DNA of 64,000 nt, from the NCBI GenBank assembly GCA_019894975.1, contig JAGXNO010000010.1, positions 18,704-82,703 of the forward strand, in the 5' to 3' direction. Made by a program: the position numbers and the translations under genes. The notes beneath the pieces were generated by a model. The model ran no database searches. It was not told the DNA's origin and was given only the letters and a program-made list of their open reading frames with translations. The DNA comes from Promethearchaeota archaeon (lineage in GTDB: Archaea > Asgardarchaeota > Lokiarchaeia > Sigyniarchaeales > SOKP01). Below are positions 1-64,000 of this stretch, in pieces. Numbering within the stretch: position 1 is the first letter of the stretch; each line of letters begins with the position of its first letter.

Positions 1-483
1 AATTACGGGATAAACGTACCTCAAGTATATGAGATTGATCCTCAAAATGCGATTATAATTATGAGATATATAGAAGGAGAAAAACTGAAAAACCTGATAG
101 AAACCTTAAATATTACTAAAATGGAGAAAATTTTCAATGAGATTGGAATTATGGTAGCCATTTTACATAAAAATGGTCATATTCATGGTGATATCACTAC
201 AAGCAATTTATTAGTTACAAATGAAGAAAATATATTTCTTATCGATTTTGGATTGCACGAATATTCCGATACTATCGAAGATAAAAGTGTGGATCTCCAT
301 CTTTTTAAAAGGGTATTGATCTCATCACACGGGAGTAACTATGAATTCTGTTTTAACGCTTTTCTTGAAGGATATCGATCAGAATATGAAAAATTAGATT
401 TTAATGAGTGTAAATCCATTATTAAAAACGTTAATGCTATTGAAACGCGGGGTAGATATGTAAAATCAGAAGATAGGAAATAA
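1..483 (+). CDS. bud32: KEOPS complex kinase Bud32 (5'-truncated by window edge)
   Basis: Frame open from base 1 (NYGINVPQVYEID..); HGDITTSN catalytic loop, IDFGL, DKSVDLHLF and C-terminal RGRY typical of Bud32/PRPK. Confidence 0.92.
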   Translation, partial: NYGINVPQVYEIDPQNAIIIMRYIEGEKLKNLIETLNITKMEKIFNEIGIMVAILHKNGHIHGDITTSNLLVTNEENIFLIDFGLHEYSDTIEDKSVDLHLFKRVLISSHGSNYEFCFNAFLEGYRSEYEKLDFNECKSIIKNVNAIETRGRYVKSEDRK

Positions 484-818
484 TTGCTTACTTGGATTCT
501 GTAATACTCTGTAAAAGAAGGAATTATTAACAGAAGGATGATTTTTTAATAAGAATAAAAATTGTTCAATCAATCTATTAATTATTCCCATTAATTGTTC
601 ATCTTAACATTTAAACAATCAAAATATATTATACCTAATATTCGAATCTTTAAATACTTTAAATAGGGATAAATAACTTTTTATACATACATTACTTATA
701 ATATATTAGTAGAAAAGAGAGAAATTGTTTTAAGTATAGAATATATCCGCATTGCTAATTCACCCTTTCACTATTCAACATAGACGATTAGAAATTAATA
801 TTGCTTGGAGTTAGACCT

Positions 819-1028
819 ATGACAGAAATTGGAAAGAAGAAAACTAAACCTAAAATGGTCAACATTACGATCAACTTACCTCAAATATATGATCAAAATA
901 TCCAGAAACTTATAAAAATGAAACTTGTACCAAGCAGGTCTGAGGCTATTAGAATAGCATTGAGAGAATTTCTTCATAATGAATATAAAAATCTAAAATT
1001 ACTCGGATTTTTTGAAGATACTATGTAA
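819..1028 (+). CDS. Ribbon-helix-helix (CopG/MetJ-like) DNA-binding protein
   Basis: NITINLP..IQKLIK..PSRSEAIRIALREFL RHH pattern; ATG at 819 preferred over TTG at 801. Confidence 0.85.
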   Translation: MTEIGKKKTKPKMVNITINLPQIYDQNIQKLIKMKLVPSRSEAIRIALREFLHNEYKNLKLLGFFEDTM

Positions 1029-1170
1029 CTTTATCGGTATAGCTATTTCCTCCTAATTCTTTACGGATTTTTGTCATATTTCAATTCTACTTTAATTTTA
1101 TGAGTTAAAATTTAATATGCATTTTTACTTAATTTTACTATAGGTAATTATAAACGGAAAAAACTAAACC

Positions 1171-1782
1171 TTGATCTTGATCTTATCAATTTACGAGAAT
1201 GGACAAAGTAGGATTGTAAAAAAAAGTGATTTTAGTAATGTGAAAGTCTATTTAGTTGATGATTTTAAAACGATATACTTATGGTTTGGTTCAAAGTCCT
1301 CTAAAAGAAAGAGAGAGTTTGCTAGGAAAAAGGCAAACCTTCTAAACGATAAGCGAAAAGTTCCTGCCAACATCCAAGTTATTAATCAAGATAAAGAATT
1401 TGGGGCTTTTCTTGCCATTATGGATGTTCTTAGAAAGGGCTTCGATGAAGACGTATCTTCGACAAAAAGAGAGGAATTAGAAATTGAAATTGAAGATACT
1501 CTAGAACTTATTGATTCTGGATTGGAAATGGATCTTGAAGCTGAAATAACTCTTGCGGCTCATAAAATTTCAGAAGATAAAGTTCCTTATGAAGAATTAT
1601 CTCGAAAATTAGCTGAATTACAACTTACTCTTTTGAGAGCTACTGGAAAACCATCAGAAAAAGAAATAACTAAAAAATGTAATGATATTCTTAAATCTTC
1701 AGCTACTTATGAGGAATTATGTTGGCTTGTTTCAGAGCTTAAAATTCTAGTTAATAAGAACCACCTAGAAAAAAAAAGCTAA
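1171..1782 (+). CDS. Single gelsolin-domain protein with C-terminal helical repeat domain (1DGelX-like)
   Basis: KVYLVDDFKTIYLWFGSKSS..RE.A..KA..L..IQVINQDKE..FL gelsolin core; C-terminal duplicated motif EI..(A/C)..I....YEEL...(A/S)EL.(L/I). Confidence 0.8.
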   Translation: MILILSIYENGQSRIVKKSDFSNVKVYLVDDFKTIYLWFGSKSSKRKREFARKKANLLNDKRKVPANIQVINQDKEFGAFLAIMDVLRKGFDEDVSSTKREELEIEIEDTLELIDSGLEMDLEAEITLAAHKISEDKVPYEELSRKLAELQLTLLRATGKPSEKEITKKCNDILKSSATYEELCWLVSELKILVNKNHLEKKS

Positions 1783-1807
1783 TTGTTTAATAAAAAAATA
1801 GAAAAAC

Positions 1808-3565
1808 TTAGCTAATTGTGAGACTGATACCAATAGCGTTAGAGATTACAGCAGCAAAAAAGATTTGTATTATCGTAAAAGAAATAAATACAACAGGATA
1901 AAAGCATTTTATATTTTCAAATATTTTGGTATTTTGAATTATAACCAGTACAAAAATAATAAATGTAAATAGCAATGAAGGAAAGTAGGATAACCTTTTA
2001 GTTAAGAACATTAAACTAATTAAAACCAATATGGTAGTTATCAAAATTACTCTATTTTTTGAACTCTTTGACTTCAAGAAATTTAATTGGGGATAAATTA
2101 TTTTTCTGAAAAGTAGCTCTATAGACATAAATATAGGAAATGCTAAATACCCGAGAATGAAATGAACCGCGAAATTTGATGGCCAGATGAAGCTAAAAGG
2201 ATAATAAAATGAAAACATCATATAAATTGCTATTAAATAAACAGTACTTACCATTATAAATATAAGATATTTGAATTTGAAATGATTTTTTATATATTTT
2301 AAAGAAAAGATCCTTCTCCTCTCAGCTTTGGATGCTTTTAGATATGAAAGGAATTTAACCAAGTAATATAATCCGACCATGTTCAGGGAAGCATATAATA
2401 CTCCTGGTAAACCAAAGAATCTTTCAAATAATACCCAATTACCTAAAAATACACCAATTAATAGAAAAACCTTCAAAATTTGCCTTTTTTTATTTATATC
2501 TGTCGTTAAAGTCTCAAAATCATAGGAAGACGATTTTTCAACTCCCTTTTCTTTTTTAAAGAATAATTTACTTGAAAGCGAGGTCAAATATATAACTGTA
2601 ACAAAAAGTAAAACCAAATTGACTATAATCAAGATATAATTCCAATAAAATGTAATATTAATATGCCCATTTAGGGTTTCAGAATTAAAAAAATGAGATT
2701 CAAACCAATTTATTGATTTTATAAGAACTCTATCTGAAAACAATTGATGAGCACCTCCAATCATAAAACCTTTCATTGTTATTAAAGAACAATTAGTTAA
2801 TTCTTGAGCTTTTAAAGCATTTTCATTGAAATCTAAAATCTCATCATCAATATGATGTATAATTAAGAGATTTTCTGTATTTTCCTTATTTAATAAATTG
2901 ATAGGGATATAATCGATTAAATCCTCATTGTAGGCAAAACCATATCTTGGAGGTTCAAAATTTACCAACGGAGCTAAACCAACAATTACTTTGAATCTCG
3001 AATCTAAAGCTTGATTCATCAACACCACCATCCCCCCGAGGGAGTGACCAATCAACCCTATTTGTGTTAAATTCACATCGCTATAAAATGGTAAAGTTTC
3101 TAATTTATCTAATAGTTTAGAACAATCTTGTGCTAAAGCAGGAATACCTGTTATAGGATCAATATTATTTATATTTCCCCCGCTTTCTCCATGTCCTTGG
3201 TAATCTAATGCAGCAATATAAAACCCTCTCTTAGTAAATTCAACTGGTATCCTTAAGTCAAAATCTCGCTTGCTTCCGATTCCATGACAATAAATAACCA
3301 AAGGTCTTTTTTCTTGAAAGTCTAATGTTTTTGAAGGGTAATATAAATTAGCATAAAGTCTTGCCCCAGATGATTCAAATTGAACCCTTTCATAATGGTT
3401 GTAGCTAATTTCTTTATTAAATTGTAAAATTGATAGAGATATAATGAGTAATATAATAAAGAGGAGTAAATTTTTTAAACTCTTTTGATCTTTATGAGTA
3501 AGTTCACCGATTATCATATAACCAGTTTCATCCATAACTGTTGATTGTTTGCGTGAGGCCATCAT
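1808..3565 (-). CDS. Membrane-anchored alpha/beta hydrolase with multi-pass C-terminal region
   Basis: N-terminal TM, CHGIG, DYQGHGES, GHSLGG nucleophile elbow, GAH, then several hydrophobic helices. Confidence 0.85.
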   Translation of the reverse strand: MMASRKQSTVMDETGYMIIGELTHKDQKSLKNLLLFIILLIISLSILQFNKEISYNHYERVQFESSGARLYANLYYPSKTLDFQEKRPLVIYCHGIGSKRDFDLRIPVEFTKRGFYIAALDYQGHGESGGNINNIDPITGIPALAQDCSKLLDKLETLPFYSDVNLTQIGLIGHSLGGMVVLMNQALDSRFKVIVGLAPLVNFEPPRYGFAYNEDLIDYIPINLLNKENTENLLIIHHIDDEILDFNENALKAQELTNCSLITMKGFMIGGAHQLFSDRVLIKSINWFESHFFNSETLNGHINITFYWNYILIIVNLVLLFVTVIYLTSLSSKLFFKKEKGVEKSSSYDFETLTTDINKKRQILKVFLLIGVFLGNWVLFERFFGLPGVLYASLNMVGLYYLVKFLSYLKASKAERRRIFSLKYIKNHFKFKYLIFIMVSTVYLIAIYMMFSFYYPFSFIWPSNFAVHFILGYLAFPIFMSIELLFRKIIYPQLNFLKSKSSKNRVILITTILVLISLMFLTKRLSYFPSLLFTFIIFVLVIIQNTKIFENIKCFYPVVFISFTIIQIFFAAVISNAIGISLTIS

Positions 3566-3940
3566 TTATCACCAATTTTTTTAATTTCAAATATTGTGAA
3601 ACCATTCTACTATTTAAATGTTTTTAAATTTCAAATTTAGTGAAAACATTTTAAACAACTCTATCATTTTCATTTTAGATAGATATTTTTTATTAATTAT
3701 AATACAGATAAGGTCTCAAATAAGAGGATGTTCACTACTAAAGAAAAAAATAACAAGGAGAGCTTTTAGTCATCAAATAGGGAAAAAAAATACTTATTTT
3801 ATAAATCTTAAATCAAAAAACTATCTAAAATATCAATAAAATCCGTATTTTTCCTCTCAAATGAATAAATGATGGAACAATAATTACCATATTTTTTTCC
3901 ATTTAGTTGAAATTTGGGAATAGAATTAAAATTATTAACC

Positions 3941-4753
3941 TTAAGATTTTTTATACAAACCTAGAAAAATAACAATAAAAATAATCAAATCTACAAATTC
4001 TACAACTATAAGATAGCTGGCGTTTTCACCAAGAAGACTTTGCATAATAGGTCTAAAGATATTTGAGATTAGATAAACGAAAAAACCAATCGTTAAGATT
4101 TTAGGCTTTACAACCGAGAGTCGGTTTAATCTATACGCCAAATAAAAAATATAGACGATCCCTAACAGAGAGGGAATGAGCATCATAGGCAAGACCATTC
4201 CTAATAGGGTAACATTTGGTATAATGAGCACTACTATTGATTCTATAGAGACAATAATGGTTATAAGTCGAGTTCTGAGAGTATTCATATATTTTTTATC
4301 TTTTAATTTATTAAAGCGGTCCTCTAATCTAAAGAAAATTATCTCCATACCAAGATATACTAAAGGTGCTACTTCGAAAATGATGATAAAAAATCGGAAT
4401 TTTAAAAATATTAACACAATATCATCATTAAACGTAAAGAAGGTAAGGTCCCACAGGAGATCAATTGTCTTCCCAAAAATGAGAATAAGGAAGAACAATC
4501 CTAATAAGAACGGGATATCAGATAGATACTGGGCTTCTTGTTTGAACCATTTATGAAACAAGTAATAAGAAATAATTGATAAAATGATAATTCTAGCAGA
4601 TATAATTAAGACAATCTGCAATGCTCCTTCATATTCAGCAAAAGCTTTTAATACGAGGGGTAAAGAAAACAGATATAAACAACATATGCATGTAATCCCA
4701 ACTAATATACTTGAGAATAATAGTGTTTTATAAAGTCTTTTTGAAGCTGCCAT
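3941..4753 (-). CDS. Multi-pass (about 8 TM) membrane protein of unknown function
   Basis: Eight hydrophobic segments; no recognisable catalytic motif. Confidence 0.75.
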   Translation of the reverse strand: MAASKRLYKTLLFSSILVGITCICCLYLFSLPLVLKAFAEYEGALQIVLIISARIIILSIISYYLFHKWFKQEAQYLSDIPFLLGLFFLILIFGKTIDLLWDLTFFTFNDDIVLIFLKFRFFIIIFEVAPLVYLGMEIIFFRLEDRFNKLKDKKYMNTLRTRLITIIVSIESIVVLIIPNVTLLGMVLPMMLIPSLLGIVYIFYLAYRLNRLSVVKPKILTIGFFVYLISNIFRPIMQSLLGENASYLIVVEFVDLIIFIVIFLGLYKKS

Positions 4754-4842
4754 ACCAAGTGGTTTAACTTAAAATTTTTAAATTAAACTAAAATTTTTAA
4801 AATGAAAAGAATGAAAGTTAAAAAATTAATAAAAAAAATATT

Positions 4843-5094
4843 TTAAGATTTCCGACGCGTCCGAATCTTACGAGCTTCTCGTTCTACTTCTCTTAGTATG
4901 AGTATATCATCCGTTCTTATAGGTCCTTTTACATTTCGGGTTAATATCCTATTTTTATCAGGACCGTCTAATATTCTCACTTTTATCTGAGTAATCTCAC
5001 CTGTGAGTCCGGTACGTCCTATGATTTGAATTACTTGAGCCGGAATAGATAGGTCACGAACGTTAACACTCTTAGATTTTTCCAATTTAACCAT
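4843..5094 (-). CDS. rps28e: 30S ribosomal protein S28e
   Basis: [46 protein letters not shown]. Confidence 0.97.
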
Positions 5095-5112
5095 TTGGGT
5101 TCACCAAGATAA

Positions 5113-5484
5113 TTACTTCTTAATCTCTTCTAACTTTTTAATTACATCATTTACCGCGCTATCATTTCCTGTTCCAACGTTTTCTATACTAATGGCGCTT
5201 GCAGATACATTGATTCTCGCAGTATTTCCTAGTTCTTTTTTAGTTGATAAGTATCCATAAGGAATTCCTTTTTCCTCGCATAGAAGTGGAATGTGGAATA
5301 AGATTTCCGGGGGAGTTACATCCTCAGCCATAATGATAAGTTTTGAAAGTTGTCTTTCAATTGATTTGGTAACTTCATTCATACCTTTCCGGATTTTAGA
5401 ATCTCGAGATTCAGCAATTTTGCTTAAGGCGTTCTTTAGCTGATTTTTTAATTGATCAGGGATTTGAAATTTTATATATGAAAT
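5113..5484 (-). CDS. rpl7ae: Ribosomal protein L7Ae (123 aa, apparent ATT start)
   Basis: KIRKGMNEVTKSIER..LIIMAEDVTPPEI..HIPLLCEEK; frame extends upstream of the ORF-track start to ATT-TCA-TAT (xSYIKFQIPDQL); in-frame TGA just upstream; SD-like GGAGATGA. Confidence 0.93.
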   Translation of the reverse strand: MSYIKFQIPDQLKNQLKNALSKIAESRDSKIRKGMNEVTKSIERQLSKLIIMAEDVTPPEILFHIPLLCEEKGIPYGYLSTKKELGNTARINVSASAISIENVGTGNDSAVNDVIKKLEEIKK

Positions 5485-5637
5485 TTTTAATCATCTCCTT
5501 CAAATATACTTTTAAATTAATATATTTTCATAATTCATCGATATTTGATATTATAATTAAGACACTATTAAAAATAAAATTTGGCATTTGAGATATAAAA
5601 CCTAAAAATTTTTTTACCATGCTTCTTTAGTTAAATT

Positions 5638-5838
5638 ATGATTATTCCGATCCGTTGCTTTAGTTGCGGGAAATTAATAGCACATACCTATAAACCTTAT
5701 TTAGAATATATCGAGAAAGGAGAAAGCTCAGAAAAAGCTTTTAAAGAGTTAGGACTTGAAAGGTGGTGCTGTAAAAGAATGATAGTTTCACACGTTGATC
5801 TTATCGACGAATTACTTAAATTTCCTCGATTACAATAA
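5638..5838 (+). CDS. rpoN: DNA-directed RNA polymerase subunit N (Rpo10)
   Basis: MIIPIRCFSCGK..LGLERWCCKRMIVSHVD. Confidence 0.97.
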   Translation: MIIPIRCFSCGKLIAHTYKPYLEYIEKGESSEKAFKELGLERWCCKRMIVSHVDLIDELLKFPRLQ

Positions 5839-5982
5839 GGAAATCTTATAATCTTTAGACTTCCTTCAAAGCATTTTCGTAGAAATACTTCTACGGTACG
5901 AATTGTTAGAGTAAAACTTTAAATTTATGCACATACAATTATATCAAAAAAAGATTGAAACATTCCAAATTGTATGCGAAAT

Positions 5983-6204
5983 TCAAAGTCTGTTCAGTTC
6001 TGCCCCAGCTATAACTTCAGTTCGCTTAAGTAGTAGATATTCCAAGCTTGTTCCTATTAAGAATAGAATAACCATAAAAAAAGATTTAAATATTGGATTT
6101 TCTGTAGGATCAGGTACTATGGGATTTCCTAGTACATTAACAGTAATTGAAGCAAAAATGAATAAAATAAGAGAGAAACTAATTAGATAATGACGCCACT
6201 TCAC
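5983..6204 (-). CDS. Small two-TM membrane protein, possibly a truncated remnant
   Basis: GTG start; signal/TM-like N-terminus, NPIVPDP, second hydrophobic helix. Confidence 0.45.
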   Translation of the reverse strand: MKWRHYLISFSLILFIFASITVNVLGNPIVPDPTENPIFKSFFMVILFLIGTSLEYLLLKRTEVIAGAELNRL

Positions 6205-6365
6205 ACCTTATAATCGATTTTAATAGCTTAAAATTCTTTGTGTTAGAAATAAATTTCATTTAGAAATTACATCACAAATAAAATGGATTATAATCAATCT
6301 ATTGAAGAGAAAGAAATATTAAATTAAACAATATTAATCCTATAAAATTAAAAATACAATAAAAC

Positions 6366-6548
6366 TCATTGCTTTCCGTAATGTGCAGTCCATCTTGTTT
6401 TTCTTGCTTTTTTGTTATAGTCCAGCATTGATTTTTTGCATTTATTGGTGCAAAAGTTAAGAATTGTCCCATCTCGTTTAATAAACATAAATCCGCGACC
6501 AATTGATATATCAAATCCGCAGAAACTGCATTTTTTAACCTTGACCAT
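6366..6548 (-). CDS. rpl24e: 50S ribosomal protein L24e
   Basis: CSFCG.DI..GRG.MFIKRDG.IL.FC..KC.K..RK.RWT. Confidence 0.96.
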   Translation of the reverse strand: MVKVKKCSFCGFDISIGRGFMFIKRDGTILNFCTNKCKKSMLDYNKKARKTRWTAHYGKQ

Positions 6549-6570
6549 TGTAATTCATCTCGTAAAATAG

Positions 6571-6975
6571 TTATTCTTTTTCCTTCTTGAAAAGTTCGGC
6601 CTCGCCATACTTAGTCACCATGAGATTTATTAATGTCATATCATAGGTCACTTCGTTGCCTCTTACCGTTTTTCTCCTTTTTTCTCCCACCCTTCGGGGC
6701 TTATAGCCTATCCCGCGTTTTGAGACAAGAATCTTTTTCTTGACGGGACCATGTACATCTTTTCTCATCGGAAATCCACTAGAATCGCTGCCACCCGTAA
6801 TACTAAACTCGTAATTTGGAAAGCCTATTAGCCCTCCATTGATGGTATCACCGATTTTCATCCCTTCAAATCTAAATTTTTTCTCATCAATCTCAATAAG
6901 TTTAGACAAACCCTTCCCAGGGCCTTCTTTTCCACCGCTAATATTTAGCTTATATGCAATTTTCTCAGAAGACAC
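6571..6975 (-). CDS. rps6e: 30S ribosomal protein S6e
   Basis: G.KIGD.I.G..IG...YEF.ITGGSD.SGFPMR.DV.G..GEKRRKTVRGN. Confidence 0.96.
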   Translation of the reverse strand: MSSEKIAYKLNISGGKEGPGKGLSKLIEIDEKKFRFEGMKIGDTINGGLIGFPNYEFSITGGSDSSGFPMRKDVHGPVKKKILVSKRGIGYKPRRVGEKRRKTVRGNEVTYDMTLINLMVTKYGEAELFKKEKE

Positions 6976-7023
6976 GATGCATCAATAATCTTGAAAACAA
7001 AGATTAAGTTCTAAAATGTATAT

Positions 7024-7044
7024 TTTCATAAAAATTTTATGAAA
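7024..7044. promoter_or_regulatory. Perfect 21-bp palindrome in a divergent promoter region, candidate operator
   Basis: TTTCATAAAA-A-TTTTATGAAA; half-site TTTTATGAAA recurs at 7081. Confidence 0.35.
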
Positions 7045-7148
7045 TTTGTAGGATTTAGATTTATTTTCTGAGGACTCACATTTTATGAAATTTATTTTAA
7101 TCATAACAACCTATAAAAATTATATCAGAATTTCATGTAACAGCTATT

Positions 7149-7979
7149 ATGCAATTATTCGAAGTAATTGAGATAACAGAATTTCCATTCATGGAAACTA
7201 AAGAAATTGTAGATGGAGTTGTAGTTAGTGATATTATTGGTGATCTCAATAATGGTAAGGTATTTTTACTTGTAGATCACGATACTAAAAGAATTTGGAC
7301 TTATAACTCTCCCATGAGTTCAATTAAAATCCAAATATATGGTGGCATTTTAGCGGGAATGTTTCGGCAACAATTAAAATTGTTTTATAGAGTGTATCCC
7401 TTGAATTTATATTCTCAGGATGATAAAGAATTTCAAGAATTAATGAATAAACAGTTAGGTCCTGGACGCGCGAAACCTATAGAAGAAAAAGAATTCTCAA
7501 AACCACTTCCAGATAAATACGTTATGGATTCTACAATACGAAGTCCTCAAATGAAGAAAGCAATTGATTATGTCAATCAATTTCCACAACCAGAAAATTT
7601 AAGTAGAAGATTTATGATTATAGGGGGAAATATTTTCGCAGATGAAGAAATTACAGAAGCCTTTTTGAAAGGAGAAATAAATGTAATTAAACCTGTGAAA
7701 TTAGGACGATTAAATAATGGTTTTACTTTCTTCAGAGATCACAATTATTCCACAAGATTAGTTATTAAAGATCGAAAAATACAAGGTATAGAATTATACA
7801 TTAAGGAAGAAGATAAATCTCCTCCCTTAGTACTAAAGATACCCGTAATTTATGAAGAAAAATTAAGCAAACCTGGTTCTATGGAAAAGTTAATTAAAGC
7901 CTTTCAAATTCCAAACCACTTGCCTGAAGATAATAACAAAGAAGCTTTCCCTAAAGATGATACTACTAATCAATCCTAA
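7149..7979 (+). CDS. Hypothetical protein with divergent N-terminal gelsolin-like domain
   Basis: GKVFLLVDHDTKRIWTYNSPMSS..Q..G..LA..FR...DDKEFQELM aligns by eye with the gelsolin domains at 1171 and 57256. Confidence 0.6.
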   Translation: MQLFEVIEITEFPFMETKEIVDGVVVSDIIGDLNNGKVFLLVDHDTKRIWTYNSPMSSIKIQIYGGILAGMFRQQLKLFYRVYPLNLYSQDDKEFQELMNKQLGPGRAKPIEEKEFSKPLPDKYVMDSTIRSPQMKKAIDYVNQFPQPENLSRRFMIIGGNIFADEEITEAFLKGEINVIKPVKLGRLNNGFTFFRDHNYSTRLVIKDRKIQGIELYIKEEDKSPPLVLKIPVIYEEKLSKPGSMEKLIKAFQIPNHLPEDNNKEAFPKDDTTNQS

Positions 7980-9291
7980 AACTTCAAAATCCTCTGAAGT
8001 TCAAAGACTTTATTTTCGAGAACCTAATTTAGGGTTGCTCTATTTAACAGCAATTTTAGACCAACACAATATCCCTATAGATATATTAGATCTCGAACAG
8101 TTCTTAGACTTGAGTGAGTTAGAATTAAAACACCTAATTGAAGAAAAATCTAACAGTTATAAGATCTTCGGTATTACTTCTTTAACAAATACCTTCCATT
8201 TAGCTCTTGATATTGCCAAAATAATAAAGGAACAAGACGAGGATAATATTATTGTAATGGGAGGCCCTCATGTCACCTTTATGTATAGAGAAATCTTAGA
8301 AAATGATATCAAAAATCAAAAATTGATTGACTTCATTTGTATTGGGGAAGCCGAAAACTCTTTTCTGCAGTTAGTTAATTTGTTAATCGGTTTAACACCA
8401 AATAATGTTTCCTTAGAAAATATCGAAAATGAATTATCATCAATTCCAGGGATTGCTTTTAACGACTTAAAGGGAAACCTAATAGTTACTCAAGCTGCTG
8501 TTGAAACTAATTTAGAACTTTTACCTTTACCTGCACGGTATAAACTTTCTCATGAATATTATTATTATACAATTGCTAATGTGATTGTTAATAGAGGATG
8601 TCCAAATCAATGTTCCTTCTGCTCAAGGCAAAAACTTTTCAAAAAAACTAAAATTAGAAGCACTACATCGATTTTGTCTGAAATTCGAGATATAATTTCT
8701 CTACAAACCTATAATTACATCAATTTTTACGATAACATTAATATAAATAATGAGTTTTTTAGAGATTTTTGCAATATTTTTATTAAAAACAAGTTAGAAA
8801 TTCCATGGGGATGTGAAATTCGTGTAGATGTAATCTCCGAGGAAGATGCTCGCCTCTTAAAAAAAGCGGGTTGTCGATTAATCGCAACGGGGGTTGAATC
8901 TGCAAGTATAGAAGTTTTACAAAAGAATTTTAAGTATCAAGATCCAGATCTGGTAAAGAATGGATTAATAAATTTGAAGAAGTTTAATATACCTATCCAA
9001 GCTTATTTTGTTTTAGGGTTACCTGGAGAAACTGAAGCTACGTTTAAACAAACTCTTGAATATATAGAGCAATTACCCTTAGAAAAGGGAGATAAAATAG
9101 ATTATTTCATAGCAACTCCCTATCCTGGTTCTCAATTATGGGATAAAAGAAAAAACTTTGAAATTAAAATTATTGAAAATGATTTCTCACGATTTGATTG
9201 TAATCATATAATCTTTGAAACACCAGATTTAAATTTAATAAAATTAGAAAAATTATATTCTCTTGCAAAAAAGATTGAGTTGGATTTTTGA
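7957..9291 (+). CDS. B12-binding radical SAM protein
   Basis: PNLGLLYL, MGGPHVT, GEAE, RGCPNQCSFC (CxxxCxxC), GVES, GLPGET, TPYPGS. Confidence 0.93.
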   Translation: MILLINPKTSKSSEVQRLYFREPNLGLLYLTAILDQHNIPIDILDLEQFLDLSELELKHLIEEKSNSYKIFGITSLTNTFHLALDIAKIIKEQDEDNIIVMGGPHVTFMYREILENDIKNQKLIDFICIGEAENSFLQLVNLLIGLTPNNVSLENIENELSSIPGIAFNDLKGNLIVTQAAVETNLELLPLPARYKLSHEYYYYTIANVIVNRGCPNQCSFCSRQKLFKKTKIRSTTSILSEIRDIISLQTYNYINFYDNININNEFFRDFCNIFIKNKLEIPWGCEIRVDVISEEDARLLKKAGCRLIATGVESASIEVLQKNFKYQDPDLVKNGLINLKKFNIPIQAYFVLGLPGETEATFKQTLEYIEQLPLEKGDKIDYFIATPYPGSQLWDKRKNFEIKIIENDFSRFDCNHIIFETPDLNLIKLEKLYSLAKKIELDF

Positions 9292-9632
9292 AAAGGTGCT
9301 TAATTATTCCTAGTATTTTCACTGAAAATGTTATTCAAATAATCAAAAGTATTCCCAAAGGAAGAGTTCTCACTTATGGTCGTATAGCTAAATTAGCAGG
9401 AAATCCAAGAGCTGCTAGGCAAGTTTCATGGACTCTTCATTCTTCTAGTAAGAAATATAATTTGCCATGGCATCGTGTAATAAGTTCAAACGGGACACTA
9501 GCAATGGTCTCAACGGAAGATAAACAATATCATAAAAAACTTCTAGAGCTTGAAGGTGTTAAGTTTACTGGAGAGTTTAAAATTGATCTGAAGAAATATC
9601 TCTGGGATATAGAATCATTTAACAATATTTAG
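9288..9632 (+). CDS. Alkyltransferase-like (ATL/MGMT family) DNA-binding protein
   Basis: IP.GRV.TYG.IA.LAG.PRAARQV..LPWHRV; Trp replaces the catalytic Cys of PCHR. Confidence 0.9.
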   Translation: MKRCLIIPSIFTENVIQIIKSIPKGRVLTYGRIAKLAGNPRAARQVSWTLHSSSKKYNLPWHRVISSNGTLAMVSTEDKQYHKKLLELEGVKFTGEFKIDLKKYLWDIESFNNI

Positions 9633-9642
9633 ATTGAAGGCT

Positions 9643-9942
9643 TTACAGCTCAGATCTATGAGGTAAACATGTTGGAAATGTCCTAAAAAATAATGAAAAT
9701 GCCGCATCTTCTTTTCCTTCTTTTATTAGATACTTAATGTTTTCGAGATTATCTTTCTGATTATTTATTATCTTAGGATTCATTCCAATCTTAACAAATC
9801 GTTTGAATCTTTCATCTAAAAGTAAAGATATTCTATTTTCATCATCTTCTTTATAATTCTTAAAGTCTTTTCTGCATGCTATTACAACTTTCCCATACTC
9901 TGGCTTTTTAGGGAATTTTCCTTCAGCAATCGTATATGTAAT
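9643..9942 (-). CDS. Hypothetical 99-aa protein missed by the ORF track (apparent ATT start)
   Basis: Open frame xTYTIAEGKFPKKPEYGKVVIACRKDF..FRTFPTCLPHRSEL*; SD GGGGTGA shortly upstream; fills the gap between neighbouring genes. Confidence 0.6.
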   Translation of the reverse strand: MTYTIAEGKFPKKPEYGKVVIACRKDFKNYKEDDENRISLLLDERFKRFVKIGMNPKIINNQKDNLENIKYLIKEGKEDAAFSLFFRTFPTCLPHRSEL

Positions 9943-10125
9943 TTTATTTTCACCCCTTCTATAAATAAAACTTAAATTTTTTTCTTTGATATAAATGTCA
10001 ATTTGTATATATATAATTTTTGATTCTTAATTCATCCTTAGAAAAGAATTTGAAAAATTCTATGAAGATCCTTTTATAATATATTTCATAATCTCTCTTA
10101 TTATTTCAAAAAAAGTAAAACTAAA

Positions 10126-11253
10126 ATGCCAGAATTTCAACCTTTTCTTATGGAGCGTTGGATGTCCAAATTTGAGCAAGAAGTTGAATTCAACTTATCT
10201 GAAAGCGGTGTACATCCAATATTGCTCAGCGAATTACTAAAAGATGATCCTGATAATATTAATCAATTACTTGCAACGGATCTTAACTATCCACATGTTG
10301 AGGGAATCCCTGAATTAAGAGAAAATATTGCTGCTCTCTATAATGGTGCTAGTATCAATAATATTTTAGTAACAACAGGAGCGATCGAAGCCAATTTTAA
10401 CGCAGTCCACACACTCCTTAGTAGAGGCGATGAAATCGTCATTATGCTCCCCAACTATATGCAAATATGGGGGATCGCTAAAAATTTTGAGTATAAAATA
10501 AAAACATTCCACTTACGTGAAGAAAACGGTTGGTCACCAGATATAGATGAGTTGAATGAAGTTGTATCTAAAAATACCAAGTTAATAGCTGTGTGCAATC
10601 CTAATAATCCTACAGGTTATATTCTTACTGAGAATGAAATGCAAGGAATTACGGACATAGCCGAACAGGCAGGAGCATGGGTTTTAGCTGATGAGGTATA
10701 TTCTGGAGCTGAACGACTAACTGATAATGAAACACCGTCTTTTTATGGACGATATGATAAAGTTATAGCAATTGGAAGTATGAGTAAAGCGTATGGGTTA
10801 CCAGGATTACGCATTGGGTGGGCAGTGGCTCCTGTTGATACTATAAATAAAATTTGGGCTCGACATGAATATACAACTATTAGTGCTACGATGCTCTCAA
10901 ATAAACTTGCAGCAATCGCACTCTCCCCTCAAGTCCGACCACGAATTATACAGCGCACTCGTAATTTTATTCGACAAGGATATCCGATCTTACAAAATTG
11001 GATGGAAAGCCATGAAAATACATTTACTGTTGTGCCCCCACAAGCAGCTGCGATTGCCTTTGTTCGATATAATTTAGATATCAACTCAACCGAATTTGCA
11101 GAACGATTGCGTAAAGAAAAGAGTGTTTTTCTTGTTCCTGGAGATCATTTTGGAATGGATAAATTCTTTCGGATTAGCTATGGATTACCCTCAGATTATC
11201 TTACCTCCGGACTAAATCGTATGCATGATTTAATTATGCAAATTAAGAGATAA
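10126..11253 (+). CDS. Class I/II PLP-dependent aminotransferase
   Basis: NLSESG, NPNNPTG, DEVY, SMSKAYGLPGLRIGW. Confidence 0.93.
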   Translation: MPEFQPFLMERWMSKFEQEVEFNLSESGVHPILLSELLKDDPDNINQLLATDLNYPHVEGIPELRENIAALYNGASINNILVTTGAIEANFNAVHTLLSRGDEIVIMLPNYMQIWGIAKNFEYKIKTFHLREENGWSPDIDELNEVVSKNTKLIAVCNPNNPTGYILTENEMQGITDIAEQAGAWVLADEVYSGAERLTDNETPSFYGRYDKVIAIGSMSKAYGLPGLRIGWAVAPVDTINKIWARHEYTTISATMLSNKLAAIALSPQVRPRIIQRTRNFIRQGYPILQNWMESHENTFTVVPPQAAAIAFVRYNLDINSTEFAERLRKEKSVFLVPGDHFGMDKFFRISYGLPSDYLTSGLNRMHDLIMQIKR

Positions 11254-11421
11254 ATTTTAGACTCCTTTTTATTATTTAAGAGATAAACCAATCAATAATT
11301 TTATTAATAGAAGATTAACTCTAGATAATTGTAGTGTTATCTCAAAAATACACTATTATAAATAAGTATTTTCCACAAAATTATAAAAAGAAAATTTAAA
11401 TAACTATAAAAGGAAAAATAT

Positions 11422-12717
11422 ATGCCAAAATCAGATTACTTCATCGGAGAAGCCTTAATTGGAGAAGGCGCAGACCTCGCTCACATAGATTTGATAATTG
11501 GTTCAAAAGATGGACCTGTAGGCATTTCTTTTGCTAATGCACTAAGCAACCCCTCAAAGGGTCATGGCGGTCTACTCGGAGCTATTCGCCCGAATTTAAT
11601 AACTCGCCCTTATACAATCATTATTCCCAAAGTCACAGTTGGCGATCTGGAAGATGCTAATAAGATCTTTGGTCCTGCCCAAGCAGCAGTTGCGAAAGGT
11701 ATTGCCGATGCCGTTGAAGAAGGCTTAATTCCTTTAAATAAAGTGGATGAATGGCTAATAATTGTTAGTGTGTTTATCCATCCTGCAGCTAAGGATTATC
11801 GAAAAATTTATCAGTATAATTATGGCGCAACAAAATTAGCTATTCAGAGAGCCATAAAATCATATCCTCCAATTGAAAAGATATTTTATGATAAAGATCG
11901 CGCTAAACACCCTGTTGCAGGGATACGTGTACCTAGACTCTGGCGTCCACCATACGTACAAGTAGCGTTAGACGCCCCGAATATAGAAAAGCAAATTAAA
12001 GTTGTAAAGCAACTACCAAAGAGTGATCGTATCATAATAGAAATCGGAACACCATTTCTTAAGAAATACGGGGTTGAATCGATTAAACAAATCCGAGAGG
12101 TTGCAAAAGAAAAATTCATCGTCGCTGATTTGAAAACATTGGATGTTGGTAAACTGGAAGTTGATTTTGCCTTTGATGCAACTGCTGACGCTGTTGTAGC
12201 AAGTGGTTTAGCTGCGACTGCCTCACTTGATAAGTTTATCCTAGAAGCACAACGAATGGGTATTCATGCTTTTGTTGATACAATGGAAGTTCAAAATCCT
12301 ATTGAGAAGTTAAGATCCCTAAAGCAAATTCCTGATGTCGTCATATTACACAGGGCAATAGATGTTGAGCAATCTGCAGCAGGAGATATATCGCATGACG
12401 CAGCTCAAAAAGCCCGTTGGGGTTTAGTTCCAAAAATAAAAGAATTATATGCTAGTCAAAAGAAAGCTTCAGGAAAAGATAGAGTACTGGTCGCTGTTGC
12501 TGGAGGTATTGAGCCAAGAACTGCAACATATGCTTTAGAACAAGGTGCCGATATATTAATTGTAGGGAGATTCATTGCTTCTGCTAAAGATGTGGAGTTT
12601 GCAATGAGAAGAATACTTAATGTACTACCTGGTTATCAAGATATCGACTTAAAGAGAATCCACTCTGAAGATGATGATAACTCTGTGGAAAAAAGTGGCG
12701 GTCCCAAATGGGATTAA
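11422..12717 (+). CDS. fae-hps: Bifunctional formaldehyde-activating enzyme / 3-hexulose-6-phosphate synthase
   Basis: Fae N-domain (GEALIGEG..AHIDLIIG..FGPAQAAVAK..YNYGATKLAI) plus HPS domain (QVALD, EIGTP, DLKTLDVG, VAGGI, VGR). Confidence 0.93.
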   Translation: MPKSDYFIGEALIGEGADLAHIDLIIGSKDGPVGISFANALSNPSKGHGGLLGAIRPNLITRPYTIIIPKVTVGDLEDANKIFGPAQAAVAKGIADAVEEGLIPLNKVDEWLIIVSVFIHPAAKDYRKIYQYNYGATKLAIQRAIKSYPPIEKIFYDKDRAKHPVAGIRVPRLWRPPYVQVALDAPNIEKQIKVVKQLPKSDRIIIEIGTPFLKKYGVESIKQIREVAKEKFIVADLKTLDVGKLEVDFAFDATADAVVASGLAATASLDKFILEAQRMGIHAFVDTMEVQNPIEKLRSLKQIPDVVILHRAIDVEQSAAGDISHDAAQKARWGLVPKIKELYASQKKASGKDRVLVAVAGGIEPRTATYALEQGADILIVGRFIASAKDVEFAMRRILNVLPGYQDIDLKRIHSEDDDNSVEKSGGPKWD

Positions 12718-12849
12718 CTATTGAAGAAATTTCATAAGCCTTAATTTTTTTTAGATCTCTGTTTTTCTTTTGTATATTAATTCCTAACATAATTTAAATT
12801 ACTTCTAGTATATTTTAGTATAGTACATTAATATATTAGAGATTGATTT

Positions 12850-13410
12850 ATGGTTCAACACGATAAGGGAAGTGAAGCAGAAACTCTACCAAGACCTGGT
12901 TCAGCTCTCTATAATTTGAATCATCCTGATGAAAAAATAAAGGAAAAAACACTAAAAAAATATAAAAGGGTAAATAAGTTCTTAGTTCTTCCTTTATATA
13001 GACTAAAAATTTTACCACTTCTTGGATTTGGCAGGGTTTTTCTGATTTTAATAACAAAAGGGAGAATTTCTGGTAAAAAAAGAAGGACTCCTTTAGAGTA
13101 CCATCGAATTGAGGGGATTATAACTATCTTTTCTGGAAGGGGGGAAGACTCTGGTTGGATGAAAAACATACGTGCTGCCTCTGAGTCGGTATGGGTTAAG
13201 CATGGTTTTCATTCATTTCATGCAAAAGTAGATTTTATACAAGATGAATCTGAAAAACTTAAAATTGTTAAATGGTATGTTAATAATCATAGTAAATCCG
13301 CAAAGATGCTATTTGGTTGGAATCCCAAGAAAGATAATCCTGAAATTACGGATTTTTCTGAATTTTTGAAAATGATTTCAATTATCCGTCTTATTCCTAA
13401 AGAGAATTAA
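12850..13410 (+). CDS. Deazaflavin (F420)-dependent nitroreductase/oxidoreductase family protein
   Basis: LITKGRISGKKRRTPL..W.KNI.A motif. Confidence 0.85.
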   Translation: MVQHDKGSEAETLPRPGSALYNLNHPDEKIKEKTLKKYKRVNKFLVLPLYRLKILPLLGFGRVFLILITKGRISGKKRRTPLEYHRIEGIITIFSGRGEDSGWMKNIRAASESVWVKHGFHSFHAKVDFIQDESEKLKIVKWYVNNHSKSAKMLFGWNPKKDNPEITDFSEFLKMISIIRLIPKEN

Positions 13411-13415
13411 GAGAA

Positions 13416-14669
13416 TTATTTTTGCTTTTCTAATTTGAAAATTTTATCATTTTTTTTGACAGGTCTATCAACTGTTATTCCAATAGTCATCCTTTCCTTA
13501 CTAGATGTGATGACTGGTGTTTCTGTTAGATTTCTTTTTTGTTTAATTTGAATAGATTTGACTTCTTGTCTCAGGTATGTGTCGGTATGAGTGCCAATAA
13601 TAAAGATTTCATCCTTTAACTTAAGATTTCCTGCCGTAAGTAAAATTTTGGCAGCTTTCTTTTCTGGGAAATAGTTCAAAACCTTACCTATCTCAATTTT
13701 TTTATAGTTTGAAATGTTGCCATCAAATTCTCTTTGTATTTCTCTGCCCGTTGGTAATCCAAAATAAAATCCTGTGGAGAACCCGCGATTGTATACCTTA
13801 TTCAACCTTTTAAGCCAATCTTTTACTTTATCTTGTGTGAAAGTATTTTCATAAAATGAATTAATTGCTTCACTGTAGCAAGAAGCTACCTCTTCAACGT
13901 ATATTGGATCTCTCATCCGACCTTCAATTTTAAAAGCGTCAATTTTTGCATTAATTAATTTTGGGATATGCTCAATCATACAGAGATCTTTTGCATTGAT
14001 AAAAAAAACTCCATCATAGAGCAGTTCGTTACTTTGATCATCATATACTCGCCATCTTCTTCTGCATGGTTGAACACACTTCCCTCTATTTGCAGAATAA
14101 TCCTGAGATTGACAGAGTTCAGCAGAAAAGTAACATCGCCCCGATATTGATGTGCATTGCGCCCCATGAACAAAAGTTTCAATTTCTACTTTACTTACCT
14201 TATTTTTAATTTCTTTAATTTGTTCTAATGATAGCTCCCTTGCAAGAATTAATCTTTGTGCTCCTAATGATTCATAGAATAATGCCGTACGAGAATTTGA
14301 AATATTAGCTTGAGTAGAAATATGGAAATTTAAACCCTTTTCTTTTACTAACTGGATTGCACTAATATCATGAATGATAACCGCGTCAATTTCTGCCTCT
14401 ACAGCTTTATCCAGTATTTGCTCTAAAAGAGATAATTCATTTTCATATATCACTATATTAGTTGTCAAATAGGCGCGAATATTATTACTGTGACATGTTT
14501 TCACTATGTTGTTTAAATCATCTAATTTAAAATTGTCACTGTACATTCTCATGTTAAGAGATTCAACACCAAAATAAACCGCATCAGTTTTTCCGAGTAC
14601 AGCATTTAAAGATTTATAGTTTTTTAAAGGAGCCATTAATTCGACTTGTTTTCCATCCATATTTTTCAT
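13416..14669 (-). CDS. U32 family protein (TrhP-like tRNA hydroxylation protein)
   Basis: ELMAP, DAVYFG, HISTQAN, LARELSL, ETFVHGA.C.SISGRC, ANRGKC.QPCR, FKIEGR. Confidence 0.92.
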   Translation of the reverse strand: MKNMDGKQVELMAPLKNYKSLNAVLGKTDAVYFGVESLNMRMYSDNFKLDDLNNIVKTCHSNNIRAYLTTNIVIYENELSLLEQILDKAVEAEIDAVIIHDISAIQLVKEKGLNFHISTQANISNSRTALFYESLGAQRLILARELSLEQIKEIKNKVSKVEIETFVHGAQCTSISGRCYFSAELCQSQDYSANRGKCVQPCRRRWRVYDDQSNELLYDGVFFINAKDLCMIEHIPKLINAKIDAFKIEGRMRDPIYVEEVASCYSEAINSFYENTFTQDKVKDWLKRLNKVYNRGFSTGFYFGLPTGREIQREFDGNISNYKKIEIGKVLNYFPEKKAAKILLTAGNLKLKDEIFIIGTHTDTYLRQEVKSIQIKQKRNLTETPVITSSKERMTIGITVDRPVKKNDKIFKLEKQK

Positions 14670-14938
14670 GATATATTTCTTTCAAAAGAATTTAATTTGA
14701 GACTTTTCTTAATGAAACTAGTATATCATAATCTAAATATTTACTATTTTCAAAATTAAAACTTCTAATAATGGAGAAAACAAAATGAAATTGGTTTTTT
14801 TTGAAAATTTTACATTATTGGAAGAGGTTTTATGACTTTTTTAATCCTATCTTTAATAAGATTTTTATCTATTGACAAATTAAATCAAACATTAAAGTTC
14901 TACTTTAATATATATGACAAATAAGGAGATTGTTAAAT

Positions 14939-15166
14939 ATGCCAGATAAATATAATATCGAAATGACCTTAGGAGATCTTTTAGAAGATGAAGTTTCTGG
15001 AAAATTCCTAAGAGAAAATTTAAAACAACTCGTTGAGAGTCCTCAAGCTCAAATGGCTATGGGCTTTTCATTACGTCAAATTCAAGAATATGCCGAGCAA
15101 ATGGCTCCAGGAACATTTACAAAGGAGCAGCTTGAAGAACTTGATAAGTCGTTAAAAGCACTATAA
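14939..15166 (+). CDS. Small helical protein, copy 1 (resembles C-terminal helical appendage of some glycoside hydrolases)
   Basis: SD AAGGAGA; MPDKY..EMTLGDLLED..MAMGFSLRQIQEYAEQM.PG.FTKEQLEE. Confidence 0.8.
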   Translation: MPDKYNIEMTLGDLLEDEVSGKFLRENLKQLVESPQAQMAMGFSLRQIQEYAEQMAPGTFTKEQLEELDKSLKAL

Positions 15167-15369
15167 GATAGTGTATAATTATTCCTAATTTTCAATTTTT
15201 TTTTCACTTTTCTTATTCAAATTCAAGATAAAAACAAGTAAATTACTTTACTGGAAGAGGATTTAAGATTTTTTTTGATCCTATCATTAAAAAGATTTTT
15301 ATCTATTAACAAATTAAATCAAACATTAAAGTTCTACTTTAATAGTTGACAAATAAGGAGATTGTTAAT

Positions 15370-15603
15370 ATGCCAGATAAATATAGTGTTGAAATGACCT
15401 TAGGGGACCTTTTAGAAGATCCAGTTACTGAAAAATTCTTAAAAAGTCTTCCAGGAATGGCACAAATGATTGAAAGTCCACAAGCTCAAATGGCTATGGG
15501 CTTTTCATTGCGTCAAATTCAAGAATATGCCGAGCAAATGTCCCCAGGACAATTTACTAAGGAGCAACTTGAAGAAATGGACAAAGGTTTAAAGGCTTTG
15601 TAA
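15370..15603 (+). CDS. Small helical protein, copy 2
   Basis: Paralog of 14939-15166 with the same SD context. Confidence 0.8.
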   Translation: MPDKYSVEMTLGDLLEDPVTEKFLKSLPGMAQMIESPQAQMAMGFSLRQIQEYAEQMSPGQFTKEQLEEMDKGLKAL

Positions 15604-15683
15604 ATACAAGGACACTTCTAAAATTATTTCTAATTTTTTTTTTATTCATTTAATTTACTAATTAAATATCTCTATAGAACATT

Positions 15684-15890
15684 CTAAAACAGACCTTCGA
15701 AGTACACACTTATGGCAAGCTTAGTACATATTTTTATGATTAACCTCCTTCCTCTCCGGTCTTCAAACCTATTTACCCATTTCTTATATTTTGTCATCCT
15801 TCTATCGTATTTCTGTTTGATAGGTTGTGTATTTTTCTTTCCCTTTTTATTTGCGTCATCATCACTAAGAGAAGGATTGAATCTTCTCAT
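15684..15890 (-). CDS. Small basic hypothetical protein
   Basis: ATG start, 68 aa, K/R-rich; more plausible than the overlapping + strand ORF. Confidence 0.45.
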   Translation of the reverse strand: MRRFNPSLSDDDANKKGKKNTQPIKQKYDRRMTKYKKWVNRFEDRRGRRLIIKICTKLAISVYFEGLF

Positions 15891-16154
15891 TATAATCTTC
15901 CATGATAGTAATAAAACTAACCTAAAAGAAGCGGATAGAAAAAAGCGACTTATTTCTAAAGAGAAAAATATAATTTTAATAAAGATCTGGGAGAATGTGA
16001 AGAAAACTAATTGGTTAAATGAAGTTATTAGGCAGATTGAAGAACAGACCGGTACAAGATTAACTCAGGAACAATTCCCTAAGTTTAGAAACTATCTTGG
16101 TAATTTAACTTCCAAGACTTAATTTTTTATACTTAAAATTATTTTGTTACTACA

Positions 16155-16775
16155 ATGAGCAGGAAATATCTCATTTGTCATCAGAAACAAAAGAAATGTC
16201 CCTTTAGAATTCTTGATATACAATTAGATGTCTTTGGTTGTAATTTTTATAAGCAATATTGGCAAGTTTTTAATGAAGGAAACTCTTTTGGTGCAAAAGT
16301 TTTAGTTAATCGGGCCTGCGAATGGATAAAAAAAGAAGAGAGACGACTAGATTTCATTAGTAAGGGTGCTAGTAAAGAAACTATCAAGATGTTAGAAAAT
16401 TTAGAGGTCGGGGACATGTTATTTTGGACAAACCGTGTAATATATGTAACACTGCTTGAGAAGCCAACCGAAATTAGTCAAATTGCACGACTCAAATGTC
16501 GGAAATCTGATGGTAAAGTAATCGAAATTCCAGCATATAATCTCTGTAAAATCTCAAGTGGGACATTCTATGGGGAATACTTCATTGAGGGTGTCAGGAA
16601 AGAGAAAAAAGTACAAGAGCTTGAGTATAAAACAAATTTGTACGGATTTAGGACTGAGATTGAGAGAAGGGAAGATGGATATCTACTAAAAATCTATGGG
16701 GATTCACAACGAGAAGTTGATGATTTTATATCCCTCTCTTTAGAACAAGATTTTGATATTTCTCCCTATATTTGA
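16155..16775 (+). CDS. Hypothetical protein
   Basis: 206-aa ORF with normal composition; no motif recognised. Confidence 0.7.
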   Translation: MSRKYLICHQKQKKCPFRILDIQLDVFGCNFYKQYWQVFNEGNSFGAKVLVNRACEWIKKEERRLDFISKGASKETIKMLENLEVGDMLFWTNRVIYVTLLEKPTEISQIARLKCRKSDGKVIEIPAYNLCKISSGTFYGEYFIEGVRKEKKVQELEYKTNLYGFRTEIERREDGYLLKIYGDSQREVDDFISLSLEQDFDISPYI

Positions 16776-16903
16776 ATTTGCACTTCTATAGAAAAAGTAA
16801 AAGAAAAGGCAAAAAAAAATATTTATAATATCTTGTGCTAGCTGATATAAACTCGTCTCTCTTCTTCGCATTCTTGTTTTTCGCTTATGGATTCTGCCAG
16901 AAA

Positions 16904-19159
16904 CTACTTTATGGGGCGACTATTAGCTTGAAATATAGGACCGATAAACTGGGAATATAAAACACTGTACGCAGTTTGATTAGATACGACAGCAATCATT
17001 TCCGATTCTTTAGCAGAATGTGGACATAATATTACCTCTTCAGCATCACGAGTTAAGGCATAAAAATCTGCTGGTGTCTGTAATTGTCGAAATTGTATGT
17101 TTCCAAGCTGCTTCATTTTGTTAATTATCCCTCCATATTTTTGCAGGTCCCAGTGGCTCGTTAGCATGAATCTTGCCGCTTTCTTCTGGAAAGCGTATTC
17201 AGAAACCACTTGAAGGATTTCAGGAACGACAACCGGAGTCACAATGATAATTGAAGATTTAACTCTATATATAGCATCTTTCATAACAGATATCATCGCT
17301 TCTCTTCCAACAACCTGCCATGTAGTAATTTCTGCTATTTCTGGGATTGAACTTGAAGCGTTATGAATATCATTTAGTTTGTCTTCATTATTTTCACCAA
17401 GCTCAGTGGCATCATCGATGGAGTTCATGAATTGTAAAGTGAAATCAGCGATTGCATCCTTAACATTTTGAATAGTATCTCGAGCAGTGTTTGATAGACT
17501 ATTTTGAAGAGTCTTTGCATTTGTTTCATATTTAGTCTTGTGATCTGCGAGCATACTGGCCAAATTATTGTCCATATCTTTGGCTTCGGCATCCCATAAT
17601 CGGATTTCACCGTCAATTTTATCTGACGAGTCACGTTTTCCTTCTGTGAATTTAGTTCCTACTTCTCGTAACCAGTTTTCCTTAATGCTTTTAACTTCAG
17701 TATCGAAATTTGTATAATGACGTAAACTGTTGTCTTTATGGATATTAATTGCATCATCGTGTTGTTTGTGATGTTGCTTTAGTGAATTCTCTAACGAGTC
17801 TTTTAATTTTAAGTTGGTATCGGAACAATCTTTAACACCCGTTTGTAGTGTATCATCCACTTCACCAGCTAAATCAGTAGCTAAATTTTCTAGTTGGGCA
17901 TCTATAGTTTCTTTCGCTTTAAAATCAAGATCATTAGTTTCGTTTGCTAATCCATTATTTTCATTTACCATAATATCTGTTACATCAGCTTTAATCTGAT
18001 CAGTGGTTCCTCGAGTGTTAGTAATATAATTATCACTTGTTTTGGAAAAATCTTCTTTCATGGGTTTCGTATATACTAAAATATTCTGAATGGTTGTTTC
18101 ATGTCTTGCTTTATATTTCTTTTTCTTACCCATCCAGAGAAATCCTTTTTTAGCGATATCTTCAGAAAAGTCAGTAAACCTGTTAGCATGTTCGAGTAAG
18201 TTATCAATTAGAGTTAGAGTCATGCTTTTAAAATCATTAGTTTGATCTGTTAATATTCGATGTCTATCATCAACTGTAGCTTTTAAACTGGTTTGGAGAG
18301 TATCGGTAGTGTTTTTCACATGGTTCAATTGCTCTTTTAATACACTTGAAATCCTTTCTTTTAGATCTGAGACTACTCTATCCATACGTTCAAGATATTT
18401 TTCTAAAATTTGCTCCATTCTAGGTTTAAGCTGATTAGCAGTAGTTTTATGTCTTTCTACATGTTCATCTAAATCTCTTTTAAGCTCTTTATCCAAATCT
18501 TCAACTCTCGTTGAAAAATCATTTAATAAATTTGCAATTATTGTAGTTAAATTATCTTTAGTGCTATTTATTTCAGTTTCGTACTTGTTAATGTGGGTGG
18601 TTGAAATGTCGGTTACATTTGAATTTAAGGCATCCATAATTGAGTGTAGGTTGCTTTCAAGCGCTTTACTAGTTTCTGAAAAACGAATTGTTGCCTTATC
18701 AATTGTATTTTTTTTAGTGGAGTTTTTTGAATCAGAATCTTCAAAAAAACTCTTAATCTGAGAGTCAACAGCGTGTTCTACTTCTCCTATACTTTTATTC
18801 TGAATATCTTCAAGCTTTTCAAAACGATTTGATTGATCGGCCAAGATCGAATCTTTGATTTTGGCAATTTCATTTCTAAATACATCTGATTCATTAGTAA
18901 ATAATTCGAAAAAAGGTTCTAAGGGAATAAATCTTGGTACAATTCCTTCTATTCTCTTTAAGAAATTCTTCTCCACTAACCAATCCGTAATTTCTGAAAC
19001 AGTTTCGTAGGCTAAGTCTGCTTTTTCTACAGCTAAAGTCATAAATACTTCTGACATCGATGCGCGGGGAACTCTTAAATATGCTAAATACACATTTATA
19101 TGCTCTTCGCTAAATCCATATCGAGTAAATACTTCTTTAGTGAATTCTTTTAATGACAT
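16904..19159 (-). CDS. TrmB-like wHTH + long helical/coiled-coil region + C-terminal PLD-like (TrmB effector-type) domain
   Basis: YGFSEEHINVYLAYL..L.EKNFLKRIEG..PRFIPLEP wHTH; about 550 aa helical region; C-terminal GRE...VMKDAI..VKSSIIIVTP..RDAEEVILCP. Confidence 0.75.
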   Translation of the reverse strand: MSLKEFTKEVFTRYGFSEEHINVYLAYLRVPRASMSEVFMTLAVEKADLAYETVSEITDWLVEKNFLKRIEGIVPRFIPLEPFFELFTNESDVFRNEIAKIKDSILADQSNRFEKLEDIQNKSIGEVEHAVDSQIKSFFEDSDSKNSTKKNTIDKATIRFSETSKALESNLHSIMDALNSNVTDISTTHINKYETEINSTKDNLTTIIANLLNDFSTRVEDLDKELKRDLDEHVERHKTTANQLKPRMEQILEKYLERMDRVVSDLKERISSVLKEQLNHVKNTTDTLQTSLKATVDDRHRILTDQTNDFKSMTLTLIDNLLEHANRFTDFSEDIAKKGFLWMGKKKKYKARHETTIQNILVYTKPMKEDFSKTSDNYITNTRGTTDQIKADVTDIMVNENNGLANETNDLDFKAKETIDAQLENLATDLAGEVDDTLQTGVKDCSDTNLKLKDSLENSLKQHHKQHDDAINIHKDNSLRHYTNFDTEVKSIKENWLREVGTKFTEGKRDSSDKIDGEIRLWDAEAKDMDNNLASMLADHKTKYETNAKTLQNSLSNTARDTIQNVKDAIADFTLQFMNSIDDATELGENNEDKLNDIHNASSSIPEIAEITTWQVVGREAMISVMKDAIYRVKSSIIIVTPVVVPEILQVVSEYAFQKKAARFMLTSHWDLQKYGGIINKMKQLGNIQFRQLQTPADFYALTRDAEEVILCPHSAKESEMIAVVSNQTAYSVLYSQFIGPIFQANSRPIK

Positions 19160-19374
19160 AAATTTATCTCCATAATTGGTATAAAATTCAAATTAAAATA
19201 ATTTTAAGATGAATTCCTTATAAATATTTTAATTTGATTATCTTTAATAATATTTTCAAAATCATAATATAAAAACTTAGACTTCGATTTCTTAAATTTA
19301 ATCTAAAAGATGTATTAGAATCCTTCCAGATTTTTCCCTTAAAACCAAAAATATGGAGAATTACTCGTCAGTTC

Positions 19375-19875
19375 TTAAGTATCTTTTAAAATGATACTTC
19401 TGGCATAATTAATTAGACCACCTTTAGATAAGATCTCTTCTATAAAAGAGGGCATCTTATTAACTTTAATTTCAACATCCTTAGAAAGATTCTTTATCAT
19501 CCCCTCATTAAATTTGATATCTATTTCATCGTCTGTGTTTATAAGCTCAATGTCAGAAAGCTCAATTATGGGGAGACCAATGTTTATCGCATTTCTAAGA
19601 AATATCCTTGCAAAAGAGGATGCAATTATACACTTAATTCCTGCAGATTTAAGGGCAATTGGTGCTTGCTCTCTACTTGAACCACATCCAAAATTCGATC
19701 CCGCTACGATTATGGTATAATCGTGTTTATTTTTTTTCTCAATGAATTTTGCATCTAAATCTTCCATACAATGTTTAGCTAGATACTCAGGATCAGAAAC
19801 CGTTAAGTATCTAGCAGGAATGATAAGGTCAGTATTTATATCCTTCATATCATATTTTATAACTTTTCCAATCAT
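19375..19875 (-). CDS. leuD: 3-isopropylmalate dehydratase small subunit
   Basis: DINTDLIIPARYL, AGSNFGCGSSREQAP, SFARIF.RNAINIGLP, GGLI. Confidence 0.93.
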   Translation of the reverse strand: MIGKVIKYDMKDINTDLIIPARYLTVSDPEYLAKHCMEDLDAKFIEKKNKHDYTIIVAGSNFGCGSSREQAPIALKSAGIKCIIASSFARIFLRNAINIGLPIIELSDIELINTDDEIDIKFNEGMIKNLSKDVEIKVNKMPSFIEEILSKGGLINYARSIILKDT

Positions 19876-19885
19876 AAGATTCCCT

Positions 19886-21160
19886 CTATAAAGATTCTGG
19901 TGAAGTAATATACCCTTTTATGGCAGAGGCGGCAGCGATTGCAGGATTTGACAAATATATTTCACTTTCTGGATGTCCCATCCTACCAGTAAAGTTCCTA
20001 TTTGTCGTCGATATCGCTTTTTCTCCAGCAGCTAGGATCCCCATGTGTCCTCCTAAACAAGGACCACAGGTAGGTGTTGAAAAAATTGCACCAGCGTCAA
20101 TAAATATCTCAATTAATCCTTCCTTTAATGCTTGAAGATATATATTCTGAGTGCCTGGGATGACAATACATCTAACTTTGTGATGAATTTTTTGATTTTT
20201 CAAAATATTAGCAGCAATTCTTAAATCCTCTATACGACCATTTGTACAAGAACCTATTATTGATTGATCTATCTCCACCTTCATATTATCTACTTCTGAA
20301 ATGGACTTGGAATTTTCAGGCAACGGAGGAAGTGCAACCTGGGGTTCTATATCTTTGCATTCAAATTCTATAATTTCACTATAACCAGCGTTTTTATCAC
20401 TCTCATAAATTTTATAATTAGTTTTTCCTACTTTTTCTAAGTAATCTCTCGTGATTTTATCAGGTGTTATAATTCCGTTCTTCGCTCCCGCTTCAATTGC
20501 CATATTACACATTGTGAGTCTATTATCCATAGATAGGTTTTTAATAACATCTCCAGTAAACTCCATTGCTTTATAAGTCGCCCCATCAACTCCTATTTTG
20601 CCAATTGTATATAAAATTAAATCCTTTCCCGAAACCCATTTGTTCAAACTCCCAGAATAAACAAATTTTATCGATTCAGGTATTTTAAACCAGCACTTTC
20701 CTAATGCCATTGCAACACCCAAATCTGTGGAACCTACTCCAGTTGAAAAAGCACCAAGAGCCCCATAAGTGCAAGTATGAGAATCTGCACCAACAAAAGC
20801 CTCTCCAGGTCCTACCAAACCTTGTTCAGGTATGAGACAATGTTCAATTCCACCACGACCTACTTCAAAGTAATTCGAGATGTCATATTTGTAAGCAAAC
20901 TCTCTAAGTGTTTCACATTGTTTTGCTGAGGCAATATCTTTATTTGGTGTAAAATGATCAGGAGTTAAAATTATCTTAGTTTTATCAAAGAGACTTTTAT
21001 TTGATCCTTCAATCACTTTTTCAAACACTTCAATTGCAATAGGGGCTGTAATATCGTTAGCTAAGCATTTATCTATCTTGGCTAATATAAAATCTCCAGC
21101 AGTAGCAGACTTGTTTTCACAATGATCTCTTAAAATTTTCTCGGTTATTGTTAAGGCTAT
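19886..21160 (-). CDS. leuC: 3-isopropylmalate dehydratase large subunit (424 aa, apparent ATA start)
   Basis: [42 protein letters not shown]; conserved N-terminus [10 protein letters not shown]..ANDITAP lies upstream of the ORF-track start and begins at ATA after SD GGGGAGA and an in-frame TGA. Confidence 0.93.
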
Positions 21161-21228
21161 GGGTATCTCCCCTTTTCAACACTCAAATTCTACCTAATGA
21201 TTAACTTATAAGAATACAAGAGTGTTTA

Positions 21229-22857
21229 TTAATTCTTAGATGCGTTTTTTTTCTTGAATCGCAACAATTTATTTAATCCTTTTAACAACGAGAGCACAGA
21301 ACTCATTACAATATCCTCATGGGTTGCACTTGCTTTTACAATGTGATTACTTTCAATATCCATAATTTCAATCGTTGAATGACCTAGGGCTTCAGTTCCT
21401 CCTGTTATCGCATCAATTTGATAATTCAATAATTTAATTTTACTCATAGGTTCAAAGCATTTAATAATTGCGTTGACTGATGCATCAACAGGTCCGACCC
21501 CAATTGATGAGGCGACTTTTATGATACTATTTCCATTATCATCAATCTTTAAACGAACTGTAGATGTGGGTGTAATAGAGCCAGTTAAAACAGTTAATTC
21601 TTCAAGTTTTACAAATTGATCCTCTTCGGGTAGTTCTCCGATAACATCTTTGAGTATTGCAAAGAAATCTTCTTCTTTAACCTCATGTCCTTTGTCACCA
21701 AAAGCCTTAACATGCCCCATGATATTAGAAAATTGGTCATCCGAAGTATGAATACCTAAATCTTCTAATTTTGCCTTAAGTGCATGCCCTCCAGTATGTT
21801 TCCCTAACTTTATCGATTGCTTAATAATGTCTTCTACATTATCGGTGCGTTTAATTCCTATTAATTCAGGTGTTATTGGTTCGTATGCACGAGCATGTTG
21901 AATCATTGCATGAGCATGAATACCTGATTCGTGTGCAAAGGCATTTTGACCAATTAGAGGAGTCAAACGTCCAATTGTGATTTTTCCCCCACATAAGCTT
22001 TCTACTAATTTTGCTGTTGGAAAAATCAATCTTGTATTTATATTCATCGGGATCCTATATAAAGCATATAGAGACATGGCAGTTTCTTCAAATGACGCAT
22101 TTCCTGTTCTTTCTCCTAATCCTAATATTGTTGTTTGGGCTTCGGAAGCACCATTTTCAAATCCGGCTATTGTATTTGCCACACCCAAACCAAAATCATT
22201 ATGACAATGTACCGCAATCCTTACATCTTTAGGTAATGATTCATAATTTTTTCTCACGATATATCCATATGCAGTTGGAGATATTGTACCTACAGTATCA
22301 GGAATATTTATTCGAGTAGCTCCGCTTTCGACAGCAGCTTGATTCACCTTAATTAAATAATCTAAATCTGTACGTGTCGCATCTTCAGCTGAAAATTCAA
22401 TTTCAGAATAATGTTCTTTTGCATAAGAAATCAATTCTATAACACTATTAAGAACTTCTTCTCTCGTCATTTTAAGCTTTTCTTTTAAGTGTAAGTCCGA
22501 GGTTGCAATAAATACATGTATCGAATCCATATCTGCTTCAATAACCTTATCAATATCAACTTTTTTAATACGAGCTAACCCTATTATTTCTGAATCTAAC
22601 CCTAGCTTAGAAATCTCCTTACAAGCTTCAAAATCACCCGGAGATATTACTGGAAATCCCGCTTCAATAACATCAATACCCAATGCATTTAATGATTGGG
22701 CTATAGATATTTTTTCTTTAAGAGCAAAACTAATTCCTGGCGTTTGTTCCCCATCACGAAGTGTCGTGTCGAAGAAGTATGCTTTTTTGGGCAGGATTAA
22801 ATCTCCTCGAATTTTTTCCATCATATCGGAAACCATTATATCACTTTTTTCATTCAT
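21229..22857 (-). CDS. leuA: 2-isopropylmalate synthase (LeuA/CimA family) with C-terminal regulatory domain
   Basis: FDTTLRDGEQTPG, HCHND.G, GLGER.GNA, AFAHESGIH, GKHTG, GVGPVDA. Confidence 0.9.
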   Translation of the reverse strand: MNEKSDIMVSDMMEKIRGDLILPKKAYFFDTTLRDGEQTPGISFALKEKISIAQSLNALGIDVIEAGFPVISPGDFEACKEISKLGLDSEIIGLARIKKVDIDKVIEADMDSIHVFIATSDLHLKEKLKMTREEVLNSVIELISYAKEHYSEIEFSAEDATRTDLDYLIKVNQAAVESGATRINIPDTVGTISPTAYGYIVRKNYESLPKDVRIAVHCHNDFGLGVANTIAGFENGASEAQTTILGLGERTGNASFEETAMSLYALYRIPMNINTRLIFPTAKLVESLCGGKITIGRLTPLIGQNAFAHESGIHAHAMIQHARAYEPITPELIGIKRTDNVEDIIKQSIKLGKHTGGHALKAKLEDLGIHTSDDQFSNIMGHVKAFGDKGHEVKEEDFFAILKDVIGELPEEDQFVKLEELTVLTGSITPTSTVRLKIDDNGNSIIKVASSIGVGPVDASVNAIIKCFEPMSKIKLLNYQIDAITGGTEALGHSTIEIMDIESNHIVKASATHEDIVMSSVLSLLKGLNKLLRFKKKNASKN

Positions 22858-22893
22858 TATTTTTGACCTTCTTAAATTTCTTTATTTCTTAAC

Positions 22894-23003
22894 AATCCTT
22901 TTACCGTTGTGAGAAAAGTAATGTAAATTAATCCTCACAAGGAAAAGGATTTATAATAATAAGTTTAAATCTAATTCACGTAAACACAATCCTAGTGAGG
23001 AAT
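22894..23003 (-). promoter_or_regulatory. Candidate leucine attenuator with alternative RNA helices 1:2 and 2:3
   Basis: Seg1 UCCUCACUAGGA (23001-22990) pairs 11/12 with seg2 UCCUUGUGAGGA (22943-22932); seg2 AUCCUUUUCCUUGUGAG (22950-22934) alternatively pairs with seg3 CUCACAACGGUAAAAGGAU (22913-22895). Confidence 0.7.
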
Positions 23004-23058
23004 AACACTTCGAAATATTTCTTAAGTTAGATTCGAGTGATGGGTGAAGTGTTCTCAT
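22951..23058 (-). CDS. Putative leu operon leader peptide (35 aa, 11 Leu)
   Basis: MRTLHPSLESNLRNISKCYSSLGLCLRELDLNLLL*; 8 Leu in the last 14 codons; TATA-like TTTTATAAAA at 23092-23083; further in-frame ATG at 23073. Confidence 0.72.
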   Translation of the reverse strand: MRTLHPSLESNLRNISKCYSSLGLCLRELDLNLLL

Positions 23059-23264
23059 TCTCAATAATCTCATAGTATTGTATTTTATAAAATAAATTGC
23101 TTGTAGTTTTAAAAATATTACGATAAATTCTTCTCAAATTCTTATTAATTCTGACAGAATCCTTAGTACAAATTTAAATAAAATTATATGGGGAACTTTA
23201 TTCCTTAACGCTTTTTATACCAATCTCATTTTATTCATTTAGAAACAATTTGGTTTAAATAAAA

Positions 23265-23945
23265 ATGAGAAAAGCAAATAAAATATTAATTGGAACCTTT
23301 GCTTTAATGATACTATTTACCATAGTAAGCATAAATACGGCGGTTGCTGCAGATACATCAGTTGAAGTAAATGATGATCATTATCAAGCAAGAATACAAG
23401 CAAATAACAGTGTAATGTTTACATTTCGACAGAGGACAAGACTTTCATTTAGTTCAACAGTGAACATGGATGTAGATATTAATTGTGATGCTTTAAGAAT
23501 TGGTGTGAAATCGTTCGAAATTGAAGTTGATTGCGATCAAGACATGGCAATGAACATGACTTGTACTGAAGAACAAGCTGAATTAGGATTATTGTTGGGA
23601 AATAGAACCACAGTACGAAACCGACATAGATATTTGTACCAGGAAGGCTTTTGTATTTCACTACAATGTAATTACTCCGGTGATTTTCAAGCTAAACTAA
23701 AAATCGAAGCAAACAATCAAAATCGCATGGGAACATGGGCATACTATGACGAGGTTTCAGAGGAATGGGTTTCAGTTCCAACCTCCATAGAAGACGGTTA
23801 TTTAGTTACTGAGACAGACCATTTTTCCTATTGGACTATATTAATCCCTGAATCCGATAATAATTTCGTATTTTACATCGGTTTAATTGGTATTGTAGGG
23901 ATTATAGCCGTAATATCAGTTATATATCTTAGAAAACGAGATTAA
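23265..23945 (+). CDS. Surface protein: signal peptide, beta-rich ectodomain ending in TDHFS, C-terminal TM anchor
   Basis: Signal MRKANKILIG..AVAA; WAYYDE..EWVSVPT..ETDHFSYWTIL; TM followed by RKRD. Confidence 0.8.
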   Translation: MRKANKILIGTFALMILFTIVSINTAVAADTSVEVNDDHYQARIQANNSVMFTFRQRTRLSFSSTVNMDVDINCDALRIGVKSFEIEVDCDQDMAMNMTCTEEQAELGLLLGNRTTVRNRHRYLYQEGFCISLQCNYSGDFQAKLKIEANNQNRMGTWAYYDEVSEEWVSVPTSIEDGYLVTETDHFSYWTILIPESDNNFVFYIGLIGIVGIIAVISVIYLRKRD

Positions 23946-24022
23946 AAGCAAAGAGAAGTTTAAATATTTTTTTTTTATTTTTTAGATAAACATATGTAGG
24001 AATAATAATAACATAAAAATAA

Positions 24023-25285
24023 TTGACTCATAAAAATAAAATTAACAGGGCAAGGCGCAAAGTAAGCCTAGTATTATCATTTGTTATCCTCTTTGAGATA
24101 ACTTTATTTTTAACTAATGGCTTTGCAAGAGTAGAAAATGTCCCAGAATTTTGGAAAACGGACACTGTAAATCCCGATGAGTTTGTATCTTATCGTTTTC
24201 CAAACGATATAATCTTTGATATTAATACAACTTCGAAGATTGAACTATCTATACAATATGAAACCAGAATTAGCAATCGTCAAGCCTTTTTTTCATTTAA
24301 CCATAATGAATCAATTTCTTTAAATATAACATCAAAGACAAGCATGAAGAATTTTGGCTTACCCAATATACCTAGCGCACCCAAAAAAGGAAGTTTTCAA
24401 TTAAGATATCAATATAATTGTATTTTTAGAATACAGTCAAACTCTTCACTTGAGAATTTCACTATAAGATATCGCAAAACACATCAATTCGGATTAAATT
24501 CGAAAATAAACTATTCCGTAGCTATATTTGAAGCAAGTCAAGAAGCATGGGAATTAGTTGAAACAGAAGAAAAATTGAATCAATCCAGTGCTGAATTGTA
24601 TTTAGAGAGCCCCCTTCCGGAAATTGAAAGTCAGACTGAATATTACGTAACCGTCTTTGAGTTCACAACAGCACCATTTGATTGGACTTGGTTAATTTTC
24701 ACGATTATGATAATTGGGGCCAGTATACTATCAGTGGCATTTCTTATATCAAAAAAAGACTATTTCCAATATTTGAGAAAAAGAACTGTATCCATTGAAA
24801 AAGGAGCTCACAGATTATCTTTAGATAAGGTGTTAGAAAATGAAAATAGAAACAAGATTATTGAACTCATTTTAAATGAACCTGGTATCCATTTCAACGA
24901 ATTACTAAGAAAAACAGGTCTTGCTGCAGGGAATTTAGTTTGGCATCTTGATATCTTACAGACATTTAAAATAGTTGGTAAAAAGCGAATAGGTAACTTT
25001 ATCGCTTATTTCCCTTATTATCAGAAGAATCCAATTTCTAATGTAGATTTGAAACTTCAAAAAAGTAAACTTACCTTAGAAATACTAGAAATGATCGAAA
25101 ATGAACCTGGTACATGGAATAATTTGATTACGAAAAAATTCAAGGTCGACCATAAAACAATCCATTATCACTTGAGCAAGTTACAGGAACTTGGACTTAT
25201 TAAATTAGAAAAAGAGGGAAGAAAAAACAAGATTTATCCAAATTTTGATTCTGATTACTATAAACACAAGAACAACGCCAAGTAG
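24023..25285 (+). CDS. Membrane-tethered transcriptional regulator (ectodomain + TM + tandem wHTH)
   Basis: N-terminal signal/TM, ectodomain, TM, then VLENENRNKIIELILNEPGIHFNEL..WHL..L and a second ArsR-like HTH (TIHYHLSKL..GLI..EGR). Confidence 0.82.
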   Translation: MTHKNKINRARRKVSLVLSFVILFEITLFLTNGFARVENVPEFWKTDTVNPDEFVSYRFPNDIIFDINTTSKIELSIQYETRISNRQAFFSFNHNESISLNITSKTSMKNFGLPNIPSAPKKGSFQLRYQYNCIFRIQSNSSLENFTIRYRKTHQFGLNSKINYSVAIFEASQEAWELVETEEKLNQSSAELYLESPLPEIESQTEYYVTVFEFTTAPFDWTWLIFTIMIIGASILSVAFLISKKDYFQYLRKRTVSIEKGAHRLSLDKVLENENRNKIIELILNEPGIHFNELLRKTGLAAGNLVWHLDILQTFKIVGKKRIGNFIAYFPYYQKNPISNVDLKLQKSKLTLEILEMIENEPGTWNNLITKKFKVDHKTIHYHLSKLQELGLIKLEKEGRKNKIYPNFDSDYYKHKNNAK

Positions 25286-25386
25286 AATAGATTACAAAAT
25301 CTCTTTTTTACACTTTTTTTAATTTGAGAATTATAAGTTATTTTAGTAGCATTTTTAATAGATTTTAGATATAAGAAGATCAAATT

Positions 25387-25914
25387 TTGAGTTTTTCAGG
25401 AAAAATTATAATGATTGAGCCTAAAGCATTTTTAGAATTAATTAAGGAGAGAAGAAGTATTAGAGCATTTTTAGATAAACCAATTCCAGAAGAAGAAATA
25501 GAAATGATTCTTGAAGCGGGACGTTGGGCACCCTCTGCTTCCAATAGACAACCTTGGAATTTTATCCTCATCAAGAATAAAAATATTCTAAAGGAATTAG
25601 CAAGGGTTACCGGTTATGGTTATTTTATTGCTGAAGCTTCATTTGCCGTAGCTATTGTAGGGAAAACAAAAGTAAGCGGTAACTGGTATGTAATCGATAC
25701 TTCCTTAGTTTCAATGAACATGATGTTAATGGCCTGGTCTTTAGGAATAGGTACTTGTTGGATTGGATCAATGAATAAAGATAAAGCAAAGCAATTATTA
25801 GGGTTAGGTAAAAACGACTATTTGTTAACAGTTCTTCCTTTTGGGTATATCCAAGGAGGTATACCAGAACCTACTTACCGGCACCCTCTTAAGAATATCA
25901 TTAAGGAACTATAA
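25387..25914 (+). CDS. Nitroreductase family protein
   Basis: RRSIRAF, AGRWAPSASNRQPW, LGIGTCWIG; true start may be the ATG at 25411. Confidence 0.92.
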   Translation: MSFSGKIIMIEPKAFLELIKERRSIRAFLDKPIPEEEIEMILEAGRWAPSASNRQPWNFILIKNKNILKELARVTGYGYFIAEASFAVAIVGKTKVSGNWYVIDTSLVSMNMMLMAWSLGIGTCWIGSMNKDKAKQLLGLGKNDYLLTVLPFGYIQGGIPEPTYRHPLKNIIKEL

Positions 25915-25966
25915 CTTTAGTAGTTCTAAATGAGAGATATAAATAAAAATAATTTAATTTTCGATT

Positions 25967-26479
25967 ATGTTCGTTAAAGTAACAATAATAGGGGATACCC
26001 ACGTAAAATCTATTAATGAAATACCTAATGAGATGATAAAGGAAATAAAAAAGTCTGATTGGGTAATACATGTCGGTGACTACACCTTTGTAGATGTTTT
26101 ACATGGCTTAATTGAATTAAAGGGGAATTATTTTAGGGGTGTTTATGGTAATGCTGATCCAAAACCGATTTGGGATAAAGTACCTTTAAAAGAAGTTATT
26201 GAAATTAAAGGGAAAAGAATTGGAATTACACATCCTGCGAGTGGTGGTTCACACGAGAATATACAAACCAAAGTTATAGCAGAATTTAAGAACGATAACG
26301 TTGATATTATAATCTTTGGTCATACTCATAAACCTAGTATTCATTATAAAGAAAATCTCATAATTATAAATCCTGGAAAGGGTTATTTAGAGAAAGCTTA
26401 CTATGGACCTTCTACTACCATTGCTATCCTTGAAATCGATGATGATATTCGAGCAAGTATAAAAGAAATCAGGGCCTAG
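25967..26479 (+). CDS. YfcE/MJ0936 (Vps29-like) metallophosphoesterase
   Basis: GDTH, HVGD, GNAD, TH, FGHTH, NPG. Confidence 0.9.
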   Translation: MFVKVTIIGDTHVKSINEIPNEMIKEIKKSDWVIHVGDYTFVDVLHGLIELKGNYFRGVYGNADPKPIWDKVPLKEVIEIKGKRIGITHPASGGSHENIQTKVIAEFKNDNVDIIIFGHTHKPSIHYKENLIIINPGKGYLEKAYYGPSTTIAILEIDDDIRASIKEIRA

Positions 26480-26519
26480 AATTGAATTATCCATGAATTA
26501 ACTCAAATAAGCCATTTAA

Positions 26520-26809
26520 TTATATTATAAATATAGCAATAGCTATAACTGTTACCCATTCGCCAATGATCTTAACTTTAGCTGTTTTAGTAATGTTTTT
26601 CGTTTCAATAGTTGTTCCGTTAATTTTTAATATTTCTTGCTTTCCTTTAAAATCAGATTACAAAATGGGGGAATGATTGAAGAAACTTTAACAATACTGA
26701 ATCTTTCAATGCCTGCATCTCTTAATGCTTCTTCAAATGAGCGTAATTCTGAATTTCTCGAGAATCCTGTTCCTTTAACAAAAAATATCTTCTTTGGTAC
26801 AAAACTCAT
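26520..26809 (-). pseudogene. pdaD: Pyruvoyl-dependent arginine decarboxylase, internally deleted and frameshifted
   Basis: N-part [32 protein letters not shown] stops after 60 aa; C-terminal piece [36 protein letters not shown] follows in another frame. Confidence 0.8.
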
Positions 26810-26900
26810 GTTTTTTTTTAAGGATTAAAGGTTGTGTGTTCAACTTATTTACTTTTAATGATTATATACTATTTAAAATTTCTAACATATTAGTTAACTT

Positions 26901-27890
26901 ATGTCGCATTTTCAAAAAGAAGATTATTTAAAAAAGAAAGTCTTTCCTATTGATGTTAAAGCAATACAAAATATTGATGATCTTTTAACATCTCTTAAGA
27001 GGTGTGGATTTCAAGGGAGAAATTTGGGTATTGCTCTTGATATCCTTTACAAGATGGTAAGTTCAGATGATATTTTAACAGTTTTAACTTTAAGTGGCGC
27101 AATGGTCCCTGCGGGAATGGGAGAAATAATTAGCGCTTTAATAGAGAACAAACTGATTGATGTATTAATTAGCACTGGTGCTAATATAACTCATGATTTG
27201 ATAGATTCAACATGCAATATAGGACATTATCTAGGAGATCCTAATGTAGATGACACTGAATTGTTTAATTTTAGAATAAATCGAATTTATGATATTTTTC
27301 TTCCTGAAAGTAGTTATGATATAGCCGATAAGCAATTATTTGAGATTATTGAGAAAATATATGAAACAAAAAATATACATGAAACTCCATCTAATTTTCT
27401 GAAAAAAATAGGAGAGGAATTACCCAATCGATGTATCTTATCAGTAGCGGCTAAAAATGATATCCCCATATTTGTCCCTGCTTTTTCAGATTCAGAATTT
27501 GCATTAAAACTGTTAAAATATGAATATTATAATGATTATGATTTTCAATTTGATATTTTAGAGGATGTAAAAAATTATGCTGATATTATTAGAAAATCAA
27601 AAGAATATGGCTCTATAATAGTAGGTGGGGGTGTTCCAAGGAATTGGGCGCAACAGATATTTCCAATGTTAGATGAATTTGATAATATTGAAAGACTTGG
27701 TTATAACTACTCAGTTCGTATACACACCGCAACAGAATATGATGGGGGGCTTTCAGGAAGTACGTTTTCAGAAGCAAGGTCTTGGGGTAAATATGATTTA
27801 GAATCCAAACATGTAAGTGTCTGGTGTGACGCTACAATCGCTTTACCGATTTTAATTTCAGGATTATTCCAACGATTGAAAATAATTTAA
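26901..27890 (+). CDS. dys: Deoxyhypusine synthase family protein
   Basis: GFQGRNLG, SGAM.PAG, STGAN, PAFSDS, GGGVPRNW, DGGLSG..EARSWGK (catalytic Lys present), DATIALP. Confidence 0.9.
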   Translation: MSHFQKEDYLKKKVFPIDVKAIQNIDDLLTSLKRCGFQGRNLGIALDILYKMVSSDDILTVLTLSGAMVPAGMGEIISALIENKLIDVLISTGANITHDLIDSTCNIGHYLGDPNVDDTELFNFRINRIYDIFLPESSYDIADKQLFEIIEKIYETKNIHETPSNFLKKIGEELPNRCILSVAAKNDIPIFVPAFSDSEFALKLLKYEYYNDYDFQFDILEDVKNYADIIRKSKEYGSIIVGGGVPRNWAQQIFPMLDEFDNIERLGYNYSVRIHTATEYDGGLSGSTFSEARSWGKYDLESKHVSVWCDATIALPILISGLFQRLKII

Positions 27891-27896
27891 AAATTT

Positions 27897-29201
27897 TTAA
27901 TTATCCTCTAGTTTTATAGCATTGTTTAAAAGACTATAAGCTTTTTCTCTCTCATTTTCTTCAAGCGAGCAATCTGTTATCTTCCAAAATCTATATTCAT
28001 GATTAAAATAAGCAGCACAATTGTTTCTTATCTTTTCAGGGCAGTTTGTAATTTGCCAGCACTGAAATTTTCTACTTTCAAAGATTTTATGGATTTTCTT
28101 AGGGAGTCTCTTGTAATTGAAATCTGTTTCTTTTAGATATGAGTCTAAATTATTTGAGTTATAAGTGTTCCAGAATAATACTTTTCTATCCTTATTTTCT
28201 CTATCTGCTAAATAATCGAACATAGCAGCCATAGCTTTTCCTGTATAGGTAGTATCTAAATGAAACCCTTTGTCTTTCCCTTCTAATTCGTAAATACTAT
28301 CTACTGCATTTTGACTTTTTATTGTTTTTATTCCATATCCCGAACCTAAATATCCTCTAATAAAATCAAAATCATTTTCGCTTATTTTGATTCTTGGAAT
28401 TTCTGTGTCTCGTTTGTGCAAAAACTTGATTGCTTTATTTGCATTTCTAGTAACGGTAGATGGATTTGCAGTCATATTGGTATAAACAGCTACAACATTG
28501 ATTTTTGAATTTAATCCTGATAACTTGCATCCTGCAATTAAACCCGCACTAGAACCCGTTGATGCTCCAGCAATAAAAATTTCATCTGGTTCAGGAATTT
28601 GATTTCTATCTATTTGTTCTTTTAATTCAAAAGCAGCATTAATAAAACCTAAAGTCCCTAAAGATGTTCCAAAACCAAAAAGAGGTGATCCTCCTGGAAG
28701 CATAAAATAATATTTTGGTTTGCGTATTTGAAATAATAAAGTTTTTATGAAAGTAGTAATATCACTTCCAACGGGATGAAATTTTGCGCCAAAATAATCG
28801 AATAATAGTAATGAACGTTGTACATGCCAAGTTATTGGTTGAGAAAATAGAAATATATCGCACCTTAAGGGTAAATCCAATTCTTTACACATTATAGCAC
28901 AAGCTAATCCATGATTAGTACCAAATCCTCCAAAAGTAATAATCCCTTTCTTTTTTTTTTTTACTACATCCCCAAAAATAAATTCAAACTTTCGGAGCTT
29001 ATTTCCCCCATAAATGTGATGGCTTAGATCATCTCGTTTAATGTAAATTTGACCACTGGTGAGATAGAAATGTTGTTCTAATTTATTTAATCTCTCTACA
29101 GGTGTGGGTGTATTAGTAAGTAAAGGGATCCAAGGAACTTTTTCCTTTAATTTTGGATATATTTTGAATAAGATAGGTTCTGTCCTTTGCATATTTATCA
29201 A
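27897..29201 (-). CDS. D-cysteine desulfhydrase / ACC deaminase family PLP enzyme with Cys-Trp C-terminal extension
   Basis: PTPV, KRDD..GGNKLRK, TNH, PGGS, LDTTYTGK; tail CWQITNC..CAAY..FWKITDC. Confidence 0.85.
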   Translation of the reverse strand: MINMQRTEPILFKIYPKLKEKVPWIPLLTNTPTPVERLNKLEQHFYLTSGQIYIKRDDLSHHIYGGNKLRKFEFIFGDVVKKKKKGIITFGGFGTNHGLACAIMCKELDLPLRCDIFLFSQPITWHVQRSLLLFDYFGAKFHPVGSDITTFIKTLLFQIRKPKYYFMLPGGSPLFGFGTSLGTLGFINAAFELKEQIDRNQIPEPDEIFIAGASTGSSAGLIAGCKLSGLNSKINVVAVYTNMTANPSTVTRNANKAIKFLHKRDTEIPRIKISENDFDFIRGYLGSGYGIKTIKSQNAVDSIYELEGKDKGFHLDTTYTGKAMAAMFDYLADRENKDRKVLFWNTYNSNNLDSYLKETDFNYKRLPKKIHKIFESRKFQCWQITNCPEKIRNNCAAYFNHEYRFWKITDCSLEENEREKAYSLLNNAIKLEDN

Positions 29202-29216
29202 AATTAAAACAGATTA

Positions 29217-30116
29217 TTAGGATAATATGTATCCGTTGTTTTTCATGATTATTAAACCGTTTTTAAGAAACTTTTCGAAATGTTTTTCTATCATAACTAA
29301 TTCTGATATAATTTCGAAATTTTCATAGGTATATCTTCTATATATTAAATTTTTACCCTTAAGGTCAATTGGTCGAATATGTTTCTTCTCAGATAAATTA
29401 GATAATATCCTTTCATCTCTCTTGAAAATAACCGATTTAAAATTGTCTAACTCAGATAGAATGTTATTCTTACCATATACAGGATTTTTATGGCCTAACA
29501 CAACAGTTTCTGCCCCCAAATCTTTAAGTTTGTCAATAGAATTTTCATATTCCATCAAATTAGAGTCAATACTTGCATAATATGGAAATCTTGTTAAATC
29601 CATATCCCCAAAAAATGCAATTTTTGAATTAAGCTCAATAAATCCACAGTGACCCGCTGTATGGCCTGGACTATGGATTACTTTTAATTTTAAAGAATTA
29701 CCTATTTCAATAATTTCATTGTCTGCAATAAATGCTGATATTTTGGTATTTTGCATTCCAAACATGTCAAATAAAGTTTTAAATTCTTCTCCTGCCTTTT
29801 CACCTTGAACTCTATAATAGGGAAACATTTGTGTTATATCTTCAATAGGAATTTTATCTTTTTCATGACAAATGAATTTTGCACTAGGAAATAAATTATT
29901 ACCAGATATATGATCCTCGTGCCAATGACTTAGTACTACGGTTTTGATTTGAAAATCTTTTTGGATTTTTCTTAAACGTCGCCCTGAAACTCCTGTATCT
30001 ATTAAGGTGTTTCCAACAAGTAATGAGTGAGAATACGGATAATTTCCCTTTCCCTCTCCTTCTATAAAATAGATATTTTCAAACTCCTCAGATAATGTTT
30101 GTATAAAGTCTTGCAT
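29217..30116 (-). CDS. MBL-fold metallo-hydrolase
   Basis: IDTG, SHWHEDHISG, PGHTAGH, GD, GH. Confidence 0.9.
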   Translation of the reverse strand: MQDFIQTLSEEFENIYFIEGEGKGNYPYSHSLLVGNTLIDTGVSGRRLRKIQKDFQIKTVVLSHWHEDHISGNNLFPSAKFICHEKDKIPIEDITQMFPYYRVQGEKAGEEFKTLFDMFGMQNTKISAFIADNEIIEIGNSLKLKVIHSPGHTAGHCGFIELNSKIAFFGDMDLTRFPYYASIDSNLMEYENSIDKLKDLGAETVVLGHKNPVYGKNNILSELDNFKSVIFKRDERILSNLSEKKHIRPIDLKGKNLIYRRYTYENFEIISELVMIEKHFEKFLKNGLIIMKNNGYILS

Positions 30117-30330
30117 CGTGATTCATAGTAGTAAAAATTTGAGAAATTTAAACGATTTAGCTTTCTTAAAGTTTGGGATTAAACTCAAGCAAATTGATAA
30201 TTCTTAATTTTTACCTTTGGTTTCTTAACGAATAATTCTAATTTCTTGTTGGACTAAATTGTAGGAGTTTTTATGGTTCTAGAGAAAATGATGATTAAGA
30301 TAAATCAAATAAAAATACACATACCAAATT

Positions 30331-30498
30331 ATGTATTATTTGTGCCCAAATTGCTCTTCAAACAGAAAACCAAAGGTTATCAACTATTTTCCCCCTATAA
30401 CTGCTAAATGTTTAGAGTGCGGATACATGAATCTAGAAAATAAGTTTATAAAAGAAGAAGAGCACAGTTTCAATCAACAACTCAATTATTCTCTTTGA
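30331..30498 (+). CDS. Small zinc-finger protein (55 aa), below ORF-track cutoff
   Basis: MYYLCPNCSSNRKPKVINYFPPITAKCLECGYMNLENKF..; CPxC..CxxCG. Confidence 0.72.
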   Translation: MYYLCPNCSSNRKPKVINYFPPITAKCLECGYMNLENKFIKEEEHSFNQQLNYSL

Positions 30499-30536
30499 GT
30501 TATTCTATTTATTCTTTTTTTTATTTTAAAGGTATA

Positions 30537-32012
30537 TTAATAACTTTTAGCGATATACACAGTACATCCCGCGGGTTTTCCACATATCAGACAAGTAGCA
30601 AATTCATGTTTTTCCTCATCAACTCGTTTACCTCGTACTTCTCCTCCAATTTCTTTCTCTACTATTTCAGCACACTTTAACGCTTCCATATCAATTGAAC
30701 AAAATCCACAACAAACTATTTTTCCATTATCAATTGCTTTAATTGCAGCATCTTTTTCATATACTAGTTCTACTTGAGATTCGAAGTCTGTTAAGGATTT
30801 TTCCTTTATTTCTTTAGTATAATTTTGAGCAATTTCATCAATTCTCTCGATCAGATTTTCCTCTTTTATTTCAAATCTCTTTCCGTCATGCCTTTTTACA
30901 ACAATAACCTGCTGTTTTTCTATATCTCTTGGTCCTATTTCGATTCTTATAGGTACACCTTTCAATTCCCAGGTATAAAATTTATTTCCCACAGACTCAT
31001 CTGAATCATCGATTTTAATAACATATTTGTCTTTGAAGAGATCGTAAATTTCCTTTACTTTATCCAGCACTATTTTTTCTTTTCCCTTAAAAATAATGGG
31101 GATAATAACAATCTGAACCGGGGCTAAGTCGAAAGGTAATACTAAACCATTGTCATCACCCAAATAAGCAATCATCGCTCCATAATTCCTACTTTGAGAA
31201 GGACCATAACAGGTCTGATAACCATATTTCTCTTCACCATCAGTATCGATAAATTTTACATTAAAAGCTTTTGAGAATTTCTGACCTAACAAATGAGTAG
31301 AAGGCAACTGTAAGACTTTTCCTGATCCCATTAATGCATCTGCTGCATATGTGTGAACAGCACCTGCAAATTTATCCCATTCTGGTCTTTGAAAGAAGAT
31401 TATGGGGATACAACACTCATCCCGAAGAATTTGATAAGTTGATTCCATATCTTCTTTTACTTGCTTCATTGCATCTTCCATTGTGGCAAACACATTATGG
31501 GATTCAATCCAATGAAATTCTCTACCCCTAAAAAATGGTCTTGTCATTTTTCCTTCATATCTCCAGACTTGACATGAGAGATATCTTTTAAAGGGGAGAT
31601 CTTTATAACTTCTTATCCACATAGAATACATTTTGTATAATGCTGTTTCGCTTGTTGGCCGTAATGCTAAACGTTCAGTTAGTTTGCCTGAACTTCCTGC
31701 TTCAGTAACCCAAAATACCTCTGGGGCAAACCCTTTAACATGTTCTGCTTCTAATAAGAAATTTGATTCAGGAATTAGCGAAGGCATTGTAAGGGGGAGA
31801 TGATCTTTCTTGTCTAACAAATCCTCTGTCTTTCTATACATTCTTCTAATTGTAATCGTTGCCCATTCACGGTATACAACGAATCCTTTAATATTATACC
31901 TAATATCAGCTAATTCTGCTTTAGTAATCAATTCTGTGTACCAACCGGAAAAATCTTCTTCCTTTGATACAGTTATTCCTATTATTGGAACTTCCTTCTT
32001 CTTTTTTGCCAT
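30537..32012 (-). CDS. proS: Proline--tRNA ligase (archaeal/eukaryotic type)
   Basis: FSGWY, LRPTSET, WIRSYKDLP, RPFFR.REF.W.E.H, H.LGQ.FSKAF, anticodon domain, C-terminal AKSY. Confidence 0.97.
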   Translation of the reverse strand: MAKKKKEVPIIGITVSKEEDFSGWYTELITKAELADIRYNIKGFVVYREWATITIRRMYRKTEDLLDKKDHLPLTMPSLIPESNFLLEAEHVKGFAPEVFWVTEAGSSGKLTERLALRPTSETALYKMYSMWIRSYKDLPFKRYLSCQVWRYEGKMTRPFFRGREFHWIESHNVFATMEDAMKQVKEDMESTYQILRDECCIPIIFFQRPEWDKFAGAVHTYAADALMGSGKVLQLPSTHLLGQKFSKAFNVKFIDTDGEEKYGYQTCYGPSQSRNYGAMIAYLGDDNGLVLPFDLAPVQIVIIPIIFKGKEKIVLDKVKEIYDLFKDKYVIKIDDSDESVGNKFYTWELKGVPIRIEIGPRDIEKQQVIVVKRHDGKRFEIKEENLIERIDEIAQNYTKEIKEKSLTDFESQVELVYEKDAAIKAIDNGKIVCCGFCSIDMEALKCAEIVEKEIGGEVRGKRVDEEKHEFATCLICGKPAGCTVYIAKSY

Positions 32013-32080
32013 TGAAAACCATGTAATAAAATACTTTAAAAGTTAAAAATTTTATGAGTAAACCACCAAAAATCACATTT

Positions 32081-33067
32081 TTAGACTACCGAAGGATTTC
32101 TAAGATCATTTAAGATTATCTCTAAATCTTGATATAGTCTTGGATAAAGCTTGGCAAATAAACGATACCAATCAATCCCAATCATTCCCCCTGCAAGAAA
32201 ACAAAGAAAAAATCCTATAAAGACTATAGTTTCATGATTTAAATTGAAAATCTCCTTAGGCAAGAAATCAGTTCCATGAATAAACATGTTCAAAGCAAAA
32301 GAGTTTAATAAAATTCCAAAAGGATAATATAATCCTCTTGGAGATTTAAAAAAATGTATAGAATCTTGAGCAATTTCGTTGAATACAGGTGATATTTTAC
32401 TTACTGGTTGAATTCGACGTGTTTCAATGAATTTTAACCTAATAACGTCTCTTCTATCCCTTAAAACTAAAAAACTCCCACTAAATAGAAACAAAAAAAG
32501 CAAAATCATGTCAAGTGCGAGAAAAATTCTTAACTTCCTCTTTAATACTTCATGTTGGATCATTAGCAAGCGAATTATCCAAAAAATGAATGCTATAAAG
32601 ACAAATATTATCCCAACAAAACCCTCATGTACATGATAATTTTTAATAATCTTCCATTTTCTATTAGGATTAGAATTATTCCTGATGTATTTAATAATAT
32701 ACAGATTTAATCCTGGAGATAAAATAGAAAGACTTAATATAGCAGAGATATGCCTTATAGTTGTCCAATTCCACCAACCGAGCTCGATCTTAAAAAATTC
32801 AAGGAAATAAATACCAATCCATAATAGGGTTCCAATGGGGGCAATTATATTAAAGATCTTGATGTATAAATTGAAATCAATTAAAAATGTTAACAAATAA
32901 AAGAAAGAGATAAAAAAAAAAATGGTTATCATCCAATTGACTTGTACATCAATAGAATACCATTCAAATTGTTGATTATAATAGAAAAAATAAAAGATAA
33001 TAAAAGAACTCGAAACTAGTAAAAAACAAAGAATCACTATTTTTAGACCAAATAAATATCTCTTCAT
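32081..33067 (-). CDS. Multi-pass membrane protein
   Basis: About 8 hydrophobic segments; YHVHEG motif. Confidence 0.75.
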   Translation of the reverse strand: MKRYLFGLKIVILCFLLVSSSFIIFYFFYYNQQFEWYSIDVQVNWMITIFFFISFFYLLTFLIDFNLYIKIFNIIAPIGTLLWIGIYFLEFFKIELGWWNWTTIRHISAILSLSILSPGLNLYIIKYIRNNSNPNRKWKIIKNYHVHEGFVGIIFVFIAFIFWIIRLLMIQHEVLKRKLRIFLALDMILLFLFLFSGSFLVLRDRRDVIRLKFIETRRIQPVSKISPVFNEIAQDSIHFFKSPRGLYYPFGILLNSFALNMFIHGTDFLPKEIFNLNHETIVFIGFFLCFLAGGMIGIDWYRLFAKLYPRLYQDLEIILNDLRNPSVV

Positions 33068-33181
33068 TGAACCTAATAATACAACTAATAATACTTAACT
33101 ATAATTAGTTAAATTGATTTAAGAATGTTTTACAAAGAAGAGATCTGGTAGAGAATAATAGGAAGTAAATATGTTATTAAT

Positions 33182-33949
33182 CTAATCAGGAAGAAGTTTT
33201 GCATCTGTAATAACAATTTCATTTTTAATCACAGATTCATAGTTTTTTGAATCCAAATACTTCTTAATTTCTTCCCCTATTTTTGCTAAATCCCTAAAAT
33301 CTTGGTCTTCACTTATCTCGTACATTATAATCGACTTTGCAGATTCTAAGTCTTCTTTGCTTAATGTATCTTCAACTGATATTACGACTGAAACAGCACC
33401 GGCTACTAATGCTATCTTTTTGATTTCCTCCTCCAAGGAACCAAATGTAAAGTAATTCCTACTTTTTCTTTCAATTTTTTCTATCAACACTTTTTCTAAA
33501 TTCTGCCGTGAATTTTGATCATAGAAGGCAGTCAATTCTTGAGTGCAAATATTTCTGTATTTCCCAGAAATCAGGTCATTTTTGTCATGAATAAATTCTA
33601 TTAATTTATCATAATACTCTTGGTCAATCTTGTGGAAGTTTTCAATATTTCTTACTAAATCTGTTAAATAGAAAATCAAATCATAATAAAATTTCAAGGT
33701 AGAATTAATATCTAGCTTATCATCCATCGCTTTTATTTCAGGATAATACTTTTTGAGTATAAGGTTGATGTTATGATTAAAATCAGCACATAATTTAGCA
33801 ATTTCGTTGATATTCTTCACCGATTTCTTATTTAATTGAGAAAGGAGATTCTCATCTAAGTTTAATAACTCTTCAAATACTTCCTTAATTTTTGAATTAT
33901 ATTTTTTTTCTATGTAGCTCATACCCTTATAAATTAGATAAAAATACAT
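33182..33949 (-). CDS. Hypothetical protein
   Basis: 255-aa helical ORF; start possibly the second Met (MSYIEK). Confidence 0.7.
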   Translation of the reverse strand: MYFYLIYKGMSYIEKKYNSKIKEVFEELLNLDENLLSQLNKKSVKNINEIAKLCADFNHNINLILKKYYPEIKAMDDKLDINSTLKFYYDLIFYLTDLVRNIENFHKIDQEYYDKLIEFIHDKNDLISGKYRNICTQELTAFYDQNSRQNLEKVLIEKIERKSRNYFTFGSLEEEIKKIALVAGAVSVVISVEDTLSKEDLESAKSIIMYEISEDQDFRDLAKIGEEIKKYLDSKNYESVIKNEIVITDAKLLPD

Positions 33950-34042
33950 CTATATAATGTTATTCATTCGCTTATCTCTGAGAAATAGCTAAATATAATC
34001 ATTAAATTGATATAAACTTCTTCAGAGATTTACTTTTACAAG

Positions 34043-35245
34043 TTAAAGAATGAATAATTTCGTCGCTTCCATAACAGCTCCACTGATGATTGGAACCGAA
34101 AAATTATCATTTACTCCAATAGGGAGTAATTCGATCAATGGTGCAGCAATCCCGCCAGATAATAATACAATTAAGGGTATATCAATTGTTGTGTAGAGGA
34201 TAAATCCAAATAGTATAACTGATCCTATAAAGGCAAGAGTTCCTTCAAGAGTTTTTTCAAATATCTTATGTCGGCCATATGCTAATCCAAATACTTTACC
34301 AAACATATCCCCAAATACTAGAAAAATTAGGGCAGCTATAGCGATTTCAATCTCAAAAAATAGCAAAATAATAAAAGTGGACATGAGAAATATTGTCATT
34401 GACGAAAATTTATTTTTCTCATTTTTTCTATAAATTGCTTTTGTCTTTTCTGTTAGTAAAACATTGGTTTTTTTATGGACAAATCTAAAGATGTCAAGAG
34501 CTATAAAGCATAGACTCACAATTCCTATAACTGCAAGACCAAGCTGAACATCAATAAAATAGAATATTAGAAATAACAATGATACGGGTCTTATTGCAAC
34601 CCTCCACCAATTTGCTAAAAATTCTTCATCAGTGATCACTAATTTTTTTTCTGTGATTACTTTATACATCCCAATACTACCAATATGGATGAGAATTATC
34701 ACAAAAAATAAGTTATACCCACTTGTAGGATATATTAAAAACACAGAATAACCAAGCAATGGAAACAACACTGCTGGCAATAAGCTTCCTGATTTAGAAA
34801 TATAAGTAAAAATTGTTACCAATATTAACAAAAAGATAATCACATAAAAAATATTGAAGCTGACAGTTAAATAATTTACAAGATAATATAGCAATATTCC
34901 CGTTGCTGTAGCATTACCTTGACCTCCCTTAAAGTCTAAATAAAAGGGAAATACATGCCCCACGATAGCTGCTAATCCACTAACTTGGATGAAAATAAAA
35001 TCTGCACCCAGAGAATATGCTATTAACATCGCTAGCAGTCCCTTTAACGTATCATATAAAGCCGTTGGGATCGCATAACTAAGACCCAGAACCTTAAACG
35101 CATTTGAAGTTCCTGCATTTTTCGTACCTTCTTCTCTTATATCAATACCTTTTACCTTACCAAAGATAAAAGCGGGTAATATTCCACCAAGGACATAGCC
35201 TATTAATATACTTAATACTCCTATTATAATATCGAAAAAGTTCAT
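34043..35245 (-). CDS. plsY: Glycerol-3-phosphate acyltransferase PlsY fused to a CTP-dependent polyprenol/diacylglycerol kinase-like domain
   Basis: GY.LG, DIREEGTKNAGTSN, D.LKG, GH.FP..F.GGQG.AT PlsY motifs; C-half FGD..G...G..K...KTLEG.LAF..E..DNF.VP. Confidence 0.85.
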   Translation of the reverse strand: MNFFDIIIGVLSILIGYVLGGILPAFIFGKVKGIDIREEGTKNAGTSNAFKVLGLSYAIPTALYDTLKGLLAMLIAYSLGADFIFIQVSGLAAIVGHVFPFYLDFKGGQGNATATGILLYYLVNYLTVSFNIFYVIIFLLILVTIFTYISKSGSLLPAVLFPLLGYSVFLIYPTSGYNLFFVIILIHIGSIGMYKVITEKKLVITDEEFLANWWRVAIRPVSLLFLIFYFIDVQLGLAVIGIVSLCFIALDIFRFVHKKTNVLLTEKTKAIYRKNEKNKFSSMTIFLMSTFIILLFFEIEIAIAALIFLVFGDMFGKVFGLAYGRHKIFEKTLEGTLAFIGSVILFGFILYTTIDIPLIVLLSGGIAAPLIELLPIGVNDNFSVPIISGAVMEATKLFIL

Positions 35246-35441
35246 AAACCAACACTTTTGCAAATAGTATGAACTAATTTAAACATATATGGTAGAATGG
35301 AATATAAAATAAAAAAAGAAAAAAATTTTATTCTTATTGCGTGGCGTATGATTAATTCATATTAAATTTCAGATTTCTTTCAAAAAAAAGTTAAAATTTT
35401 TCTATGTAGTATTAATTACTGTACTTTAATAAATCTATTAC

Positions 35442-36299
35442 GTGGTGCTTATGAAAGAATATAAAACTTTAAAAATTGAAGAACGAGAAGAGGGAATCTC
35501 TATTATAACTCTTAACAGACCTAAAAGGCTGAATGCAATTAACTTTGAATTAATAGAGGAGTTTAATGATTATTTAGATTATCTAGAAAATAATTATGAA
35601 ATCTATGTTGTTATTTTAATTGGTGAAGGACGGGCGTTCTCAGCGGGACTCGACTTAAAGGGTATTAATTTACTAAGTAATAATGAGCTGGCCAAAAATG
35701 ATCCTAGATTCAAATATCTTAAAACAGAAGACTCGATTAAAGTTGGTCATATATTTCAAAAACGTTTAACTCAGATGATGATTAAACTGAGAAAAATTCC
35801 CCAACCTGTAATAGCGGCAGTCAAGGGCCCTGCTTATGGAGGTGGTTTAGCTTTTTCATTAGCCGCTGATATACGGATTGCCGGAGAAAGTGCAGTCTTC
35901 TGTAATGCTTTTATAAAAATTGGTGTATCCGGGGCGGATTGCGGAAGTACATATTGGCTTCCCCGCATAATTGGATTCTCAGACGCTGCAGAAATCATTT
36001 ATACAGGAAAGGATGTTGACGCTCAAGAAGCTAAACGAATTAGACTTGTTTCAAAAGTAGTGCCTGATGATAAAATACTTGATGAAGCCCTAAAAATCGC
36101 AAAAAATATGCTAAATAAAAGTGTTTTAGGTCTTCGATTAACCAAACAAGCATTAAATATTAATATCGATGCACCCTCTCTAGAAGCGGCAATTGAGCTA
36201 GAAAACCAAATTCAGAACGTAGCCAGTCAGTCAATTGATGCAGAAGAGGCAAGAGTAGCGTTTTCCGAAAAGAGAGAACCAAAGTTTAGTAAGTGGTGA
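35442..36299 (+). CDS. Enoyl-CoA hydratase/isomerase (crotonase) family protein
   Basis: TLNRP.RLNA, AFSAGLDL, PVIAAV.G.A.GGG, DIRIA, F.EKREP.F. Confidence 0.92.
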   Translation: MVLMKEYKTLKIEEREEGISIITLNRPKRLNAINFELIEEFNDYLDYLENNYEIYVVILIGEGRAFSAGLDLKGINLLSNNELAKNDPRFKYLKTEDSIKVGHIFQKRLTQMMIKLRKIPQPVIAAVKGPAYGGGLAFSLAADIRIAGESAVFCNAFIKIGVSGADCGSTYWLPRIIGFSDAAEIIYTGKDVDAQEAKRIRLVSKVVPDDKILDEALKIAKNMLNKSVLGLRLTKQALNINIDAPSLEAAIELENQIQNVASQSIDAEEARVAFSEKREPKFSKW

Positions 36300-36333
36300 A
36301 ATTTTATAGATTAAATCAATACTAGTGAAGATT

Positions 36334-36423
36334 TTGATCAAGAGAATTTCTAAAGATGAGTATTTTTTGAAGATAGCGGAAGTTGTAAACTTCGAGAAGA
36401 AATGTGAAATGCTAAGTTGTTAG
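36334..36423 (+). pseudogene. N-terminal remnant of a dCMP deaminase-like gene
   Basis: xIKRISKDEYFLKIAEVV matches the dCMP deaminase N-terminal pattern, then degenerates to a stop. Confidence 0.55.
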
Positions 36424-36638
36424 GATTAAAAAATAAAAGAAAAATTTTAAAATCTTATGAATAGGAGGATTAGTGATTTTTCGGTCTAAGTTTATGGGTT
36501 GTAAACTATAATACTAAGAATGTTTAGAGGGTGTAAACTTTAAAATTAAGAAATAAAAGAAAAAAAAATAATAAAAAAATCTTGTTCTAATTGCTCGGTT
36601 TTGTTAAGTCTTTCAGTAGATTGTCCAATTCACTCAAA

Positions 36639-37571
36639 TCACTGAAGCTTGTTCTTGATTTGTTTAGAACGGCTGCGAAGTGTCACTTCCGTAACCTTTG
36701 CCACTTCAGATACTTCTGCTTGTGTCTTGCGGAAATTTCCAGCTTTGGCTGCCATGTAGATTACGCTTGCGGCTAAACCTTTTGGATCTTTTCCAGTTCG
36801 GAGCAGTCCGTTTTTTGAAGCTTCCACCAACATGTTAATCGCTTTTTTCTGAGTTTCCATTGGCAATCCGAGGTCGTTCCCGAACCGAAATACCAATTGT
36901 TCAGCCGTTATCGGCTTATACTTAAGTGCAAGCTCCGGCAACACATCTTTAACAACCATACCTAATGAACGGTGTACAGTTCTTCTTGGGGTCATGGAGG
37001 CTTCGCATACTTCTTCAAGTAAGCGAGGGAACTCGTGGACACGAATTGCGGCGTATAAGGATGCTGCAATGAAGCCGTCAATGCTTCTCCCCATGGTTAA
37101 TTTTTTCTTCGCGACAACACTGTAAATTTTCCATGCAGTTTCTTTAATATATTCTGGAATGTTCATTTTGCTTGTAAGCATTTTAAGCTTGGGCTTTGCT
37201 TCCCAGAAATTTCTTTCAATGCTGGAAATTAACGAGTTTTGAATTTTGGATAACCGTGAAAACAATGTTTTACCACGGGCATTAATCAAGCGACCCTTTG
37301 AATCAATTTTACTGTTAGGAAGCATAGTACGTGGTCCGAACTCACGCCATCGGGGTTCAGTACGTCTACGTTTGTTTACCTCTTCGACTGTGTATGCTCT
37401 ACGCTCATTTCCTACTAGATTGCGTCCAAGAATCATACCACAATTTGTACATACAGCATCTCCATCTTGTGGTTCAATACAAGGGGTATCGCAACATTGA
37501 GAATCTGAACTACTGCGTTCCTCTTCCGAATTCACTTTTGTAGAGCGAAGTCTGTCTTTATAATAACTCAT
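36639..37571 (-). CDS. tfb: Transcription initiation factor IIB
   Basis: Zn ribbon CC..C.NCG, two cyclin repeats (GRSIDGFIAASLYAAIR; GKDPKGLAASVIY..TQAEVSEVAKVTEVTLR.R). Confidence 0.95.
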   Translation of the reverse strand: MSYYKDRLRSTKVNSEEERSSSDSQCCDTPCIEPQDGDAVCTNCGMILGRNLVGNERRAYTVEEVNKRRRTEPRWREFGPRTMLPNSKIDSKGRLINARGKTLFSRLSKIQNSLISSIERNFWEAKPKLKMLTSKMNIPEYIKETAWKIYSVVAKKKLTMGRSIDGFIAASLYAAIRVHEFPRLLEEVCEASMTPRRTVHRSLGMVVKDVLPELALKYKPITAEQLVFRFGNDLGLPMETQKKAINMLVEASKNGLLRTGKDPKGLAASVIYMAAKAGNFRKTQAEVSEVAKVTEVTLRSRSKQIKNKLQ

Positions 37572-37919
37572 TTTTCTTCACTTGTGTTAATTCTTTTTGT
37601 TTTGATTGATGTAGTAATCGATGTTTGATCTATTTTCTACATTCTTTTTTGTGTTACAATATTCATGAGATCATTTATGTATAAAATTCTATCAATTATA
37701 AAAGATAAATGATCTGATCTTATTATATAAGATACTTTAAGTTAGTCATGCATATATAAGCTTTTGTATAAGATTTTGCTACGCATAACAGAACGGACAA
37801 AATATGGGCAAAGAGTGGGAAATCAAAAAAAATTATAAAATATAAGCCTTTAGATTTTAGTTGTAATTCTCAGAGATCATTATAGAAAAATCTAAATGTC
37901 TTAAGAGAGTTGAAAATAT

Positions 37920-38381
37920 ATGGCGAATTTAAAAAAACAAGCTGATTCATTGGGTTTAACAAAGCTTCCTAAATACACATTTTACTGTCAACCAAAAGGA
38001 ATTAAGAAAAAATTCTCAACAACTAAACCGAGATTCATTTATTCTATAGAAGACTATTTGAAAGGTCTTGATCAATCCGTTCAAGAAGGAGATTCTGGAA
38101 GTGCAAGAACAGTAAAATCCCACATTTTAGCACCTCAAGCAGGTTTATTTCTTGAAACAATATCTAAAATTGCTGGTTTCTCTGCTATGAGTGCCGATAA
38201 TTATGTGAGCGAAATAAATATTTACACTGAAAACACAGATTTGGTAAAAAATATTGTTAAGATTCTGAATAACCAATGGGAAGATGGAATTATTCCTCAC
38301 ATTGACTTTAATAAAATCCAAAAGAAGTTTGGCGTTAAACGAGATGATGTCATTAATGCCTGGAATTCATTTCTCCAATAA
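37920..38381 (+). CDS. Hypothetical protein
   Basis: 153-aa ORF divergent from tfb. Confidence 0.7.
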   Translation: MANLKKQADSLGLTKLPKYTFYCQPKGIKKKFSTTKPRFIYSIEDYLKGLDQSVQEGDSGSARTVKSHILAPQAGLFLETISKIAGFSAMSADNYVSEINIYTENTDLVKNIVKILNNQWEDGIIPHIDFNKIQKKFGVKRDDVINAWNSFLQ

Positions 38382-38492
38382 AATTTAAAATGAATCCTAA
38401 AAAATTAATTATTAAAGTTATTTCTATTTTTTTTTTCTATTATTACATCGATTAAATTAGCATTTCTCGATATTTAGATTTGGGCATCTAGT

Positions 38493-40214
38493 TCAATGGT
38501 AGAGATACATGAATCGTTCCATGAAATATAAGAAAATTTGGTTGTAATACCCTGAAAAGTAAAAATCAGAAGCATGTCCTGCCATCGGAAGCCAGAGGAT
38601 TGCACATTCATCATTCCCTTTGGAATTATACGTATCTCTTATATTTTCTGAGATACTAAAGTAATTTAAGATATCATGAGTACCTTGAAAGATTAAGCAT
38701 GGAGGACTGGTCTGATTAATAAGTTTTTCAGGATGCTTAAATTCACCACTTCCGCTTATCCCAAAAAACACCATTTGGCCGTTAGCTGGATAGAATGGTA
38801 CTAAACCTTTAATTGTGAGATTCGCGCCAAAAATTTCTGTATAATTATTACTTGCGATCGCTAATGCTACTGCGCTTGCTAAATGACCTCCTGCTGAGCC
38901 CCCGCTTAGAAATACAGAATCTAGGTTCGCACCATATTCAGTTGCATGTAAGGTGAGATATTTCGTAAACTCCCCAATGTGGCGCATCATATCATCTATA
39001 TCAAAATTTCCCTTTTTGTAATCAGGAGTAAGTGGATCGAATTCAAAAAGGAGATTAGAATCAAGTCCATATTGGATATCGAACACGACATATCCTTGAG
39101 CAGCAAAATATTTATTCATCTGCAACATATTCATCATTCCTTTATCACCAGAAACCCAACTACCTCCATGAATTCTAATTATGGTTGAATTTTCACCAGG
39201 GAGATCTTCCCTTCCGCTTAATGGTGTATATGCATCAAAATAGAGTCTTATCCCTTCGTCATTATAGAATAAAGTGTTTGTTTCAATTTTGCAGTCTTTT
39301 GGTTGTGTTCCTAAAAAATAGCCTGTCAGCGAAAAAGGAGTTCTTAGGAAATATTGACTAGCTGAGGAGGGAATTCGATCTTGCCAATCGTTCCCAAAAG
39401 CGCTTGTAAATGACTTCCTAGCATTAATTACTGTGAAATTGGTCATTAATACGGGCATTAATAAGCATCCCGATACAAAAAAACCTAAAATTGCCGTCCG
39501 ATAATATTTTTTAGTAGTTCTTTTACGACCTTTTAACTTTAGAAGTAAAATTGTATTGGCTAGAAATATGAGAGAAAAGAAAATTCCAAATTGACCAGAA
39601 ATAATTGCAATAAAGGTTGTAACTACTTCAAATGAACCAAAGATAATTACAACTGCAAATAGTATACCTAGAATGAACGTAATCCTGGAGACAATGACCA
39701 GTATTTTTCTTGTTATTCTTTTAGTTCTTAAATATTTTCTTGTATTTGGTATATTGAAAGAGTGGTTAAGAAGTAATAAATCTATATTAGATAGTTTTAC
39801 TATGTTGAATAGAGCAAAAGAAAACCCATAAATTAGAATACTAAAATAACCAAAGTAAGTTAACATATACGCTCCTAATGTGTCAATTAAATTATTTGAA
39901 TAAATTACAGATAAGAGTAAATTTCCTAACATCATACAAGGAATAGCAAAAATTATGACAATTAAAAACACATAACTCATCCCGCGTGTTTTAACTCTTA
40001 ATATATTCCTTTTGTGAAGATTAAAATAGATATAAAGTAAATTTTCAAATAAGGTTATTGTCAGAATGACTCCAAAAATATCCCATAATATTGAATAGGT
40101 TGGATTTAAGATATATAATATCCCTAATACTATACAAAATAAATTGAGAATGATAGTTAAGTAGCTAGTGACGATAATGTTCCTTAATTTTACTGAGTTT
40201 GTTGCTTCCTTCAT
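38493..40214 (-). CDS. Multi-pass membrane protein fused to an HSL-type alpha/beta hydrolase (esterase)
   Basis: About 7 TM, then HGGSW..G, GGSAGGHL, GTHD, GHA.D; ATG at 40214 preferred. Confidence 0.85.
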   Translation of the reverse strand: MKEATNSVKLRNIIVTSYLTIILNLFCIVLGILYILNPTYSILWDIFGVILTITLFENLLYIYFNLHKRNILRVKTRGMSYVFLIVIIFAIPCMMLGNLLLSVIYSNNLIDTLGAYMLTYFGYFSILIYGFSFALFNIVKLSNIDLLLLNHSFNIPNTRKYLRTKRITRKILVIVSRITFILGILFAVVIIFGSFEVVTTFIAIISGQFGIFFSLIFLANTILLLKLKGRKRTTKKYYRTAILGFFVSGCLLMPVLMTNFTVINARKSFTSAFGNDWQDRIPSSASQYFLRTPFSLTGYFLGTQPKDCKIETNTLFYNDEGIRLYFDAYTPLSGREDLPGENSTIIRIHGGSWVSGDKGMMNMLQMNKYFAAQGYVVFDIQYGLDSNLLFEFDPLTPDYKKGNFDIDDMMRHIGEFTKYLTLHATEYGANLDSVFLSGGSAGGHLASAVALAIASNNYTEIFGANLTIKGLVPFYPANGQMVFFGISGSGEFKHPEKLINQTSPPCLIFQGTHDILNYFSISENIRDTYNSKGNDECAILWLPMAGHASDFYFSGYYNQIFLYFMERFMYLYH

Positions 40215-40448
40215 TATTTTGGTGATAATATAATAATCTGCCCCTGATGATCCTAATATCTTTTGGAGATATTTCACAGATGAATATATTCTTATAAGCC
40301 CTGATTCTTGTTCGAATCAAGGTTTGAAACTTTTATAATTAATAAGAAGTGTTATATAAAAATTTAACAAAAAAGATAAATATTTAAACAAAAAATCTCT
40401 TTTAAACAAATCTACTTCAAATTAGGGAGGAATCCCTTTTTACCATAA

Positions 40449-42197
40449 TCAATCTTCATTTTTTTCCCTTTTCATATGAATAATTTCTCGAGCTTTTTCA
40501 AAAATTTCAGAAGTCTTTATTCCAGCAGGACAAAGAGTATCACAAAGACCACATAACGTACAGGTTTGCAGGATCTTTGTTATGAAATCATTTAATTCCA
40601 GTTCTCCATGAGCTAGACCATTCAGAATACTAAGCCTACCTCTTGGGCTATAAGGTTCAATTAAATGATATATTCTAGAGGGACATTTAGTAATACAGAA
40701 ACCACATCTCATACATTTTAACTCTAATAATTCTTCTGATTTATTTTTAAGATTTCGTTTGTGAATATGTTTTTTAAGGGATCTACTATCTCCTTTTCCT
40801 ATTCCAGGGTTTAAAATTCTATTAGGATCAAAAAAACTCCTAATGTCAGCCATTAGATTTACAACATCTTTACCATGTTCTAATTCGAGATATGGGGTTT
40901 TTACTTTCCCAATTCCATGTTCTCCCGTTAAAGTGCCCCCTACAGGAATAATTATTTCCTTATATAAATATTCAACTGCATTTTCAAAATCTTTTACGTC
41001 TTCTTCATCATTTTCGTTAAACAAGAAAGTAGGATGTAAATTTCCTTCCATATGACATACTGTAGCAACCAGTAAGTTTTTAGCATTAATTGCTTTAGGG
41101 ATTTGCTCAATTTTTGTAATAACTTCTGAAAAGTCAGATAGTTGTATGGTACAATCCTCAACACAAGTATTTGGTCTAATTCTAGAAAGTGCAGGGAGAT
41201 TAGATTTTCTTGCAAGAATTAATCTCTCCCTTTCTTCTTCTGTGTTAGCAATTTTATAATAAATTGGATTATGTTGGATAATGAGATCAAGCAAAATTGA
41301 GAATTTACCTTCAACCTCCTCGTAAGAATCCCCATCCACTTCTGCTAATAATACATAACCGTTAGGAAAATCAAGAAATTCTTCCCCTAAAAATTCAGTT
41401 ACTGCTTCTAACATTAGTTTATCCATAAATTCTAACAAATTTGGCACAATTCCCCTTTTTCTTATATCAATAACGGCATCTCTTAAATCATCAACATTTT
41501 CAAAAATATAAAAACCGAGTTTCCTTGAATTTGGTAATGGTCGAATTCTTAATCCAATTTTAGTAATAACTCCTAAAGTTCCTTCAGAACCAATAAAAAG
41601 CTCTTTTAAATTATAAGAAGATACTGATTTAAGTACTTTGGTTCCCAAATTTAGAATCTTGCCATTAGGTAAGACTACTTCCAAATATAACACATAATTT
41701 TTAGTAACCCCATACTTAAATGCTTGAATGCCACCCGCGTTGCTGGCAACCATCCCTCCAATGGTACAAACTGAGCTTGAACCAGGATCTGGGGGGAAAA
41801 AATATTTATAAGGTTTTAACTGCTCATTTAATTCATCACATATTACTCCAGGTTGGACTTCTACTAAGTTGTTGACTATATCAATATTTAGTATACTATT
41901 CATTTGAGTTAAATCTAGTACAACACCACCATAAGGAGTTAAAGAGCCTGAGGATAAACTCGTTCCACTCCCACGAGGTGTTATCGGAATTTTATTTTTA
42001 TTAGCCAACTTTAGAATCTCAGAAATTTGCTTTGAATTTTGAGGAACTAAAATTAGATCTGGTACCCATTCTTTATTGAAAATAAAACCACCGAAGGTAT
42101 ATGACCATCTGATTTCAAATTGAGTAAAGAAGTAATTTTCTCCTACAATTTGTTTAAATGTTTCAAGTAAAGAACTAGAGATTTTGTTGTAAATCAT
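40449..42197 (-). CDS. FAD-linked oxidase (GlcD/D-lactate dehydrogenase type) with C-terminal 2x[4Fe-4S] domain
   Basis: PRGSGTSL, PPDPGS..TIGG, GSEGTLG, GNLHP, GEHGIG, NPG; CMRCGFC..CP and CTLCGLC..CP. Confidence 0.9.
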   Translation of the reverse strand: MIYNKISSSLLETFKQIVGENYFFTQFEIRWSYTFGGFIFNKEWVPDLILVPQNSKQISEILKLANKNKIPITPRGSGTSLSSGSLTPYGGVVLDLTQMNSILNIDIVNNLVEVQPGVICDELNEQLKPYKYFFPPDPGSSSVCTIGGMVASNAGGIQAFKYGVTKNYVLYLEVVLPNGKILNLGTKVLKSVSSYNLKELFIGSEGTLGVITKIGLRIRPLPNSRKLGFYIFENVDDLRDAVIDIRKRGIVPNLLEFMDKLMLEAVTEFLGEEFLDFPNGYVLLAEVDGDSYEEVEGKFSILLDLIIQHNPIYYKIANTEEERERLILARKSNLPALSRIRPNTCVEDCTIQLSDFSEVITKIEQIPKAINAKNLLVATVCHMEGNLHPTFLFNENDEEDVKDFENAVEYLYKEIIIPVGGTLTGEHGIGKVKTPYLELEHGKDVVNLMADIRSFFDPNRILNPGIGKGDSRSLKKHIHKRNLKNKSEELLELKCMRCGFCITKCPSRIYHLIEPYSPRGRLSILNGLAHGELELNDFITKILQTCTLCGLCDTLCPAGIKTSEIFEKAREIIHMKREKNED

Positions 42198-42352
42198 TTT
42201 GATATTTGATTAATACTAAAATTAACTTTTATAATATTTTCTTTCTCAATTTAATTTAATATTTCATAAAATAATTTTAAAATTAATCATTAGTTATTTT
42301 AATAAGAAAAAAAATTTATGAATAGAAATTTATCATTTACAAGGGAAATTTT

Positions 42353-42739
42353 ATGGGAAAAATTCTAAGAGATTTATATATTTTAACTGTTAGTGGCACT
42401 ACTGTTTATAGTCGAGTAATTGATCCAAGGGTTAATCCTCAATTATTTGGTGCTCTCATGAGTGCTTTAAATACATTTGCTGAAAAACTTACTGATGAAG
42501 GGATGTCTGATTTTGAATTAAGCAATATACGTTTTTCAATTGTAAAAAAAAATAAATTTCTTTTTATTGCGAGTTCTTCTAAGAAAGTAAAATCAAAAAA
42601 AATATTCGCGGAATTAAGAGAGATATCAGACAAATTCTTCGAATTATATCCCGCAGAAACCTTAAAAAAATGGGATTCTGACGTGGGACTCTTCGAAACC
42701 TTTGAACACGCCATTAAGGATTCGTTAGAGGATAAATGA
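42353..42739 (+). CDS. Longin/roadblock-like domain protein (eukaryotic-signature type)
   Basis: LYIL..SG..VYSR..PQLFGALMSAL..FA..L..F...Y...W..D...F..F pattern. Confidence 0.75.
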   Translation: MGKILRDLYILTVSGTTVYSRVIDPRVNPQLFGALMSALNTFAEKLTDEGMSDFELSNIRFSIVKKNKFLFIASSSKKVKSKKIFAELREISDKFFELYPAETLKKWDSDVGLFETFEHAIKDSLEDK

Positions 42740-42854
42740 GCTGAAAGAGTTTTGTTTTTTTACATCAAATCTCTTCATTCACGATTTTTTGATTTTTGTT
42801 TTTATAACCATAAAAGATTTAAGATAAAAAAGATATGGTAATAATGATTAAAGT

Positions 42855-43211
42855 ATGAAAGAAGTTGAAAGCGATAAAACTACTATAAAAAGGGAAGGAA
42901 CTATAGATCAAACAAGCAACACTGAAAGTTCAAGAGACTTTAGTTCAATTAACAATAGCAAATTTGTTCCCTCAAGTAATATTGATTTTCTTATAAAAAG
43001 AATATCAAATCCCGCATTCTTAGGTTCAATTCACTTGAAAAAGGAAATGAATCCAAATTTTCATCATATAGAAAATATGATAGCTAGTGAGTATGAGTCA
43101 AAATTGACACAATCTCTAAAAAATACGATTTTCAATCCCATCACAAAGATATTGATAATCTCAGCAATCGTGTTTAATATTTTTTGGTTTCTCTCATTAT
43201 ATCTTCTATAG
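42855..43211 (+). CDS. Hypothetical tail-anchored membrane protein
   Basis: Hydrophilic N-terminus and a single TM at the extreme C-terminus. Confidence 0.65.
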   Translation: MKEVESDKTTIKREGTIDQTSNTESSRDFSSINNSKFVPSSNIDFLIKRISNPAFLGSIHLKKEMNPNFHHIENMIASEYESKLTQSLKNTIFNPITKILIISAIVFNIFWFLSLYLL

Positions 43212-43344
43212 ACAGAAAGAAATTAAAAAGCAATAATTCCCCTTTGAATATTTTCTTTATTATAAATTTAAAAGATATTTATATCTATCAAGATTAGAAT
43301 TTATAACTTAAATTTGAAATTATAAATAAAAAGGTAATTCGTGT

Positions 43345-44817
43345 TTGATTTACGATGTTATAATTATAGGAGCTGGGGTAACTGGGTGTTGTATAGCACG
43401 TACACTTTCAAAGTATGATCTAAATATATGTGTGCTAGAGAAAGAAGCGGAAATCGCTTCTGGTGCAACTAAAGCTAATTCTGGTGTGGTTCATGCAGGA
43501 TATGCTGCCCAAAGAGAGTATACCAAACGACACCTATGCATCAAAGGAAATAAATTATATTCTCAAGCAGCTGAAGAATTAAATTTTCCGTTTAAAAGAA
43601 TTGGTTCGTTTGTAGTCGCATTAGAAGATGAACAAATTAAAGGATTAGAGGAAGAAAGAAAAAAAGGTGCCGAAGATGGTATTCCCGGTCTAGAACTAAT
43701 ATTAGATAAGAAACGAATACATGAAATGGAACCAAATCTGACTGAAGATGTTGTAGGTGTTCTACATGCCTCTACCGCGGGACTTGTAAGCCCATATGAA
43801 TTAACATTTGCACTAGCGGATAACGCTGCAACAAATGGTGTAAAATTTTTCAGAAACCAAGAAGTTGTAAAAATCAAACACCAAGATTATATTTTCACAG
43901 TAAGAACTTATCAGGGAGAATTTCAGACAAGAAATCTTATTAATGCAGCAGGGCTCTATGCATCGAGGATTTCTAGGATGCTGGGTTTGGATTATTTTAG
44001 ATTAATGCCCAGAAAGGGAGAATATATCCTATTTGATAGAAATGCAATTCAACTTAATAAAATTCTTTTCCCAACACCCACCAAAATATCAAAAGGGATT
44101 TTAGTATGCCCAACGTTGCATGGAAACACTTTTGCCGGACCCAATGCGCAAAATTTAAATGATCCTGAAGATCTTTCCACTACTACTGCTGGTTTAAAAG
44201 AAATTTTGGAGGGAGGGAGAAAATTAGTCCCAAATCTTCCTCTAAGAAGTGCAATTAGAAATTTTGCCGGATTAAGAGCAGTACCGGATACATATGATTT
44301 TATAATAGATAATACTGATATCTATGGGTTTATAAATGTCGCAGGAATTTTATCTCCGGGATTAACAGCAACTTTTGCAATTGCTGATAAAATTGTTGAG
44401 TTCCTTGAACTTCTGGGAGTACAATTAACTCTTAAAGAAGATTATAATCCTAATCGTCCTAAACCAGAAAGATTTAAAGATTTCAAGAGGCAAGAACTTG
44501 ATAAAAAAATTCAAGAGGATCCAAGGTGGGGAAGAATAATCTGCCGTTGTGAAACAATCCCTGAAAAAGAAATCGTTGACGCTATCCATGCTCCTGTTGG
44601 ATCAACCACAGTTGATGGCATTAAATTTCGCTGTCGACCTGGTATGGGAAGATGTCAAGGAGGATTCTGTCGTCCTCGAGTTATTGAAATACTTTCAAGG
44701 GAACTAAATATCCCTTATGAAGATATCACCAAAAGAGGAGAAGACACTAATATTTTAGTAGGGAAAACCAAAGATTTAGCGTTAAAAAATTTATCTAGAG
44801 GTGTGGATACCGATTGA
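43345..44817 (+). CDS. FAD-dependent oxidoreductase, glycerol-3-phosphate dehydrogenase (GlpA-like) with BFD-like [2Fe-2S] domain
   Basis: IIGAGVTG, TKANSG.VHAG, INAAG, SPGLTA, ICRCE..GMGRCQGGFC. Confidence 0.88.
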   Translation: MIYDVIIIGAGVTGCCIARTLSKYDLNICVLEKEAEIASGATKANSGVVHAGYAAQREYTKRHLCIKGNKLYSQAAEELNFPFKRIGSFVVALEDEQIKGLEEERKKGAEDGIPGLELILDKKRIHEMEPNLTEDVVGVLHASTAGLVSPYELTFALADNAATNGVKFFRNQEVVKIKHQDYIFTVRTYQGEFQTRNLINAAGLYASRISRMLGLDYFRLMPRKGEYILFDRNAIQLNKILFPTPTKISKGILVCPTLHGNTFAGPNAQNLNDPEDLSTTTAGLKEILEGGRKLVPNLPLRSAIRNFAGLRAVPDTYDFIIDNTDIYGFINVAGILSPGLTATFAIADKIVEFLELLGVQLTLKEDYNPNRPKPERFKDFKRQELDKKIQEDPRWGRIICRCETIPEKEIVDAIHAPVGSTTVDGIKFRCRPGMGRCQGGFCRPRVIEILSRELNIPYEDITKRGEDTNILVGKTKDLALKNLSRGVDTD

Positions 44818-46112
44818 ATACCTATGAAGTGGATGTCGCTGTAATTGGTGGTGGCTCAGCCGGCTTAGCGGCGGCAATAGTAGTAAAAAAAGCGAATTTA
44901 GATGTCCTAATTTTAGAGAGAGATAAAGAATTAGGAGGAATTACACTCCAATGCATTCATAATGGGTTTGGTCTTCATGAGTTTGAAGAAGAATTAACCG
45001 GACCGGAATATATTCAACGATTTATCAATCAAGCTATAGAATTAGATATTGCCTATAAATTAGATACTATGGTTGTAGAAATAACTCCAGAGAAAGTTAT
45101 TTACGCTGTGAACAATAAAGAAGGACTTATAGAAATTAAACCTAAAGCAATAATATTAGCTATGGGTTGCCGTGAAAGAACAAGAGGTGCAATTAACATA
45201 CCTGGTTTTCGTCCGTCTGGGATATATACTGCAGGACAAGCTCAAAGATTTGTTAATATTGAAGGATATCTACCGGGTAGAACTTATGTTATTTTAGGAA
45301 GTGGAGATATTGGGATGATAATGGCACGACGATTAACGTGGGAAGGATGTCAAGTTAAGGCTGTTGTTGAGATACAACCTTATGTAAGTGGATTAATTAG
45401 AAATCAAGTACAATGTTTAGAGGATTATGGAATTCCACTGATTACAAGTTATACTGTTACTAAAATTCACGGGAAAGATAGGGTTAAAGGTGTTACAATT
45501 TCAAAGGTTGATCGGAATTTTGATAGGGTAATAGGTTCTGAGAAATTTATTGAATGTGATACTCTATTATTATCTGTAGGATTAATACCGGAAAATGAAT
45601 TGACAAGAGAGGCTGGAGCAAAAATTTCAGAAATGGGTGGTCCCGTTGTAGATAACAATTTAGAAACTACAATAGAGGGTATTTTTGCTTGTGGTAATGT
45701 ATTGCAAGTACATGACTTAGTAGATTTAGTGTCTGCAGAGGCAAAAAGAGCAGGATTAAATGCCATCGATTATATTAACAACAGGTATGAGAAGAAATTC
45801 GAAGAATCAGGAAAAATTAAATGCAAAGCTGGTGAAAATGTAAGTTATGTAAAACCAGATTTAATTAATTTATCTGATTTATCTAAGGACGTAGTTTTTA
45901 CATTTAGAGTAAAGAGACCCAATAGAAGACTGCTAATTCAGTTTAAAGATAATAAAAATCGTATTATATATAAAAAAAAGAGAAGATATGTAATTCCTAG
46001 TGAAATGCTCGAAATAAAGTTAAATTTAAACGAATTTAAATTCGCACCTAGTACAAAAAATATAGAAATAGAAGTGATACCTCGTCCAGAGGCATTAATT
46101 GAGGAGGATTAA
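44814..46112 (+). CDS. Pyridine nucleotide-disulfide oxidoreductase (partner of the GlpA-like subunit)
   Basis: IGGGSAG, QCIHNGFG..ELTGPEY, AMGCRER, GSGDIG, GNVLQVHDLVD; overlaps upstream stop. Confidence 0.9.
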   Translation: MNTYEVDVAVIGGGSAGLAAAIVVKKANLDVLILERDKELGGITLQCIHNGFGLHEFEEELTGPEYIQRFINQAIELDIAYKLDTMVVEITPEKVIYAVNNKEGLIEIKPKAIILAMGCRERTRGAINIPGFRPSGIYTAGQAQRFVNIEGYLPGRTYVILGSGDIGMIMARRLTWEGCQVKAVVEIQPYVSGLIRNQVQCLEDYGIPLITSYTVTKIHGKDRVKGVTISKVDRNFDRVIGSEKFIECDTLLLSVGLIPENELTREAGAKISEMGGPVVDNNLETTIEGIFACGNVLQVHDLVDLVSAEAKRAGLNAIDYINNRYEKKFEESGKIKCKAGENVSYVKPDLINLSDLSKDVVFTFRVKRPNRRLLIQFKDNKNRIIYKKKRRYVIPSEMLEIKLNLNEFKFAPSTKNIEIEVIPRPEALIEED

Positions 46113-46129
46113 TTTTAGAGGTAATTAAT

Positions 46130-46513
46130 ATGTCAGAATCAAAGATACCAGAAGGAAAAAAAGAGATTCGTTGTATTGTATGTCCAACAGGTTGTTTAGT
46201 TCATGTTGAGAATATAAATGGGGAGTTGGTCATTGAAGGTCATTCATGTCAAAGAGGTGAAGAATATGCAAAAGTAGAATTTATCGCACCAAAACGAATT
46301 CTAACAACAACGATTAGAGTAGAAAATGGATTTCTTCCCCTAATACCCGTCAGATCAGATACTCCCATTCCGAAGGAGAGACTCCAAGACACATTAAAGG
46401 AAATCGCAAAAATAAAGGTTAAAGCCCCAATAAAAATGGGAGATATTTTAATTAAACAGGTAATAGGATTGGATGTGAATATTATTGCGAGCAGGGACTT
46501 GATAAAAGCATAA
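46130..46513 (+). CDS. DUF1667-type CxxC protein, third gene of the GlpA-like operon
   Basis: CIVCPTGC..G..C.RG..YA..P.R.LTTT. Confidence 0.88.
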   Translation: MSESKIPEGKKEIRCIVCPTGCLVHVENINGELVIEGHSCQRGEEYAKVEFIAPKRILTTTIRVENGFLPLIPVRSDTPIPKERLQDTLKEIAKIKVKAPIKMGDILIKQVIGLDVNIIASRDLIKA

Positions 46514-46654
46514 ATAAAATCGTCTTTCTATTAAACCATAGATTTGGGTCTTAAATATCTAATCCATTTAGCAAATAATTAATTATAAATACATTTAGAA
46601 ATAATTCTATAATGAATATAGATTCATTATTACCAAAGTTACAGAATGATTTAA

Positions 46655-48025
46655 ATGAAAAAAGAAAGTATTTTAAGAGATTTAGAAGATATTGTCGGGA
46701 AAGACTTTGTTTCAAATAAGTCAGAAGATCTTTTCATATATTCACAAGATCCTGGGGCTTCTGAACCTCGACCTGTCGATTTCGTGGTGATGCCTAAGAC
46801 TGTTGAGGAAATACAAGAAATCGTAAAGCTAGCAAATAAAGAGGTAATCCCTCTAATCCCTATGGGAGGCGGACTTACTTTAAGTGGATTGATCCTTCCT
46901 GTTCATAAAGGTATCGTTATGGATATGAAAAGAATGGATAAGATTATAGAGATTAATAGCTTGGGACGATATGCAGTTTTAGAAGCGGGAGTAACAACAG
47001 GATCATTAGTATCATACTTGAATGAACATCATCCTACTTTGCAAGCTCCGATTCCGGATGCACCAACATCTGCAACAATTGCGGGGAACGTATTAATTCA
47101 CGGATCAGGTTCACTCTCTCAGAAGTATGGACATCATGCAAGCATGATTAATGGTTTGGAAGTTGTGTTACCAACGGGAGAAATAACCAAATTTGGTTCT
47201 TATGCAATTTCGGAATATTGGTTTTCAAAAGCCCCCATTCCAGATCTAATTGGTTTGTTCACGAGCAGTTTTGGCACTATGGGTATTATTACAAAAGTAT
47301 CCATAAAACTATATCCGAAACCAAAAGAACGAGACATAATTTTTGGATTATCTCAGGATTTTGATGGGCTCCCAAATCTCATGTCTAAAATAACCTTTAC
47401 AGAATTCGCAGAAGATGTTATGATAGGCCATTCCCATACTCCCCCTAATATGAAACAATTTTGTGCTGTTATGGTATATATCACCGGAAACTCAAAAGAA
47501 GAAATGGACTTAAAAAGATCTACTATAGAAACAATATTTAAAGAAAATAACCTACAAGTAGCTCCAATAATGGGTCAAACAAGGACCTATTTGATGGATC
47601 ATCCCCAATATACGGCAGCATTTGCTTCAGACTGGAGAAAGGGAGGTGGATTCGAATATGTTGGGTCATTTATTCCGTTAGAAAAAATTCCTGAAGCAAT
47701 CGAAAAAGGAGTTGTAATTTCAGAAAAATATGGGTTGGTCCCATCATTATTGTGCAGAATAATAGGAAGTGGTCATGCGGTTATGTTTTCTGTCACTTTC
47801 CCGTTTAATCGAGCAGATCCCGCTGACCGGAAAAATGCTAGAGAGGGATTAGAAGAAACAAATAAAATGGTGTTGGAAATAGGAGGGGTTCCTTGGAAAA
47901 CAGAATTAACAGGTCAAAAACTCACTATGGAAAAAGCAGATCCACAATATAAGAAATTATTTAAACGGGTTCGAAATCTGTTAGATCCAAATGGTATAAT
48001 GAACCCTGGGAATTGGGAGGTGTGA
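46655..48025 (+). CDS. FAD-binding oxidoreductase (GlcD-like)
   Basis: P.GGGLTLSG, EAGV, SATIAGN, GLEVVLPTG, GTMGIITK, DPNGIMNPG. Confidence 0.9.
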   Translation: MKKESILRDLEDIVGKDFVSNKSEDLFIYSQDPGASEPRPVDFVVMPKTVEEIQEIVKLANKEVIPLIPMGGGLTLSGLILPVHKGIVMDMKRMDKIIEINSLGRYAVLEAGVTTGSLVSYLNEHHPTLQAPIPDAPTSATIAGNVLIHGSGSLSQKYGHHASMINGLEVVLPTGEITKFGSYAISEYWFSKAPIPDLIGLFTSSFGTMGIITKVSIKLYPKPKERDIIFGLSQDFDGLPNLMSKITFTEFAEDVMIGHSHTPPNMKQFCAVMVYITGNSKEEMDLKRSTIETIFKENNLQVAPIMGQTRTYLMDHPQYTAAFASDWRKGGGFEYVGSFIPLEKIPEAIEKGVVISEKYGLVPSLLCRIIGSGHAVMFSVTFPFNRADPADRKNAREGLEETNKMVLEIGGVPWKTELTGQKLTMEKADPQYKKLFKRVRNLLDPNGIMNPGNWEV

Positions 48026-48028
48026 TAA

Positions 48029-49240
48029 ATGCTATCAAGTCAAAAAAGTAGAGAAGAGTTGGGACTAAAATATTATGAACAGATGATACACAGATGTTTT
48101 AGATGTGGTTACTGCAAGTTTACAGGAGATTCTATAGATATTAATTGTCCAAGTTATAAAAAGTACAAATTTGAATCTTTTAGTGCGGGTGGACGAATGT
48201 GGTTAATTTACGGATTAATGTCTAATGAACTCGAATGGAGTGATCATATGAGTAAAATCCTATATGCTTGCACAACATGTGGAAACTGTGGTGAGAACTG
48301 TAAACTCCTGAGGCGGAAATTTGGATCGGAATTTGCGGTAGATATTATTGAATTAGCACGGGCTGAAGCATTTAAAAATGGATTTTGTTCGGAAAAAGCT
48401 ATTAATTTTGGAAATCATACTGCCAAAGAGCATAATCCATACTTAGAAAAACATGAAAATAGATTATCATGGCTTCCTGATGATTTTAAGAATCCCGAAG
48501 ATCCAGAAATTGGATATTTTGTAGGTTGTACGTCATCTTACCGTGAAAAAGAATTAGCCAGAAATAACTTTGAAGTTCTCAAGAAAATAGGTGTCAAATT
48601 TGCCATCTTTCAGGAGGAATGGTGTTGTGGTTCACCGCTCCTTAGGACAGGTCAAAGGGAAACCGCAATAATCCAAGCAAAACATAATATTGACTTGTTT
48701 AAAAATAAAAATATCAAAACAATTGTTACTTCCTGTGCGGGTTGTTATCGAACCATCAAGGAAGATTACTCAAGAATATTCTACGATGGAATTTCTGAAG
48801 ATAAATTACCATTTGAAGTTCTTCATATTTCAGAATATATCAAAAGGCTACTGGATGAAAACAAAATTGAATTTAAAAAGAATTTAAATGGAAAAAGAAA
48901 AGTTACTTATCATGATCCATGCCATCTCGGACGTCATGCGGGGGTATATAATGAGCCAAGAGAAATTATTAAAAAAATTCCCGGAATAGAGTTAGTAGAA
49001 ATGCGCAAAATTAAAGGAGATGCAACATGTTGCGGTGCTGGAGGAGGTGTTAAAGCTGGATATTCTGAATGGGCTTTAGAAATGGCAACCAGTCGCATTG
49101 AAGAAGCATTAGAAACAGGAGCAGAAATATTAATAACCACTTGCCCGTTCTGTGAGCATAATTTCGCAGATGCTATAAAAGAGCATAATTATAATATCCA
49201 AATCATGGATTTAGTTAATTTATTAAAAGAATTATTATAG
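48029..49240 (+). CDS. Fe-S oxidoreductase, GlcF/HdrD-like (4Fe-4S + two CCG domains)
   Basis: CFRCGYC, CTTCGNC..C, FVGC, CCG, CAGC, YHDPCHLGR, CCGAGGG, CPFC. Confidence 0.92.
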   Translation: MLSSQKSREELGLKYYEQMIHRCFRCGYCKFTGDSIDINCPSYKKYKFESFSAGGRMWLIYGLMSNELEWSDHMSKILYACTTCGNCGENCKLLRRKFGSEFAVDIIELARAEAFKNGFCSEKAINFGNHTAKEHNPYLEKHENRLSWLPDDFKNPEDPEIGYFVGCTSSYREKELARNNFEVLKKIGVKFAIFQEEWCCGSPLLRTGQRETAIIQAKHNIDLFKNKNIKTIVTSCAGCYRTIKEDYSRIFYDGISEDKLPFEVLHISEYIKRLLDENKIEFKKNLNGKRKVTYHDPCHLGRHAGVYNEPREIIKKIPGIELVEMRKIKGDATCCGAGGGVKAGYSEWALEMATSRIEEALETGAEILITTCPFCEHNFADAIKEHNYNIQIMDLVNLLKELL

Positions 49241-49295
49241 AAATTGAAATGAATTACGAATTAAAAAACATGAAAATTGAAAAAGGAGGAAAAAA

Positions 49296-50327
49296 ATGTT
49301 TTTAGAAGAAAAATGTAAGAGGGATACATGTGGAATAGCTTGTTTAACAAAATGTTATTACATGGACTATTCAGAGCAAAAAGCAAAAGAAGAATTTGAA
49401 AAATTAATTAGAGGTGAACCGTCTACTGTAACATCGGAATGCGTAACGTGCTGTGCGTGCACAATGAATTGCCCATATGGCGCGGATCCCTTTGATCTTA
49501 TAAGTAGGAGAATGGAAGAAACAGGGACTTTTATTGGGGGTGAACGTGCGGCCAACCAAATGAAAGGGGCTAATCTTCTCCCATCATCAATAACAAAGGG
49601 GGACCCTGATAAACCTATAATGAATCTTTGTACAGTGAATATGATTGCAGGAGCGATTGAAGGGCAATTATTTGAAGGATTAACCCTTCTTCAAGGAGGA
49701 GATTATTTCTGTCAAATTGGCGGATATCATGCAGGTATCCCAAGTATGGTCAGAGATAACGCCCAAAAATTCATCAATAACCTTGCAAAGGTCGTTCCAG
49801 ATGATAATTACCTAATTTGCTTCCATGACGATTGCTTCATGATGCTGGACCATTATGCAAAAGATTTTGGGATGGAAGTTCCCTTTAAATATATCCATAT
49901 TATTGAATATCTTCGAGATTATGTGAAGAAAAATCTCGATAAAATAAAGAAACTAAACATCAAAATCGCATACCAGCAACCCTGTGCCTCCCGTATAGGA
50001 TGGGATGCTTTTAGGAAAAAAGATAAAGCACTCGATGAGTTATTTGAATTATTAGGTGTTGAACGAGTCGATAGAAAATATGACCGTGAAGGAGCACTCT
50101 GTTGTACTGCAGTTATTTCTCCTAATGATAAATATTGGAAAATGAACATTGCTGATGCTAAAAATGCAGGAGTAGAAGCAATGATTTTTCTCTGTCCAAT
50201 CTGTTGTTTATACTTAAGGAGCAAAGCTCAAGCAGAAGGTATGGAACCTTACTTTTTAAGCAATCTAGTAAGGGAAGCATTGGGTGAAAATCTCCCAAAA
50301 GGGAAAGCGGGAAAAATATTTGAGTAA
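49296..50327 (+). CDS. (Fe-S)-binding protein with CCG-like domain
   Basis: C..C...CL.KC, CVTCCAC..CP, FC, HDDC, YQQPC..R, CC, CPIC. Confidence 0.85.
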   Translation: MFLEEKCKRDTCGIACLTKCYYMDYSEQKAKEEFEKLIRGEPSTVTSECVTCCACTMNCPYGADPFDLISRRMEETGTFIGGERAANQMKGANLLPSSITKGDPDKPIMNLCTVNMIAGAIEGQLFEGLTLLQGGDYFCQIGGYHAGIPSMVRDNAQKFINNLAKVVPDDNYLICFHDDCFMMLDHYAKDFGMEVPFKYIHIIEYLRDYVKKNLDKIKKLNIKIAYQQPCASRIGWDAFRKKDKALDELFELLGVERVDRKYDREGALCCTAVISPNDKYWKMNIADAKNAGVEAMIFLCPICCLYLRSKAQAEGMEPYFLSNLVREALGENLPKGKAGKIFE

Positions 50328-50362
50328 AATAAGATAAAAATAAAATATTATTTTTTAATTTT

Positions 50363-51373
50363 TCAATTAATTCTTTCTCCTAAAGCCATTCTTGCTAAAT
50401 CAGTTAATAAATATGGTTTTAATCCTTTTTGTTCCACTTTAGAGCCTAGAGTTTCCTTACACATTGGGCATACAAATGCACAAACTTCAGCTCCATATTC
50501 AATCATATCGTTAACATTTTTTTCTTGAGTAGGCTTTACCAATTCTCTTTTACCTAGCATCGCAAAGGGAGCCGCACAACATATTGCATTTTCCCTGTCA
50601 TATGTTCGTTTAACTCGTTCGACACCTATTAAGTCACAAATGTTATCAACATATTTTTCAATTTCAGGTAAAAATCGATTGGAACAGCTTCGCTGGTACG
50701 CAATTTTCATATTAAGTTTTTTTATCTCTGATTTATGATCATTTAGATATTCATACACATACTCAAAAATATGAATTGGTTTGAAAGGCACATCTATATT
50801 ATTTCTTTGGCAATACGATGTCCACATGCCATAACATTCATCATGCCAACAGATAAGTTCCTTGATTCCATGCTTTTGGATACTTTCCATTATTATAGGA
50901 ATTCTTTCTTTGATTAATGAGTCCCGCGCCATATGGTGAAACATTAAATTACAGAAAAAATCAGTTCCGCTTATATATTGCAGATCCTCAAACATTTGAC
51001 CTTTCATATTCTCAGGATTAATCTTTGAAAATGTACATCTATTAAAGACTGGTTTATTAGAGTCAATTTCCTTAATTCTTACTTCATCATGGGGAGCAAA
51101 TTGTTTAATTGCTCCTTGGAGCATAGCAGGATTAATATTAAAAGTATTATATTTTTCTTGTAATTCAGTTTTTAAATCAAATGGATGTGAATCATATGGA
51201 CAATATTCATCACAGGCGAAACAGGTAACGCAATCTTTTAAAATGAAAGAATCTTCACCCTTAATCATTTTGTCCATTTCTTGTTTTGCTGTTTCTCTAT
51301 CTACTTCCATCCATTGACATCGAGTTAAACAATCAATATTTTCACATTTAGAACAATTAGATTTATCAAACAT
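50363..51373 (-). CDS. (Fe-S)-binding protein with CCG-like domain, paralog of 49296-50327
   Basis: CSKC..CLTRC, CVTCFAC..CP, FC, HDEC, YQRSC..R, CC, CPMC. Confidence 0.85.
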   Translation of the reverse strand: MFDKSNCSKCENIDCLTRCQWMEVDRETAKQEMDKMIKGEDSFILKDCVTCFACDEYCPYDSHPFDLKTELQEKYNTFNINPAMLQGAIKQFAPHDEVRIKEIDSNKPVFNRCTFSKINPENMKGQMFEDLQYISGTDFFCNLMFHHMARDSLIKERIPIIMESIQKHGIKELICWHDECYGMWTSYCQRNNIDVPFKPIHIFEYVYEYLNDHKSEIKKLNMKIAYQRSCSNRFLPEIEKYVDNICDLIGVERVKRTYDRENAICCAAPFAMLGKRELVKPTQEKNVNDMIEYGAEVCAFVCPMCKETLGSKVEQKGLKPYLLTDLARMALGERIN

Positions 51374-51524
51374 AATTTTTTCAATTTTATGATTTTAGTA
51401 GTTTAAGTGTCAAATATTAAGAAGATATTTTTAATTTTGTGAAAATATAGTTAATAAACCAATATTTTTAGATTCCTTTTTTCATTTCTAGATGTAAACA
51501 CTTCTTAATTAAACTATCAGGTAG

Positions 51525-51983
51525 ATTCAAGTTTCTGAACTAGACCAAATCCATGAGGTTCATAGGAATTTATTTATTGGAGCTTACTGGCCCAGATTAA
51601 ATTTTACAATGTTTAAAGACATTGGAATAACCGCTATCGTAAATTTGATGGAGGAAAATCTATACAATCCTACTAATCTAGGTTTTCATTATCTACATAG
51701 GGGTTTTCCTGATGATACCTATCCTCCTCACGAATATATTGAAGTAATTTTAAATTTTATTGATCTCCATCTAAAAGAAAATGGGAAAGTTTTGGTTCAT
51801 TGTGCAATGGGGATTTCAAGGAGTGGAGGAATAACTATAGCCTGGTTATTAAAGGAGAATTCAGATTGGAGTTGGCAGGATGCTCTTTCCTATGTAAAGA
51901 AATCTAAATTTATCGGTCCTGCTGTAGAAATAAAAAATTCTGTTCTTGATTACTTTGAGAAAATTGAAAACAAGAAGAGATAA
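51525..51983 (+). CDS. Dual-specificity protein phosphatase (non-canonical start ATT 51525 or GTT 51531)
   Basis: VHCAMGISRS (HCX5R); N-terminal strand IHEVHRNLFIGA lies upstream of the first ATG; in-frame TAG at 51522. Confidence 0.88.
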   Translation: MQVSELDQIHEVHRNLFIGAYWPRLNFTMFKDIGITAIVNLMEENLYNPTNLGFHYLHRGFPDDTYPPHEYIEVILNFIDLHLKENGKVLVHCAMGISRSGGITIAWLLKENSDWSWQDALSYVKKSKFIGPAVEIKNSVLDYFEKIENKKR

Positions 51984-52122
51984 CACTAATATAAGTACCT
52001 TGTGAGTAAAACTCTTTTAATTAGTGAGTTTGATTGTTTATCATTTACTTAAATATATAAAACAAGACTAAGATTAGTTAATAAAAAATCAGTATTATTA
52101 AAAAATTAGAGGAGATCTATTT

Positions 52123-52482
52123 TTGTCTGAATTTGAACAGAAAGTATTAAAATCACTTGAAGAAATAAATAGTAAACTTGATTCCTTATTAAAAAGTGGA
52201 GCCTCAGCATCCACACCGACTCCAACAGCTGCCCCCCCAGCACAAGCTCCTGCTACAGCTCCTGAAATAAGTCGCCCAAAACCTTCTGAACTTGTAGAAA
52301 AGCAAAAGGAGGAAGAAAGAATGGAAGAAAAACCTCCTGTTGAAGGCAGGAGAATATGCCCCGAATGCTCCGGAACCACTTTCGCTACACACGAAGATAA
52401 GCAACAGGTGCTTCACCAAATGGGTGGCGTAAAGATCTATGCTAAAAAATATGTATGTAAGAGCTGTGGGTACGAATACTAA
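52123..52482 (+). CDS. Small protein: coiled coil, Pro/Ala/Thr linker, C-terminal Zn ribbon
   Basis: SD GAGGAGA + TTG; EGRRICPEC..EDK..IYAKKYVCKSCG. Confidence 0.85.
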   Translation: MSEFEQKVLKSLEEINSKLDSLLKSGASASTPTPTAAPPAQAPATAPEISRPKPSELVEKQKEEERMEEKPPVEGRRICPECSGTTFATHEDKQQVLHQMGGVKIYAKKYVCKSCGYEY

Positions 52483-52670
52483 GCTATCGCTGCCAGTATC
52501 TTTCAATTCATCAAACCGAAATAAAAAATCCATTTCAATAATTTTTTATTCCCTTTTTATTAATATGTAGACGATTTTATCTGTATATACATTTTCAGTT
52601 AGGTTTTTATCTTGAATATTCTTAACATTTTTAATAAAAACTTAGAAAAGACGTAATGGTGTACTTTTAG

Positions 52671-53756
52671 ATTCCTCAATGGCGAGTAAAAAAAGGGATT
52701 CAGTATGTAAAGAACTTTTTTCTAAATAACTTTACAAGCATAAAAGTTCCCTATTCTGCCCAGATAGAATTAACACTACGTTGCAATGGAACGTGCTCAT
52801 TTTGTTCTATACATTCTTTACCAAAATCTATTAAAGGAGAAGATATGAGCACTAAACAAATAAAACAATTAATAGATCAAATTGCTGATTTAGGAGTGTT
52901 AGCCTTGTCCTTTACAGGAGGTGAACCTACTCTTAGAAGAGATCTTCCGGAATTAATATATCATACAGGAGTAGTTCATGGTTTTATGAATGGAATTGCT
53001 ACTAATGGTTATTTATTGCCAAAACTGTTTAAAGAACATAAATTAGAGGGCTTGGATTATATCTTAATATCTTTAGATTATCCTAACGCAGAATTACATA
53101 ATAAAATGAGGGGTTTCAATGTTTTTGACAAAGTAATTGAGTCCATTAAATTAGCTAATAGAAATGAAATAAAACCAATAATAAGTACTGTTGTAATGAA
53201 CGATAATTTACCATTTTTAGAAGATATGTGTGAATTAGCAGAAAATTTAAATTGTTCTATAGAAATGTATCCTTGTGAAGATATTATAAGGAATTACTCT
53301 GAAAACAGTTACCATATTGATAAAATTAATGATTTAATCCCAGATATCTCCAGCTGGGCCAACATAATGAGGTCATTAAGAAGAAATTATAAAAATATTC
53401 TGACTGATCCGGTTTCAATTGAAGTAGTCGAGAAGGGAGGATTTGGGGGATATCCTTCATATCATCAAAAAACCCTACGATGTCATGTCGCGGAAGCTTA
53501 TATATTCATAAGTCATGACGGATTTGTTCATTATCCCTGTAAAATTCACCCTTTAATTAGTTTTGATGCACTTAAATATTCCTTACATAATATCTACTAT
53601 TCAGAAGAAGTTAGGGAAATCATGAAACAGCATGATAATTATGATTTCTGTGATAATTGTCGTTTAGGGTGTGCTATAGCATCGTCAATTCCAACTCGAT
53701 GGAAGACCCTTTATTCTAAATATGTAAAGGGGTTTCTAGATGGAAATTTAAGATGA
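52671..53756 (+). CDS. Radical SAM protein with SPASM/twitch-like C-terminus (361 aa, apparent ATT start)
   Basis: ELTLRCNGTCSFC (CxxxCxxC) lies upstream of the ORF-track ATG; FTGGEP.LR.D, TNG, ISLD; C-terminal C..G..PC..C..C..C. Confidence 0.9.
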   Translation: MPQWRVKKGIQYVKNFFLNNFTSIKVPYSAQIELTLRCNGTCSFCSIHSLPKSIKGEDMSTKQIKQLIDQIADLGVLALSFTGGEPTLRRDLPELIYHTGVVHGFMNGIATNGYLLPKLFKEHKLEGLDYILISLDYPNAELHNKMRGFNVFDKVIESIKLANRNEIKPIISTVVMNDNLPFLEDMCELAENLNCSIEMYPCEDIIRNYSENSYHIDKINDLIPDISSWANIMRSLRRNYKNILTDPVSIEVVEKGGFGGYPSYHQKTLRCHVAEAYIFISHDGFVHYPCKIHPLISFDALKYSLHNIYYSEEVREIMKQHDNYDFCDNCRLGCAIASSIPTRWKTLYSKYVKGFLDGNLR

Positions 53757-53866
53757 ATAAAGACTAAATTATTTAGAGTTCCTTATTTTGTGGAAAACTC
53801 TAAGTTTAAAACTAATATAAAAAAATTTAATTTACATCATGTTTTTCTTAATATAGTGATAACTTT

Positions 53867-54472
53867 ATGTCAGATGCGTTTATAATTATTCAAATTATGC
53901 TCATAACCATTGTTATGGTATTTTTAGGTATGATCCTAAACAAGCTCTTAGGTTTATCTAAAGATAAAGTATCAGAATTTAAGGAGCAAGCTTTTAACCT
54001 TCAAGAACGTATGAAAAATGCTCAAGTGTTAGCTGATCCACAATTGATGTTACAGGTACAACGGGAAACAATGCAATTTACAAAAAGCATAATGATTAAG
54101 CAATTTGTCCCTTTATGTTTAAGGTGTTTCATATTTATAGGTATCTTTGCTGTTCTGGGTTTTATTTATGCGGATTATGATAGCGGTTTATTACCATTTC
54201 CTCTGTTGATTTTTGGTACGGGATGGGTTGCAATATATTTTATATTTTCAATATCTTTTTCATTAATCATCTTTGGTATGAAGAAGCTTTACAAGAGAAT
54301 CACTGGAAAGCAGGTTTCCTCACAAGGTCATTTAAGAGAAATTATGGAGTTAGTGTCCCCAACTCAACAATCTTCTGGAATTTCATTCCAAGTTGCAAAT
54401 CCTGTACCGTTTAATACAGACGAGGACTCTTCCGAAAAATCAGATTCTTGGAAGGATCGAATTCAGAAATAG
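53867..54472 (+). CDS. EMC3/TMCO1 (DUF106, Oxa1 superfamily) membrane insertase-like protein
   Basis: TM1, cytosolic Met/Gln-rich coiled coil, TM2 (KQFVP), LPFP..GWVAIY.IFS. Confidence 0.8.
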   Translation: MSDAFIIIQIMLITIVMVFLGMILNKLLGLSKDKVSEFKEQAFNLQERMKNAQVLADPQLMLQVQRETMQFTKSIMIKQFVPLCLRCFIFIGIFAVLGFIYADYDSGLLPFPLLIFGTGWVAIYFIFSISFSLIIFGMKKLYKRITGKQVSSQGHLREIMELVSPTQQSSGISFQVANPVPFNTDEDSSEKSDSWKDRIQK

Positions 54473-54554
54473 CTATTTTGATCCTCTAAATGAAATCTGA
54501 TGAATCTCTGTTTTATATGAGAAAAATTAGCATGAACTCACTAGGTGTTTAAAA

Positions 54555-55040
54555 TTGACAGAAGAGAATAATACTAAAAGGCAGATGACACTGTATTTTA
54601 CCTTTGCTGCTTTGATGATTGGGCTTAATTATTTAATTCAGAAATTGAATCAATTAGTAATTGCTCCTTCCATATGTGACATTGTTGGAGGTAATAGTTT
54701 TTTTGACCTAGTGTATTGTTCTACTGATCCTTTTAATATGCCAGAATTGGCCGGATCCATTATTGCCGTGGGTATTACGTATATCATTAAATTTTTCCTA
54801 GATAAATATATCGTTTTCAAAGGTGGAGGAACAGAATTGAGAGAAACTTCACTAGAATTTATCAAATATTTTGGTTTTGCAATTCTTACAACCCTTGAAA
54901 ACATCGGTATTCAATTTCTACTGACAAATTTTCTTAATTCTCCCTTAGAAGTAAGCTTTATTATTGCTTTATCTATCGGATACATAACTAAATTTTTCCT
55001 AGATAAGCGATATGTGTTTTTAAAAAAAATTGAAGAATAA
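54555..55040 (+). CDS. GtrA-like membrane protein
   Basis: Four TM, duplicated G..(I/T)KFFLDK.(I/Y)VF motif. Confidence 0.8.
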   Translation: MTEENNTKRQMTLYFTFAALMIGLNYLIQKLNQLVIAPSICDIVGGNSFFDLVYCSTDPFNMPELAGSIIAVGITYIIKFFLDKYIVFKGGGTELRETSLEFIKYFGFAILTTLENIGIQFLLTNFLNSPLEVSFIIALSIGYITKFFLDKRYVFLKKIEE

Positions 55041-55075
55041 AAAAATTTAATAGACCGAAATGCGTTTTAATTCAT

Positions 55076-56176
55076 ATGCCAGATGAGCAAGAAGAACGAG
55101 AAGAAGAAGATAAATCGATAATTTCAGCCCTTGGACAACTTGGTTGGGTGGAAGAATCTGAGGAAGAAGATGTTCCAGAAGTCGGTGATGATCTTACAGA
55201 ACAGATTAACTTTTTTAAAGAAGAAAACAAGAGATTGATGGGAGAAATTAATGAGAAGAATGATACTATTAATGAAAAGATAGAAACTATCAATAACCTT
55301 GAATCTCACATCCAAAAAATGTCAAAGCAATCAGAAGACGAATCAGATCAAGATCAAACAATACAAAAGCTTTATGAAACAATAGAAAGTAAAAATGATG
55401 AGATTGAGAGATTAAATACTCTTTCTGAGAATGAATCAGGTAAATCAAAGAAGATAATTCAGGATCAGATTCAAAAAATACAAGAATTAACAGCACAAAT
55501 TGAGGAATTCCAATCTGGTCAGACTGATGTGATTAGTAAAAAAGATGTTCAAATCAAAGAGTTAGAAGAACAACTTCAGTATCTCGAAGGGGATACAATT
55601 CAAAAATCAAAGTTCCAAAAAGTTGAGGTTCTGTTAGAGAAAAAAGATGAAATTATAACAGAAAAAGAAAAAACTATTTTCACCTTAGAAAATTCATTAA
55701 AGACCGCAAATCAGAAGATGCAAGAAATCAATCAACAATATGAGACGTTTAATTTAGTGAAAAAAGATCTAGAGAAGAAATCAGCTCGTAATAAAGAATT
55801 AATAGTTGAGATTGAAGAATTAAAGCAAAAAAATATTACAAATTTGGAATTTGTAAATCGTCTTGAAGAAAAATTAGAAGATGCCCATAGAACTTCAGGA
55901 AATATTACTGGAAAATTCGAAGTCGAATTAAGTAGTCTAAGAAATATCTTGGATGGAAAAAATGATGAAATTATCTCTCTAAAAGAAAATTTTAAAAAAG
56001 TAAATGCAGAATTACAGGAATTAAAAACAATTGAAGAGAAAATATTAGGCGATATTCAGGATTTGAAAGACGAGAAACTTAAACTAGAATCTGATATTGA
56101 AAGTAAAGATAGTGAAATTATAGATCTAAAGAAGAGAATCAAGTTAATGCGTAGAGATATGCAAAAAACGAATTAA
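55076..56176 (+). CDS. Long coiled-coil protein
   Basis: E/K/Q-rich heptads along most of 366 aa, repeated (E/S)K(N/D)DEI. Confidence 0.8.
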   Translation: MPDEQEEREEEDKSIISALGQLGWVEESEEEDVPEVGDDLTEQINFFKEENKRLMGEINEKNDTINEKIETINNLESHIQKMSKQSEDESDQDQTIQKLYETIESKNDEIERLNTLSENESGKSKKIIQDQIQKIQELTAQIEEFQSGQTDVISKKDVQIKELEEQLQYLEGDTIQKSKFQKVEVLLEKKDEIITEKEKTIFTLENSLKTANQKMQEINQQYETFNLVKKDLEKKSARNKELIVEIEELKQKNITNLEFVNRLEEKLEDAHRTSGNITGKFEVELSSLRNILDGKNDEIISLKENFKKVNAELQELKTIEEKILGDIQDLKDEKLKLESDIESKDSEIIDLKKRIKLMRRDMQKTN

Positions 56177-56248
56177 TAAATCTCTTAATCCAAATCTCTA
56201 AATAAAATAAATAAAAAAGATAAAAAATAAAATAGAAAGATTATAACC

Positions 56249-57256
56249 TTACTTTTCTCTCCAGATTACACCACATTGCCCACAACTATACTTCTTCCCA
56301 TAAACTCGGGGATAATCTAGAATAATATTAGATTTATCGGTACTCTCATGAATCATATGAGGATCATCAATTCCACATTCGGGACATTTTCTGCGACCTT
56401 CCAATTTTTCTACTGTTAGAATAGATGTATCGGTCTTACCAGGAATCCCTGGAGCAGCTGCAGAGGATCTCATTTCTGATATATCGGCTTTTACTTCTTC
56501 TGGAGTCACATCTCTGACTTCTGATTTAAATTCTGGTTGGATTGTCGCGGCAACTCTGTCATCTTCATCTTCACCTTCTAACACAGATTCAGCTTTTAAT
56601 TGCACAGCATCAGATTCTTTATAGTCTTCACCTTTATCTATAGCAGCTTTAAACTCTGCATCATCTCCTTCTTCAAAAATAGTTTCTTGCTGCAATCCAG
56701 CTCTATCAGCGTCTATAGAACGTGCCCATTGACCAGCTCTGACTTTTTCTGTAACGGTGCATGCATTCCCTTGCCAAATATATACTTTAGTACCTAAATC
56801 AGCAACGAAACAATCTTCTGATTCGAGTGAGTTTTTAGAAAAGGGAACTTGAATCATTTTCATAGCATTTATATCTTCGAATTCCTCGGCAGAAACCCGA
56901 TAAAGAATATTCTTCCACTCATTGAATTGCGCAAAATCGCCTGTAGTTACATCTTTAAGTAGTGTTTTAGCATAATTTTTTTCTACCATTTTCATGGCTC
57001 CCATCGGAGCGATTAATCCAAGAAATTCTTTTGTTTCAAAACCTTGATCTACTGTAATTATTTTTGCAGCTCCACCACGTTGTTGGTCTAATGTTCTAGC
57101 TTGAGCAGCGCCAGAAGTTTTTTCATCTACCGAACATTTATTTCCAATCCAAATGAATATAGTCTTTTCAGCATCGACCAGATAAACATCCCCGCTACTA
57201 AATACGTTCTTATTGATTTCTTTTAATTCACCTTTATCGACAAGAAATAGTTTCAT
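56249..57256 (-). CDS. Two-domain gelsolin with acidic linker and C-terminal Zn ribbon
   Basis: GDVYLVD..IFIWIG..S.DEK..A; SLESEDCFVADLG.KVYIWQG..EK..EG...EF; tail EGRRKCPEC..YGKKYSCGQCG. Confidence 0.9.
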   Translation of the reverse strand: MKLFLVDKGELKEINKNVFSSGDVYLVDAEKTIFIWIGNKCSVDEKTSGAAQARTLDQQRGGAAKIITVDQGFETKEFLGLIAPMGAMKMVEKNYAKTLLKDVTTGDFAQFNEWKNILYRVSAEEFEDINAMKMIQVPFSKNSLESEDCFVADLGTKVYIWQGNACTVTEKVRAGQWARSIDADRAGLQQETIFEEGDDAEFKAAIDKGEDYKESDAVQLKAESVLEGEDEDDRVAATIQPEFKSEVRDVTPEEVKADISEMRSSAAAPGIPGKTDTSILTVEKLEGRRKCPECGIDDPHMIHESTDKSNIILDYPRVYGKKYSCGQCGVIWREK

Positions 57257-57355
57257 ATAAAATTCTCACTTTTAATTTTAATAAAATTTTTACTTTAAAT
57301 CTATTATAAAACTAGGTGTATAAAAATTTGTGTTAAAAAAAAACCTCTTCCTAAA

Positions 57356-58735
57356 TTAAAAATCATTTAGAGCGAGATTTATTCTTTTCACCACTTCTGG
57401 GATATTGCTAAGATCGATTGAACAATACGCAATTCGAATTCCGTTTATACCCTCATCTGGTTTTTCGATGGGAATTACACCTACTTTATATTTCTGCAGT
57501 AAATGATCCCCAAATTCAGTTGCTTTAATTTTTTTTGGGTTCAAATTTAGAAATAAGAAAAATCCCCCAGAATTTGGGTCAATAGAAATATCTTTATCGT
57601 CGATTTTCATTAGTTCTGAATTAATTTTCTCATATCTTTTCTTGAGTAAGTTAAAAACCTTTTCTCTAGAGGAGAGAAATTTCTCTATCCCTTTTTCTTT
57701 AAACATTTTTTGAGTAATAGTTTGATAAAAGTGATTACAGCTAGAAATTGTCGCTCGATTGAGCCCTTCTGATTTATTATTTATTTCAGATTTAAGATCC
57801 TCTAATTCTTCATCATTTTTTGTCCAACTTGGTTTTAAACCAAAAGTAAGAAAACCAATTCTCGCACCATACATTAGAAGTTCTTTAGTGACACCATCTA
57901 GTTTTATAGGTATAACATCTTCCTCTAATTGATGCAGATCATAGAATATAGATCTAGTTGATGAATCATTCGTGTACACATATGGTTCGTAAGCATCATC
58001 TACTATCACAAATATAGGCTTCTTTAGACTTCGTTGCCTTTCCTGTAGAAGGGATACAATTTCATTACTCTCCTTTTTAGTAGGTACATATCCAGTTGGA
58101 TTATTTGGGAAATTTAATATGATAACAATTTTTTCTTGGGATTTAGCAACATCTTTTATAGCATCATCTAGACTATTAAGATTAAAATTCTGACCACTAA
58201 AAAACTCAAAAGATTTAATCCTCGCACCAATATTTTTCTCGATTATATTATCGTAATTGCCCCATCTCTTATTTGGAGCAATAATAAATTCTCCAGAATC
58301 CAAAAGTAAAGCGCAACTATGATAAATTCCATTAGTAACACCAGCAGTAACTATAGGTTTTGTTATATATCTTTCTAATCTTAGCAATAGATCTTTTTCC
58401 CGATTTTTATCGTATTTCGCCTTTCTTACAATCCAATCCTTCCATATTTCTCTGATTTCATTTAAACCACCTATGGAGGCATAAGGTACAATTTGTTTAA
58501 CGTTTACGCTAAAAAATTCTGAGAGCTCATCTAGGTAACATGGTAACCATTCTGAACTTCCTCCATCAATAAAATCTTTTTCAAATCCAAACGCTGATCC
58601 TATTGTCCCGATTATTTCCGCTTCTTTCTTTGCTCTTCCAGACCAATAAAAAATTCCCTGAGGTAAAAATAGTCTTCTGCCTAATTCTGAATAGGCATTA
58701 TAGAGTGGTGTTTTCTTAAGAATATTAAATTCCAT
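57356..58735 (-). CDS. Class I/II PLP-dependent aminotransferase
   Basis: WGNY, NFPNNPTGY, DDAY, KLDGVTKE..YGARIGF, IRIAY. Confidence 0.9.
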   Translation of the reverse strand: MEFNILKKTPLYNAYSELGRRLFLPQGIFYWSGRAKKEAEIIGTIGSAFGFEKDFIDGGSSEWLPCYLDELSEFFSVNVKQIVPYASIGGLNEIREIWKDWIVRKAKYDKNREKDLLLRLERYITKPIVTAGVTNGIYHSCALLLDSGEFIIAPNKRWGNYDNIIEKNIGARIKSFEFFSGQNFNLNSLDDAIKDVAKSQEKIVIILNFPNNPTGYVPTKKESNEIVSLLQERQRSLKKPIFVIVDDAYEPYVYTNDSSTRSIFYDLHQLEEDVIPIKLDGVTKELLMYGARIGFLTFGLKPSWTKNDEELEDLKSEINNKSEGLNRATISSCNHFYQTITQKMFKEKGIEKFLSSREKVFNLLKKRYEKINSELMKIDDKDISIDPNSGGFFLFLNLNPKKIKATEFGDHLLQKYKVGVIPIEKPDEGINGIRIAYCSIDLSNIPEVVKRINLALNDF

Positions 58736-58849
58736 TATTTTTTCTTCCTATTTTAAATATTTTTTCTAATCTTTAACTATAAATAAATAATGTATATTAA
58801 TGAAATTTATTTACTGAATTTAAATAAAAATAAGTATTAAAGAATAAAT

Positions 58850-59320
58850 ATGAATGAAGAAAATAACCTAAAAGAATCCGATCCTAAAGAAACAGGTGAA
58901 AAACCTTTTAGGAAGGGATGGAATAACCTAATAGACGGTTTCAAAGGTGGATTTGAAAAATTTCAACTATCATTAGAGGAACAATCCAAGAAAAACAAAG
59001 AAGTATGGGAAGAAAATAAAGACAAAGTGAACAAATTTTTCACAGATGTTAAACAAGATTTGGAAAAAAAAGTAAGTGACTGGAATGCGGATATGGAGAA
59101 AAAGAAAATAGAATCAAAGGAACAATGGGATGCTTATACAAGTAAAGTCAGTCAAGATTTTAAAAATTGGCAGGAGAAAACAAAAGACGATTGGAATTCC
59201 GGTTTGAATTCGTTTAAAAAGGGATTTTTTAAAGTGTATTTTTGGTTCCTATTGTTGACAATTCCGCTCCTTATTATTGTTGTCATAGTATTGGCAGTTG
59301 TAAGTAGATTGTTAGGATAA
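58850..59320 (+). CDS. Tail-anchored protein with amphipathic Trp/Phe-periodic helices
   Basis: Recurrent W/F in K/E/D-rich helices, single C-terminal TM. Confidence 0.7.
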   Translation: MNEENNLKESDPKETGEKPFRKGWNNLIDGFKGGFEKFQLSLEEQSKKNKEVWEENKDKVNKFFTDVKQDLEKKVSDWNADMEKKKIESKEQWDAYTSKVSQDFKNWQEKTKDDWNSGLNSFKKGFFKVYFWFLLLTIPLLIIVVIVLAVVSRLLG

Positions 59321-59350
59321 TTTTGAAATTCTATTCATTTCAGGAAAACT

Positions 59351-60010
59351 ATGCTGGATATACTTCTTTTCTCTTTTTTAATTGCCTTAACAGGTGCGTT
59401 AACACCCGGACCATTGTTGACATTCACAATTTATAAATCTTTACAGGAAAAAAGGGGTTATCTTGCAGGGTTTTTCATAATATTAGGACATGCTCTAATT
59501 GAATTAATTTTAATAGTAGTACTGTTGGCGGGAGCTACAATTTTGTTTCAAAATATAATATTTTTGACTATTATCGGCATAATTGGGGGCTCATTTCTTA
59601 TAATTTTCGGTATCTTAGTTATTAGAAACACAACTAAAACAGATCCACACGTAGATTTCAATCTTCAGGATGAGACTATTAAAGGATACAAAGGTAACAG
59701 TTTTTTAGGAGGAATTATTGTTAGTCTCAGCAACCCATACTGGGAATTCTGGTGGGCAGTAATTGGATTAGGATTTATGGTTAATTATAATATATCTTTC
59801 TCAAATCCAGTGGGTTTAATACTTTTTTTTATAGGGCATGAATTAGGAGATATTGTGTGGTATTTACCCGTATCTACATTTGTGTATCTTGGAGGGAAGA
59901 AGCTAAATCCTAAAATCTATAAATACATTCTAATTATTTGTGCAGGTTTTATGATAATATTTGGTTTATATTTATCTTTCAATATAATTCTGTTTCCACC
60001 TAGTGTATGA
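59351..60010 (+). CDS. LysE family transporter
   Basis: GALTPGPL, GH..E, G...SLSNPY..WW, GH..D..WY. Confidence 0.9.
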   Translation: MLDILLFSFLIALTGALTPGPLLTFTIYKSLQEKRGYLAGFFIILGHALIELILIVVLLAGATILFQNIIFLTIIGIIGGSFLIIFGILVIRNTTKTDPHVDFNLQDETIKGYKGNSFLGGIIVSLSNPYWEFWWAVIGLGFMVNYNISFSNPVGLILFFIGHELGDIVWYLPVSTFVYLGGKKLNPKIYKYILIICAGFMIIFGLYLSFNIILFPPSV

Positions 60011-60088
60011 TCTGAGTATTATGCATATATTTTAGAGCATTTTGATGTTTTTTCCTCATAAATTCAAATGCAGAGATAAATTAAACTT

Positions 60089-60385
60089 GTGTTTATGAGT
60101 GCGATGGAAAAAAATCTAATAAGTAACGAAGCTCGTAAATTTCTCATACGAAAACTATTAACTATATGCCCTGTTTGCCAGAAACGTATCTATGGAAAAG
60201 ATATCGACATCTTAAAAATCGATTCATCTAAAATTAATCATTGGCCCTTAAGGTATATCCATTGTCATAAGACTAATAGTGTACCCTTTCATGCCCTAAC
60301 CATCTTTTTAGATGCAAATTTTAGCGTTAGGGGAAATGAAGTATCAGAATTTATAAAAATTGAAAACCAAAAAGAATTAATCTAA
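60089..60385 (+). CDS. Small putative Zn-binding protein
   Basis: CPVC..YIHCH..HAL..FLDANFSVRG.E. Confidence 0.7.
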   Translation: MFMSAMEKNLISNEARKFLIRKLLTICPVCQKRIYGKDIDILKIDSSKINHWPLRYIHCHKTNSVPFHALTIFLDANFSVRGNEVSEFIKIENQKELI

Positions 60386-62448
60386 TATTCTTCTAATTCG
60401 TAATCTTCCTGTTCTTCAAAAAGATCTGAATGAGGTTCAAGAAAATGGTTTTGACACATTGGACACGAATTATATTTTGAAAGCCAAAATGCTACACACA
60501 GGTAATGGTATGTACTCCCACAGAAAGGACAGGTGATAACTTTATCCTTAGCAAAATTTATATATTTATGACAAACTGTACATTGAACTTCTGAACTTGA
60601 TATTCCTTTGCTTAATTTCACACGATTTGACAAAAGCTTTTCTAGTTTTGATAGTTCCACCTGATAAAGTCCTAGAGAATTATTTAAATGGTTTATCTTT
60701 GAATTTATTTCGGCAATTCTTTCTCTTAGCTCATCTTCTGTTAATTTCTCTGCAAGAAATGCTGATAGTGCGAAATTTAAGGGCAATCCTTCAAATTTCT
60801 CAGTTTGTTCAGAAATTTCGGTAATTGTAGCGAATAGAAAACCCTCCTTATCAAGTAATTCTTTGAAACTTTTAAATAACTTGTTTATTAGAAGGGATAT
60901 AAGAAAAGTTAATTGATCTCTTTTACGATTAAAGTTATCTTCCCATAACTTTATAATTTGGTAAATTTCTATATCTTGAGTCTTTTTAGTTTCAAGTGTT
61001 TTATAAACGTCATCTTTTATCGTTTGTATCTTCTCACTATACTTCTTTAGGATCTCTCTTATCTGAGTTAATTGAGGAAATTCTTCTTTAATTATCAGTG
61101 AAGTCTCATCCTCATATGTTCTAATTATGTCATTAAGCTCTGAAATTTTTCCTTTAATGAAATTTCTAATATTTATCCTCACATCTTCATCTTTTACAGT
61201 CTTGATGAAGGATAAATATTCATTTTTTCTGCGATATATTTCAGATCCTACATTAGAAAATATCTTTCTCCAGGATTCAGTTATACTATCGTATGGTTTG
61301 AGATAATTTTCCAAGGTTAGGACCCAATCTTCGATTTCCTGAATTTTTGAGTAGAATTGGTCTATTTTCGTATAGTAGAAATTCGCAATCTTCTCAAATT
61401 CTTCAGGTTCAGTGTCATCATGAATTTTTTCTTGGAATTTCTTCTCTAATCCTAAAATATAGTAATCTACAATTTTTGGGAGGAAAATACCTATTTTTTG
61501 TTTTTTAAGATCTTCAAGATCAGCACCAATTTGTTTGTCTTTTAAATTAAACTCCTTAATTTCCGCAATGATATCTTCGGATTTCTCCAAATTTAAGTCT
61601 TTTAGAAGGGGTTTTATGAAATTTTTAAGGTTTTGGATAATTTCCTTCCGTTCTAAGATGTTTATAAACTCATCTCCTTGATATTCTTCTATAGTTTTAT
61701 TCTGATTTAAGAGATAAGTCAACTCAGAAAAGAAATTAATTTTTTGTTCATTTTTTGATAAAAAATACTGGTGAATTTCATCATAATGAAACGTTAATAG
61801 TGATTCCTGTTTGTCTTTTTTCCTTTTTTTAATAAATACTTCATTTAAGCTTTTAATAAAAACATATAACTCTTTAAACTCATCCCAATTTTCTAAAGCT
61901 TTAGGAATTCCATCTATTTTAAAGTTCAAGTTTTTAATTTTATTTATTTCGTTCCAGAGATAAAGTTGATCATCATAAACATTTTGGGGCTTTTTTAATG
62001 AATTTATTATATTAGACGCAATATCATTGCTTTTACGAAGTAGGCCAATCGTATCTGATAACAAGTTGTTTATGAAAATATTTCCGTTTTTCAATAGTCT
62101 TTTTACATTGGAGCAATTTGAATTTAAATCCTGTAGATTATTTATTATCGAATTTAACTGAGCTAAAATCCCTGATTTTATGTAAAAATAATCTTTAGAA
62201 TTATTATCTTCTTCCGAATGGATTATATACATATTCAAAAAATTAGAAATATCGTCTAAATACTTAGTATAAGAATCTAATATAGTGGGAGATAACTGTA
62301 GCTGGTCTTCAATATATTCTGTAATTTCTGATTCTTCAGCATTTTTAGATTTAAATCCAATTAACCTTTTCTTAATTTCAATAATCTCACTTTTAGAAAA
62401 AGTCTTAATTTCTTTGGCATCAGTAAAAATGTTATTCGTTAAGTTCAA
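60382..62448 (-). CDS. Long helical/coiled-coil protein with C-terminal RING-type (C4HC3) domain
   Basis: CTVC..CPFC..H..C..W..CPMC, then an acidic tail. Confidence 0.82.
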   Translation of the reverse strand: MNLTNNIFTDAKEIKTFSKSEIIEIKKRLIGFKSKNAEESEITEYIEDQLQLSPTILDSYTKYLDDISNFLNMYIIHSEEDNNSKDYFYIKSGILAQLNSIINNLQDLNSNCSNVKRLLKNGNIFINNLLSDTIGLLRKSNDIASNIINSLKKPQNVYDDQLYLWNEINKIKNLNFKIDGIPKALENWDEFKELYVFIKSLNEVFIKKRKKDKQESLLTFHYDEIHQYFLSKNEQKINFFSELTYLLNQNKTIEEYQGDEFINILERKEIIQNLKNFIKPLLKDLNLEKSEDIIAEIKEFNLKDKQIGADLEDLKKQKIGIFLPKIVDYYILGLEKKFQEKIHDDTEPEEFEKIANFYYTKIDQFYSKIQEIEDWVLTLENYLKPYDSITESWRKIFSNVGSEIYRRKNEYLSFIKTVKDEDVRINIRNFIKGKISELNDIIRTYEDETSLIIKEEFPQLTQIREILKKYSEKIQTIKDDVYKTLETKKTQDIEIYQIIKLWEDNFNRKRDQLTFLISLLINKLFKSFKELLDKEGFLFATITEISEQTEKFEGLPLNFALSAFLAEKLTEDELRERIAEINSKINHLNNSLGLYQVELSKLEKLLSNRVKLSKGISSSEVQCTVCHKYINFAKDKVITCPFCGSTYHYLCVAFWLSKYNSCPMCQNHFLEPHSDLFEEQEDYELEEY

Positions 62449-62562
62449 AATATTATACCCGTTCTATGGATTCTAATACATAATAAAAGGAAGAAATCAT
62501 ATAATAAATTATTATTTATTATAACGCCGGTTAGTAAATCAAAAGACTAAGGACTGAAAAGG

Positions 62563-63180
62563 TTATTCACCTAATTCATTAACCTCTAAATACTTCTCTT
62601 TTGAACCATCCTTTGTAATAGTTAAAATATCAATACCATTCCCCGACATTACGTCTCGGGAAATTGAATTCCTAATTGCTTTTTCAACCAATTTTTCACC
62701 GGCAGCCGTAGTCATCCCAGGTTTATATTCTGCTTCTAAAATACCGATTGACAATAACATCCCCGTTCCAGTAGTTCCATAATCATCTGGCATTAAACTA
62801 CCAATGGCATCTAGTGTATACAATTCAGGTCCCCCTACATCCATCCCTGCGACAACTAAGTTCGTGAATAGTGGAGCCATTTTCCTTGAATATAGATAGT
62901 TTGATACCATTTTTCCCATGCTTCTTGTCGATATCCTATCCCCGGCATCTAGAAGATATAAATTTGCTTGTGCTCTTAGTATCTTCACAAGAATCTGAAA
63001 ATCCCCGATCAACCCGTAACATGCCATACCTATGTGTTCGGTTATTTTGAACACTTTTCTCGTTGATTTATTCGTAACAGTATATCCCCACGTTGCTCTT
63101 CGGTCATTACCTAATACAACACCATCCTTACATTTGATTCCTATTCCTGTTGCTCCAGGAACCATTATTTGTTGAGCCAT
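62563..63180 (-). CDS. psmB: Proteasome beta subunit, probably non-catalytic
   Basis: PGATGIGIKCKDGVV...DRRAT, K.FKI, GL.GD.Q, LDAIGS, RD..SG.GID; Ala at the Thr1 position. Confidence 0.93.
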   Translation of the reverse strand: MAQQIMVPGATGIGIKCKDGVVLGNDRRATWGYTVTNKSTRKVFKITEHIGMACYGLIGDFQILVKILRAQANLYLLDAGDRISTRSMGKMVSNYLYSRKMAPLFTNLVVAGMDVGGPELYTLDAIGSLMPDDYGTTGTGMLLSIGILEAEYKPGMTTAAGEKLVEKAIRNSISRDVMSGNGIDILTITKDGSKEKYLEVNELGE

Positions 63181-63475
63181 CGATATGTTCACTCTAAGTT
63201 ATTGAATTATTATATCTATTTTGTAATTATAAATAAACAGACCTAATTAAAATTTTTCTTTTAAATTATAATGTTTAACAATCTACATCATTAAACTAAA
63301 AGGATTTATTCAAGTTCAACTTAAAGATTTTTCTATATTTCGAGTAATCACATGATAATTAAAGGATTAATACCGCAAGTTTATAATCCCTAGTAAAAAC
63401 AATAGAAAAAAAATCTGTAAATTTTCCTGTCACAATTTGTGAATTTTCAAAATAAACCTAAAGTATAAAAAAAAA

Positions 63476-63865
63476 TTACCTATTAGCAAATTGTGTCTTA
63501 TAAAAACTTATTACTTTCTCGAAAGTATCGTCCAATATTGGTTCTTGGTCTTGACTGATCAGAATTTTTGTAAGTTCTTCTTTAAGCATTCCAAATATTT
63601 CTAAAAATCCTCCCATTCGATCAGCCGGACTTAAATCCTCTCTTTTCGCTTCTTCACCTAGGTTATAATGATATTTCACTTGGTAAGCTATTAGTACTCG
63701 CCATATAAATCCCTTTATGGCTCTTTCCGAAATAGGAAGATACTGGTTGATAAGTTGTGCAAGAGAAACGACTATCTTTTTTTGTTCTGCAGTTAAATGT
63801 AATTTTTTATAGTCCTCTTCTGCTTCCTCAATTGATTTAGGTTTGAATTTTATTTCATTACTCAT
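63476..63865 (-). CDS. Hypothetical protein
   Basis: 129-aa helical ORF. Confidence 0.65.
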   Translation of the reverse strand: MSNEIKFKPKSIEEAEEDYKKLHLTAEQKKIVVSLAQLINQYLPISERAIKGFIWRVLIAYQVKYHYNLGEEAKREDLSPADRMGGFLEIFGMLKEELTKILISQDQEPILDDTFEKVISFYKTQFANR

Positions 63866-64000
63866 TATTTTTTATTCCCGTTTTATTTATTTCATTTTTT
63901 TTTAAATGTATATGAAAAATGATAAAAGGGATTTTTATATATTTGGAAAAGGATAAGGGGTGATAGAGTCTTATAATTGATTAATTATGTTGATGCAGGT

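Follow-up and report, generated by a model that had tools for sequence, protein, structure and literature searches.

In Escherichia coli, infC (encoding IF3) and pcnB have AUU as the start codon. In eukaryotes, eIF1 autoregulates its own synthesis via a poor initiation context, and near-cognate codons such as CUG are read by Met-tRNAi. The AUA and AUU starts of mitochondria rely on a modified anticodon together with a changed code, in which AUA encodes Met. In Sulfolobus, Pyrococcus and Haloferax, translation starts at AUG, GUG or UUG, and aIF1 discriminates against non-canonical codons (PMC6237735; PMC7531240).

Comparative sequence analysis indicated that ATT, ATA or ATC (ATH) just past a ribosome-binding site is very probably the translation start for a few percent of genes, estimated at about 2-6%, in a Loki-type Asgard archaeon and its genus. 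A literature search found no paper reporting routine AUU/AUA/AUC starts in Asgard archaea. As in E. coli infC and pcnB, the AUU is found behind a Shine-Dalgarno (SD) sequence, and the gene of a factor that proofreads the start uses AUU itself, an arrangement that would give negative feedback. However, the factor here is aIF1, the homologue of eIF1, and not IF3; the feedback is a prediction, the estimate covers a few percent of genes instead of a couple of genes, and the ATT is conserved through a whole archaeal genus. With eukaryotic eIF1 the system shares a homologous factor whose own mRNA carries a weak initiation signal, but eukaryotes use scanning and Kozak context, while here the codon itself would be weak and the SD would do the placement. 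Model archaea have the same aIF1, aIF1A, aIF2, SD-assisted positioning and initiator tRNA features, whereas routine AUU/AUA/AUC starts are not described there. The mitochondrial starts and the alternative starts of NCBI table 11 likewise accept ATH as initiator; unlike in mitochondria, the elongation code here appears standard and the initiator tRNA gene carries a CAU anticodon.

In the window, which is the whole stretch of 64,000 nucleotides analyzed, six genes were assigned an ATT, ATA or ATC start rather than ATG, GTG or TTG, very probably correctly as judged from the alignments:

5113 to 5484, minus strand: L7Ae gene (Pfam Ribosomal_L7Ae), putative start ATT 5484-5482, in-frame TGA 5493-5491
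9306 to 9632, plus strand: alkyltransferase-like (ATL) gene (Pfam DNA_binding_1, PWHRV motif), putative start ATT 9306
9643 to 9942, minus strand: conserved 99-aa ORF (hidden ORF), no assigned function, putative start ATT 9942
19886 to 21160, minus strand: aconitase-family large subunit gene (leuC/hacA-like), putative start ATA 21160
51525 to 51983, plus strand: dual-specificity phosphatase gene (Pfam DSPc), candidate start ATT 51525 or GTT 51531
52671 to 53756, plus strand: radical SAM/SPASM gene, putative start ATT 52671 with GGTG about 9 nt upstream

These six non-NTG start sites had been proposed in a preliminary description. They were present in the sequence as described, each bounded by a nearby in-frame stop, and all six held up in orthologue alignments, where tabulation of the codon at the homologous start gave ATG, GTG or ATH at exactly the proposed codons. 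Related genomes carried ATG at these sites to different degrees: in all 8 orthologues of the leuC-like gene (from three families), in 38 of 80 species representatives for L7Ae, and in none of the 18 congeners for the radical SAM gene, all of which had ATT. TAA, TAG and TGA were all found ahead of ATH codons, sometimes doubled, and the sequence 5' of these stops was not conserved. A variant genetic code or stop-codon readthrough was rejected since no single stop type consistently interrupts conserved coding sequence. An ORF at 6299-6610 (minus strand) was also rejected as a seventh ATT case; this stretch contains stops in relatives, and the true gene is L24e (6366-6548, ATG), which occupies a different frame.

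The L7Ae start was ATT or ATA in all 19 genus genomes searched, and the alignment of the 80 species representatives contained ATT in 36 and ATA in six besides the ATG sequences. Two elements precede the gene:

5490 to 5498, minus strand: extended SD GGAGATGAT, 5 nt ahead of the L7Ae ATT, matching the anti-SD complement at 8 of 9 positions
5495 to 5541, minus strand: k-turn-like 5'-UTR hairpin adjoining the SD, with flanks GATGA...ATGA and TGAAGGAG

The SD was longer in the ATT clade, while the ATG clade displayed a shorter GGAGAA. The hairpin was conserved across 23 aligned species, with compensatory changes in four of the seven stem pairs and flanks GATGA/TGAAGG; in sequence it resembles the published autoregulatory leader of L7Ae (PMC5539422; PMC6298567), of which it is a putative counterpart. 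An out-of-frame ATG or GTG is located 10 nt before the ATT, inside the SD, and L7Ae could be made by frameshifting from this canonical codon. However, no conserved slippery site was detected, and the bases between the ATG and the ATT varied over 42 species (TTAAAA, TTGAAA, AATAAG, TTTATA); a +1 frameshift was rejected on this basis.

The radical SAM gene offers a similar choice, as an in-frame GTG or ATG lies three to five codons ahead of the ATT with a stop in between, from which the protein could be reached by stop readthrough. The start 'ATT CCT' was invariant in the 18 genus genomes searched, always behind an in-frame TAA or TAG and sometimes behind two consecutive stops. Readthrough of a TAG from an upstream ATG was rejected, because the congeners carry stops of different types at different positions, in several genomes two of them (TAA TAA; TAG ATA TAA). 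The upstream GTG merely belongs to the GGTG SD. We therefore regard recoding from an upstream canonical start, in either gene, as very improbable. The Pfam Radical_SAM domain begins at residue 32 and its CxxxCxxC motif occupies residues 38-45, while the first NTG is found only at codon 58 and the first ATG is residue 59. In the outgroup, an ATG aligned with codon 4 and not with the ATT.

Of the 11 genomes compared for the ATL start, all from within the genus, 10 had ATT or ATC. TAA was located directly upstream of the start codon in one of these genomes, and four others had a TGA at a distance of two or three codons upstream. The SD AGGTG (9294-9298) was in the optimal register. Orthologues of the hidden ORF were found in 10 congeners, an eleventh giving a weak partial match; their start codons were ATC (2), GTG (3) and ATG (5), with TAA directly upstream in most. 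The hidden ORF matched no Pfam family and is preceded by the SD GGGGTGA (9956-9950).

For the phosphatase, the preliminary description had left the choice between ATT 51525 and GTT 51531. In the alignment, the position homologous to the start of the relatives was 51531 and not 51525, although either codon may be the start in this genome. Codon 51531 aligned with ATG in two genomes, ATT in five (TAA immediately precedes this ATT in two) and GTT in one other. The SD AGGT (51519-51522) was likewise in register for 51531 and not for 51525. GTT is two steps from ATG, and a near-cognate model does not explain it well. The leuC-like gene displayed a weaker SD (GGGGAG). Its Pfam Aconitase domain was placed at residue 12 and was also given as beginning six codons past the ATA; no NTG occurs before codon 49.

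The proteins might instead begin at the first downstream ATG, GTG or TTG, leaving the conserved upstream stretch untranslated, or the genes might be decaying. A downstream start matches the output of standard gene callers, and weakened alleles could account for the leuC-like ATA (the three congeners with the gene have ATG) and the phosphatase GTT, at which most congeners have another codon. However, up to 80 species conserve the protein sequence of the upstream stretches, and downstream starts would remove indispensable parts: the radical SAM protein would lose its Fe-S cysteines, L7Ae its N-terminal strand and aIF1 almost its entire sequence. L7Ae and aIF1 are moreover essential single-copy genes. 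Either reading seems very unlikely.

Sequencing or assembly errors have even less probability. The genome is a MAG of 175 contigs with an estimated contamination of 8.6%, but the same ATH codons recurred in many independently assembled genomes. The preliminary description had considered isolated sequencing errors less likely, and this was borne out: the ATT of the L7Ae, radical SAM, ATL and aIF1 genes was kept in independent MAGs of 10-42 species. The leuC-like ATA was identical in contigs from another study's run and apparently also in a relative of about 87% identity. For five of the six genes the error reading is, on these alignments, refuted by conservation.

The anti-SD was taken from the 16S 3' end of this genome, which reads ...GGATCACCTCCT. 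The SD-like motifs noted earlier upstream of the candidates all matched this anti-SD, in the register of confident ATG starts. The match was a 5-mer in L7Ae, ATL and the hidden ORF, and a 4-mer in the radical SAM gene and at phosphatase codon 51531. The SD register peaked at the aligned spacing of 943 confident ATG starts (peak d = 15). Genome-wide, for codons within six codons of an upstream stop and followed by at least seven NTG-free codons, a well-spaced SD was present at 75 of 1203 ATH codons and 150 of 5881 other codons in two genus genomes, an enrichment of 2.5 times (Fisher p = 1e-9) in a gene set that includes some spurious ORFs. A preliminary version of the test, with any 5-mer and a wide window, had a background too high for use. 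TTG had been described as a frequent start; of 3211 ORFs, 655 had TTG as their first NTG, with SD support like that of ATG (12.1% vs 12.5%).

A coding-like leader without NTG, 20 or more codons long, was present in 3.6-4.0% of ORFs in two genus genomes and in 1.0% in a sister-family genome represented by 800 kb of matching GC (p = 2e-4). Leader and SD rates were alike in the second genus genome, while leaders were about four times rarer in the sister family. Leaders of at least 40 codons numbered 87 against about 10 expected (3211 ORFs), and P-loops or Rossmann motifs were present in many NTG-free leaders. In a high-GC outgroup genome (G027), none of 40 ATH codons had an SD; its leader lengths were not comparable because of its composition. 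The SD enrichment at ATH, the excess of leaders over the sister family and the flips of the start codon within the genus support the earlier proposal of an SD-dependent trait of the lineage, for which relaxed start selection may be the mechanism. ATH starts were also observed outside the genus, at a lower rate.

We consider it likely that SD-directed near-cognate AUH initiation, tolerated by the machinery of the genus, explains these starts. The AUU, AUA or AUC would lie about 5-9 nt past an SD, whose pairing with the 16S 3' end would anchor the small subunit at that codon. A mismatch at the third position would then be tolerated by the ordinary initiator Met-tRNA (CAU), and the protein would begin with Met. 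The tolerance may be a property of the machinery and not of individual mRNAs, sufficient for a few percent of genes. A given start could drift among ATG, GTG, ATT and ATC between species.

Decoding as Met by the initiator tRNA is the step on which another reading differs: ATH initiation would be real but would not involve the standard Met-tRNAi mismatch, the first residue being supplied by, for example, an elongator Ile-tRNA, an initiator with a modified anticodon or a route independent of aIF2. All three Ile codons (ATT, ATC and ATA) were enriched behind SDs and GTT was not, as this reading would have it, and no tRNA-Met was found assembled in this MAG, in which aragorn and Rfam gave 16 and 29 tRNAs. 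On the other hand, CTG and ACG behind an SD appeared mildly enriched as well (2/20 and 3/24), and the same positions become ATG or GTG in congeners, fitting one shared initiator. The initiator tRNA gene of the genus, read in three congeners, is also of the classical archaeal type, with anticodon CAU and three G-C pairs in a GGG/CCC stem. The exact pattern GGGCTNATNACCC was absent in three genus genomes because an intron follows position 37/38 of the initiator tRNA. A dedicated initiator tRNA whose anticodon differs from CAU was ruled out, as the congener gene carries CAU. Initiation without the Met-tRNAi mismatch is thus improbable, and near-cognate initiation by the ordinary initiator is preferred.

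The aIF1 gene started with ATT in all 16 genus genomes with a readable start region, and with TTG, ATA or ATG in other genera; its first NTG is found only at codon 88 of 109. In Sulfolobus solfataricus, aIF1 discriminates against non-canonical starts (PMC6237735). The basic loop of the factor displayed only K to R/T changes and no obvious loss-of-function change. The ATT start of the aIF1 gene may provide negative feedback like that of bacterial infC, which could determine how stringent initiation is in general. A further, tentative possibility is that stringency is lowered cell-wide in the genus and that the AUU/AUA/AUC genes form a set co-tuned by the level of aIF1, which would be sensed by aIF1 (and L7Ae) through their own AUU starts. 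Archaea closely related to the ancestor of eukaryotes would then have a counterpart of both infC control in bacteria and eIF1 autoregulation in eukaryotes. The combination of AUH initiation, eukaryote-type factors (aIF1, aIF1A, aIF2) and an AUU-started aIF1 would offer a natural system to study start-codon stringency and the origin of eIF1-type autoregulation.

Asgard archaea are studied mainly via predicted proteomes. If a few percent of their genes do use ATH starts, standard callers would truncate or miss genes, and domain inventories, searches for eukaryotic signature proteins and structure predictions would be biased as a result. Truncation by gene callers, anticipated in the preliminary description, was indeed found: the public entry for the radical SAM protein of the window is a 303-aa model without the CxxxCxxC motif, so that the stored enzyme has no Fe-S cysteines, and many relatives are stored likewise. 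Some ATT starts are already called by public annotation, which gives L7Ae a length of 123 aa and one radical SAM protein a length of 361 aa.

The Promethearchaeota archaeon MAG (3.9 Mb, 175 contigs, ~31% GC), whose contig C11 carries the window, has a 16S rRNA 3' end of ...GGATCACCTCCT, from which the Shine-Dalgarno (SD) consensus AGGAGGTGATCC was derived. Coding regions of the window were mapped as stop-to-stop ORFs, and codons free of NTG (ATG, GTG or TTG) were counted at their 5' ends. Five coding regions displayed long NTG-free 5' stretches.

Coding regions of the window with long NTG-free 5' stretches
5113-5490 (-), L7Ae, 36 NTG-free codons
9643-10026 (-), hidden ORF, 81 NTG-free codons
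19886-21175 (-), Aconitase-family (leuC-like), 49 NTG-free codons
51525-51983 (+), phosphatase, 28 NTG-free codons
52671-53756 (+), radical SAM, 58 NTG-free codons

According to Pfam, the Aconitase domain begins at residue 12 of the leuC-like frame and the Radical_SAM domain at residue 32 of the radical-SAM frame, where CxxxCxxC occupies residues 38-45 and the first Met codon is residue 59. Because these domains begin, and the CxxxCxxC lies, before the first NTG, downstream canonical starts cannot yield functional proteins. The ORF at 6299-6610 (-), the longest at its site, was rejected as a false ORF, being the shadow of ribosomal protein L24e (MVKVKKCSFCG...), which is encoded in another frame at 6366-6548 (-) and starts at ATG 6548. 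L24e adjoins S6e (6571-6975, GTG start) and S28e (4843-5094).

Orthologous DNA was aligned codon by codon using 30 relatives, 18 from the same Lokiarchaeial genus and 12 from three other families of the order. The preliminary description had noted recurrent ATT/ATA starts in five genes and possibly a sixth (ATL), and had proposed SD-driven start selection. Orthologous codons and in-register SDs confirmed the observation and make such starts very probable. L7Ae has ATT (17) or ATA (2) as its probable start in 19/19 genomes of the genus, with GGAGATGA(T) located 5-6 nt before the start and an in-frame TGA within that motif, while other families have ATG at the same position. Among 80 species representatives, all of them Promethearchaeota/Lokiarchaeota-type Asgard archaea, the L7Ae start was ATT in 36, ATA in six and ATG in 38; the SD of the ATT/ATA clade, GGAGATGAT, is longer than the GGAGAA of the ATG clade. 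The radical SAM gene begins with 'ATT CCT' in 18/18 genus genomes, with GGTG ~9 nt upstream of the ATT. Codon 4 is ATG in eight genus genomes and TGG in the MAG; a distant homologue has its ATG aligned to this codon. Stop readthrough was unsupported, the stops before this ATT being TAA or TAG and doubled in some genomes; frameshifting was not supported by the orthologue comparison.

The hidden ORF encodes a 99-aa protein conserved in the genus. Its codon 9942 is ATT in the MAG and ATC (2), GTG (3) or ATG (5) in congeners, with GGTGA 6-7 nt before the start and TAA usually directly upstream. The alkyltransferase-like (ATL) gene, carrying the PWHRV motif, has ATT or ATC at codon 9306 in 10/11 genomes, preceded directly by TAA in one genome and by TGA 2-3 codons upstream in several. 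TTG 9288 was rejected as its start, being not conserved and upstream of the SD. The leuC-like ATA 21160 aligned with ATG in 8/8 fetched orthologues, three of them from the genus. Contigs assembled from another study's run match the MAG exactly across this ATA, and for a ~87% identical relative no difference was listed at the three bases of the codon. With the ATT/ATA or ATT/ATC of L7Ae, the radical SAM gene and ATL also kept in congeners, isolated sequencing errors are, as had been argued, less likely.

For the phosphatase, two start codons had been proposed, and the one homologous to the start in relatives is 51531 and not ATT 51525. Codon 51531 is ATG in two genomes, ATT in five (TAA directly before it in two) and GTT in the MAG and one other genome. 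The AGGT motif has the right spacing to serve 51531 and is out of register for ATT 51525. GTT occupied start-homologous positions three times, in the phosphatase of the MAG (51531), the phosphatase of a congener, G009 (locus L078), and the ATL gene of another congener, G012 (L246); in each case an ATT precedes the GTT by two codons. Either GTT itself serves as a start codon, or initiation moves to the ATT despite its poor spacing, or the alleles in question are weakened ones.

Upstream of L7Ae, a conserved element (5495-5541, -) reads CGATGA-(A/T)TTATGA-hairpin-TTTGAAGGAG and is common to the ATT and ATG clades. Its hairpin stem covaries from TATAT/ATATA to TTCGAA/TTCGAA (L080-L159, ~232-300) and its 3' flank extends into the SD. 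The element looks like the k-turn leader that mediates translational self-repression by L7Ae (PMC5539422, PMC6298567).

The whole MAG was analyzed using 3211 stop-to-stop ORFs that look coding and span 100 codons or more, a set containing some false ORFs. NTG-free leaders of at least 40 and at least 60 codons numbered 87 and 50, while a simple composition model expects ~10 and <1; many contain P-loops or Rossmann motifs. At 943 ATG starts called with confidence, SD matches peaked at a single aligned register (d = 13-18). In-frame codons lying no more than six codons from the upstream stop, with seven or more NTG-free codons after them, were then scored for a 5-mer SD in register, which was found for ATT in 31/461, ATC in 10/128, ATA in 20/409 and other codons in 139/5121. 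Dozens of the SD-bearing ATTs resemble textbook starts, such as GGTGA-N6-ATT followed by a GTPase P-loop. From the excess of SDs and of long leaders, ATH (ATT, ATA or ATC) starts are estimated at roughly 2-6% of genes, a rough figure. TTG starts proved frequent, as previously noted: TTG is the first NTG in ~20% of coding-like ORFs, and SD support was 12.1% for TTG, 12.5% for ATG and much lower, 5.1%, for GTG.

The same pipeline was run on sampled regions of three further genomes, comparing NTG-free leaders that look coding and reach 20 codons or more.

Leaders and SD support in four genomes
MAG, whole genome: leaders 3.6%; ATH with SD 61/998; other codons with SD 129/4877
Complete genome, same genus, 800 kb: leaders 4.0%; ATH with SD 14/205; other codons with SD 21/1004
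Complete genome, sister family, same GC, 800 kb: leaders 1.0%; ATH with SD 9/146; other codons with SD 22/912
High-GC genome, third family, 400 kb: leaders not comparable; ATH with SD 0/40; other codons with SD 27/626

The leader fraction differed between sister family and genus (Fisher p = 2e-4), and the sister-family ATH count gave p = 0.03. The sister-family genome G026 (L174-L193, L252-L271) has a few convincing SD+ATT/ATC candidates, such as GGTGA-N6-ATT ahead of a MazF/PemK-like ORF. The suggested relaxed, SD-driven initiation is supported, as a probable mechanism, by SD excess, leader excess and conservation in the genus; as a lineage trait, it is strongest in the genus but not confined to it.

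ARAGORN and Rfam searches recovered ~29 recognisable tRNA genes in the MAG, with no tRNA-Met assembled. Three congeners (L164, L165, L166) carry a canonical initiator tRNA gene, with A1, a GGG/CCC anticodon stem and CAU as anticodon; an intron follows position 37/38. A changed anticodon is therefore not the cause. The sister-family initiator gene (L160, G026), missed by ARAGORN, has its intron in the D-loop region. Both programs also detected a tRNA-Sec (anticodon TCA) in the MAG at C44:65491-65583 (-), in agreement with known selenocysteine use in Lokiarchaeota (PMC8211752).

Initiation factor aIF1 (SUI1) was compared across loci L214-L239.
MAG contig C104, 8818-9139 (+), aIF1, ATT start

All 16 genus genomes with a readable start region (16/16) have ATT, preceded by AGGTTGTGAT and TGA TAA, and the sole NTG among the 109 codons is codon 88. 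Elsewhere in the order the start is TTG, ATG or, in one genus, ATA. aIF1 is a start-codon fidelity factor; if its own mRNA starts at AUU, feedback of the infC type would result. The aIF1 of S. solfataricus favours discrimination against non-canonical starts (PMC6237735); the basic loop differs only slightly between genus and outgroups.

Full-text literature searches turned up no description of AUU/AUA/AUC starts for Asgard archaea. In bacteria, AUU is known to act as a near-cognate start codon behind an SD, whereas the scale, the conservation across an Asgard genus and the presence on L7Ae and aIF1 appear to be new here and give the trait practical and evolutionary interest. Truncation by gene callers, as predicted, affects the radical-SAM protein, stored publicly as a 303-aa truncation like many relatives, yet the L7Ae of the window is already stored from ATT (123 aa), and one NCBI radical-SAM model takes the ATT as start (361 aa).

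Follow-up and report, generated by a model that had tools for sequence, protein, structure and literature searches.

We found that the leuA gene of a Promethearchaeota archaeon is preceded by a conserved leader that very probably senses leucine, a reading to which we assign a probability of about 0.85. This core reading is strongly supported by comparison among related sequences, and the helix assignment with which the leader was originally predicted is unsupported. The window analysed is a 64,000-nt stretch of contig JAGXNO010000010.1 (positions 18,704 to 82,703), from a host genome of 3.93 Mb with 31.7% GC; all coordinates below are those of the window. leuA (22857-21229) and a plus-strand gene (23265 onward) diverge, and the 407-nt intergenic region between them holds a short upstream open reading frame (uORF) on the minus strand. 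The features of the locus are listed here in the direction of transcription, with the basis of each call in brackets.

23083 to 23092, minus strand: TATA-like box TTTTATAAAA, about 25-34 nt before the uORF ATG (sequence; peak in 58 relatives)
22951 to 23058, minus strand: leader ORF of 35 codons plus TAA, Leu-rich and probably leaderless (sequence; equivalents in 58 of 58 related leuA upstream regions)
22990 to 23001, minus strand: seg1, UCCUCACUAGGA, codons SSLG, can pair with the distal 5' arm of the hairpin (11 of 12 pairs)
22954 to 22995, minus strand: Leu cluster LGLCLRELDLNLLL, whose last three TTA codons (22962-22954) abut the stop (sequence)
22932 to 22950, minus strand: seg2, the 5' arm of the hairpin, pyrimidine-rich, beginning at the first base after the stop (minimum free energy, MFE, fold)
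22916 to 22931, minus strand: hairpin loop, A/U-rich (MFE fold)
22895 to 22915, minus strand: seg3, the 3' arm of the hairpin, purine-rich and resembling a Shine-Dalgarno (SD) sequence (MFE fold)
22858 to 22894, minus strand: A-rich 37-nt spacer with the leuA SD AGGU (22869-22866), 8 nt before the ATG (sequence)
21229 to 22857, minus strand: leuA, 2-isopropylmalate synthase family, 542 aa (NF002085, 577 bits against a cut-off of 517)
19886 to 21028 as called, minus strand: leuC (TIGR02083, 629 bits)
19375 to 19875, minus strand: leuD-family gene (TIGR02087, 183 bits)

The original prediction had placed leuA-leuC-leuD downstream of the leader, and the profile matches (577, 629 and 183 bits) agree with it; the real start of leuC lies upstream of the called one, its N-terminus being read through. 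The uORF runs from the ATG at 23058 to the TAA at 22953-22951 and encodes the peptide MRTLHPSLESNLRNISKCYSSLGLCLRELDLNLLL. Leu accounts for 11 of its 35 codons, eight of them within the final 14, and its 3' end reads TTA-TTA-TTA-TAA, all of which is present just as had been described. An alternative in-frame ATG at 23073 gives 40 codons, and the relatives align on and favour the ATG at 23058. A comparison of its Leu content with ORFs genome-wide, as the original prediction had proposed, covered all ATG-started ORFs of 20-60 codons in the whole genome. Of 17,029 such ORFs, 53 end in LLL and six also have at least eight Leu in the final 14 codons, a rarity that sets the uORF above chance. The remaining five lie within longer ORFs or are without a downstream gene, and were dropped as candidate leaders. 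That the uORF exceeds chance rests foremost on its recurrence before leuA in 58 of 58 distinct related sequences; we infer that it is translated and that ribosomes stall on its Leu codons.

The relatives were gathered by drawing leuA orthologues from 40 related genomes and a GTDB-species collection and extracting their upstream regions. Among Promethearchaeota, each of the 58 distinct sequences obtained (LeuA identity 64-93%) carries a uORF ending in 3-9 Leu codons and a stop, so that the search for a conserved Leu-rich uORF in relatives proposed at the outset had a positive outcome. It lies mostly 87-99 nt from leuA, has a median length of 34 codons counted from the proximal ATG, and is 30-45% Leu. 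The last four codons are Leu in 51, 54, 56 and 55 of the 58 sequences (88-97% each), and codons -7 to -13 in about half. TTA, TTG, CTT, CTC, CTA and CTG all occur among the terminal Leu codons, representing both the UUR and the CUN families, with TTA making up 71% of the Leu run against 46% of Leu codons genome-wide, where it is the commonest. All three stop codons are represented, and the N-terminal two thirds of the leader peptide diverge between clades. What has been kept is a Leu run in one position, with the remainder of the peptide free to diverge; selection therefore acts on the placement of Leu codons, and neither on the peptide nor on a nucleotide word. The uORF is missing from the 400-450 nt before leuA in more remote members of the order (L012 and L014-L017; 57-66% identity, mostly GC-rich). 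Within the genome itself, no Leu-run leader was found before either leuS copy in the available sequence (215 nt of upstream contig for one of them) or before either of the two cimA-like LeuA paralogues.

A TATA-like motif at 23092-23083 and a leaderless uORF had been predicted; the motif is present, and in the family TATA-like hexamers peak at -35 to -31 of the uORF ATG, where they occur in 40 of the 58 sequences. This bin holds 71 TATA-like matches, compared with mostly 10-20 (maximum 30) in the other bins upstream of -25. Before start codons genome-wide, TATA-like words peak at -32 to -28 and SD-like words at -14 to -12, and the position of the TATA-like peak before the uORF would fit a leaderless transcript. 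The SD-like 4-mer of leuA begins at -16 to -9 in 48 of 58 sequences, the same place as the genome-wide SD peak. In the usual archaeal operon the first cistron is leaderless and later cistrons are SD-led, and to judge from these motifs the uORF and leuA follow the same pattern. TATA-like motifs are also found at -36 to -26 of the leuA ATG in 29 of 58 sequences, which leaves room for a second, internal leuA promoter that may lie in the A/T-rich spacer.

Directly after the uORF stop, the RNA is predicted to fold into a hairpin (22950-22895; -20.2 kcal/mol), the dominant fold of the region. It corresponds to the stem between seg2 and seg3 in the original prediction, and the U-rich tract said to follow seg2 is present in its loop. 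The hairpin is conserved in 58 of 58 sequences: in every one the MFE hairpin starts 0-5 nt past the stop, with ends at +43 to +60, energies of -11 to -28 kcal/mol and a mean z of -3.7 against dinucleotide shuffles. From the hairpin end to the leuA ATG the distance is mostly 34-43 nt (median 37). MAFFT with RNAalifold on all 58 leaders, or on the trimmed hairpins, gave no consensus structure because the arms are too variable for sequence alignment (42 distinct 8-mers in the paired 5' bases); for the L001 clade by itself, RNAalifold gave an 8-bp outer stem. We therefore compared cognate and non-cognate arm energies in an alignment-free manner. Cognate 5' and 3' arms pair at -20.6 kcal/mol and non-cognate ones at -12.7 kcal/mol (permutation z -16.7), and the cognate arm is among the top 3 of 58 for 35 sequences.

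The original prediction had called for a check of both its helices in relatives; seg2:seg3 came out as conserved and covarying, and seg1:seg2, judged by duplex energies, as weak across the family (mean z -0.48). For the former we aligned 25 hairpins with MAFFT, gave an 8-bp outer stem by hand and compared the result with 500 shuffles. Paired cells amount to 77.7% against 73.1% in the shuffles, double-change cells to 21 against 10.1 and the covariation score to 0.345 against 0.270, each with 0 of 500 shuffles reaching the observed value. Stem pairs 2-8 are more than 90% pyrimidine (5'):purine (3'), mostly CG and UA swapped between sequences, and the contrast is modest because such a biased stem lets foreign arms pair fairly well; taken together, the comparisons indicate that the hairpin arms covary across the family. 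The first 20 nt past the stop are 67% pyrimidine (42% U, 25% C), with a median pyrimidine run of 8 nt. Masking the first 9 nt past the stop, which is as far as a ribosome reading the last Leu codon in its A site should extend, cuts hairpin stability by half, from -19.6 to -9.3 kcal/mol.

The sequence downstream of the hairpin is not that of a classical terminator. A scan for intrinsic terminators over 22500-23500 found no terminator-like site, and a run of at least four U within 12 nt past the hairpin occurs in 13 of 58 sequences, the window not among them, which bears out the caveat in the original prediction that no U-run follows seg2:seg3. U is found at +2 after the hairpin in 48% and at +3 in 78%, after which the spacer is A-rich. 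At gene ends genome-wide, runs of at least five T concentrate in the first 30 nt after the stop, and the flanks fold at -6.0 kcal/mol against -5.8 kcal/mol when shuffled, with 1.4% reaching -15 kcal/mol. Since gene ends carry oligo-T but no hairpins, a hairpin terminator would be unusual in this genome, and we rejected the leader hairpin as one of its ordinary terminators. Sequestration of the SD was rejected as well, since three pairings, Leu run to SD, 5' arm to SD and Leu run to spacer, are all at chance (z 0.39, -0.01 and 0.24). The Leu run pairs with the SD region at -5.1 kcal/mol against -5.9 kcal/mol for shuffled partners, and z falls below -2 in 0 of 58 sequences. The spacer between hairpin and leuA is A-rich and open, and the leuA SD is not sequestered. 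An Rfam cmscan of 22000-24000 at E<=10 returned no Leu_leader or other leader family; it gave two chance-level matches, snoZ161_228 and RMST_3.

The same genome holds comparable leaders for other amino acids. We ranked its 1,261 intergenic uORFs by enrichment of any amino acid in the last 12 codons. The top rank went to a Cys tail (..SCCCSTCCC) 99 nt before a cysK/M-like PLP enzyme (TIGR01136, 267 bits, under its cut-off) and the second to a Trp tail (..NWCWQWPWRSR) 149 nt before TrpB2 (NF009057, 641 bits); a leader with an Ile run (..TSIIIIR) lies 117 nt before a second IleRS of 962 aa (TIGR00392, 825 bits). In relatives the Trp leader recurs in 17 genomes (..WQWPWRWQ), the Ile leader in 14 (..IISTIIII) and the Cys leader in three. 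The Trp and Cys leaders each have a hairpin across the stop whose 5' arm is made up by the regulatory codons, and the Trp leader has an additional A/U hairpin followed by CUCUUUUU. uORFs with F, K, V, H, R or T tails stand next to unrelated genes (MFS, integrase, SerRS, AMMECR1) and were dropped. Leu leaders also occur in other phyla. In Altiarchaeota a Leu-run uORF (..LLLLLRLRA) precedes leuA, and in three GC-rich Thermoplasmata-like MAGs the last codons of the leuA Leu-run uORF, CUCCUCCC, pair with GGGAGGA after the stop, a segment which alternatively closes a hairpin of -29 to -36 kcal/mol followed by UUUU and the SD. Cognate leaders before trpB2, the cysK-like gene and ileS in one genome make ribosome-based sensing of amino acids the natural reading, and with the enriched amino acid matching the downstream enzyme in four families, sensing of charged tRNA by the ribosome is the only economical one, to which the probability given at the outset applies.

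How the ribosome would pass this information to leuA can be sketched as follows. Transcription would begin at or slightly before the uORF ATG, so that a ribosome could load once the 5' end emerges. With charged tRNA-Leu in ample supply, the ribosome would reach the stop and depart, the hairpin would form and most transcripts would go without full leuACD expression; this OFF state would most likely be premature 3'-end formation between leader and leuA, perhaps aided by a termination factor. When charged tRNA-Leu is scarce, the ribosome would dwell on the final Leu codons and cover the GC-rich base of the hairpin, which would block the OFF structure and let leuACD be expressed. A ribosome stalled farther upstream would, in the window and in some relatives, let seg1 pair with seg2, to equal effect. 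The conserved Leu run together with the stop-adjacent seg2:seg3 stem suggests that the ribosome controls this stem itself or its CU-rich 5' arm; we infer the sign of the hairpin's effect and its output, be it termination, factor access or stability. The whole statement, a leucine gauge of the leuA-leuC-leuD mRNA with the hairpin as OFF and the stalled ribosome as ON, we regard as an even bet. Several observations count against the favoured OFF hairpin. It is not followed by an oligo-U run, it leaves unexplained both the strict pyrimidine/purine asymmetry of the arms and the constant spacing of about 37 nt between hairpin and ATG, and were the stall to occur early in a long Leu run, the ribosome would be too far upstream to reach it.

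The lack of a U-run, the arm asymmetry and the unexplained fixed spacer keep alive two other ways of wiring the same sensor. By analogy with the tna operon, the CU-rich tract after the stop might be the effector, as a candidate loading or cleavage site for a termination factor like FttA/aCPSF1; the stalled ribosome would hide it up to the synthesis of the 3' arm and the hairpin would do so permanently afterwards, both being ON states. Such an arrangement would account for the pyrimidine-rich 20 nt after the stop (67%, median run 8 nt), for stem pairs 2-8 being more than 90% pyrimidine:purine in one orientation, as expected with an obligatory CU-rich 5' strand, for a hairpin without oligo-U after it in a genome where hairpins are no general terminators, and for regulatory codons at the extreme end of the ORF. 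We nevertheless hold it to be unlikely, though a serious candidate, as folding of the hairpin would be quick under ample leucine too and leave the factor a short time window, and no CU-rich tract follows the stop of the Trp leader. The output might instead be post-transcriptional, with the opened hairpin altering leuA mRNA decay or leuA translation, its SD-like 3' arm serving as a standby site about 25 nt before the SD. The 3' arms do contain 24 SD-like 4-mers at -44 to -41, their distance to the ATG is tightly held (34-43 nt, median 37) and no terminator-like U-run follows the hairpin. However, the leuA SD is unsequestered by all three tested pairings (z 0.39, -0.01 and 0.24), the spacer is A-rich and already open, and we know of no archaeal precedent for standby control of this kind, so we take this output to be quite improbable.

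The wiring of the original prediction, in which the terminator consists of seg1:seg2 with the U-rich loop after it and a stalled ribosome masks seg1 so that seg2:seg3 antiterminates, is the least supported of the wirings and in our view a long shot. Oligo-U by itself can suffice to terminate archaeal RNA polymerase, and in the window the seg1:seg2 pairing is real: seg1 (23001-22990) matches 22943-22932 in 11 of 12 pairs (RNAduplex -17.0 kcal/mol, z -2.6 against the codon-shuffled ORF), with duplexes of -14.5, -17.7 and -11.8 kcal/mol in the close relatives L081, L034 and L007. Its conservation did not stand up, as across the family it is barely above chance: cognate duplexes between ORF and 5' arm average -8.2 kcal/mol against -7.6 kcal/mol for non-cognate ones (permutation 248/10000), and z against codon shuffles averages -0.48, with -1.2 in the clade of the window and values of about 0 or positive in the L070-L079 clade, where the helix is absent. 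Being strong here and in some relatives and weak family-wide, it is real locally and lies outside the conserved core. Nor is the loop U-tract conserved, since just 18 of 58 relatives have at least four U in the distal half of the hairpin, and with seg3 untranscribed while the polymerase is at this tract, seg2:seg3 could not compete or antiterminate there. This wiring also makes no use of the universal adjacency of stop and hairpin. That there is no sensor at all, the uORF encoding a small hydrophobic peptide with its own role or being a by-product of AT-rich sequence, and the hairpin ending a transcript before a separate leuA promoter, strikes us as highly improbable. TTA is indeed the commonest Leu codon (46%) in a genome of 31.7% GC, and 29 of 58 sequences have TATA-like motifs at a leaderless distance from the leuA ATG. 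Yet conservation in the peptide is confined to the Leu run and where it sits, Leu codons of both the UUR and CUN families are used, the Trp, Cys and Ile counterparts precede trpB2, the cysK-like gene and ileS, Leu leaders precede leuA in GC-rich archaea where AT bias offers no explanation, and among the six comparable ORFs of the genome the uORF of the window is the sole intergenic one.

Beyond this locus, we tentatively consider a general form of cognate-leader control in Archaea, which Asgard archaea would use for Leu, Trp, Cys and Ile and at least two further phyla for Leu. Unlike the bacterial terminator of hairpin plus U-run, it would have a ribosome stalled on C-terminal hungry codons act on a stop-adjacent RNA element and so gate factor-dependent (FttA/aCPSF1) 3'-end formation; this is possible, and we lean somewhat against it. 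If true, transcription-translation coupling would for the first time be seen to serve gene regulation in archaea, and this in the closest prokaryotic relatives of eukaryotes. If the leaders work as proposed for leuA, the ribosome would be an amino-acid sensor in Archaea, and they would offer a natural and mutable test system for archaeal coupling and for termination beyond the oligo-U-only kind, as well as a simple predictor of amino-acid prototrophy and regulation in uncultured Asgard archaea. A full-text literature search found no paper on leader-peptide attenuation of archaeal amino-acid genes, the nearest descriptions being bacterial.

Leader-peptide attenuation is a textbook bacterial mechanism that relies on coupled transcription and translation. 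The enterobacterial attenuators (leuL of leuABCD, and trpL, hisL and pheL) resemble the leader described here in having a short leader ORF rich in codons for the end product, in letting ribosome position pick the RNA structure, as is proposed here, and in applying one logic to several amino acids per genome. They differ in that here the host is an archaeon whose uORF has a TATA promoter and is probably leaderless, that the Leu run sits at the extreme end of the ORF, and that one conserved hairpin 0-5 nt past the stop replaces the four segments and is not followed by a U-run. The G+C-rich hairpin plus U-run that defines the intrinsic terminator of the leuL/trpL type is lacking here. A ribosome stalled at the end of the tnaC leader ORF hides an adjacent Rho site, and tnaC-tnaAB of E. 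coli shares with our leader the site of the stall, here a predicted one, at the last leader codons, the pyrimidine-rich tract abutting the stop and the absence of an intrinsic terminator. The stall here would come from hungry codons, whereas in tnaC a nascent peptide sensing free Trp causes it; FttA/aCPSF1 would take the place of Rho, and the tract here is covered by a hairpin. Translational attenuation of the erm/cat type resembles the proposed mechanism in that a hairpin further down is opened by a ribosome held up within the leader ORF, but those hairpins sequester the SD and start codon, while here the hairpin ends 34-43 nt upstream and leaves the SD open.

In actinobacteria, a LEU element has been described before leuA and attenuators before leuS and trpS, together with leaders whose Cys runs lie "near the stop codon" and which are without terminators (Seliverstov et al., 2005; PMC1262725). 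The likeness extends to a Leu-run uORF before leuA, to stop-adjacent Cys runs with no obvious terminator and to leaders of aminoacyl-tRNA synthetase genes. The actinobacterial LEU element has its Leu run paired to the leuA SD within a pseudoknot (Seliverstov et al., 2005), whereas this pairing is at chance in our family (mean z +0.39). The architecture of a leaderless uORF with its run at the C-terminus and a stop-adjacent pyrimidine:purine hairpin, with no U-run, is far enough from that of the bacterial leaders to suggest that the archaeal leader acts through a different output step.

Ranking the intergenic uORFs of the genome assembly of the window (G000) by amino-acid enrichment of their tails gave leaders for Trp, Ile and Cys, which lie with their downstream genes as follows (coordinates count within each extracted locus, L).

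L157:1576-1632, (-), contig C98: Trp-rich uORF of 18 codons, ..NWCWQWPWRSR
L157:11-1426, (-): TrpB2 gene (NF009057, 641 bits)
L114:151-228, (+), contig C91: Ile-run uORF, ..TSIIIIR
L114:346-3234: second IleRS gene of G000, 962 aa, MupA-like
L113:151-279, (+), contig C87: Cys-rich uORF, ..SCCCSTCCC
L113:379-1380: gene for a cysK/M-like PLP enzyme

The TrpB2 gene begins 149 nt downstream of the Trp-rich uORF; across the genus, 17 genomes keep this leader, with the tail ..WQWPWRWQ. The Trp codons and the stop are included in a hairpin, which is followed on its 3′ side by an A/U hairpin with CUCUUUUU and then by another hairpin adjoining the start codon. The Ile-run uORF lies 117 nt upstream of the 962-aa IleRS gene, a canonical IleRS of 1061 aa being also encoded in G000 (contig C142), and in 13 relatives its tail reads ..IISTIIII. 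Here the stop codon site has a hairpin, and the 5′ segment GGAUGUGGA has alternative partners in AUCCAC, located before the Ile run, or the downstream UCCACAUCC. As for the Cys leader, which precedes the cysK/M-like gene by 99 nt, ACAACAG, directly 3′ of the stop, is the pairing partner of the Cys codons UGUUGUUGU; this leader is kept in two genomes besides G000 and is absent from L126, the locus of an orthologue at 69% identity.

Across the whole G000 genome, runs of at least five T are enriched within 30 nt 3′ of gene stops and hairpins are not enriched in these flanks, therefore the ordinary terminators look like an oligo-T type that lacks a hairpin. Relative to start codons, the peak of SD-like words is at −14 to −12 and that of TATA-like words at −32 to −28.

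G000 also carries two full-length LeuRS-like genes.

C146:9240-12026, (-): LeuRS-like gene, 933 aa
C98:141068-143851, (+): LeuRS-like gene, 935 aa

These may be paralogues or the product of a mixed bin, the estimated contamination of the assembly being 8.55%, and the available upstream sequence of neither gene holds a Leu-run leader. In the window itself, the conserved N-terminus of LeuC (..LTITEKIL..) is coded upstream of the called GTG (21029-21182, minus strand). Because this region contains no ATG, GTG or TTG past the preceding stop, the start codon of leuC seems to be a non-canonical one (ATA), unless the sequence is in error.

Leu-run uORFs upstream of leuA were also found in further phyla of archaea, namely in Altiarchaeota (L102, L107, L109, and L110) and in GC-rich Thermoplasmata-like MAGs (L099, L103, and L104). 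The leaders of the latter have a clear three-segment design, where the post-stop segment either pairs with the last codons of the uORF or closes a strong hairpin, after which come UUUU and GGUGA.
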